The translations under genes were made by a program, and so were the position numbers. Below, piece after piece: positions 1 through 64,000 of a DNA stretch of 64,000 bases. The notes below the pieces were generated by a model. That model searched no databases and had not been told where the DNA came from. It saw only the letters and a program-made list of their open reading frames with translations. The DNA lies in assembly GCA_964035545.1 (NCBI GenBank), contig CAXIUT010000230.1, forward strand, positions 1,116,001 through 1,180,000, in the 5' to 3' direction. Each line of letters opens with the position of its first letter. Position 1 is the stretch's first letter. The stretch comes from Bugula neritina (Eukaryota; Animalia; Bryozoa).

Positions 1-3000
1 TACTGCAACATACTGAAATACACTGGAACATATTGAAATACACTGCGACACATTGAAACATACTGCAACATACTGAAATATACTGCAAGATACTGCAACA
101 TACTGAAACAGACTGTGACATACTGAAATACACTGCAACATACTGCAAGATACCGCAACCTACTGAAATACACTGTAACATATTGAAATACACTGCATCA
201 TACTGCAACATACTGAATTACACTGGAACATATTGATAGACACTGCAACACACTGAAATATACTGCAACACACTGAAACATACGGCAATATACCAAAATA
301 TACTGCGACACCTTGAAAAATACTGCAACATACGAAATATACTGCAAGTGGTGCAACATACTGAAATACAATGTGACACACTGGAATACACTGCAACATA
401 CTGCAACATACTGCAACATACTGAAATACACTGTAACATATTGAATTACACTGCATCATACTGCAACATACTGAAAAACACTGGAACATATTGATATGCA
501 CTGCAACTCATTGAAATATACTGCAACACACTGCAACATACGGCAGCATACCAAAATATAATGCGACACTTTGAAAAATACTGCAACATACTGAAATATA
601 CTGCAAGTGGTGCAACATACTGAATTACACTCTAACATACTGAAATATGCTGTAGCATACTGAAATACACTGCAACACACTGAAGTATACTGTAATACAC
701 TGAAATGTAATGCAACATACTGAATTATACTGCAACATAGTGCAACATACTGAAATACACTGTGACACACTGAAATACACTGAAACATAATGCAACATAC
801 TGCAACATACTGAAATACACTGTAACATATCGAAATACACTGCAACATACTGCAACATACTGCAACATACTGAAATACACCGTAACATATCGAAATACAC
901 TGCAACATACTGCAACACACTGAAATGCACCGGAACATAATGGAATACCCTGCAACAGATTGAAATATACTGCGACAGACTGAAACATAAGGTAACACAA
1001 TGAAGTATACTGCGACACATTAAAATATACTGCAACATACTGAAATATACTGCAACATACTGAAATGTAATGTAATATACAGAAACGTACTGTAACATAC
1101 TGAATTACACTCTAACATACTGAAACATGCTGTAGCATACTGAAATACACTGCAACACACTGAAGTATACTGTAATACACTGAAATGTGATGCAACATAC
1201 TGAATTATACTGCAACATAGTGCAACATACTGAAATACACTACAACAAACTGCAACATACTGAAATACACTGGAACATATTGAAATACACTGCGACACAT
1301 TGAAACATACTGCAACATACTGAAATACACTGGGACACATTGAAATATACTGTAACATACTGTAACATAATAAAATACACTGCAACACATTAAAAGATAC
1401 TGCAACATACTGAAACATACTGCAACATACTGCAACATACTGAAATACACCGTAACATATCGAAATACACTGCAACATACTGCAACATACTGAAATGCAC
1501 CGGAACATAATGGAATACCCTGCAACAGATTGAAATATACTGCAACAGACTGAAACATAAGGTAACACAATGAAGCATACTGCGACACATTAAAATATAC
1601 TGCAACATACTGAAATATACTGCAACATACTGAAATGTAATGTATTATACAGAAATGTACTGTAACATACTGAATTACACTCTAACATACTGAAACATGC
1701 TGTAGCATACTGAAATACACTGCAACACACTGAAGTATACTGTAATACACTGAAATGTGATGCAACATACTGAATTATACTGCAACATAGTGCAACATAC
1801 TGAAATACACTACAACAAACTGCAACATACTGAAATACACTGGAACATATTGAAATACACTGCGACACATTGAAACATACTGCAACATACTGAAATACAC
1901 TGGGACACATTGAAATATACTGTAACATACTGCAACATATTAAAATACACTGCAACACATTAAAATATACTGCAACATACTGAAACATACTGCAACATAC
2001 TGAAATACACTGTGACACACTGAAATACACTGCAACATACTGCAACATACTGCAACATACTGAATTACACTGGAACATATTGATATACACTGCAACACAT
2101 TGAAATATACTGCAACACACTGAACCATATGGCAACATACCGAAATTTACTGCGACACACTGAAAAATACTGCAACATACGAATTATACTTCAAGCGGTG
2201 CAACATACTGAAATACAATGTGACACACTGAAATACACTGCAACATACTGCAACATACTGCAACATACTGCAACATACTGAAATATTGTGCGACACATTG
2301 AAATATACTGCAACGTATTGAAATATACTGTAACATACTGCAACATACTAAAATACACTGCAACATACTGAAATACATTGCAACACATTAAAATATACTG
2401 CGACATACTGAAACATACTGCAACATGCTGAAATATACTGCAACATACTGAAATACACTATCACATATTGAAATATACTGCAACATACTGAATTACACTC
2501 TAACATACTGAAATATGCTGTAGCATACTGAAATACACTGCAAAACACTGAAGTATACGGTAATACACTGAAATGTTATGCAACATACTGAATTATACTG
2601 CAACATAGTGCAACATACTGAAATACACTACAACATACTGCATCATACTGAAACACACTGGAACATATTGAAATACACTGCGACACATTGAAACATACTG
2701 CAACATACTGAAATATACTGCAAGATACTGCAACATACTGAAACAGACTGTGACACACTGAAATACACTGCAACATACTGCAAGATACCGCAACCTACTG
2801 AAATACACTGTAACATATTGAAATACACTGCATCATACTGCAACATATTGAATTACACTGGAACATATTGATATACACTGCAACACACTGAAATATACTG
2901 CAACACACTGAAACATACGGCAATATACCAAAATATACTGCGACACCTTGAAAAATACTGCAACATACTGAAATATACTGCAAGTGGTGCAACATACTGA

Positions 3001-6000
3001 ATTACACTCTAACATACTGAAATATGCTGTAGCATACTGAAATACACTGCAACACACTGAAGTATACTGTAATACACTGAAATGTAATGCAACATACTGA
3101 ATTATACTGCAACATAGTGCAACATACTGAAATACACTGTGACACACTGAAATACACTGAAACATAATGCAACATACTGCAACATACTGAAATACACTGT
3201 AACATATCGAAATACACTGCAACATACTGCAACATACTGCAACATACTGAAATACACCGTAACATATCGAAATACACTGCAACATACTGCAACATACTGA
3301 AATGCACCGGAACATAATGGAATACCCTGCAACAGATTGAAATATACTGCGACAGACTGAAACATAAGGTAACACAATGAAGTATACTGCGACACATTAA
3401 AATATACTGCAACATACTGAAATATACTGCAACATACTGAAATGTAATGTAATATACAGAAATGTACTGTAACATACTGAATTACACTCTAACATACTGA
3501 AACATGCTGTAGCATACTGAAATACACTGCAACACACTGAAGTATACTGTAATACACTGAAATGTGATGCAACATACTGAATTATACTGCAACATAGTGC
3601 AACATACTGAAATACACTACAACAAACTGCAACATACTGAAATACACTGGAACATATTGAAATACACTGCGACACATTGAAACATACTGCAACATACTGA
3701 AATACACTGGGACACATTGAAATATACTGTAACATACTGTAACATAATAAAATACACTGCAACACATTAAAATATACTGCAACATACTGAAACATACTGC
3801 AACATACTGAAATACACTGTGACACACTGAAATACACTGCAACATACTGAAATACATTGCAACACATTAAAATATATTGCGACATACTGAAACATACTGC
3901 AACATGCTGAAATATACTGCAACATACTGAAATACACTATCACATATTGAAATATACTGCAACATACTGAATTACACTCTAACATACTGAAATATGCTGT
4001 AGCATACTGAAATACACTGCAACACACTGAAGTATACTGTAATACACTGAAATGTAATGCAAAATACTGAATTATACTGCAACATAGTGCAACATACTGA
4101 AATACACTACAACATACTGCAACATACTGAAATACACTGGAACATATTGAAATACACTGCGACACATTGAAACATACTGCAACATACTGAAATATACTGC
4201 AAGATACTGCAACATACTGAAACAGACTGTGACATACTGAAATACACTGCAACATACTGCAAGATACCGCAACCTACTGAAATACACTGTAACATATTGA
4301 AATACACTGCATCATACTGCAACATACTGAATTACACTGGAACATATTGATTTACACTGCAACACATTGAAATATACTGCAACACACTGAAACATACGGC
4401 AATATACCAAAATATACTGCGACACCTTGAAAAATACTGCAACATACGAAATATACTGCAAGTGGTGGAACATACTGAAATACAATGTGACACACTGGAA
4501 TACACTGCAACATACTGCAACATACTGCAACATACTGAAATACACTGTAACATATTGAGTTACACTGCATCATACTGCAACATACTGAAAAACACTGGAA
4601 CATATTGATATGCACTGCAACTCATTGAAATATACTGCAACACACTGCAACATACGGCAGCATACCGAAATATACTGCGACACCTTGAAAAATACTGCAA
4701 CATACTGAAATATACTGCAAGTGGTGCAACATACTGAATTACACTCTAACATACTGAAATATGCTGTAGCATACTGAAATACACTGCAACACACTGAAGT
4801 ATACTGTAATACACTGAAATGTAATGCAACATACTGAATTATACTGCAACATAGTGCAACATACTGAAATACACTGTGACACACTGAAATACACTGAAAC
4901 ATAATGCAACATACTGCAACATACTGAAATACACTGTAACATATCGAAATACACTGCAACATACTGCAACATACTGCAACATACTGAATTACACCGTAAC
5001 ATATCGAAATACACTGCAACATACTGCAACATACTGAAATGCACCGGAACATAATGGAATACCCTGCAACAGATTGAAATATACTGCAACAGACTGAAAC
5101 ATAAGGTAACACAATGAAGTATACTGCGACACATTAAAATATACTGCAACATACTGAAATATACTGCAACATACTGAAATGTAATGTATTATACAGGAAT
5201 GTACTGTAACATACTGAATTACACTCTAACATACTGAAACATGCTGTAGCATACTGAAATACACTGCAACACACTGAAGTATACTGTAATACACTGAAAT
5301 GTGATGCAACATACTGAATTATACTGCAACAAACTGCAACATACTGAAATAGACTGGAACATATTGAAATACACTGCGACACATTGAAACATACTGCAAC
5401 ATACTGAAATACACTGGGACACATTGAAATATACTGTAACATACTGCAACATACTAAAATACACTGCAACACATTAAAATATACTGCAACATACTGAAAC
5501 ATACTGCAACATACTGAAATACACTGTGACACACTGAAATACACTGCAACATACTGCAACATACTGCAACATACTGAATTACACTGGAACATATTGATAT
5601 ACACTGCAACACATTGAAATATACTGCAACACACTGAACCATATGGCAACATACCGAAATTTACTGCGACACACTGAAAAATACTGCAACATACGAATTA
5701 TACTTCAAGCGGTGCAACATACTGAAATACAATGTGACACACTGAAATACACTGCAACATACTGCAACATACTGCAACATACTGAAATATTGTGCGACAC
5801 ATTGAATTATACTGCAACGTATTGAAATATACTGTAACATACTGCAACATACTAAAATACACTGCAACATACTGAAATACATTGCAACACATTAAAATAT
5901 ACTGCGACATACTGAAACATACTGCAACATGCTGAAATATACTGCAACATACTGAAATACACTATAACATATTGAAATATACTGCAACATACTGAATTAC

Positions 6001-9000
6001 ACTCTAACATACTGAAATATGCTGTAGCATACTGAAATACACTGCAACACACTGAAGTATACTGTAATACACTGAAATGTAATGCAACATACTGAATTAT
6101 ACTGCAACATAGTGCAACATACTGAAATACACTACAACATACTCCAACATACTGAAATACACTGGAACATATTGAAATACACTGCGACACATTGAAACAT
6201 ACTGCAACATACTGAAGTATACTGCAAGATACTGCAACATACTGAAACAGACTGTGACATACTGAAATACACTGCAACATACTGCAAGATACCGCAACCT
6301 ACTGAAATACACTGTAACATATTGAAATACACTGCATCATACTGCAACATACTGAATTACACTGGAACATATTGATATACACTGCAACACATTGAAATAT
6401 ACTGCAACACACTGAAACATACGGCAATATACCAAAATATACTGCGACACCTTGAAAAATACTGCAACATACGAAATATACTGCAAGTGGTGCAACATAC
6501 TGAAATACAATGTGACACACTGGAATACACTGCAACATACTGCAACATACTGAAATATTGTGCGACACAATAAAATATACTGCAACATATTGAAATATAC
6601 TGTAATATACTGCAACATACTAAAATACACTGCAACACATTAAAATATACTGCAACATACTGAAACATACTGCAACATACTGAAATACACTGTGACACAC
6701 TGAAATACACTGCAACATACTGCAACATACTGCAACATACTGCAACATACTGAATTACACTGGAACATATCGATATACACTGCAACACATTGAAATATAC
6801 TGCAACACACTGAACCATATGGCAACATACCGAAATTTACTGCGACACACTGAAAAATACAGCAACATACGAATTATACTTCAAGTGGTGCAACATACTG
6901 AAATACAATGTGACACACTGAAATACACTGCAACATACTGCAACATACTGCAACATACTGAAATATTGTGCGACACATTGAAATATACAGCAACGTATTG
7001 AAATATACTGTAACATACTGCAACATACTAAAATACACTGCAACATACTGAAATACATTGCAACACATTAAAATATACTGCGACATACTGAAACATACTG
7101 CAACATGCTGAAATATACTGCAACATACTGAAAGACACTATCACATATTGAAATATACTGCAACATACTGAATTACACTCTAACAAACTGAAATATGCTG
7201 TAGCATACTGAAATACACTGCAACACACTGAAGTATACTGTAATACACTGAAATGTAATGCAACATACTGAATTATACTGCAACATAGTGCAACATACTG
7301 AAATACACTACAACATACTGCAACATACTGAAATACACTGGAACATATTGAAATACACTGCGACACATTGAAACATACTGCAACATACTGAAATATACTG
7401 CATGATACTGCAACATACTGAAACAGACTGTGACATACTGAAATACACTGCAACATACTGCAAGATACCGCAACCTACTGAAATACACTGTAACATATTG
7501 AAATACACTGCATCATACTGCAACATACTGAATTACACTGGAACATATTGATAGACACTGCAACACACTGAAATATACTGCAACACACTGAAACATACGG
7601 CAATATACCAAAATATACTGCGACACCTTGAAAAATACTGCAACATACGAAATATACTGCAAGTGGTGCAACATACTGAAATACAATGTGACACACTGGA
7701 ATACACTGCAACATACTGCAACATACTGCAACATACTGAAATACACTGTAACATATTGAATTACACTGCATCATACTGCAACATACTGAAAAACACTGGA
7801 ACATATTGATATGCACTGCAACTCATTGAAATATACTGCAACACACTGCAACATACGGCAGCATACCGAAATATACTGCGACACCTTGAAAAATACTGCA
7901 ACATACTGAAATATACTGCAAGTGGTGCAACATACTGAATTACACTCTAACATACTGAAATATGCTGTAGCATACTGAAATACACTGCAACACACTGAAG
8001 TATACTGTAATACACTGAAATGTAATGCAACATACTGAATTATACTGCAACATAGTGCAACATACTGAAATACACTGTGACATATCGAAATACACTGCAA
8101 CATACTGCAACATACTGCAACATACTGAAATACACCGTAACATATCGAAATACACTGCAACATACTGCAACATACTGAAATGCACCGGAACATAATGGAA
8201 TACCCTGCAACAGATTGAAATATACTGCAACAGACTGAAACATAAGGTAACACAATGAAGTATACTGCGACACATTAAAATATACTGCAACATACTGAAA
8301 TATACTGCAACATACTGAAATGTAATGTATTATACAGAAATGTACTGTAACATACTGAATTACACTCTAACATACTGAAACATGCTGTAGCATACTGAAA
8401 TACACTGCAACACACTGAAGTATACTGTAATACACTGAAATGTGATGCAACATACTGAATTATACTGCAACATAGTGCAACATACTGAAATACACTACAA
8501 CAAACTGCAACATACTGAAATACACTGGAACATATTGAAATACACTGCGACACATTGAAACATACTGCAACATACTGAAATACACTGGGACACATTGAAA
8601 TATACTGTAACATACTGCAACATATTAAAATACACTGCAACACATTAAAATATACTGCAACATACTGAAACATACTGCAACATACTGAAATACACTGTGA
8701 CACACTGAAATACACTGCAACATACTGCAACATACTGCAACATACTGAATTACACTGGAACATATTGATATACACTGCAACACATTGAAATATACTGCAA
8801 CACACTGAACCATATGGCAACATACCGAAATTTACTGCGACACACTGAAAAATACTGCAACATACGAATTATACTTCAAGCGGTGCAACATACTGAAATA
8901 CAATGTGACACACTGAAATACACTGCAACATACTGCAACATACTGCAACATACTGCAACATACTGAAATATTGTGCGACACATTGAAATATACTGCAACG

Positions 9001-10900
9001 TATTGAAATATACTGTAACATACTGCAACATACTAAAATACACTGCAACATACTGAAATACATTGCAACACATTAAAATATACTGCGACATACTGCAACA
9101 TACTGAAATGCACCGGAACATAATGGAATACCCTGCAACAGATTGAAATATACTGCGACAGACTGAAACATAAGGTAACACAATGAAGTATACTGCGACA
9201 CATTAAAATATACTGCAACATACTGAAATATACTGCAACATACTGAAATGTAATGTAATATACAGAAATGTACTGTAACATACTGAATTACACTCTAACA
9301 TACTGAAACATGCTGTAGCATACTGAAATACACTGCAACACACTGAAGTATACTGTAATACACTGAAATGTAATGCAAAATACTGAATTATACTGCAACA
9401 TAGTGCAACATACTGAAATACACTGTAACATATTGAAATACACTGCGACACATTGAAACATACTGCAACATACTGAAATACACTGGGACACATTGATATA
9501 TACTGTAACATACTGTAACATAATAAAATACACTGCAACACATTAAAATATACTGCAACATACTGAAACATACTGCAACATACTGAAATACACTGTGACA
9601 CACTGAAATACACTGCAACATACTGAAATACATTGCAACACATTAAAATATATTGCGACATACTGAAACATACTGCAACATGCTGAAATATACTGCAACA
9701 TACTGAAATACACTATCACATATTGAAATATACTGCAACATACTGAATTACACTCTAACATACTGAAATATGCTGTAGCATACTGAAATACACTGCAACA
9801 CACTGAAGTATACTGTAATACACTGAAATGTAATGCAAAATACTGAATTATACTGCAACATAGTGCAACATACTGAAATACACTACAACATACTGCAACA
9901 AACTGAAATACACTGGAACATATTGAAATACACTGCGACACATTGAAACATACTGCAACATACTGAAATATACTGCAAGATACTGCAACATACTGAAACA
10001 GACTGTGACATACTGAAATACACTGCAACATACTGCAAGATACCGCAACCTACTGAAATACACTGTAACATATTGAAATACACTGCATCATACTGCAACA
10101 TACTGAATTACACTGGAACATATTGATTTACACTGCAACACATTGAAATATACTGCAACACACTGAAACATACGGCAATATACCAAAATATACTGCGACA
10201 CCTTGAAAAATACTGCAACATACGAAATATACTGCAAGTGGTGGAACATACTGAAATACAATGTGACACACTGGAATACACTGCAACATACTGCAACATA
10301 CTGCAACATACTGAAATACACCGTAACATATCGAAATACACTGCAACATACTGCAACATACTGAAATGCACCGGAACATAATGGAATACCCTGCAACAGA
10401 TTGAAATATACTGCAACAGACTGAAACATAAGGTAACGCAATGAAGTATACTGCGACACATTAAAATATACTGCAACATACTGAAATATACTGCAACATA
10501 CTGAAATGTAATGTATTATACAGAAATGTACTGTAACATACTGAATTACACTCTAACATACTGAAACATGCTGTAGCATACTGAAATACACTGCAACACA
10601 CTGAAGTATACTGTAATACACTGAAATGTGATGCAACATACTGAATTATACTGCAACAAACTGCAACATACTGAAATACACTGGAACATATTGAAATACA
10701 CTGCGACACATTGAAACATACTGCAACATACTGAAATACACTGGGATACATTGAAATATACTGTAACATACTGCAACATACTAAAATACACTGCAACACA
10801 TTAAAATATACTGCAACATACTGAAACATACTGCAACATACTGAAATACACTGTGACACACTGAAATACACTGCAACATACTGCAACACACTGCAACATA
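1..10900 (+). repeat. Left flanking (more heterogeneous) satellite layer
   Basis: Carries motifs absent from the core: TATTGTGCGAC...CAACGTATTG (~2284, 5788, 6964, 8969), CTATCAC (~2458, 3937, 7138, 9713), AACAGACTGTGAC (~107, 2743, 4222, 6247, 7423, 9997) and TTCAAGCGG (~2190, 5705, 8875). Module order is irregular. Confidence 0.85.
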
Positions 10901-11420
10901 CTGAATTACACTGGAACATGTTGATATACACTGCAACACATTGAAATATACTGCAACACAGAACCATATGGCAACATACCGAAATTTACTGCGACACACT
11001 GAAAAATACAGCAACATACGAATTATACTTCAAGTGGTGCAACATACTGAAATACAATGTGACACACTGAAATACACTGCAACATACTGCAACATACTGC
11101 AACATACTAAAATACACTGCAACACATTAAAATATACTGCAACATACTGAAACATACTGCAACATACTGAAATACACTGTGACACACTGAAATACACTGC
11201 AACATACTGCAACATACTGCAACATACTGCAACATACTGAATTACACTGGAACATATCGATATACACTGCAACACATTGAAATATACTGCAACACACTGA
11301 ACCATATGGCAACATACCAAAATTTACTGCGACACACTGAAAAATACAGCAACATACGAATTATACTTCAAGTGGTGCAACATACTGAAATACAATGTGA
11401 CACACTGAAATACACTGCAA

Positions 11421-11790
11421 CATACTGCAACATACTGCAACATACTAAAATACACTGCAACACATTAAAATATACTGCAACATACTGAAACATACTGCAA
11501 CATACTGAAATACACTGTGACACACTGAAATACACTGCAACATACTGCAAGATACCGCAACCTACTGAAATACACTGTAACATATTGAAATGCACTGCAT
11601 CATACTGCAACATACTGCAACATACTAAAATACACTGCAACACATTAAAATATACTGCAACATACTGAAACATACTGCAACATACTGAAATACACTGTGA
11701 CATACTGAAATACACTGCAACATACTGCAAGATACCGCAACCTACTGAAATACACTGTAACATATTGAAATACACTGCATCATACTGCAA
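11421..11790 (+). repeat. 180-bp tandem sub-repeat (x2) marked by GCAAGATACCGCAACCTAC; present in most core HOR copies
   Basis: CATACTAAAA at 11441 and 11621; GATACCGCAACC at 11551 and 11731. Confidence 0.9.
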
Positions 11791-12599
11791 CATACTGAAT
11801 TACACTGGAACATATTGATTTACACTGCAACACATTGAAATATACTGCAACACACTGAAACATACGGCAATATACCAAAATATACTGCGACACCTTGAAA
11901 AATACTGCAACATACGAAATATACTGCAAGTGGTGGAACATACTGAAATACAATTTGACACACTGGAATACACTGCAACATACTGCAACATACTGCAACA
12001 TACTGAAATACACTGTAACATATTGAATTACACTGCATCATACTGCAACACACTGAAAAAACACTGGAACATATTGATATGCACTGCAACTCATTGAAAT
12101 ATACTGCAACACACTGCAACATACGGCAGCATACCGAAATATACTGCGACACCTTGAAAAATACTGCAACATACTGAAATATACCGCAAGTGGTGCAACA
12201 TACTGAATTACACTCTAACATACTGAAATATGCTGTAGCATACTGAAATACACTGCAACACACTGAAGTATACTGTAATACACTGAAATGTAATGCAACA
12301 TACTGAATTATACTGCAACATAGTGCAACATACTGAAATACACTGTGACACACTGAAATACACTGAAACATAATGCAACATACTGCAACATACTGAAATA
12401 CACTGTAACATATCGAAATACACTGCAACATACTGCAACATACTGCAACATACTGAAATACACCGTAACATATCGAAATACACTGCAACATACTGCAACA
12501 TACTGAAATGCACCGGAACATAATGGAATACCCTGCAACAGATTGAAATATACTGCAACAGACTGAAACATAAGGTAACACAATGAAGTATACTGCGAC

Positions 12600-15500
12600 A
12601 CACTGAAACATACGGCAACATACCGAAATAAACTGCAACACGTTGAAAATTATTTAAACATACTGAAATATACTGCGACGCCTTAAAATATACTGCAACA
12701 TACTGAAATAGACTGCAAGTGGTGCAACATACTGAAATACACTGTGACACACTGAAATACACTGCAACATACTGAAATACACTGGGATACATTGAAATAT
12801 ACTGTAACATACTGCAACATACTAAAATACACTGCAACACATTAAAATATACTGCAACATACTGAAACATACTGCAACATACTGAAATACACTGTGACAC
12901 ACTGAAATACACTGCAACATACTGCAACACACTGCAACATACTGAATTACACTGGAACATGTTGATATACACTGCAACACATTGAAATATACTGCAACAC
13001 ACTGAACCATATGGCAACATACCAAAATTTACTGCGACACACTGAAAAATACAGCAACATACGAATTATACTTCAAGTGGTGACACATACTGAAATACAA
13101 TGTGACACACTGAAATACACTGCAACATACTGCAACATACTGCAACATACTAAAATACACTGCAACACATTAAAACATACTGCAACATACTGAAACATAC
13201 TGCAACATACTGAAATACACTGTGACACACTGCAATACACTGCAACATACTGCAACATACTGCAACATACTGCAACATACTGAATTACACTGGAACATAT
13301 CGATATACACTGCAACACATTGAAATATACTGCAACACACTGAACCATATGGCAACATACCAAAACTTACTGCGACACACTGAAAAATACAGCAACATAC
13401 GAATTATACTTCAAGTGGTGCAACATACTGAAATACAATGTGACACACTGAAATACACTGCAACATACTGCAACATACTGCAACATACTAAAATACACTG
13501 CAACACATTAAAATATACTGCAACATACTGAAACATACTGCAACATACTGAAATACACTGTGATACACTGAAATACACTGCAACATACTGCAAGATACCG
13601 CAACCTACTGAAATACACTGTAACATATTGAAATGCACTGCATCATACTGCAACATACTGCAACATACTAAAATACACTGCAACACATTAAAATATACTG
13701 CAACATACTGAAACATACTGCAACATACTGAAATACACTGTGACACACTGAAATACACTGCAACATACTGCAACATACTGCAACATACTGCAACATACTG
13801 AATTACACTGGAACATATCGATATACACTGCAACACATTGAAATATACTGCAACACACTGAACCATATGGCAACATACCAAAATTTACTGCGACACACTG
13901 AAAAATACAGCAACATACGAATTATACTTCAAGTGGTGCAACATACTGAAATACAATGTGACACACTGAAATACACTGCAACATACTGCAACATACTGCA
14001 ACATACTAAAATACACTGCAACACATTAAAATATACTGCAACATACTGAAACATACTGCAACATACTGAAATACACTGTGACACACTGAAATACACTGCA
14101 ACATACTGCAAGATACCGCAACCTACTGAAATACACTGTAACATATTGAAATGCACTGCATCATACTGCAACATACTGCAACATACTAAAATACACTGCA
14201 ACACATTAAAATATACTGCAACATACTGAAACATACTGCAACATACTGAAATACACTGTGACATACTGAAATACACTGCAACATACTGCAAGATACCGCA
14301 ACCTACTGAAATACACTGTAACATATTCAAATACACTGCATCATACTGCAACATACTGAATTACACTGGAACATATTGATTTACACTGCAACACATTGAA
14401 ATATACTGCAACACACTGAAACATACGGCAATATACCAAAATATACTGCGACACCTTGAAAAATACTGCAACATACGAAATATACTGCAAGTGGTGGAAC
14501 ATACTGAAATACAATTTGACACACTGGAATACACTGCAACATACTGCAACATACTGCAACATACTGAAATACACTGTAACATATTGAATTACACTGCATC
14601 ATACTGCAACACACTGAAAAAACACTGGAACATATTGATATGCACTGCAACTCATTGAAATATACTGCAACACACTGCAACATACGGCAGCATACCGAAA
14701 TATACTGCGACACCTTGAAAAATACTGCAACATACTGAAATATACCGCAAGTGGTGCAACATACTGAATTACACTCTAACATACTGAAATATGCTGTAGC
14801 ATACTGAAATACACTGCAACACACTGAAGTATACTGTAATACACTGAAATGTAATGCAACATACTGAATTATACTGCAACATAGTGCAACATACTGAAAT
14901 ACACTGTGACACACTGAAATACACTGAAACATAATGCAACATACTGCAACATACTGAAATACACTGTAACATATCGAAATACACTGCAACATACTGCAAC
15001 ATACTGCAACATACTGCAACATACTGAATTACACTGGAACATATCGATATACACTGCAACACATTGAAATATACTGCAACACACTGAACCATATGGCAAC
15101 ATACCAAAATTTACTGCGACACACTGAAAAATACAGCAACATACGATTTATACTTCAAGTGGTGCAACATACTGAAATACAATGTGACACACTGAAATAC
15201 ACTGCAACATACTGCAACATACTGCAACATACTAAAATACACTGCAACACATTAAAATATACTGCAACATACTGAAACATACTGCAACATACTGAAATAC
15301 ACTGTGACACACTGAAATACACTGCAACATACTGCAAGATACCGCAACCTACTGAAATACACTGTAACATATTGAAATGCACTGCATCATACTGCAACAT
15401 ACTGCAACATACTAAAATACACTGCAACACATTAAAATATACTGCAACATACTGAAACATACTGCAACATACTGAAATACACTGTGACATACTGAAATAC

Positions 15501-18500
15501 ACTGCAACATACTGCAAGATACCGCAACCTACTGAAATACACTGTAACATATTGAAATACACTGCATCATACTGCAACATACTGAATTACACTGGAACAT
15601 ATTGATTTACACTGCAACACATTGAAATATACTGCAACACACTGAAACATACGGCAATATACCAAAATATACTGCGACACCTTGAAAAATACTGCAACAT
15701 ACGAAATATACTGCAAGTGGTGGAACATACTGAAATACAATTTGACACACTGGAATACACTGCAACATACTGCAACATACTGCAACATACTGAAATACAC
15801 TGTAACATATTGAATTACACTGCATCATACTGCAACACACTGAAAAAACACTGGAACATATTGATATGCACTGCAACTCATTGAAATATACTGCAACACA
15901 CTGCAACATACGGCAGCATACCGAAATATACTGCGACACCTTGAAAAATACTGCAACATACTGAAATATACCGCAAGTGGTGCAACATACTGAATTACAC
16001 TCTAACATACTGAAATATGCTGTAGCATACTGAAATACACTGCAACACACTGAAGTATACTGTAATACACTGAAATGTAATGCAACATACTGAATTATAC
16101 TGCAACATAGTGCAACATACTGAAATACACTGTGACACACTGAAATACACTGAAACATAATGCAACATACTGCAACATACTGAAATACACTGTAACATAT
16201 CGAAATACACTGCAACATACTGCAACATACTGCAACATACTGAAATACACCGTAACATATCGAAATACACTGCAACATACTGCAACATACTGAAATGCAC
16301 CGGAACATAATGGAATACCCTGCAACAGATTGAAATATACTGCAACAGACTGAAACATAAGGTAACACAATGAAGTATACTGCGACACATTAAAATATAC
16401 TGCAACATACTGAAATATACTGCAACATACTGAAATGTAATGTATTATACAGAAATGTACTGTAACATACTGAATTACACTCTAACATACTGAAACATGC
16501 TGTAGCATACTGAAATACACTGCAACACACTGAAGTATACTGTAATACACTGAAATGTGATGCAACATACTGAATTATACTGCAACAAACTGCAACATAC
16601 TGAAATACACTGTGACACACTGAAATACACTGCAACATACTGCAACATACTGCAACACACTAAAATACACTGCAAGACATTAAAATATACTGCAACATAC
16701 TGAAACATACTGCAACATACTGAAATATACTGCAACACACTGAAACATACGGCAACATACCGAAATAAACTGCAACACGTTGAAAATTATTTAAACATAC
16801 TGAAATATACTGCGACGCCTTAAAATATACTGCAACATACTGAAATAGACTGCAAGTGGTGCAACATACTGAAATACACTGTGACACACTGAAATACACT
16901 GCAACATACTGAAATACACTGGGATACATTGAAATATACTGTAACATACTGCAACATACTAAAATACACTGCAACACATTAAAATATACTGCAACATACT
17001 GAAACATACTGCAACATACTGAAATACACTGTGACACACTGAAATACACTGCAACATACTGCAACACACTGCAACATACTGAATTACACTGGAACATGTT
17101 GATATACACTGCAACACATTGAAATATACTGCAACACACTGAACCATATGGCAACATACCAAAATTTACTGCGACACACTGAAAAATACAGCAACATACG
17201 AATTATACTTCAAGTGGTGACACATACTGAAATACAATGTGACACACTGAAATACACTGCAACATACTGCAACATACTGCAACATACTAAAATACACTGC
17301 AACACATTAAAACATACTGCAACATACTGAAACATACTGCAACATACTGAAATACACTGTGACACACTGCAATACACTGCAACATACTGCAACATACTGC
17401 AACATACTGCAACATACTGAATTACACTGGAACATATCGATATACACTGCAACACATTGAAATATACTGCAACACACTGAACCATATGGCAACATACCAA
17501 AATTTACTGCGACACACTGAAAAATACAGCAACATACGAATTATACTTCAAGTGGTGCAACATACTGAAATACAATGTGACACACTGAAATACACTGCAA
17601 CATACTGCAACATACTGCAACATACTAAAATACACTGCAACACATTAAAATATACTGCAACATACTGAAACATACTGCAACATACTGAAATACACTGTGA
17701 TACACTGAAATACACTGCAACATACTGCAAGATACCGCAACCTACTGAAATACACTGTAACATATTGAAATGCACTGCATCATACTGCAACATACTGCAA
17801 CATACTAAAATACACTGCAACACATTAAAATATACTGCAACATACTGAAACATACTGCAACATACTGAAATACACTGTGACACACTGAAATACACTGCAA
17901 CATACTGCAACATACTGCAACATACTGCAACATACTGAATTACACTGGAACATATCGATATACACTGCAACACATTGAAATATACTGCAACACACTGAAC
18001 CATATGGCAACATACCAAAATTTACTGCGACACACTGAAAAATACAGCAACATACGAATTATACTTCAAGTGGTGCAACATACTGAAATACAATGTGACA
18101 CACTGAAATACACTGCAACATACTGCAACATACTGCAACATACTAAAATACACTGCAACACATTAAAATATACTGCAACATACTGAAACATACTGCAACA
18201 TACTGAAATACACTGTGACACACTGAAATACACTGCAACATACTGCAAGATACCGCAACCTACTGAAATACACTGTAACATATTGAAATGCACTGCATCA
18301 TACTGCAACATACTGCAACATACTAAAATACACTGCAACACATTAAAATATACTGCAACATACTGAAACATACTGCAACATACTGAAATACACTGTGACA
18401 TACTGAAATACACTGCAACATACTGCAAGATACCGCAACCTACTGAAATACACTGTAACATATTGAAATACACTGCATCATACTGCAACATACTGAATTA

Positions 18501-19200
18501 CACTGGAACATATTGATTTACACTGCAACACATTGAAATATACTGCAACACACTGAAACATACGGCAATATACCAAAATATACTGCGACACCTTGAAAAA
18601 TACTGCAACATACGAAATATACTGCAAGTGGTGGAACATACTGAAATACAATTTGACACACTGGAATACACTGCAACATACTGCAACATACTGCAACATA
18701 CTGAAATACACTGTAACATATTGAATTACACTGCATCATACTGCAACACACTGAAAAAACACTGGAACATATTGATATGCACTGCAACTCATTGAAATAT
18801 ACTGCAACACACTGCAACATACGGCAGCATACCGAAATATACTGCGACACCTTGAAAAATACTGCAACATACTGAAATATACCGCAAGTGGTGCAACATA
18901 CTGAATTACACTCTAACATACTGAAATATGCTGTAGCATACTGAAATACACTGCAACACACTGAAGTATACTGTAATACACTGAAATGTAATGCAACATA
19001 CTGAATTATACTGCAACATAGTGCAACATACTGAAATACACTGTGACACACTGAAATACACTGAAACATAATGCAACATACTGCAACATACTGAAATACA
19101 CTGTAACATATCGAAATACACTGCAACATACTGCAACATACTGCAACATACTGCAACATACTGAATTACACTGGAACATATCGATATACACTGCAACACA
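12600..19200 (+). repeat. 4137-bp period duplication (338+518+1226+2055); repeated again at ~28690-35300
   Basis: Landmarks 13011/17148, 13349/17486, 13867/18004 and 29101/33238, 29439/33576, 29957/34094 all differ by 4137. Confidence 0.85.
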
Positions 19201-19651
19201 TTAAAATATACTGCAACATACTGAAACATACTGCAACATACTGAAATACACTGTGACACACTGAAATACACTGCAACATACTGCAAGATACCGCAACCTA
19301 CTGAAATACACTGTAACATATTGAAATGCACTGCATCATACTGCAACATACTGCAACATACTAAAATACACTGCAACACATTAAAATATACTGCAACATA
19401 CTGAAACATACTGCAACATACTGAAATACACTGTGACATACTGAAATACACTGCAACATACTGCAAGATACCGCAACCTACTGAAATACACTGTAACATA
19501 TTGAAATACACTGCATCATACTGCAACATACTGAATTACACTGGAACATATTGATTTACACTGCAACACATTGAAATATACTGCAACACCCTGAAACATA
19601 CGGCAATATACCAAAATATACTGCGACACCTTGAAAAATACTGCAACATAC

Positions 19652-22600
19652 GAAATATACCGCAAGTGGTGCAACATACTGAATTACACTCTAACATACT
19701 GAAATATGCTGTAGCATACTGAAATACACTGCAACACACTGAAGTATACTGTAATACACTGAAATGTAATGCAACATACTGAATTATACTGCAACATAGT
19801 GCAACATACTGAAATACACTGTGACACACTGAAATACACTGAAACATAATGCAACATACTGCAACATACTGAAATACACTGTAACATATCGAAATACACT
19901 GCAACATACTGCAACATACTGCAACATACTGAAATACACCGTAACATATCGAAATACACTGCAACATACTGCAACATACTGAAATGCACCGGAACATAAT
20001 GGAATACCCTGCAACAGATTGAAATATACTGCAACAGACTGAAACATAAGGTAACACAATGAAGTATACTGCGACACATTAAAATATACTGCAACATACT
20101 GAAATATACTGCAACATACTGAAATGTAATGTATTATACAGAAATGTACTGTAACATACTGAATTACACTCTAACATACTGAAACATGCTGTAGCATACT
20201 GAAATACACTGCAACACACTGAAGTATACTGTAATACACTGAAATGTGATGCAACATACTGAATTATACTGCAACAAACTGCAACATACTGAAATACACT
20301 GTGACACACTGAAATACACTGCAACATACTGCAACATACTGCAACATACTAAAATACACTGCAAGACATTAAAATATACTGCAACATACTGAAACATACT
20401 GCAACATACTGAAATATACTGCAACACACTGAAACATACGGCAACATACCGAAATAAACTGCAACACGTTGAAAATTATTTAAACATACTGAAATATACT
20501 GCGACGCCTTAAAATATACTGCAACATACTGAAATAGACTGCAAGTGGTGCAACATACTGAAATACACTGTGACACACTGAAATACACTGCAACATACTG
20601 AAATACACTGGGATACATTGAAATATACTGTAACATACTGCAACATACTAAAATACACTGCAACACATTAAAATATACTGCAACATACTGAAACATACTG
20701 CAACATACTGAAATACACTGTGACACACTGAAATACACTGCAACATACTGCAACACACTGCAACATACTGAATTACACTGGAACATGTTGATATACACTG
20801 CAACACATTGAAATATACTGCAACACACTGAACCATATGGCAACATACCAAAATTTACTGCGACACACTGAAAAATACAGCAACATACGAATTATACTTC
20901 AAGTGGTGACACATACTGAAATACAATGTGACACACTGAAATACACTGCAACATACTGCAACATACTGCAACATACTAAAATACACTGCAACACATTAAA
21001 ACATACTGCAACATACTGAAACATACTGCAACATACTGAAATACACTGTGACACACTGCAATACACTGCAACATACTGCAACATACTGCAACATACTGCA
21101 ACATACTGAATTACACTGGAACATATCGATATACACTGCAACACATTGAAATATACTGCAACACACTGAACCATATGGCAACATACCAAAATTTACTGCG
21201 ACACACTGAAAAATACAGCAACATACGAATTATACTTCAAGTGGTGCAACATACTGAAATACAATGTGACACACTGAAATACACTGCAACATACTGCAAC
21301 ATACTGCAACATACTAAAATACACTGCAACACATTAAAATATACTGCAACATACTGAAACATACTGCAACATACTGAAATACACTGTGATACACTGAAAT
21401 ACACTGCAACATACTGCAAGATACCGCAACCTACTGAAATACACTGTAACATATTGAAATGCACTGCATCATACTGCAACATACTGCAACATACTAAAAT
21501 ACACTGCAACACATTAAAATATACTGCAACATACTGAAACATACTGCAACATACTGAAATACACTGTGACATACTGAAATACACTGCAACATACTGCAAG
21601 ATACCGCAACCTACTGAAATACACTGTAACATATTGAAATACACTGCATCATACTGCAACATACTGAATTACACTGGAACATATTGATTTACACTGCAAC
21701 ACATTGAAATATACTGCAACACACTGAAACATACGGCAATATACCAAAATATACTGCGACACCTTGAAAAATACTGCAACATACGAAATATACTGCAAGT
21801 GGTGGAACATACTGAAATACAATGTGACACACTGGAATACACTGCAACATACTGCAACATACTGCAACATACTGAAATACACTGTAACATATTGAATTAC
21901 ACTGCATCATACTGCAACACACTGAAAAAACACTGGAACATATTGATATGCACTGCAACTCATTGAAATATACTGCAACACACTGCAACATACGGCAGCA
22001 TACCGAAATATACTGCGACACCTTGAAAAATACTGCAACATACTGAAATATACCGCAAGTGGTGCAACATACTGAATTACACTCTAACATACTGAAATAT
22101 GCTGTAGCATACTGAAATACACTGCAACACACTGAAGTATACTGTAATACACTGAAATGTAATGCAACATACTGAATTATACTGCAACATAGTGCAACAT
22201 ACTGAAATACACTGTGACACACTGAAATACACTGAAACATAATGCAACATACTGCAACATACTGAAATACACTGTAACATATCGAAATACACTGCAACAT
22301 ACTGCAACATACTGCAACATACTGAAATACACCGTAACATATCGAAATACACTGCAACATACTGCAACATACTGAAATGCACCGGAACATAATGGAATAC
22401 CCTGCAACAGATTGAAATATACTGCAACAGACTGAAACATAAGGTAACACAATGAAGTATACTGCGATACATTAAAATATACTGCAACATACTGAAATAT
22501 ACTGCAACATACTGAAATGTAATGTATTATACAGAAATGTACTGTAACATACTGAATTACACTCTAACATACTGAAACATGCTGTAGCATACTGAAATAC

Positions 22601-25600
22601 ACTGCAACACACTGAAGTATACTGTAATACACTGAAATGTGATGCAACATACTGAATTATACTGCAACAAACTGCAACATACTGAAATACACTGTGACAC
22701 ACTGAAATACACTGCAACATACTGCAACATACTGCAACATACTAAAATACACTGCAAGACATTAAAATATACTGCAACATACTGAAACATACTGCAACAT
22801 ACTGAAATATACTGCAACACACTGAAACATACGGCAACATACCGAAATAAACTGCAACACGTTGAAAATTATTTAAACATACTGAAATATACTGCGACGC
22901 CTTAAAATATACTGCAACATACTGAAATAGACTGCAAGTGGTGCAACATACTGAAATACACTGTGACACACTGAAATACACTGCAACATACTGAAATACA
23001 CTGGGATACATTGAAATATACTGTAACATACTGCAACATACTAAAATACACTGCAACACATTAAAATATACTGCAACATACTGAAACATACTGCAACATA
23101 CTGAAATACACTGTGACACACTGAAATACACTGCAACATACTGCAACACACTGCAACATACTGAATTACACTGGAACATGTTGATATACACTGCAACACA
23201 TTGAAATATACTGCAACACACTGAACCATATGGCAACATACCAAAATTTACTGCGACACACTGAAAAATACAGCAACATACGAATTATACTTCAAGTGGT
23301 GACACATACTGAAATACAATGTGACACACTGAAATACACTGCAACATACTGCAACATACTGCAACATACTAAAATACACTGCAACACATTAAAACATACT
23401 GCAACATACTGAAACATACTGCAACATACTGAAATACACTGTGACACACTGCAATACACTGCAACATACTGCAACATACTGCAACATACTGCAACATACT
23501 GAATTACACTGGAACATATCGATATACACTGCAACACATTGAAATATACTGCAACACACTGAACCATATGGCAACATACCAAAATTTACTGCGACACACT
23601 GAAAAATACAGCAACATACGAATTATACTTCAAGTGGTGCAACATACTGAAATACAATGTGACACACTGAAATACACTGCAACATACTGCAACATACTGC
23701 AACATACTAAAATACACTGCAACACATTAAAATATACTGCAACATACTGAAACATACTGCAACATACTGAAATACGCTGTGATACACTGAAATACACTGC
23801 AACATACTGCAAGATACCGCAACCTACTGAAATACACTGTAACATATTGAAATGCACTGCATCATACTGCAACATACTGCAACATACTAAAATACACTGC
23901 AACACATTAAAATATACTGCAACATACTGAAACATACTGCAACATACTGAAATACACTGTGACACACTGAAATACACTGCAACATACTGCAACATACTGC
24001 AACATACTGCAACATACTGAATTACACTGGAACATATCGATATACACTGCAACACATTGAAATATACTGCAACACACTGAACCATATGGCAACATACCAA
24101 AATTTACTGCGACACACTGAAAAATACAGCAACATACGAATTATACTTCAAGTGGTGCAACATACTGAAATACAATGTGACACACTGAAATACACTGCAA
24201 CATACTGCAACATACTGCAACATACTAAAATACACTGCAACACATTAAAATATACTGCAACATACTGAAACATACTGCAACATACTGAAATACACTGTGA
24301 CACACTGAAATACACTGCAACATACTGCAAGATACCGCAACCTACTGAAATACACTGTAACATATTGAAATGCACTGCATCATACTGCAACATACTGCAA
24401 CATACTAAAATACACTGCAACACATTAAAATATACTGCAACATACTGAAACATACTGCAACATACTGAAATACACTGTGACATACTGAAATACACTGCAA
24501 CATACTGCAAGATACCGCAACCTACTGAAATACACTGTAACATATTGAAATACACTGCATCATACTGCAACATACTGAATTACACTGGAACATATTGATT
24601 TACACTGCAACACATTGAAATATACTGCAACACACTGAAACATACGGCAATATACCAAAATATACTGCGACACCTTGAAAAATACTGCAACATACGAAAT
24701 ATACTGCAAGTGGTGGAACATACTGAAATACAATTTGACACACTGGAATACACTGCAACATACTGCAACATACTGCAACATACTGAAATACACTGTAACA
24801 TATTGAATTACACTGCATCATACTGCAACACACTGAAAAAACACTGGAACATATTGATATGCACTGCAACTCATTGAAATATACTGCAACACACTGCAAC
24901 ATACGGCAGCATACCGAAATATACTGCGACACCTTGAAAAATACTGCAACATACTGAAATATACCGCAAGTGGTGCAACATACTGAATTACACTCTAACA
25001 TACTGAAATATGCTGTAGCATACTGAAATACACTGCAACACACTGAAGTATACTGTAATACACTGAAATGTAATGCAACATACTGAATTATACTGCAACA
25101 TAGTGCAACATACTGAAATACACTGTGACACACTGAAATACACTGAAACATAATGCAACATACTGCAACATACTGAAATACACTGTAACATATCGAAATA
25201 CACTGCAACATACTGCAACATACTGCAACATACTGCAACATACTGAATTACACTGGAACATATCGATATACACTGCAACACATTGAAATATACTGCAACA
25301 CACTGAACCATATGGCAACATACCAAAATTTACTGCGACACACTGAAAAATACAGCAACATACGATTTATACTTCAAGTGGTGCAACATACTGAAATACA
25401 ATGTGACACACTGAAATACACTGCAACATACTGCAACATACTGCAACATACTAAAATACACTGCAACACATTAAAATATACTGCAACATACTGAAACATA
25501 CTGCAACATACTGAAATATACCGCAAGTGGTGCAACATACTGAATTACACTCTAACATACTGAAATATGCTGTAGCATACTGAAATACACTGCAACACAC

Positions 25601-28600
25601 TGAAGTATACTGTAATACACTGAAATGTAATGCAACATACTGAATTATACTGCAACATAGTGCAACATACTGAAATACACTGTGACACACTGAAATACAC
25701 TGAAACATAATGCAACATACTGCAACATACTGAAATACACTGTAACATATCGAAATACACTGCAACATACTGCAACATACTGCAACATACTGAAATACAC
25801 CGTAACATATCGAAATACACTGCAACATACTGCAACATACTGAAATGCACCGGAACATAATGGAATACCCTGCAACAGATTGAAATATACTGCAACAGAC
25901 TGAAACATAAGGTAACACAATGAAGTATACTGCGACACATTAAAATATACTGCAACATACTGAAATATACTGCAACATACTGAAATGTAATGTATTATAC
26001 AGAAATGTACTGTAACATACTGAATTACACTCTAACATACTGAAACATGCTGTAGCATACTGAAATACACTGCAACACACTGAAGTATACTGTAATACAC
26101 TGAAATGTGATGCAACATACTGAATTATACTGCAACAAACTGCAACATACTGAAATACACTGTGACACACTGAAATACACTGCAACATACTGCAACATAC
26201 TGCAACATACTAAAATACACTGCAAGACATTAAAATATACTGCAACATACTGAAACATACTGCAACATACTGAAATATACTGCAACACACTGAAACATAC
26301 GGCAACATACCGAAATAAACTGCAACACGTTGAAAATTATTTAAACATACTGAAATATACTGCGACGCCTTAAAATATACTGCAACATACTGAAATAGAC
26401 TGCAAGTGGTGCAACATACTGAAATACACTGTGACACACTGAAATACACTGCAACATACTGAAATACACTGGGATACATTGAAATATACTGTAACATACT
26501 GCAACATACTAAAATACACTGCAACACATTAAAATATACTGCAACATACTGAAACATACTGCAACATACTGAAATACACTGTGACACACTGAAATACACT
26601 GCAACATACTGCAACACACTGCAACATACTGAATTACACTGGAACATGTTGATATACACTGCAACACATTGAAATATACTGCAACACACTGAACCATATG
26701 GCAACATACCAAAATTTACTGCGACACACTGAAAAATACAGCAACATACGAATTATACTTCAAGTGGTGACACATACTGAAATACAATGTGACACACTGA
26801 AATACACTGCAACATACTGCAACATACTGCAACATACTAAAATACACTGCAACACATTAAAACATACTGCAACATACTGAAACATACTGCAACATACTGA
26901 AATACACTGTGACACACTGCAATACACTGCAACATACTGCAACATACTGCAACATACTGCAACATACTGAATTACACTGGAACATATCGATATACACTGC
27001 AACACATTGAAATATACTGCAACACACTGAACCATATGGCAACATACCAAAATTTACTGCGACACACTGAAAAATACAGCAACATACGAATTATACTTCA
27101 AGTGGTGCAACATACTGAAATACAATGTGACACACTGAAATACACTGCAACATACTGCAACATACTGCAACATACTAAAATACACTGCAACACATTAAAA
27201 TATACTGCAACATACTGAAACATACTGCAACATACTGAAATACACTGTGATACACTGAAATACACTGCAACATACTGCAAGATACCGCAACCTACTGAAA
27301 TACACTGTAACATATTGAAATGCACTGCATCATACTGCAACATACTGCAACATACTAAAATACACTGCAACACATTAAAATATACTGCAACATACTGAAA
27401 CATACTGCAACATACTGAAATACACTGTGACATACTGAAATACACTGCAACATACTGCAAGATACCGCAACCTACTGAAATACACTGTAACATATTGAAA
27501 TACACTGCAACATACTGCAACATACTGCAACATACTGAATTACACTGGAACATATTGATTTACACTGCAACACATTGAAATATACTGCAACACACTGAAA
27601 CATACGGCAATATACCAAAATATACTGCGACACCTTGAAAAATACTGCAACATACGAAATATACTGCAAGTGGTGGAACATACTGAAATACAATGTGACA
27701 CACTGGAATACACTGCAACATACTGCAACATACTGCAACATACTGAAATACACTGTAACATATTGAATTACACTGCATCATACTGCAACACACTGAAAAA
27801 ACACTGGAACATATTGATATGCACTGCAACTCATTGAAATATACTGCAACACACTGCAACATACGGCAGCATACCGAAATATACTGCGACACCTTGAAAA
27901 ATACTGCAACATACTGAAATATACCGCAAGTGGTGCAACATACTGAATTACACTCTAACATACTGAAATATGCTGTAGCATACTGAAATACACTGCAACA
28001 CACTGAAGTATACTGTAATACACTGAAATGTAATGCAACATACTGAATTATACTGCAACATAGTGCAACATACTGAAATACACTGTGACACACTGAAATA
28101 CACTGAAACATAATGCAACATACTGCAACATACTGAAATACACTGTAACATATCGAAATACACTGCAACATACTGCAACATACTGCAACATACTGAAATA
28201 CACCGTAACATATCGAAATACACTGCAACATACTGCAACATACTGAAATGCACCGGAACATAATGGAATACCCTGCAACAGATTGAAATATACTGCAACA
28301 GACTGAAACATAAGGTAACACAATGAAGTATACTGCGATACATTAAAATATACTGCAACATACTGAAATATACTGCAACATACTGAAATGTAATGTATTA
28401 TACAGAAATGTACTGTAACATACTGAATTACACTCTAACATACTGAAACATGCTGTAGCATACTGAAATACACTGCAACACACTGAAGTATACTGTAATA
28501 CACTGAAATGTGATGCAACATACTGAATTATACTGCAACAAACTGCAACATACTGAAATACACTGTGACACACTGAAATACACTGCAACATACTGCAACA

Positions 28601-31389
28601 TACTGCAACATACTAAAATACACTGCAAGACATTAAAATATACTGCAACATACTGAAACATACTGCAACATACTGAAATATACTGCAACACACTGAAACA
28701 TACGGCAACATACCGAAATAAACTGCAACACGTTGAAAATTATTTAAACATACTGAAATATACTGCGACGCCTTAAAATATACTGCAACATACTGAAATA
28801 GACTGCAAGTGGTGCAACATACTGAAATACACTGTGACACACTGAAATACACTGCAACATACTGAAATACACTGGGATACATTGAAATATACTGTAACAT
28901 ACTGCAACATACTAAAATACACTGCAACACATTAAAATATACTGCAACATACTGAAACATACTGCAACATACTGAAATACACTGTGACACACTGAAATAC
29001 ACTGCAACATACTGCAACACACTGCAACATACTGAATTACACTGGAACATGTTGATATACACTGCAACACATTGAAATATACTGCAACACACTGAACCAT
29101 ATGGCAACATACCAAAATTTACTGCGACACACTGAAAAATACAGCAACATACGAATTATACTTCAAGTGGTGACACATACTGAAATACAATGTGACACAC
29201 TGAAATACACTGCAACATACTGCAACATACTGCAACATACTAAAATACACTGCAACACATTAAAACATACTGCAACATACTGAAACATACTGCAACATAC
29301 TGAAATACACTGTGACACACTGCAATACACTGCAACATACTGCAACATACTGCAACATACTGCAACATACTGAATTACACTGGAACATATCGATATACAC
29401 TGCAACACATTGAAATATACTGCAACACACTGAACCATATGGCAACATACCAAAATTTACTGCGACACACTGAAAAATACAGCAACATACGAATTATACT
29501 TCAAGTGGTGCAACATACTGAAATACAATGTGACACACTGAAATACACTGCAACATACTGCAACATACTGCAACATACTAAAATACACTGCAACACATTA
29601 AAATATACTGCAACATACTGAAACATACTGCAACATACTGAAATACGCTGTGATACACTGAAATACACTGCAACATACTGCAAGATACCGCAACCTACTG
29701 AAATACACTGTAACATATTGAAATGCACTGCATCATACTGCAACATACTGCAACATACTAAAATACACTGCAACACATTAAAATATACTGCAACATACTG
29801 AAACATACTGCAACATACTGAAATACACTGTGACACACTGAAATACACTGCAACATACTGCAACATACTGCAACATACTGCAACATACTGAATTACACTG
29901 GAACATATCGATATACACTGCAACACATTGAAATATACTGCAACACACTGAACCATATGGCAACATACCAAAATTTACTGCGACACACTGAAAAATACAG
30001 CAACATACGAATTATACTTCAAGTGGTGCAACATACTGAAATACAATGTGACACACTGAAATACACTGCAACATACTGCAACATACTGCAACATACTAAA
30101 ATACACTGCAACACATTAAAATATACTGCAACATACTGAAACATACTGCAACATACTGAAATACACTGTGACACACTGAAATACACTGCAACATACTGCA
30201 AGATACCGCAACCTACTGAAATACACTGTAACATATTGAAATGCACTGCATCATACTGCAACATACTGCAACATACTAAAATACACTGCAACACATTAAA
30301 ATATACTGCAACATACTGAAACATACTGCAACATACTGAAATACACTGTGACATACTGAAATACACTGCAACATACTGCAAGATACCGCAACCTACTGAA
30401 ATACACTGTAACATATTGAAATACACTGCATCATACTGCAACATACTGAATTACACTGGAACATATTGATTTACACTGCAACACATTGAAATATACTGCA
30501 ACACACTGAAACATACGGCAATATACCAAAATATACTGCGACACCTTGAAAAATACTGCAACATACGAAATATACTGCAAGTGGTGGAACATACTGAAAT
30601 ACAATTTGACACACTGGAATACACTGCAACATACTGCAACATACTGCAACATACTGAAATACACTGTAACATATTGAATTACACTGCATCATACTGCAAC
30701 ACACTGAAAAAACACTGGAACATATTGATATGCACTGCAACTCATTGAAATATACTGCAACACACTGCAACATACGGCAGCATACCGAAATATACTGCGA
30801 CACCTTGAAAAATACTGCAACATACTGAAATATACCGCAAGTGGTGCAACATACTGAATTACACTCTAACATACTGAAATATGCTGTAGCATACTGAAAT
30901 ACACTGCAACACACTGAAGTATACTGTAATACACTGAAATGTAATGCAACATACTGAATTATACTGCAACATAGTGCAACATACTGAAATACACTGTGAC
31001 ACACTGAAATACACTGAAACATAATGCAACATACTGCAACATACTGAAATACACTGTAACATATCGAAATACACTGCAACATACTGCAACATACTGCAAC
31101 ATACTGCAACATACTGAATTACACTGGAACATATCGATATACACTGCAACACATTGAAATATACTGCAACACACTGAACCATATGGCAACATACCAAAAT
31201 TTACTGCGACACACTGAAAAATACAGCAACATACGATTTATACTTCAAGTGGTGCAACATACTGAAATACAATGTGACACACTGAAATACACTGCAACAT
31301 ACTGCAACATACTGCAACATACTAAAATACACTGCAACACATTAAAATATACTGCAACATACTGAAACATACTGCAACATACTGAAATA
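19652..31389 (+). repeat. 5861/5871-bp tandem duplication, junction at ~25513
   Basis: Landmarks 20837/26698 differ by 5861; 23230/29101 and 25312/31183 differ by 5871. Shared rare alleles: TACGCTGTG (G at 23776, 29647) and GCGATAC (T at 22468, 28339). Confidence 0.9.
20837..23229 (+). repeat. One copy of the 2393-bp core HOR (338 + 2055); other copies at 37197-39589 and 42062-44454, with a 2403-bp variant at 26698-29100
   Basis: Landmark spacings 20837>21175>23230, 37197>37535>39590 and 42062>42400>44455 with identical module order. The TGGAATACCC landmark also recurs at 2393 bp (20000>22393). Confidence 0.9.
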
Positions 31390-34300
31390 CACTGTGACAC
31401 ACTGAAATACACTGCAACATACTGCAAGATACCGCAACCTACTGAAATACACTGTAACATATTGAAATGCACTGCATCATACTGCAACATACTGCAACAT
31501 ACTAAAATACACTGCAACACATTAAAATATACTGCAACATACTGAAACATACTGCAACATACTGAAATACACTGTGACATACTGAAATACACTGCAACAT
31601 ACTGCAAGATACCGCAACCTACTGAAATACACTGTAACATATTGAAATACACTGCATCATACTGCAACATACTGAATTACACTGGAACATATTGATTTAC
31701 ACTGCAACACATTGAAATATACTGCAACACACTGAAACATACGGCAATATACCAAAATATACTGCGACACCTTGAAAAATACTGCAACATACGAAATATA
31801 CTGCAAGTGGTGGAACATACTGAAATACAATTTGACACACTGGAATACACTGCAACATACTGCAACATACTGCAACATACTGAAATACACTGTAACATAT
31901 TGAATTACACTGCATCATACTGCAACACACTGAAAAAACACTGGAACATATTGATATGCACTGCAACTCATTGAAATATACTGCAACACACTGCAACATA
32001 CGGCAGCATACCGAAATATACTGCGACACCTTGAAAAATACTGCAACATACTGAAATATACCGCAAGTGGTGCAACATACTGAATTACACTCTAACATAC
32101 TGAAATATGCTGTAGCATACTGAAATACACTGCAACACACTGAAGTATACTGTAATACACTGAAATGTAATGCAACATACTGAATTATACTGCAACATAG
32201 TGCAACATACTGAAATACACTGTGACACACTGAAATACACTGAAACATAATGCAACATACTGCAACATACTGAAATACACTGTAACATATCGAAATACAC
32301 TGCAACATACTGCAACATACTGCAACATACTGAAATACACCGTAACATATCGAAATACACTGCAACATACTGCAACATACTGAAATGCACCGGAACATAA
32401 TGGAATACCCTGCAACAGATTGAAATATACTGCAACAGACTGAAACATAAGGTAACACAATGAAGTATACTGCGACACATTAAAATATACTGCAACATAC
32501 TGAAATATACTGCAACATACTGAAATGTAATGTATTATACAGAAATGTACTGTAACATACTGAATTACACTCTAACATACTGAAACATGCTGTAGCATAC
32601 TGAAATACACTGCAACACACTGAAGTATACTGTAATACACTGAAATGTGATGCAACATACTGAATTATACTGCAACAAACTGCAACATACTGAAATACAC
32701 TGTGACACACTGAAATACACTGCAACATACTGCAACATACTGCAACATACTAAAATACACTGCAAGACATTAAAATATACTGCAACATACTGAAACATAC
32801 TGCAACATACTGAAATATACTGCAACACACTGAAACATACGGCAACATACCGAAATAAACTGCAACACGTTGAAAATTATTTAAACATACTGAAATATAC
32901 TGCGACGCCTTAAAATATACTGCAACATACTGAAATAGACTGCAAGTGGTGCAACATACTGAAATACACTGTGACACACTGAAATACACTGCAACATACT
33001 GAAATACACTGGGATACATTGAAATATACTGTAACATACTGCAACATACTAAAATACACTGCAACACATTAAAATATACTGCAACATACTGAAACATACT
33101 GCAACATACTGAAATACACTGTGACACACTGAAATACACTGCAACATACTGCAACACACTGCAACATACTGAATTACACTGGAACATGTTGATATACACT
33201 GCAACACATTGAAATATACTGCAACACACTGAACCATATGGCAACATACCAAAATTTACTGCGACACACTGAAAAATACAGCAACATACGAATTATACTT
33301 CAAGTGGTGACACATACTGAAATACAATGTGACACACTGAAATACACTGCAACATACTGCAACATACTGCAACATACTAAAATACACTGCAACACATTAA
33401 AACATACTGCAACATACTGAAACATACTGCAACATACTGAAATACACTGTGACACACTGCAATACACTGCAACATACTGCAACATACTGCAACATACTGC
33501 AACATACTGAATTACACTGGAACATATCGATATACACTGCAACACATTGAAATATACTGCAACACACTGAACCATATGGCAACATACCAAAATTTACTGC
33601 GACACACTGAAAAATACAGCAACATACGAATTATACTTCAAGTGGTGCAACATACTGAAATACAATGTGACACACTGAAATACACTGCAACATACTGCAA
33701 CATACTGCAACATACTAAAATACACTGCAACACATTAAAATATACTGCAACATACTGAAACATACTGCAACATACTGAAATACACTGTGATACACTGAAA
33801 TACACTGCAACATACTGCAAGATACCGCAACCTACTGAAATACACTGTAACATATTGAAATGCACTGCATCATACTGCAACATACTGCAACATACTAAAA
33901 TACACTGCAACACATTAAAATATACTGCAACATACTGAAACATACTGCAACATACTGAAATACACTGTGACACACTGAAATACACTGCAACATACTGCAA
34001 CATACTGCAACATACTGCAACATACTGAATTACACTGGAACATATCGATATACACTGCAACACATTGAAATATACTGCAACACACTGAACCATATGGCAA
34101 CATACCAAAATTTACTGCGACACACTGAAAAATACAGCAACATACGAATTATACTTCAAGTGGTGCAACATACTGAAATACAATGTGACACACTGAAATA
34201 CACTGCAACATACTGCAACATACTGCAACATACTAAAATACACTGCAACACATTAAAATATACTGCAACATACTGAAACATACTGCAACATACTGAAATA

Positions 34301-36725
34301 CACTGTGACACACTGAAATACACTGCAACATACTGCAAGATACCGCAACCTACTGAAATACACTGTAACATATTGAAATGCACTGCATCATACTGCAACA
34401 TACTGCAACATACTAAAATACACTGCAACACATTAAAATATACTGCAACATACTGAAACATACTGCAACATACTGAAATACACTGTGACATACTGAAATA
34501 CACTGCAACATACTGCAAGATACCGCAACCTACTGAAATACACTGTAACATATTGAAATACACTGCATCATACTGCAACATACTGAATTACACTGGAACA
34601 TATTGATTTACACTGCAACACATTGAAATATACTGCAACACACTGAAACATACGGCAATATACCAAAATATACTGCGACACCTTGAAAAATACTGCAACA
34701 TACGAAATATACTGCAAGTGGTGGAACATACTGAAATACAATTTGACACACTGGAATACACTGCAACATACTGCAACATACTGCAACATACTGAAATACA
34801 CTGTAACATATTGAATTACACTGCATCATACTGCAACACACTGAAAAAACACTGGAACATATTGATATGCACTGCAACTCATTGAAATATACTGCAACAC
34901 ACTGCAACATACGGCAGCATACCGAAATATACTGCGACACCTTGAAAAATACTGCAACATACTGAAATATACCGCAAGTGGTGCAACATACTGAATTACA
35001 CTCTAACATACTGAAATATGCTGTAGCATACTGAAATACACTGCAACACACTGAAGTATACTGTAATACACTGAAATGTAATGCAACATACTGAATTATA
35101 CTGCAACATAGTGCAACATACTGAAATACACTGTGACACACTGAAATACACTGAAACATAATGCAACGTACTGCAACATACTGAAATACACTGTAACATA
35201 TCGAAATACACTGCAACATACTGCAACATACTGCAACATACTGCAACATACTGCAACATACTGAATTACACTGGAACATATCGATATACACTGCAACACA
35301 TTAAAATATACTGCAACATACTGAAACATACTGCAACATACTGAAATACACTGTGACACACTGAAATACACTGCAACATACTGCAAGATACCGCAACCTA
35401 CTGAAATACACTGTAACATATTGAAATGCACTGCATCATACTGCAACATACTGCAACATACTAAAATACACTGCAACACATTAAAATATACTGCAACATA
35501 CTGAAACATACTGCAACATACTGAAATACACTGTGACATACTGAAATACACTGCAACATACTGCAAGATACCGCAACCTACTGAAATACACTGTAACATA
35601 TTGAAATACACTGCATCATACTGCAACATACTGAATTACACTGGAACATATTGATTTACACTGCAACACATTGAAATATACTGCAACACACTGAAACATA
35701 CGGCAATATACCAAAATATACTGCGACACCTTGAAAAATACTGCAACATACGAAATATACTGCAAGTGGTGGAACATACTGAAATACAATTTGACACACT
35801 GGAATACACTGCAACATACTGCAACATACTGCAACATACTGAAATACACTGTAACATATTGAATTACACTGCATCATACTGCAACACACTGAAAAAACAC
35901 TGGAACATATTGATATGCACTGCAACTCATTGAAATATACTGCAACACACTGCAACATACGGCAGCATACCGAAATATACTGCGACACCTTGAAAAATAC
36001 TGCAACATACTGAAATATACCGCAAGTGGTGCAACATACTGAATTACACTCTAACATACTGAAATATGCTGTAGCATACTGAAATACACTGCAACACACT
36101 GAAGTATACTGTAATACACTGAAATGTAATGCAACATACTGAATTATACTGCAACATAGTGCAACATACTGAAATACACTGTGACACACTGAAATACACT
36201 GAAACATAATGCAACATACTGCAACATACTGAAATACACTGTAACATATCGAAATACACTGCAACATACTGCAACATACTGCAACATACTGAAATACACC
36301 GTAACATATCGAAATACACTGCAACATACTGCAACATACTGAAATGCACCGGAACATAATGGAATACCCTGCAACAGATTGAAATATACTGCAACAGACT
36401 GAAACACAAGGTAACACAATGAAGTATACTGCGACACATTAAAATATACTGCAACATACTGAAATATACTGCAACATACTGAAATGTAATGTATTATACA
36501 GAAATGTACTGTAACATACTGAATTACACTCTAACATACTGAAACATGCTGTAGCATACTGAAATACACTGCAACACACTGAAGTATACTGTAATACACT
36601 GAAATGTGATGCAACATACTGAATTATACTGCAACAAACTGCAACATACTGAAATACACTGTGACACACTGAAATACACTGCAACATACTGCAACATACT
36701 GCAACATACTAAAATACACTGCAAG

Positions 36726-39700
36726 ACATTAAAATATACTGCAACATACTGAAACATACTGCAACATACTGAAATATACTGCAACACACTGAAACATACG
36801 GCAACATACCGAAATAAACTGCAACACGTTGAAAATTATTTAAACATACTGAAATATACTGCGACGCCTTAAAATATACTGCAACATACTGAAATAGACT
36901 GCAAGTGGTGCAACATACTGAAATACACTGTGACACACTGAAATACACTGCAACATACTGAAATACACTGGGATACATTGAAATATACTGTAACATACTG
37001 CAACATACTAAAATACACTGCAACACATTAAAATATACTGCAACATACTGAAACATACTGCAACATACTGAAATACACTGTGACACACTGAAATACACTG
37101 CAACATACTGCAACACACTGCAACATACTGAATTACACTGGAACATGTTGATATACACTGCAACACATTGAAATATACTGCAACACACTGAACCATATGG
37201 CAACATACCAAAATTTACTGCGACACACTGAAAAATACAGCAACATACGAATTATACTTCAAGTGGTGACACATACTGAAATACAATGTGACACACTGAA
37301 ATACACTGCAACATACTGCAACATACTGCAACATACTAAAATACACTGCAACACATTAAAACATACTGCAACATACTGAAACATACTGCAACATACTGAA
37401 ATACACTGTGACACACTGCAATACACTGCAACATACTGCAACATACTGCAACATACTGCAACATACTGAATTACACTGGAACATATCGATATACACTGCA
37501 ACACATTGAAATATACTGCAACACACTGAACCATATGGCAACATACCAAAATTTACTGCGACACACTGAAAAATACAGCAACATACGAATTATACTTCAA
37601 GTGGTGCAACATACTGAAATACAATGTGACACACTGAAATACACTGCAACATACTGCAACATACTGCAACATACTAAAATACACTGCAACACATTAAAAT
37701 ATACTGCAACATACTGAAACATACTGCAACATACTGAAATACACTGTGATACACTGAAATACACTGCAACATACTGCAAGATACCGCAACCTACTGAAAT
37801 ACACTGTAACATATTGAAATGCACTGCATCATACTGCAACATACTGCAACATACTAAAATACACTGCAACACATTAAAATATACTGCAACATACTGAAAC
37901 ATACTGCAACATACTGAAATACACTGTGACATACTGAAATACACTGCAACATACTGCAAGATACCGCAACCTACTGAAATACACTGTAACATATTGAAAT
38001 ACACTGCATCATACTGCAACATACTGAATTACACTGGAACATATTGATTTACACTGCAACACATTGAAATATACTGCAACACACTGAAACATACGGCAAT
38101 ATACCAAAATATACTGCGACACCTTGAAAAATACTGCAACATACGAAATATACTGCAAGTGGTGGAACATACTGAAATACAATGTGACACACTGGAATAC
38201 ACTGCAACATACTGCAACATACTGCAACATACTGAAATACACTGTAACATATTGAATTACACTGCATCATACTGCAACACACTGAAAAAACACTGGAACA
38301 TATTGATATGCACTGCAACTCATTGAAATATACTGCAACACACTGCAACATACGGCAGCATACCGAAATATACTGCGACACCTTGAAAAATACTGCAACA
38401 TACTGAAATATACCGCAAGTGGTGCAACATACTGAATTACACTCTAACATACTGAAATATGCTGTAGCATACTGAAATACACTGCAACACACTGAAGTAT
38501 ACTGTAATACACTGAAATGTAATGCAACATACTGAATTATACTGCAACATAGTGCAACATACTGAAATACACTGTGACACACTGAAATACACTGAAACAT
38601 AATGCAACATACTGCAACATACTGAAATACACTGTAACATATCGAAATACACTGCAACATACTGCAACATACTGCAACATACTGAAATACACCGTAACAT
38701 ATCGAAATACACTGCAACATACTGCAACATACTGAAATGCACCGGAACATAATGGAATACCCTGCAACAGATTGAAATATACTGCAACAGACTGAAACAT
38801 AAGGTAACACAATGAAGTATACTGCGATACATTAAAATATACTGCAACATACTGAAATATACTGCAACATACTGAAATGTAATGTATTATACAGAAATGT
38901 ACTGTAACATACTGAATTACACTCTAACATACTGAAACATGCTGTAGCATACTGAAATACACTGCAACACACTGAAGTATACTGTAATACACTGAAATGT
39001 GATGCAACATACTGAATTATACTGCAACAAACTGCAACATACTGAAATACACTGTGACACACTGAAATACACTGCAACATACTGCAACATACTGCAACAT
39101 ACTAAAATACACTGCAAGACATTAAAATATACTGCAACATACTGAAACATACTGCAACATACTGAAATATACTGCAAAACACTGAAACATACGGCAAAAT
39201 ACCGAAATAAACTGCAACACGTTGAAAATTATTTAAACATACTGAAATATACTGCGACGCCTTAAAATATACTGCAACATACTGAAATAGACTGCAAGTG
39301 GTGCAACATACTGAAATACAATGTGACACACTGAAATACACTGCAACATACTGAAATACACTGGGATACATTGAAATATACTGTAACATACTGCAACATA
39401 CTAAAATACACTGCAACACATTAAAATATACTGCAACATACTGAAACATACTGCAACATACTGAAATACACTGTGACACACTGAAATACACTGCAACATA
39501 CTGCAACACACTGCAACATACTGAATTACACTGGAACATGTTGATATACACTGCAACACATTGAAATATACTGCAACACACTGAACCATATGGCAACATA
39601 CCGAAATTTACTGCGACACACTGAAAAATACAGCAACATACGAATTATACTTCAAGTGGTGACACATACTGAAATACAATGTGACACACTGAAATACACT

Positions 39701-42700
39701 GCAACATACTGCAACATACTGCAACATACTAAAATACACTGCAACACATTAAAACATACTGCAACATACTGAAACATACTGCAACATACTGAAATACACT
39801 GTGACACACTGCAATACACTGCAACATACTGCAACATACTGCAACATACTGCAACATACTGAATTACACTGGAACATATCGATATACACTGCAACACATT
39901 AAAATATACTGCAACACACTGAACCATATGGCAACATACCAAAATTTACTGCGACACACTGAAAAATACAGCAACATACGAATTATACTTCAAGTGGTGC
40001 AACATACTGAAATACAATGTGACACACTGAAATACACTGCAACATACTGCAACATACTGCAACATACTAAAATACACTGCAACACATTAAAATATACTGC
40101 AACATACTGAAACATACTGCAACATACTGAAATACACTGTGACACACTGAAATACACTGCAACATACTGCAAGATACCGCAACCTACTGAAATATACTGT
40201 AACATATTGAAATGCACTGCATCATACTGCAACATACTGCAACATACTAAAATACACTGCAACACATTAAAATATACTGCAACATACTGAAACATACTGC
40301 AACATACTGAAATACACTGTGACATACTGAAATACACTGCAACATACTGCAAGATACCGCAACCTACTGAAATACACTGTAACATATTGAAATACACTGC
40401 ATCATACTGCAACATACTGAATTACACTGGAACATATTGATTTACACTGCAACACATTGAAATATACTGCAACACACTGAAACATACGGCAATATACCAA
40501 AATATACTGCGACACCTTGAAAAATACTGCAACATACGAAATATACTGCAAGTGGTGGAACATATTGAAATACAATGTGACACACTGGAATACACTGCAA
40601 CATACTGCAACATACTGCAACATACTGAAATACACTGTAACATATTGAATTACACTGCATCATACTGCAACACACTGAAAAACACTGGAACATATTGATA
40701 TGCACTGCAACTCATTGAAATATACTGCAACACACTGCAACATACGGCAGCATACCGAAATATACTGCGACACCTTGAAAAATACTGCAACATACTGAAA
40801 TATACTGCAAGTGGTGCAACATACTGAATTACACTCTAACATACTGAAATATGCTGTAGCATACTGAAATACACTGCAACACACTGAAGTATACTGTAAT
40901 ACACTGAAATGTAATGCAACATACTGAATTATACTGCAACATAGTGCAACATACTGAAATACACTGTGACACACTGAAATACACTGAAACATAATGCAAC
41001 ATACTGCAACATACTGAAATACACTGTAACATATCGAAATACACTGCAACATACTGCAACATACTGCAACATACTGAAATACACCGTAACATATCGAAAT
41101 ACACTGCAACATACTGCAACATACTGAAATGCACCGGAACATAATGGAATACCCTGCAACAGATTGAAATATACTGCGACAGACTGAAACATAAGGTAAC
41201 GCAATGAAGTATACTGCGACACATTAAAATATACTGCAACATACTGAAATATACTGCAACATACTGAAATGTAATGTAATATACAGAAATGTACTGTAAC
41301 ATACTGAATTACACTCTAACATACTGAAACATGCTGTAGCATACTGAAATACACTGCAACACACTGAAGTATACTGTAATACACTGAAATGTGATGCAAC
41401 ATACTGAATTATACTGCAACATAGTGCAACATACTGAAATACACTACAACAAACTGCAACATACTGAAATACACTGGAACATATTGAAATACACTGCGAC
41501 ACATTGAAACATACTGCAACATACTGAAATACACTGGGACACATTGAAATATACTGTAACATACTGTAACATAATAAAATACACTGCAACACATTAAAAT
41601 ATACTGCAACATACTGAAACATACTGCAACATACTGAAATATACTGCAACACACTGAAACATACGGCAACATACCGAAATAAACTGCAACACGTTGAAAA
41701 TTATTTAAACATACTGAAATATACTGCGACGCCTTAAAATATACTGCAACATACTGAAATAGACTGCAAGTGGTGCAACATACTGAAATACACTGTGACA
41801 CACTGAAATACACTGCAACATACTGAAATACACTGGGATACATTGAAATATACTGTAACATACTGCAACATACTAAAATACACTGCAACACATTAAAATA
41901 TACTGCAACATACTGAAACATACTGCAACATACTGAAATACACTGTGACACACTGAAATACACTGCAACATACTGCAACACACTGCAACATACTGAATTA
42001 CACTGGAACATGTTGATATACACTGCAACACATTGAAATATACTGCAACACACTGAACCATATGGCAACATACCAAAATTTACTGCGACACACTGAAAAA
42101 TACAGCAACATACGAATTATACTTCAAGTGGTGACACATACTGAAATACAATGTGACACACTGAAATACACTGCAACATACTGCAACATACTGCAACATA
42201 CTAAAATACACTGCAACACATTAAAACATACTGCAACATACTGAAACATACTGCAACATACTGAAATACACTGTGACACACTGCAATACACTGCAACATA
42301 CTGCAACATACTGCAACATACTGCAACATACTGAATTACACTGGAACATATCGATATACACTGCAACACATTGAAATATACTGCAACACACTGAACCATA
42401 TGGCAACATACCAAAATTTACTGCGACACACTGAAAAATACAGCAACATACGAATTATACTTCAAGTGGTGCAACATACTGAAATACAATGTGACACACT
42501 GAAATACACTGCAACATACTGCAACATACTGCAACATACTAAAATACACTGCAACACATTAAAATATACTGCAACATACTGAAACATACTGCAACATACT
42601 GAAATACACTGTGATACACTGAAATACACTGCAACATACTGCAAGATACCGCAACCTACTGAAATACACTGTAACATATTGAAATGCACTGCATCATACT

Positions 42701-45700
42701 GCAACATACTGCAACATACTAAAATACACTGCAACACATTAAAATATACTGCAACATACTGAAACATACTGCAACATACTGAAATACACTGTGACATACT
42801 GAAATACACTGCAACATACTGCAAGATACCGCAACCTACTGAAATACACTGTAACATATTGAAATACACTGCATCATACTGCAACATACTGAATTACACT
42901 GGAACATATTGATTTACACTGCAACACATTGAAATATACTGCAACACACTGAAACATACGGCAATATACCAAAATATACTGCGACACCTTGAAAAATACT
43001 GCAACATACGAAATATACTGCAAGTGGTGGAACATACTGAAATACAATGTGACACACTGGAATACACTGCAACATACTGCAACATACTGCAACATACTGA
43101 AATACACTGTAACATATTGAATTACACTGCATCATACTGCAACACACTGAAAAAACACTGGAACATATTGATATGCACTGCAACTCATTGAAATATACTG
43201 CAACACACTGCAACATACGGCAGCATACCGAAATATACTGCGACACCTTGAAAAATACTGCAACATACTGAAATATACCGCAAGTGGTGCAACATACTGA
43301 ATTACACTCTAACATACTGAAATATGCTGTAGCATACTGAAATACACTGCAACACACTGAAGTATACTGTAATACACTGAAATGTAATGCAACATACTGA
43401 ATTATACTGCAACATAGTGCAACATACTGAAATACACTGTGACACACTGAAATACACTGAAACATAATGCAACATACTGCAACATACTGAAATACACTGT
43501 AACATATCGAAATACACTGCAACATACTGCAACATACTGCAACATACTGAAATACACCGTAACATATCGAAATACACTGCAACATACTGCAACATACTGA
43601 AATGCACCGGAACATAATGGAATACCCTGCAACAGATTGAAATATACTGCAACAGACTGAAACATAAGGTAACACAATGAAGTATACTGCGATACATTAA
43701 AATATACTGCAACATACTGAAATATACTGCAACATACTGAAATGTAATGTATTATACAGAAATGTACTGTAACATACTGAATTACACTCTAACATACTGA
43801 AACATGCTGTAGCATACTGAAATACACTGCAACACACTGAAGTATACTGTAATACACTGAAATGTGATGCAACATACTGAATTATACTGCAACAAACTGC
43901 AACATACTGAAATACACTGTGACACACTGAAATACACTGCAACATACTGCAACATACTGCAACATACTAAAATACACTGCAAGACATTAAAATATACTGC
44001 AACATACTGAAACATACTGCAACATACTGAAATATACTGCAAAACACTGAAACATACGGCAAAATACCGAAATAAACTGCAACACGTTGAAAATTATTTA
44101 AACATACTGAAATATACTGCGACGCCTTAAAATATACTGCAACATACTGAAATAGACTGCAAGTGGTGCAACATACTGAAATACAATGTGACACACTGAA
44201 ATACACTGCAACATACTGAAATACACTGGGATACATTGAAATATACTGTAACATACTGCAACATACTAAAATACACTGCAACACATTAAAATATACTGCA
44301 ACATACTGAAACATACTGCAACATACTGAAATACACTGTGACACACTGAAATACACTGCAACATACTGCAACACACTGCAACATACTGAATTACACTGGA
44401 ACATGTTGATATACACTGCAACACATTGAAATATACTGCAACACACTGAACCATATGGCAACATACCGAAATTTACTGCGACACACTGAAAAATACAGCA
44501 ACATACGAATTATACTTCAAGTGGTGACACATACTGAAATACAATGTGACACACTGAAATACACTGCAACATACTGCAACATACTGCAACATACTAAAAT
44601 ACACTGCAACACATTAAAACATACTGCAACATACTGAAACATACTGCAACATACTGAAATACACTGTGACACACTGCAATACACTGCAACATACTGCAAC
44701 ATACTGCAACATACTGCAACATACTGAATTACACTGGAACATATCGATATACACTGCAACACATTGAAATATACTGCAACACACTGAACCATATGGCAAC
44801 ATACCAAAATTTACTGCGACACACTGAAAAATACAGCAACATACGAATTATACTTCAAGTGGTGCAACATACTGAAATACAATGTGACACACTGAAATAC
44901 ACTGCAACATACTGCAACATACTGCAACATACTAAAATACACTGCAACACATTAAAATATACTGCAACATACTGAAACATACTGCAACATACTGAAATAC
45001 ACTGTGACACACTGAAATACACTGCAACATACTGCAAGATACCGCAACCTACTGAAATATACTGTAACATATTGAAATGCACTGCATCATACTGCAACAT
45101 ACTGCAACATACTAAAATACACTGCAACACATTAAAATATACTGCAACATACTGAAACATACTGCAACATACTGAAATACACTGTGACATACTGAAATAC
45201 ACTGCAACATACTGCAAGATACCGCAACCTACTGAAATACACTGTAACATATTGAAATACACTGCATCATACTGCAACATACTGAATTACACTGGAACAT
45301 ATTGATTTACACTGCAACACATTGAAATATACTGCAACACACTGAAACATACGGCAATATACCAAAATATACTGCGACACCTTGAAAAATACTGCAACAT
45401 ACGAAATATACTGCAAGTGGTGGAACATACTGAAATACAATGTGACACACTGGAATACACTGCAACATACTGCAACATACTGCAACATACTGAAATACAC
45501 TGTAACATATTGAATTACACTGCATCATACTGCAACACACTGAAAAACACTGGAACATATTGATATGCACTGCAACTCATTGAAATATACTGCAACACAC
45601 TGCAACATACGGCAGCATACCGAAATATACTGCGACACCTTGAAAAATACTGCAACATACTGAAATATACTGCAAGTGGTGCAACATACTGAATTACACT

Positions 45701-46505
45701 CTAACATACTGAAATATGCTGTAGCATACTGAAATACACTGCAACACACTGAAGTATACTGTAATACGCTGAAATGTAATGCAACATACTGAATTATACT
45801 GCAACATAGTGCAACATACTGAAATACACTGTGACACACTGAAATACACTGAAACATAATGCAACATACTGCAACATACTGAAATACACTGTAACATATC
45901 GAAATACACTGCAACATACTGCAACATACTGCAACATACTGAAATACACCGTAACATATCGAAATACACTGCAACATACTGCAACATACTGAAATGCACC
46001 GGAACATAATGGAATACCCTGCAACAGATTGAAATATACTGCGACAGACTGAAACATAAGGTAACGCAATGAAGTATACTGCGACACATTAAAATATACT
46101 GCAACATACTGAAATATACTGCAACATACTGAAATGTAATGTAATATACAGAAATGTACTGTAACATACTGAATTACACTCTAACATACTGAAACATGCT
46201 GTAGCATACTGAAATACACTGCAACACACTGAAGTATACTGTAATACACTGAAATGTGATGCAACATACTGAATTATACTGCAACATAGTGCAACATACT
46301 GAAATACACTACAACAAACTGCAACATACTGAAATACACTGGAACATATTGAAATACACTGCGACACATTGAAACATACTGCAACATACTGAAATACACT
46401 GGGACACATTGAAATATACTGTAACATACTGTAACATAATAAAATACACTGCAACACATTAAAATATACTGCAACATACTGAAACATACTGCAACATACC
46501 GAAAT
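36726..46505 (+). repeat. 4865-bp tandem duplication spanning the right core/flank boundary, junction at ~41590-41640
   Basis: Landmarks 37197/42062, 39590/44455 and 39928/44793. Shared rare alleles ACTGCAAAAC...ACGGCAAAAT (39171/44036) and GTAACGCAAT (G at 41201/46066). Confidence 0.9.
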
Positions 46506-48799
46506 ACACTGTGACACACTGAAATACACTGCAACATACTGAAATACATTGCAACACATTAAAATATATTGCGACATACTGAAACATACTGCAACATGCT
46601 GAAATATACTGCAACATAGTGAAATACACTATCACATATTGAAATATACTGCAACATACTGAATTACACTCTAACATACTGAAATATGCTGTAGCATACT
46701 GAAATACACTGCAACACACTGAAGTATACTGTAATACACTGAAATGTAATGCAGAATACTGAATTATACTGCAACATAGTGCAACATACTGAAATACACT
46801 ACAACATACTGCAACATACTGAAATACACTGGAACATATTGAAATACACTGCGACACATTGAAACATACTGCAACATACTGAAATATACTGCAAGATACT
46901 GCAACATACTGAAACAGACTGTGACATACTGAAATACACTGCAACATACTGCAAGATACCGCAACCTACTGAAATACACTGTAACATATTGAAATACACT
47001 GCATCATATTGCAACATACTGAATTACACTGGAACATATTGATTTACACTGCAACACATTGAAATATACTGCAACACACTGAAACATACGGCAATATACC
47101 AAAATATACTGCGACACCTTGAAAAATACTGCAACATACGAAATATACTGCAAGTGGTGGAACATACTGAAATACAATGTGACACACTGGAATACACTGC
47201 AACATACTGCAACATACTGCAACATACTGAAATACACTGTAACATATTGAATTACACTGCATCACACTGCAACATACTGAAAAACACTGGAACATATTGA
47301 TATGCACTGCAACTCATTGAAATATACTGCAACACACTGCAACATACGGCAGCATACCGAAATATACTGCGACGCCTTGAAAAATACTGCAACATACTGA
47401 AATATACTGCAAGTGGTGCAACATACTGAATTACACTCTAACATACTGAAATATGCTGTAGCATACTGAAATACACTGCAACACACTGAAGTATACTGTA
47501 ATACACTGAAATGTAATGCAACATACTGAATTATACTGCAACATAGTGCAACATACTGAAATACACTGTGACACACTGAAATACACTGAAACATAATGCA
47601 ACATACTGCAACATACTGAAATACACTGTAACATATCGAAATACACTGCAACATACTGCAACATACTGCAACATACTGAAATACACCGTAACATATCGAA
47701 ATACACTGCAACATACTGCAACATACTGAAATGCACCGGAACATAATGGAATACCCTGCAACAGATTGAAATATACTGCAACAGACTGAAACATAAGGTA
47801 ACACAATGAAGTATACTGCGACACATTAAAATATACTGCAACATACTGAAATATACTGCAACATACTGAAATGTAATCTATTATACAGAAATGTACTGTA
47901 ACATACTGAATTACACTCTAACATACTGAAACATGCTGTAGCATACTGAAATACACTGCAACACACTGAAGTATACTGTAATACACTGAAATGTGATGCA
48001 ACATACTGAATTATACTGCAACAAACTGCAACATACTGAAATACACTGGAACATATTGAAATACACTGCGACACATTGAAACATACTGCAACATACTGAA
48101 ATACACTGGGATACATTGAAATATACTGTAACATACTGCAACATACTAAAATACACTGCAACACATTAAAATATACTGCAACATACTGAAACATACTGCA
48201 ACATACTGAAATACACTGTGACACACTGAAATACACTGCAACATACTGCAACATACTGCAACATACTGCAACATACTGAATTACACTGGAACATGTTGAT
48301 ATACACTGCAACACATTGAAATATACTGCAACACACTGAACCATATGGCAACATACCGAAATTTACTGCGACACACTGAAAAATACAGCAACATACGAAT
48401 TATACTTCAAGTGGTGCAACATACTGAAATACAATGTGACACACTGAAATACACTGCAACATACTGCAACATACTGCAACATACTAAAATACACTGCAAC
48501 ACATTAAAATATACTGCAACATACTGAAACATACTGCAACATACTGAAATACACTGTGACACACTGAAACACACTGCAACATACTGCAACATACTGCAAC
48601 ATACTGCAACATACTGAATTACACTGGAACATATCGATATACACTGCAACACATTGAAATATACTGCAACACACTGAACCATATGGCAACATACCGAAAT
48701 TTACTGCGACACACTGAAAAATTTTGCAACATTCGAATTATACTTCAAGTGGTGCAACATACTGAAATACAATGTGACGCACTGAAATACACTGCAACA

Positions 48800-49340
48800 T
48801 ACTGCAACATACTGCAACATACTAAAATACACTGCAACACATTAAAATATACTGCAACATACTGAAACATACTGCAACATACTGAAATACACTGTGACAC
48901 ACTGAAATACACTGCAACATACTGCAAGATACCGCAACCTACTGAAATACACTGTAACATATTGAAATGCACTGCATCATACTGCAACATACTGCAACAT
49001 ACTAAAATACACTGCAACACATTAAAATATACTGCAACATACTGAAACATACTGCAACATACTGAAATACACTGTGACACACTGAAATACACTGCAACAT
49101 ACTGCAAGATACCGCAACCTACTGAAATACACTGTAACATATTGAAATGCACTGCATCATACTGCAACATACTGCAACATACTAAAATACACTGCAACAC
49201 ATTAAAATATACTGCAACATACTGAAACATACTGCAACATACTGAAATACACTGTGACATACTGAAATACACTGCAACATACTGCAAGATACCGCAACCT
49301 ACTGAAATACACTGTAACATATTGAAATACACTGCATCAT
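48800..49340 (+). repeat. 180-bp sub-repeat amplified to x3
   Basis: ACTAAAATAC at 48821, 49001, 49181; ACCGCAACCT at 48931, 49111, 49291. Confidence 0.9.
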
Positions 49341-50599
49341 AGTGCAACATACTGAATTACACTGGAACATATTGATTTACACTGCAACACATTGAAATAT
49401 ACTGCAACACACTGAAACATACGGCAATATACCGAAATATACTTCGACACCTTGAAAAATACTGCAACATACGAAATATACTGCAAGTGGTGGAACATAC
49501 TGAAATACAATGTGACACACTGGAATACACTGCAACATACTGCAACATACTGCAACGTACTGAAATACACTGTAACATATTGAATTACACTGCATCATAC
49601 TGCAACACACTGAAAAACACTGGAACATATTGATATGCACTGCAACTCATTGAAATATACTGCAACACACTGCAACATACGGCAGCATACCGAAATATAC
49701 TGCGACACCTTGAAAAATACTGCAACATACTGAAATATACCGCAAGTGGTGCAACATACTGAATTACACTCTAACATACTGAAATATGCTGTAGCATACT
49801 GAAATACACTACAACACACTGAAGTATACTGTAATACACTGAAATGTAATGCAACATACTGAACTATACTGCAACATAGTGCAACATACTGAAATACACT
49901 GTGACACACTGAAATACACTGAAACATAATGCAACATACTGCAACATACTGAAATACACTGTTACATATCGAAATACACTGCAACATACTGCAACATACT
50001 GCAACATACTGAAATACACCGTAACATATCGAAATACACTGCAACATACTGCAACATACTGAAATGCACCGGAACATAATGGAATACCCTGCAACAGATT
50101 GAAATATACTGCAACAGACTGAAACATAAGGTAACACAATGAAGTATACTGCGACACATTAAAATATACTGCAACATACTGAAATATACTGCAACATACT
50201 GAAATGTAATGTATTATACAGAAATGTACTGTAACATACTGAATTACACTCTAACATACTGAAACATGCTGTAGCATACTGAAATACACTGCAACACACT
50301 GAAGTATACTGTAATACACTGAAATGTGATGCAACATACTGAATTATACTGCAACAAACTGCAACATACTGAAATACACTGGAACATATTGAAATACACT
50401 GCGACACATTGAAACATACTGCAACATACTGAAATACACTGGGACACATTGAAATATACTGTAACATACTGCAACATACTAAAATACGCTGCAACACATT
50501 AAAATATACTGCAACATACTGAAACATACTGCAACATACTGAAATACACTGTAACACACTGAAATACACTGCAACATACTGCAACATACTGCAACATAC

Positions 50600-51460
50600 T
50601 GAATTACACTGGAACATGTTGATATACACTGCAACACATTGAAATATACTGCAACACACTAAACCATATGGCAACATACCAAAATTTACTGCGACACACT
50701 GAAAAATACAGCAACATACGAATTATACTTCAAGTGGTGCAACATACTGAAATACAATGTGACACACTGAAATACACTGCAACATACTGCAACATACTGC
50801 AACATACTAAAATACACTGCAACACATTAAAATATACTGCAACATACTGAAACATACTGCAACATACTGAAATACACTGTGACACACTGAAATACACTGC
50901 AACATACTGCAACATACTGCAACATACTGCAACATACTGAATTACACTGGAACATATCGATATACACTGCAACACATTGAAATATACTGCAACACACTGA
51001 ACCATATGGCAACATACCGAAATTTACTGCGACACACTGAAAAATACAGCAACATACGAATTATACTTCAAGTGGTGCAACATACTGAAATACAATGTGA
51101 CACACTGAAATACACTGCAACATACTGCAACATACTAAAATACACTGCAACACATTAAAATATACTGCAACATACTGAAACATACTGCAACATACTGAAA
51201 TACACTGTGACACACTGAAATACACTGCAACATACTGCAACATACTGCAACATACTGCAACATACTGAATTACACTGGAACATATCGATATACACTGCAA
51301 CACATTGAAATATACTGCAACACAATGAACCATATGGCAACATACCGAAATTTACTGCGACACACTGAAAAATACTGCAACATACGAATTATACTTCAAG
51401 TGGTGCAACATACTGAAATACAATGTGACACACTGAAATACACTGCAACATACTGCAACA
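50600..51460 (+). repeat. 338/328-bp sub-repeat with three CCATATGG modules in tandem
   Basis: ATGGCAAC landmarks at 50668, 51006 and 51334. The second interval lacks one monomer. Confidence 0.85.
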
Positions 51461-54400
51461 TACATCAACATACTGAAATATTGTGCGACACATTGAAATA
51501 TACTGCAACGTATTGAAATATACTGTAACATACTGCAACATACTAAAATACACTGCAACATACTGAAATACATTGCAACACATTAAAATATACTGCGACA
51601 TACTGAAACATACTGCAACATGCTGAAAAATACTGCAACATACTGAAAGACACTATCACATATTGAAATATACTGCAACATACTGAATTACACTCTAACA
51701 TACTGAAATATGCTGTAGCATACTGAAATACACTGCAACACACTGAAGTATACTGTAATACACTGAAATGTAATGCAACATACTGAATTATACTGCAACA
51801 TAGTGCAACATACTGAAATACACTACAACATACTGCAACATACTGAAATACACTGGAACATATTGAAATACACTGCGACACATTGAAACATACTGCAACA
51901 TACTGAAGTATACTGCAAGATACTGCAACATACTGAAACAGACTGTGACATACTGAAATACACTGCAACATACTGCAAGATACCGCAACCTACTGAAATA
52001 CACTGTAACATATTGAAATACACTGCATAATACTGCAACATACTGAATTACACTGGAACATATTGATATACACTGCAACACACTGAAATATACTGCAACA
52101 CACTGAAACATACGGCAATATACCAAAATATACTGCGACACCTTGAAAAATACTGCAACATACGAAATATACTGCAAGTGGTGCAACATACTGAAATACA
52201 ATGTGACACACTGGAATACACTGCAACATAATGCAACATACTGAAATATTGTGCGACACAATAAAATATACTGCAACATATTGAAATATACTGTAATATA
52301 CTGCAACATACTAAAATACACTGCAACACATTAAAATATACTGCAACATACTGAAACATACTGCAACATACTGAAATACACTGTGACACACTGAAATACA
52401 CTGCAACATACTGCAACATACTGCAACATACTAAAATACACTGCAAGACATTAAAATATACTGCAACATACTGAAACATACTGCAACATACTGAAATATA
52501 CTGCAACACACTGAAACATACGGCAACATACCGAAATAAACTGCAACACGTTGAAAATTATTTAAACATACTGAAATATACTGCGACGCCTTAAAATATA
52601 CTGCAACATACTGAAATAGACTGCAAGTGGTGCAACATACTGAAATACACTGTGACACACTGAAATACACTGCAACATACTGAAACATACTGCAACATAC
52701 TGAAATATTGTGCGACACACTGAAATACACTGCAATATACTGCAACATACTGCAACATACTGAATTACACTGGAACATATTGATATACACTGCAACACAT
52801 TGAAATATACTGCAACACACTGCAACATACAGCAGCATACCGAAATATACTGCGACACCTTGAAAAATACTGCAACATACTGAAATATACTGCAAGTGGT
52901 GCAACATACTGAATTACACTCTAACATACTGAAATATGCTGTAGCATACTGAAATACACTGCAACACACTGAAGTATACTGTAATACACTGAAATGTAAT
53001 GCAACATACTGAATTATACTGCAACATAGTGCAACATACTGAAATACACTGTGACACACTGAAATACACTGAAACATAATGCAACATACTGCAACATACT
53101 GAAATACACTGTAACATATCGAAATACACTGCAACATACTGCAACATACTGCAACATACTGAAATACACCGTAACATATCGAAATACACTGCAACATACT
53201 GCAACATACTGAAATGCACCGGAACATAATGGAATACCCTGCAACAGATTGAAATATACTGCAACAGACTGAAACATAAGGTAACACAATGAAGTATACT
53301 GCGACACATTAAAATATACTGCAACATACTGAAATATACTGCAACATACTGAAATGTAATGTATTATACAGAAATGTACTGTAACATACTGAATTACACT
53401 CTAACATACTGAAACATGCTGTAGCATACTGAAATACACTGCAACACACTGAAGTATACTGTAATACAGTGAAATGTGATGCAACATACTGAATTATACT
53501 GCAACATAGTGCAACATACTGAAATACACTACAACAAACTGCAACATACTGAAATACACTGGAACATATTGAAATACACTGCGACACATTGAAACATACT
53601 GCAACATACTGAAATACACTGGGACACATTGAAATATACTGTAACATACTGCAACATACTAAAATACACTGCAACACATTAAAATATACTGCAACATACT
53701 GAAACATACTGCAACATACTGAAATACACTGTGACACACTGAAATACACTGCAACATACTGCAACATACTGCAACATACTGAATTACACTGGAACATGTT
53801 GATATACACTGCAACACATTGAAATATACTGCAACACACTGAACCATATGGCAACATACCGAAATTTACTGCGACACACTGAAAAATACAGCAACATACG
53901 AATTATACTTCAAGTGGTGCAACATACTGAAATACAATGTGACACACTGAAATACACTGCAACATACTGCAACATACTGCAACATACTAAAATACACTGC
54001 AACACATTAAAATATACTGCAACATACTGAAACATACTGCAACATACTGAAATACACTGTGACACACTGAAATACACTGCAACATACTGCAACATACTGC
54101 AACATACTGCAACATACTGAATTACACTGGAACATATCGATATACACTGCAATACATTGAAATATACTGCAACACACTGAACCATATGGCAACATACCGA
54201 AATTTACTGCGACACACTGAAAAATACTGCAACATACGAATTATACTTCAAGTGGTGCAACATACTGAAATACAATGTGACACACTGAAATACACTGCAA
54301 CATACTGCAACATACTGCAACATACTGAAATATTGTGCGACACATTGAAATATACTGCAACGTATTGAAATATACTGTAACATACTGCAACATACTAAAA

Positions 54401-55500
54401 TACACTGCAACATACTGAAATACATTGCAACACATTAAAATATACTGCGACATACTGAAACATACTGCAACATGCTGAAATATACTGCAACATACTGAAA
54501 GACACTATCACATATTGAAATATACTGCAACATACTGAATTACACTCTAACATACTGAAATATGCTGTAGCATACTGAAATACACTGCAACACACTGAAG
54601 TATACTGTAATACACTGAAATGTAATGCAACATACTGAATTATACTGCAACATAGTGCAACATACTGAAATACACTACAACATACTGCAACATACTGAAA
54701 TACACTGGAACATATTGAAATACACTGCGACACATTGAAACATACTGCAACATACTGAAGTATACTGCAAGATACTGCAACATACTGAAACAGACTGTGA
54801 CATACTGAAATACACTGCAACATACTGCAAGATACCGCAACCTACGGAAATACACTGTAACATATTGAAATACACTGCATAATACTGCAACATACTGAAT
54901 TACACTGGAACATATTGATATACACTGCAACACATTGAAATATACTGCAACACACTGAAACATACGGCAATATACCAAAATATACTGCGACACCTTGAAA
55001 AATACTGCAACATACGAAATATACTGCAAGTGGTGCAACATACTGAAATACAATGTGACACACTGGAATACACTGCAACATACTGCAACATACTGAAATA
55101 TTGTGCGACACAATAAAATATACTGCAACATATTGAAATATACTGTAATATACTGCAACGTACTAAAATACACTGCAACACATTAAAATATACTGCAACA
55201 TACTGAAACATACTGCAACATACTGAAATACACTGTGACACACTGAAATACACTGCAACATACTGCAACATACTGCAACATACTAAAATACACTGCAAGA
55301 CATTAAAATATACTGCAACATACTGAAACATACTGCAACATACTGAAATATACTGCAACACACTGAAACATACGGCAACATACCGAAATAAACTGCGACA
55401 CGTTGAAAATTATTTCAACATACTGAAATATACTGCGACGCCTTAAAATATACTGCAACATACTGAAATAGACTGCAAGTGGTGCAACATACTGAAATAC
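51334..55500 (+). repeat. 2852-bp offset duplication in right flank; third partial copy from 57726 (offset 3540)
   Basis: Landmarks 51352/54204, 51788/54640 and 52048/54900. Shared alleles CTGCATAATAC (~52023/54875) and GAAAGACACTATC (~51645/54497/58037). Confidence 0.8.
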
Positions 55501-58500
55501 ACTGTGACACACTGAAATACACTGCAACATACTGCAACATACTGCAACATACTGAAATATTGTGCGACACACTGAAATACACTGCAATATACTGCAACAT
55601 ACTGCAACATACTGAATTACACTGGAACATATTGATATACACTGCAACACATTGAAATATACTGCAACACACTGAACCATATGGCAACATACCGAAATTT
55701 ACTGCGACACACTGAAAAATACTGCAACATACGAATTATACTTCAAGCGGTGCAACATACTGAAATACAATGTGACACACTGAAATACACTGCAACATAC
55801 TGCAACATACTGCAACATACTGCAACATACTGAAATATTGTGCGACACATTGAAATATACTGCAACGTATTGAAATATACTGTAACATACTGCAACATAC
55901 TAAAATACACTGCAACATACTGAAATACATTGCAACACATTAAAATATACTGCGACATACTGAAACATACTGCAACATGCTGAAATATACTGCAACATAC
56001 TGAAATACACTATCACATATTGAAATATACTGCAACATACTGAAATATACTGCAACATACTGAAATGTAATGTAATATACAGAAATGTACTGTAACATAC
56101 TGAATTACACTCTAACATACTGAAACATGCTGTAGCATACTGAAATACACTGCAACACACTGAAGTATACTGTAATACACTGAAATGTGATGCAACATAC
56201 TGAATTATACTGCAACATAGTGCAACATACTGAAATACACTACAACAAACTGCAACATACTGAAATACACTGGAACATATTGAAATACACTGCGACACAT
56301 TGAAACATACTGCAACATACTGAAATACACTGGGACACATTGAAATATACTGTAACATACTGTAACATAATAAAATACACTGCAACACATTAAAATATAC
56401 TGCAACATACTGAAACATACTGCAACATACTGAAATACACTGTGACACACTGAAATACACTGCAACATACTGAAATACATTGCAACACATTAAAATATAT
56501 TGCGACATACTGAAACATACTGCAACATGCTGAAATATACTGCAACATACTGAAATACACTATCACATATTGAAATATACTGCAACATACTGAATTACAC
56601 TCTAACATACTGAAATATGCTTTAGCATACTGAAATACACTGCAACACACTGAAGTATACTGTAATACACTGAAATGTAATGCAAAATACTAAATTATAC
56701 TGCAACATAGTGCAACATACTGAAATACACTACAACATACTGAAACATACTGAAATACACTGGAACATATTGAAATACACTGCGACACATTGAAACATAC
56801 TGCAACATACTGAAATATACTGCAAGATACTGCAACATACTGAAACAGACTGTGACAAACTGAAATACACTGCAACATACTGCAAGATACCGCAACCTAC
56901 TGAAATACACTGTAACATGTTGAAATACACTGCATCATACTGCAACATACTGAATTACACTGGAACATATTGATTTACACTGCAACACATTGAAATATAC
57001 TGCAACACACTGAAACATACGGCAATATACCAAAATATACTGCGACACCTTAAAAAATACTGCAACATACGAAATATACTGCAAGTGGTGGAACATACTG
57101 AAATACAATGTGACACACTGGAATACACTGCAACATACTGCAACATACTGCAACATACTGAAATACACTGTAACATATTGAATTACACTGCATCATACTG
57201 CAACATACTGAAAAACACTGGAACATATTGATATGCACTGCAACTCATTGAAATATACTGCAACACACTGCAACATACGGCAGCATACCGAAATATACTG
57301 CGACACCTTGAAAAATACTGCAACATACTGAAATATACTGCAAGTGGTGCAACATACTGAATTACACTCTAACATACTGAAATATGCTGTAGCATACTGA
57401 ATTACACTGCAACACACTGAAGTATACTGTAATACACTGAAATGTAATGCAACATACTGAATTATACTGCAACATAGTGCAACATACTGAAATACACTGT
57501 GACACACCGAAATACACTGAAACATAATGCAACATACTGCAACATACTGAAATACACTGTAACATATCGAAATACACTGCAACATACTGCAACATACTGC
57601 AACATACTGAAATACACCGTAACATATCGAAATACACTGCAACATACTGCAACATACTGAAATGCACCGGAACATAATGGAATACCCTGCAACAGATTGA
57701 AATATACTGCAACACACTGAACCATATGGCAACATACCGAAATTTACTGCGACACACTGAAAAATACTGCAACATACGAATTATACTTCAAGTGGTGCAA
57801 CATACTGAAATACAATGTGACACACTGAAATACACTGCAACATACTGCAACATACTGCAACATACTGAAATATTGTGCGACACATTGAAATATACTGCAA
57901 CGTATTGAAATATACTGTAACATACTGCAACATACTAAAATACACTGCAACATACTGAAATACATTGCAACACATTAAAATATACTGCGACATACTGAAA
58001 CATACTGCAACATGCTGAAATATACTGCAACATACTGAAAGACACTATCACATATTGAAATATACTGCAACATACTGAATTACACTCTAACATACTGAAA
58101 TATGCTGTAGCATACTGAAATACACTGCAACACACTGAAGTATACTGTAATACACTGAAATGTAATGCAACATACTGAATTATACTGCAACATAGTGCAA
58201 CATACTGAAATACACTACAACATACTGCAACATACTGAAATACACTGGAACATATTGAAATACACTGCGACACATTGAAACATACTGCAACATACTGAAG
58301 TATACTGCAAGATACTGCAACATACTGAAATATTGTGCGACACAATAAAATATACTGCAACATATTGAAATATACTGTAACATACTGCAACATACTAAAA
58401 TAGACTGCAACACATTAAAATATACTGCAACATACTGAAACATACTGCAACATACTGAAATACACTGTGACACACTGAAATACACTGCAACATACTGCAA

Positions 58501-59469
58501 CATACTGCAACATACTAAAATACACTGCAAGACATTAAAATATACTGCAACATACTGAAACATACTGCAACATACTGAAATATACTGCAACACACTGAAA
58601 CATACGGCAACATACCGAAATAAACTGCGACACGTTGAAAATTATTTCAACATACTGAAATATACTGCGACGCCTTAAAATATACTGCAACTTACTGAAA
58701 TAGACTGCAAGTGGTGCAACATACTGAAATACACTGTGACACACTGAAATACACTGCAACATACTGCAACATACTGCAACATACTGAAATATTGTGCGAC
58801 ACACTGAAATACACTGCAATATACTGCAACATACTGCAACATACAGAATTACACTGGAACATATTGATATACACTGCAACACATTGAAATATACAGCAAC
58901 ACACTGAACCATATGGCAACATACCGAAATTTACTGCGACACACTGAAAAATACTGCAACATATGAAATATACTTCAAGCGGTGCAACATACTGAAATAC
59001 AATGTGACACACTGAAATACACTGCAACATACTGCAACATACTGCAACATACTGCAACATACTGCAACATACTGAAATATTGTGCGACACATTGAAATAT
59101 ACTGCAACGTATTGAAATATACTGTAACATACTGCAACATACTAAAATACACTGCAATATACTGAAATACATTGCAACACATTAAAATATACTGCGACAT
59201 ACTGAAACATACTGCAACATGATGAAATATACTGCAACATACTGAAATACACTGTCACATATTGAAATATACTGCAACATACTGAATTACACTCTAACAT
59301 ACTGAAATATGCTGTAGCATACTGAAATACACTGCAACACACTGAAGTATACTGTAATACACTGAAATGTAATGCAACATACTGAATTATACTGCAACAT
59401 AGTGCAACATACTGAAATACACTGTGACACACTGAAATACACTGAAACATAATGCAACATACTGCAACA

Positions 59470-62400
59470 TACTGAAACATACGGCAATATACCAAAATAT
59501 ACTGCGACACCTTGAAAAATACTGCAACATACGAAATATACTGCAAGTGGTGCAACATACTGAAATACAATGTGACACACTGGAATACACTGCAACATAC
59601 TGCAACATACTGCAACATACTGAAATACACTGTAACATATTGAATTACACTGCATCATACTGCAACATACTGAAAAACACTGGAACTTATTGATATGCAC
59701 TGCAACTCATTGAAATATACTGCAACACACTGCAACATACGGCAGCATACCGAAATATACTGCGACACCTTGAAAAATACTGCAACATACTGAAATATAC
59801 TGCAAGTGGTGCAACATACTGAATTACACTCTAACATACTGAAATATGCTGTAGCATACTGAAATACACTGCAACACACTGAAGTATACTGTAATACACT
59901 GAAATGTAATGCAACATACTGAATTATACTGCAACATAGTGCAACATACTGAAATACACTGTGACACACTGAAATACACTGAAACATAATGCAACATACT
60001 GCAACATACTGAAATACACTGTAACATATCGAAATACACTGCAACATACTGCAACATACTGCAACATACTGAAATACACCGTAACATATCGAAATACACT
60101 GCAACATACTGCAACATACTGAAATGCACCGGAACATAATGGAATACCCTGCAACAGATTGAAATATACTGCGACAGACTGAAACATAAGGTAACACAAT
60201 GAAGTATACTGCGACACATTAAAATATACTGCAACATACTGAAATATACTGCAACATACTGAAATGTAATGTAATACACAGAAATGTACTGTAACATACT
60301 GAATTACACTCTAACATACTGAAACATGCTGTAGCATACTGAAATACACTGCAACACACTGAAGTATACTGTAATACACTGAAATGTGATGCAACATACT
60401 GAATTATACTGCAACATAGTGCAACATACTGAAATACACCACAACAAACTGCAACATACTGAAATACACTGGAACATATTGAAATACACTGCGACACATT
60501 GAAACATACTGCAACATACTGAAATACACTGGGACACATTGAAATATACTGTAACATACTGCAACATACTAAAATACACTGCAACACATTAAAATATACT
60601 GCAACATACTGAAACATACTGCAACATACGGAAATACACTGTGACACACTGAAATACACTGCAACATACTGCAACATACTGCAACATACTAAAATACACT
60701 GCAAGACATTAAAATATACTGCAACATACTGAAACATACTGCAACATACTGAAATATACTGCAACACACTGAAACATACGGCAACATACCGAAATAAACT
60801 GCGACACGTTGAAAATTATTTCAACATACTGAAATATACTGCGACGCCTTAAAATATACTGCAACATACTGAAATAGACTGCAAGTGGTGCAACATACTG
60901 AAATACACTATGACACACTGAAATACACTGAAACATACTGCAACATACTGCAACATACTGAAATATTGTGCGACACACTGAAATACACTGCAATATACTG
61001 CAACATACTGCAACATACTGAATTACACTGGAACATATTGATATACACTGCAACACATTAAAATATACTGCAACACACTGAACCATATGGCAACATACCG
61101 AAATTTACTGCGACACACTGAAAAATACTGCAACATACGAATTATACTTCAAGCGGTGCAACATACTGAAATACAATGTGACACACTGAAATACACTGCA
61201 ACATACTGCAACATACTGCAACATACTGCAACATACTGCAACATACTGAAATATTGTGCGACACATTGAAATATACTGCAACGTATTGAAATATACTGTA
61301 ACATACTGCAACATACTAAAATACACTGCAACATACTGAAATACATTGCAACACATTAAAATATACTGCGACATACTGAAACATACTGCAACATGCTGAA
61401 ATATACTGCAACATACTGAAATACACTATCACATATTGAAATATACTGCAACATACTGAATTACACTCTAACATACTGAAATATGCTGTAGCATACTGAA
61501 ATACACTGCAACACACTGAAGTATACGGTAATACACTGAAATGTAATGCAACATACCGAATTATACTGCAACATAGTGCAACATACTGAAATACACTACA
61601 ACATACTGCAACATACTGAAATACACTGGAACATATTGAAATACACTGCGACACATTGAAACATACTGCAACATACTGAAATATACTGCAAGATACTGCA
61701 ACATACTGAAACAGACTGTGACATACTGAAATACACTGCAACATACTGCAAGATACCGCAACCTACTGAAATACACTGTAACATATTGAAATACACTGCA
61801 TCATACTGCAACATACTGAATTACACTGGAACATATTGATATACACTGCAACACACTGAAATATACTGCAACACACTGAAACATACGGCAATATACCAAA
61901 ATATACTGCGACACCTTGAAAAATACTGCAACATACGAAATATACTGCAAGTGGTGCAACATACTGAAATACAATGTGACACACTGGAATACACTGCAAC
62001 ATACTGCAACATGCTGCAACATACTGAAATACACTGTAACATATTGAATTACACTGCATCATACTGCAACATACTGAAAAACACTGGAACATATTGATAT
62101 GCACTGCAACTCATTGAAATATACTGCAACACACTGCAACATACGGCAGCATACCGAAATATACTGCGACACATTGAAAAATACTGCAACATACTGAAAT
62201 ATACTGCAAGTGGTGCAACATACTGAATTACACTCTAACATACTGAAATATGCTGTAGCATACTGAAATACACTGCAACACACTGAAGTATACTGTAATA
62301 CACTGAAATGTAATGCAACATACTGAATTATACTGCAACATAGTGCAACATACTGAAATACACTGTTACACACTGAAATACACTGAAACATAATGCAACA

Positions 62401-64000
62401 TACTGCAACATACTGAAATACACTGTAACATATCGAAATACACTGCAACATACTGCAACATACTGAAATGCACCGGAACATAATGGAATACCTTGCAACA
62501 GATTGAAATATACTGCGACAGACTGAAACATAAGGTAACACAATGAAGTATACTGCGACACATTAAAATATACTGCAACATACTGAAATATACTGCAACA
62601 TACTGAAATGTAATGTAATATACAGAAATGTACTGTAACAAACTGAATTACACTCTAACATACTGAAACATGCTGTAGCATACTGAAATACACTGCAACA
62701 CACTGAAGTATACTGTAATACACTGAAATGTGATGCAACATACTGAATTATACTGCAACATAGTGCAACATACTGAAATATACTACAACAAACTGCAACA
62801 TACTGAAATACACTGGAACATATTGAAATACACTGCGACACATTGAAACATACTGCAACATACTGAAATACACTGGGACACATTGAAATATACTGTAACA
62901 TACTGCAACATACTAAAATACACTGCAACACATTAAAATATACTGCAACATACTGAAACATACTGCAACATACTGAAATACACTGTGACACACTGAAATA
63001 CACTGCAACATACTGCAACATACTGCAACATACTAAAATACACTGCAAGACATTAAAATATATTGCAACATACTGAAACATACTGCAACATACTGAAATA
63101 TACTGCAACACACTGAAACATACGGCAACATACCGAAATAAACTGCGACACGTTGAAAATTATTTCAACATACTGAAATATACTGCGACGCCTTAAAATA
63201 TACTGCAACATACTGAAATAGACTGCAAGTGGTGCAACATACTGAAATACACTGTGACACACTGAAATACACTGAAACATACTGCAACATACTGCAACAT
63301 ACTGAAATATTGTGCGACACACTGAAATACACTGCAATATACTGCAACATACTGCAACATACTGCATTACACTGGAACATATTGATATACACTGCAACAC
63401 ATTGAAATATACTGCAACACACTGAACCATATGGCAACATACCGAAATTTACTGCGACACACTGAAAAATACTGCAACATACGAATTATATTTCAAGCGG
63501 TGCAACATACTGAAATACAATGTGACACACTGAAATACACTGCAACATACTGCAACATACTGCAACATACTGAAATATTGTGCGACACATTGAAATATAC
63601 TGCAACGTATTGAAATATACTGTAACATACTGCAACATACTAAAATACACTGCAACATACTGAAATACATTGCAACACATTAAAATATACTGCGACATAC
63701 TGAAACATACTGCAACATGCTGAAATATACTGCAACATACTGAAATACACTATCACATATTGAAATATACTGCAACATACTGAATTACACTCTAACATAC
63801 TGAAATATGCTGTAGCATACTGAAATACACTGCAACACACTGAAGTATACGGTAATACACTGAAATGTAATGCAACATACTGAATTATACTGCAACATAG
63901 TGCAACATACTGAAATACACTACAACATACTGCAACATACTGAAATACACTGGAACATATTGAAATACACTGCGACACATTGAAACATACTGCAACATAC
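59470..64000 (+). repeat. Flank-type HOR, period 2344-2404 bp (about two copies)
   Basis: Landmarks 60219/62563, 60709/63053 and 61087/63431 differ by 2344. 59655/62059 differ by 2404, because one 60-bp sub-block is missing in the second copy near 62430. Confidence 0.8.

What the first reader, a model, noticed from the sequence alone, without database searches (positions are those of the whole stretch)
1..64000. Symmetric layered expansion: a young homogeneous HOR core inside older, mutually matching flanks, built on a 10-bp monomer
Seen: allele ranges are roughly nested around ~13-35 kb. ACGATTTAT spans 15.1-31.2 kb, CAATTTGAC 11.95-35.8 kb, the 6-A insertion 12.05-43.15 kb, GTGGTGACAC 13.08-44.5 kb, GGGATAC 10.7-48.1 kb, CCAAAATTT 11.3-50.7 kb and AAAATACAGC 6.9-53.9 kb. 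CTATCAC, AACAGACTGTGAC, TATTGTGCGAC and TTCAAGCGG occur only outside, on both sides. Established: primate alpha-satellite shows layered expansion, with the newest HORs in the middle displacing older layers outward and the kinetochore tending to lie on recent layers. Inference: this is the same process in miniature in a decamer satellite, making the core a candidate active-centromere or expansion site.
Basis: partly seen in the sequence, partly recalled or inferred. Interest (0 to 1): 0.8.

Follow-up and report, generated by a model that had tools for sequence, protein, structure and literature searches.

The report
Young clone inside older decamer satellite
A 64-kb stretch of a 10-letter tandem repeat contains a 36-kb block of almost identical 2.4-kb repeat units that was copied very recently inside an older, messier array of the same repeat; this is the ordinary way satellite DNA turns over, and nothing here shows a centromere.

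Summary
The whole window is one uninterrupted, one-orientation satellite with a 10-bp monomer and a 20-bp dimer. It is organised into higher-order repeat (HOR) units of about 2.4 kb, ranging from 1.0 to 4.4 kb.

**What holds up**
- About 10.75-46.5 kb is a near-clonal core. The nearest copies differ by 0-0.8 changes per kb.
- The core was built by a few multi-kb duplications, at lags of 5.87, 4.1, 4.9 and 16.1 kb.
- The flanks are 5-10 times older, at about 1-10 changes per kb.
- The flanks share 55 variant classes that the core lacks, against about 2 expected by chance. Left and right copies intermix on a tree.

**What does not hold up**
- Multi-layer mirror symmetry is not supported. In an unbiased variant scan the left range ends pile up at 11-13 kb while the right ends spread over 31-63 kb. 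Spearman rho is +0.03, where nesting predicts a negative value.
- The flank thirds show no mirror order.
- The core/flank junction is sharp on the left, and graded and itself duplicated on the right.
- Within shared blocks, flank copies are no closer to each other than to the core (11 versus 9.5 changes per kb).

**Best reading:** one lineage of an old, heterogeneous array expanded locally as a clone.

**Centromere claim:** untested. It is weakened by unverified earlier scan notes of the same decamer satellite at several other places on this piece and on other pieces of this (ciliate) genome.

The parts
1..10745 (+). Left flank: an older, structurally heterogeneous mosaic of HOR blocks, with units of 2377, 1737, 3201 and 4268 bp.
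   Evidence: blocks matching the core unit at 0.97-0.99 alternate with flank-only blocks that match it below 0.9; nearest-copy divergence is 1-8 per kb.
10746..46500 (+). Homogeneous core: about 14 HOR units of 1048-3171 bp. Unit types 2911+1226 dominate from 12 to 36 kb, and types 2393/2473 from 36 to 45.6 kb.
   Evidence: collinear with the reference unit at 0.995 or better; mutual identity 0.985-0.999; nearest-copy divergence 0-0.76 per kb; anchor spacing.
36970..39362 (+). Reference 2393-bp HOR unit (R) used for all mapping. It holds about 239 decamers plus frame-shifting 8- and 9-bp monomers.
   Evidence: (2393 is the commonest repeat distance), and (116 phase changes across the window).
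19652..31389 (+). Youngest event: a tandem duplication of about 5.87 kb (19652-25518 matching 25513-31389) with no substitutions and one 10-bp indel.
   Evidence: lag 5871, 3869 bp, 0 mismatches; lag 5861, 1997 bp, 0 mismatches.
12598..35253 (+). A 16,090-bp-lag repeat pair (12598-19163 matching 28688-35253). Together with lags 16360 and 17757 it makes the core roughly two copies of a 16-17 kb super-unit.
   Evidence: 6566 bp with 5 mismatches.
36726..46499 (+). A 4865-bp tandem duplication (36726-41634 matching 41591-46499). It copies the core/flank junction, so flank-type hybrid units sit at about 40.6-41.6 kb and 45.5-46.4 kb.
   Evidence: 4909 bp with 3 mismatches; units 40762 and 45627 carry flank alleles and pair together at 93/92 support.
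46501..64000 (+). Right flank: an older mosaic with units of 2333, 3150, 4448, 2462 and 2404 bp. Its inner part (about 48.1-50.4 kb) is nearly collinear with the core unit.
   Evidence: 1.5-10.6 per kb; unit 49697 groups with the core; similarity to the core falls outward from 0.955 to 0.919.
2931..5576 (+). Longest cross-flank match: 2931-5576 matching 45623-48268 (lag 42692).
   Evidence: 2646 bp, 14 mismatches (5.3 per kb). Other cross-flank diagonals lie at lags 52623, 54288 and 45025.

Best explanation
The window is part of a large array of a 10-bp satellite that evolves by unequal exchange and tandem segmental duplication in register with its HOR units.

The array was an old, heterogeneous population of kb-scale HOR units that differed pairwise by about 1% and in which blocks they contain. 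One lineage of that population, closest to the unit now at about 48-50 kb, was then amplified locally and very recently. It reached about 14 copies (36 kb) through a handful of multi-unit duplications: 4.1, 4.9 and 5.9 kb, and finally about 16 kb.

The two flanks resemble each other because they are what remains of the same old population on either side of the clone. They are not matched layers that were pushed apart step by step.

Shown: the structure, the relative ages and the duplication units. Inferred: the mechanism (unequal sister-chromatid or homologue exchange, or replication-based duplication) and neutrality.
For: - **Core homogeneity.** Core copies are identical or nearly so over multi-kb diagonals: 0 mismatches over 3869 bp plus 1997 bp, 5 over 6566 bp, and 3 over 4909 bp.
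- **Age step.** Nearest-copy divergence is 0-0.76 per kb in the core against about 1-10 per kb in the flanks, as a step.
- **Heat map.** Core copies match each other at 0.985-0.999, flanks match each other at 0.93-0.99, and flanks match the core at 0.88-0.94.
- **Shared flank variants.** There are 55 variant classes found in both flanks only, against about 2 expected; only 6 are confined to one flank.
- **Tree of the shared 1.1-kb block.** Left and right copies intermix. The core, the hybrid units and unit 49697 fall on one side of a branch with 95/97 support. Flank tips measure 0.003-0.007, and core tips 0-0.0009.
- **Old-population signature.** In collinear shared blocks the substitution rate per kb is 3.4 for core-core, 10.5 for left-left, 11.5 for right-right, 11.1 for left-right, 9.6 for core-left and 9.3 for core-right. 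That is what one old population with one clonal lineage would give.
- **No foreign sequence.** There are no inversions and no inserts longer than about 60 bp.
Against: - The order of events cannot be rooted without an outgroup array.
- The arrangement depends on a long-read assembly of a very abundant satellite, and I could not check it with reads. Only 40-60 bp unitigs were available.
- If the genome is the lead candidate, its authors warn of repeat misassembly.
- The youngest duplication does lie near the middle of the core, flanked by slightly older ones (0 against 0.5-0.8 per kb). That is what inside-out growth predicts, though it rests on very few events.
Confidence: 0.75

Rival explanations
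1. This is genuine layered expansion of the alpha-satellite kind. New HOR variants arise repeatedly in the middle, push older layers outward in mirror order, and mark the site of kinetochore assembly in the germline nucleus.
For: - There is a two-tier pattern with flank-specific variants on both sides.
- The youngest duplication is central within the core, at 19.6-31.4 kb.
- A few variants, all from one block (R400-750), occupy the core plus the adjacent units on both sides.
Against: - Range starts and ends are uncorrelated, with rho +0.03.
- Flank thirds show no mirror order.
- The left boundary is abrupt while the right is graded and duplicated.
- The 'intermediate layer' on the left rests on a single block copy at 6651-7000.
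- Flanks show no decay by transposon insertion or inversion.
- Such patterns also occur in non-centromeric satellites.
- Unverified scan notes place the same satellite at several other sites on this piece and elsewhere.
Confidence: 0.1
2. The homogeneous core is an assembly or polishing artefact. Reads from many near-identical arrays would have been threaded into one path, or the copies would have been homogenised by consensus polishing.
For: - The satellite is extremely abundant in the source-like run; X1 has unitigs over all 30 bins.
- The lead candidate genome was assembled at 20-30x HiFi with a 96% overlap threshold and then polished. Its authors attribute assembly-size differences to misassembled tandem repeats.
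Against: - The longest error-free repeat is 3.9 kb and the longest near-perfect one is 6.6 kb, both shorter than typical HiFi reads.
- Copies keep consistent private substitutions and structured unit types, rather than a smeared consensus.
- The flanks in the same contig were not homogenised.
Confidence: 0.12
3. Inter-array seeding. The core HOR did not arise in place but was brought in from another array of the family, by ectopic conversion or insertion, and then expanded.
For: - The left junction is abrupt. It includes an odd stretch at 10901-11000 that matches the core unit at only 0.73.
- A 350-bp block (R2050-2400) is present in the core and the right flank but absent from the left flank.
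- Other arrays of the family exist according to unverified scan notes.
Against: - The inner right flank carries a nearly collinear relative of the core unit that groups with the core on the tree.
- The right boundary grades through hybrid units.
- Both points fit an origin in place from a right-flank-type unit.
Confidence: 0.1

Closest known systems
Intra-array HOR-haplotype layering of human alpha-satellite ('layered expansion'; Altemose et al., bioRxiv 10.1101/2021.07.12.452052)
   Same: The central HOR variants are slightly different from, and less divergent than, those on both flanks. The flanks share variants. The youngest part is prone to recent multi-unit duplications.
   Different: - The monomer is 10 bp, not 171 bp.
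- The scale is 36 kb, not megabases.
- Only two tiers are present.
- There is no mirror order and no gradient of 17-26% divergent outer layers. The difference here is about 0.05% against about 1%.
- The flanks carry no transposon insertions or inversions.
- The boundaries are asymmetric.
- The kinetochore link is untested.
Local homogenisation and segmental tandem duplication in plant centromere satellites (for example the Arabidopsis centromere arrays; bioRxiv 10.1101/2025.06.02.657473, listed; only the abstract start was seen)
   Same: A tandem array whose variability comes from large in-register duplications and deletions, giving local blocks of near-identical units.
   Different: Those arrays have 178-bp monomers and are demonstrated centromeres. 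Here the monomer is a decamer and the function is unknown.
Simple 5-12 bp satellites of Drosophila, such as the 10-bp AATAACATAG satellite (from my own knowledge, not tested here)
   Same: A decamer monomer, strong strand asymmetry and very high copy number.
   Different: To my knowledge those arrays are not known for kb-scale HORs. Here about 239 monomer positions form a defined 2.4-kb unit, with further tiers up to 16 kb.
'Low-complexity tandem repeats' of Loxodes magnus (359 Mb of the 848-Mb germline assembly; bioRxiv 10.1101/2023.11.09.566212)
   Same: If the window is from this species, this would be one of those repeats. This is a lead only: scan notes report a ciliate with introns of about 20 nt, the best-holding run (X1) and three others listed are from one 2023 study, and the genome is rich in tandem repeats.
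   Different: The parts of the paper I searched by term give no monomer, HOR or array architecture for these repeats. Organism names were coded, so identity is not established.

Membership tests
Higher-order-repeat (HOR) satellite | Head-to-tail monomers in one orientation. | tested here: met
   TRF finds periods of 10 and 20 over 1-64000. ACTG occurs 4343 times against CAGT once. ACTG spacing is 10 bp in 2754 cases.
Higher-order-repeat (HOR) satellite | Copies one multi-monomer period apart are much more alike than neighbouring monomers. | tested here: met
   Identity is 0.64-0.72 at lags 10 and 20, against 0.99-1.00 at lags 2393, 4137, 4865, 5871 and 16090.
Layered expansion (alpha-satellite model) | The central HOR haplotype is younger and less divergent than the flanks. 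| tested here: met
   Nearest-copy divergence is 0-0.76 per kb in the core against about 1-10 per kb in the flanks. Tip lengths are 0-0.0009 against 0.003-0.007.
Layered expansion (alpha-satellite model) | Both flanks share variants or structure that the centre lacks. | tested here: met
   There are 55 variant classes found in both flanks only, against about 2 expected. Left and right copies intermix on the tree. However, within shared blocks the left-right rate of 11.1 per kb is not lower than the core-flank rate of 9.3-9.6 per kb.
Layered expansion (alpha-satellite model) | Several progressively older layers arranged in mirror order around the core. | tested here: not met
   Spearman rho between range start and range end is +0.03. 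Flank thirds show no anti-diagonal preference. The divergence profile is a step. Similarity to the core decays outward on the right only.
Layered expansion (alpha-satellite model) | Older layers decay by transposon insertion, inversion or other satellites. | tested here: not met
   The window has no reverse-strand monomers and no non-satellite stretch longer than about 60 bp.
Layered expansion (alpha-satellite model) | The kinetochore (CENP-A/CenH3) sits on the youngest layer. | not testable with these tools
   No chromatin data were available. Reads were available only as 40-60 bp unitigs.
Centromeric satellite | The array marks the single site of CenH3 loading on a chromosome. | not testable with these tools
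   This cannot be tested here. Unverified scan notes report decamer arrays at -866 kb, -742 kb, the next window and +494 kb on the same piece, and on other pieces including an rDNA spacer. That speaks against one array per chromosome.

The most novel reading that the evidence does not exclude
The decamer arrays that recur every few hundred kb along this ciliate chromosome piece (from unverified scan notes) might each carry a freshly amplified core like this one. Together they could act as repeat-based, dispersed sites of kinetochore or chromatin organisation in the germline nucleus. That would be a poly- or holocentric-like arrangement on a 10-bp satellite, with the young core as the active part.
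Probability: 0.04. Interest if true: 0.8.

Novelty: new member of a known kind. Interest (0 to 1): 0.3.

Why it matters
The finding shows that the 'young clone inside an older array' pattern, known from 171-178 bp centromeric satellites, also forms in a satellite whose monomer is a single helical turn, and at a scale 100 times smaller. That fits the view that such patterns follow from the mechanics of tandem-array turnover rather than from kinetochore activity.

For this genome it gives a worked description of a repeat class that may make up a large share of the DNA. It also yields core-specific and flank-specific markers for FISH or read-based checks.

By itself the result does not open a long-standing question.

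Tried and rejected
- **k=21 containment heat map.** Uninformative: every bin pair scored 95-100%, because the decamer makes short k-mers generic. I replaced it with FFT-based ungapped identity of 200-bp chunks.
- **Global alignment of whole units.** It forced non-homologous blocks together, so I used it only for close pairs.
- **Ungapped comparison of the 770-bp block.** It failed for flank units because of a 1-bp indel near R1300-1340. I used the 310-bp sub-block and a gapped tree instead.
- **Copy number from unitig depth.** Rejected: bins full of generic 31-mers still showed low depth, so depth reflects how unitigs were laid down, not abundance. What remains is only this: run X1 has unitigs on all bins, while X2-X4 have none at 11152-11545.
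- **Database searches.** Rfam gave no match and the phage collection none. Exact dimer strings are not found in the paper library; the 10-mer hits are unrelated primers. A 31-mer of the satellite is absent from JGI metagenome contigs. The 20-bp dimer hits 42 short contigs that hold only brief runs of a related decamer.
- **Organism.** Names were coded, so the species is not established.
Full report
**What is in the window**

All 64,000 bases are one uninterrupted tandem array.
- GC content is 0.34-0.36, and the strands are strongly asymmetric: A 42.6% and G 12.3% on the + strand.
- The monomer is a decamer. The commonest forms are ACTGCAACAT (1051 copies) and ACTGAAATAC (539 copies), and they pair into the 20-bp dimer TACTGCAACATACTGAAATA.
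- All monomers point the same way: ACTG occurs 4343 times and CAGT once.
- No stretch longer than about 60 bp departs from the satellite.
- About 116 changes of decamer phase, mostly caused by 8- and 9-bp monomers, are fixed parts of the higher-order pattern.
- No Rfam family matches.

**Higher-order structure**

Identity between positions 10 or 20 bp apart is only 0.64-0.72. Exact 80-mers, however, recur about 20 times in the middle of the window. The commonest distances are 2393, 2911, 1226, 4865, 4137 and 2403 bp.

I took 36970-39362 as the reference unit R (2393 bp) and mapped every 100-bp piece of the window onto it.
- From about 10,750 to about 46,300 the window is collinear with R at 0.995 or better, apart from internal duplications and deletions of sub-blocks.
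- Outside that range it is a mosaic. Some R blocks (R930-1290, R1340-2040, R0-300, R2050-2400) match at 0.97-0.99, and they alternate with blocks that match R below 0.9.
- A 120-bp anchor (R1400) occurs 26 times. It gives unit lengths of 2377, 1737, 3201 and 4268 in the left flank.
- In the core the unit lengths are 2561, 1226, 2911, 3171, 2911, 2960, 2911, 1226, 2911, 1048, 2393, 2392, 2473 and 2392.
- In the right flank they are 1737, 2333, 3150, 4448, 2462 and 2404.

The one exception is a missed AAAAAA at 57052. The four 'outside only' motifs are indeed absent between 9997 and 46629.

The stated nesting is looser than it sounds.
- Only three of the six successive pairs are strictly nested.
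- The left ends of six of the seven ranges fall between 10.7 and 15.1 kb.
- The widest ranges are set by single flank occurrences.

**Is the core younger?**

Yes. I scanned all diagonals for ungapped collinear stretches.

| Pair | Lag (bp) | Length (bp) | Differences |
|---|---|---|---|
| 19652-25518 with 25513-31389 | 5871 / 5861 | 3869 + 1997 | no substitutions, one 10-bp indel |
| 12598-19163 with 28688-35253 | 16090 | 6566 | 5 |
| 36726-41634 with 41591-46499 | 4865 | 4909 | 3 |

- Other core pairs differ by 1-4.4 changes per kb. The two units at 38370 and 43235 are the most distinct.
- Flank pairs differ by 5-13 changes per kb.
- For each position I took the least divergent long match anywhere in the window. 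The profile is a step: 1-8 per kb over 0-10 kb, 0-0.76 per kb over 11-46 kb, and 1.5-10.6 per kb over 46-64 kb, with no trend inside the flanks.

**Do the flanks match each other?**

Yes, in structure and in diagnostic variants.
- Heat map of 200-bp chunks against 4-kb bins: core copies match each other at 0.985-0.999, flanks match each other at 0.93-0.99, and flanks match the core at 0.88-0.94. Bins that respect the boundaries give the same result.
- All 16-mers that occur 3-60 times collapse into 269 variant classes. Of these, 55 occur in both flanks and not in the core, against about 2 expected from random placement. Only 2 are left-only and 4 are right-only.
- A maximum-likelihood tree of the shared 1.1-kb block (R930-2040) mixes left and right copies. 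One clade joins units 558, 7873 and 62161 at 90/91 support. A branch with 95/97 support separates five flank copies from the core plus the two hybrid units plus unit 49697.

There is one important nuance. Inside collinear shared blocks, the substitution rate between the two flanks is 11.1 per kb. That is no lower than the rate between either flank and the core, which is 9.3-9.6 per kb. So the flanks are not a tight sister group. They are samples of one old, diverse population, and the core is a clone of one of its lineages.

**Is there multi-layer mirror symmetry?**

This is not supported.
- Among the variants that include the core but not the whole window, range starts cluster at 10.9-13.5 kb while range ends run from 31 to 63 kb. 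Spearman rho between start and end is +0.03, or -0.14 with a wider set. Concentric layers predict a clearly negative value.
- Nested pairs exceed a random-interval null only modestly, at 225 against 167 ± 21. The shared left edge explains that excess.
- Twenty variant classes are shared by the core and the right flank only, against three for the core and the left flank only.
- With each flank divided into thirds, there is no inner-with-inner or outer-with-outer preference. All left-to-right values are 0.969-0.988, with standard errors of 0.003-0.008.
- Similarity to the core falls with distance only on the right, from 0.955 to 0.928 to 0.919. On the left it stays flat at 0.922-0.929.
- The unit-by-variant matrix shows about nine variant classes that occupy the core plus the adjacent units on both sides. 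On the left, however, they all come from one copy of one block (R397-747, at 6651-7000).
- The right boundary is not a clean edge. Units 40762 and 45627 carry flank alleles. The 4865-bp duplication copied the junction itself.
- A 350-bp block (R2050-2400) is present in the core and the right flank but not in the left flank.

**Context**

Earlier notes of this scan are unverified, and I could not read those windows. They say the following.
- The genome is a ciliate assembly with introns of about 20 nt and some bacterial contigs.
- A DNA transposon lies 35 kb upstream of the window.
- The decamer array continues into the next window.
- Further decamer arrays lie 866 and 742 kb upstream and 494 kb downstream on the same piece.
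- Others sit on other pieces, one of them in an rDNA spacer.

If these notes are right, the window frames only part of the array, so symmetry about the core cannot be judged from it. The satellite would also not be specific to one locus.

Public runs were coded. One run (X1) holds 54% of the sampled words, and three others from the same 2023 study hold about 13%. Only 40-60 bp unitigs could be laid on the window. X1 covers all 30 bins of 8000-13900, whereas X2-X4 have nothing at 11152-11545, part of the R0-900 region that is rare in the flanks. Depth could not be turned into copy number.

*Loxodes magnus* is a plausible source, but this is not established. Its introns average 19.3 nt, and 359 Mb of its germline assembly is tandem repeat. 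It was assembled from 20-30x HiFi data with Falcon and then polished, and its authors warn of repeat misassembly.

**Explanation**

The best-supported reading is ordinary satellite turnover. Unequal exchange, or replication-based tandem duplication in register with HOR units, amplified one lineage of an old array into a clone of about 36 kb. A few multi-unit steps did this, the last ones leaving no substitutions.

This works like the innermost step of the layered-expansion model. The paper that established that model notes that such expansions may be neutral and are also seen in non-centromeric satellites. Membership in the full model fails on the mirror-ordered multiple layers and on flank decay. 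The kinetochore criterion cannot be tested here.

Three rivals remain: a true centromere-linked layered expansion, an assembly or polishing artefact, and seeding from another array. Each is given about 0.1.

**Novelty and verdict**

A kb-scale HOR hierarchy built on a decamer (10, 20, then about 340/520, 2393, 4-6 kb and 16 kb) is unusual. I did not find it in the papers I searched. The evolutionary pattern itself is a new member of a known kind.

The same type of satellite was noted by the scan on other DNA of this genome.

Noticed in passing
window 36726-46499: The 4865-bp tandem duplication includes the core/flank junction. As a result, a flank-type hybrid unit appears twice (about 40.6-41.6 kb and 45.5-46.4 kb), separated by a pure core unit.
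   Followed up: yes
window 12591-44035 and 52499-63101: The 350-bp block R2050-2400 has 16 copies. It occurs in the core and the right flank but nowhere in the left flank, so the two flanks are not fully equivalent in block content.
   Followed up: partly
window 11152-11545: Unitigs of run X1 cover this core-specific stretch. Three other runs of the same study (X2-X4) have none there, although they hold the generic satellite deeply. This may reflect strain or library differences, and the tool warns that a hole proves nothing.
   Followed up: partly
L032:47-1307, L027:3520-3585, L040: JGI metagenome contigs (series Ga0105050-54, Ga0209390, Ga0335398 and others) hold short runs of a related decamer (GTGTGTTGCA / ACACTGCAAC) embedded in non-repetitive DNA. 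Some runs are in both orientations within one contig. The organism and meaning are unknown.
   Followed up: partly
whole window: HOR unit lengths are not multiples of 10 (2393, 2911, 1226). About 116 phase shifts from 8- and 9-bp monomers are conserved parts of the HOR. The + strand is 42.6% A and 12.3% G throughout.
   Followed up: partly
window 10901-11000: The left core boundary contains a roughly 100-bp stretch that matches the core unit at only 0.73. It sits next to degenerate patches (gaaccatatggcaacataccgaaatttact...) and could be the scar of the event that founded the core.
   Followed up: no
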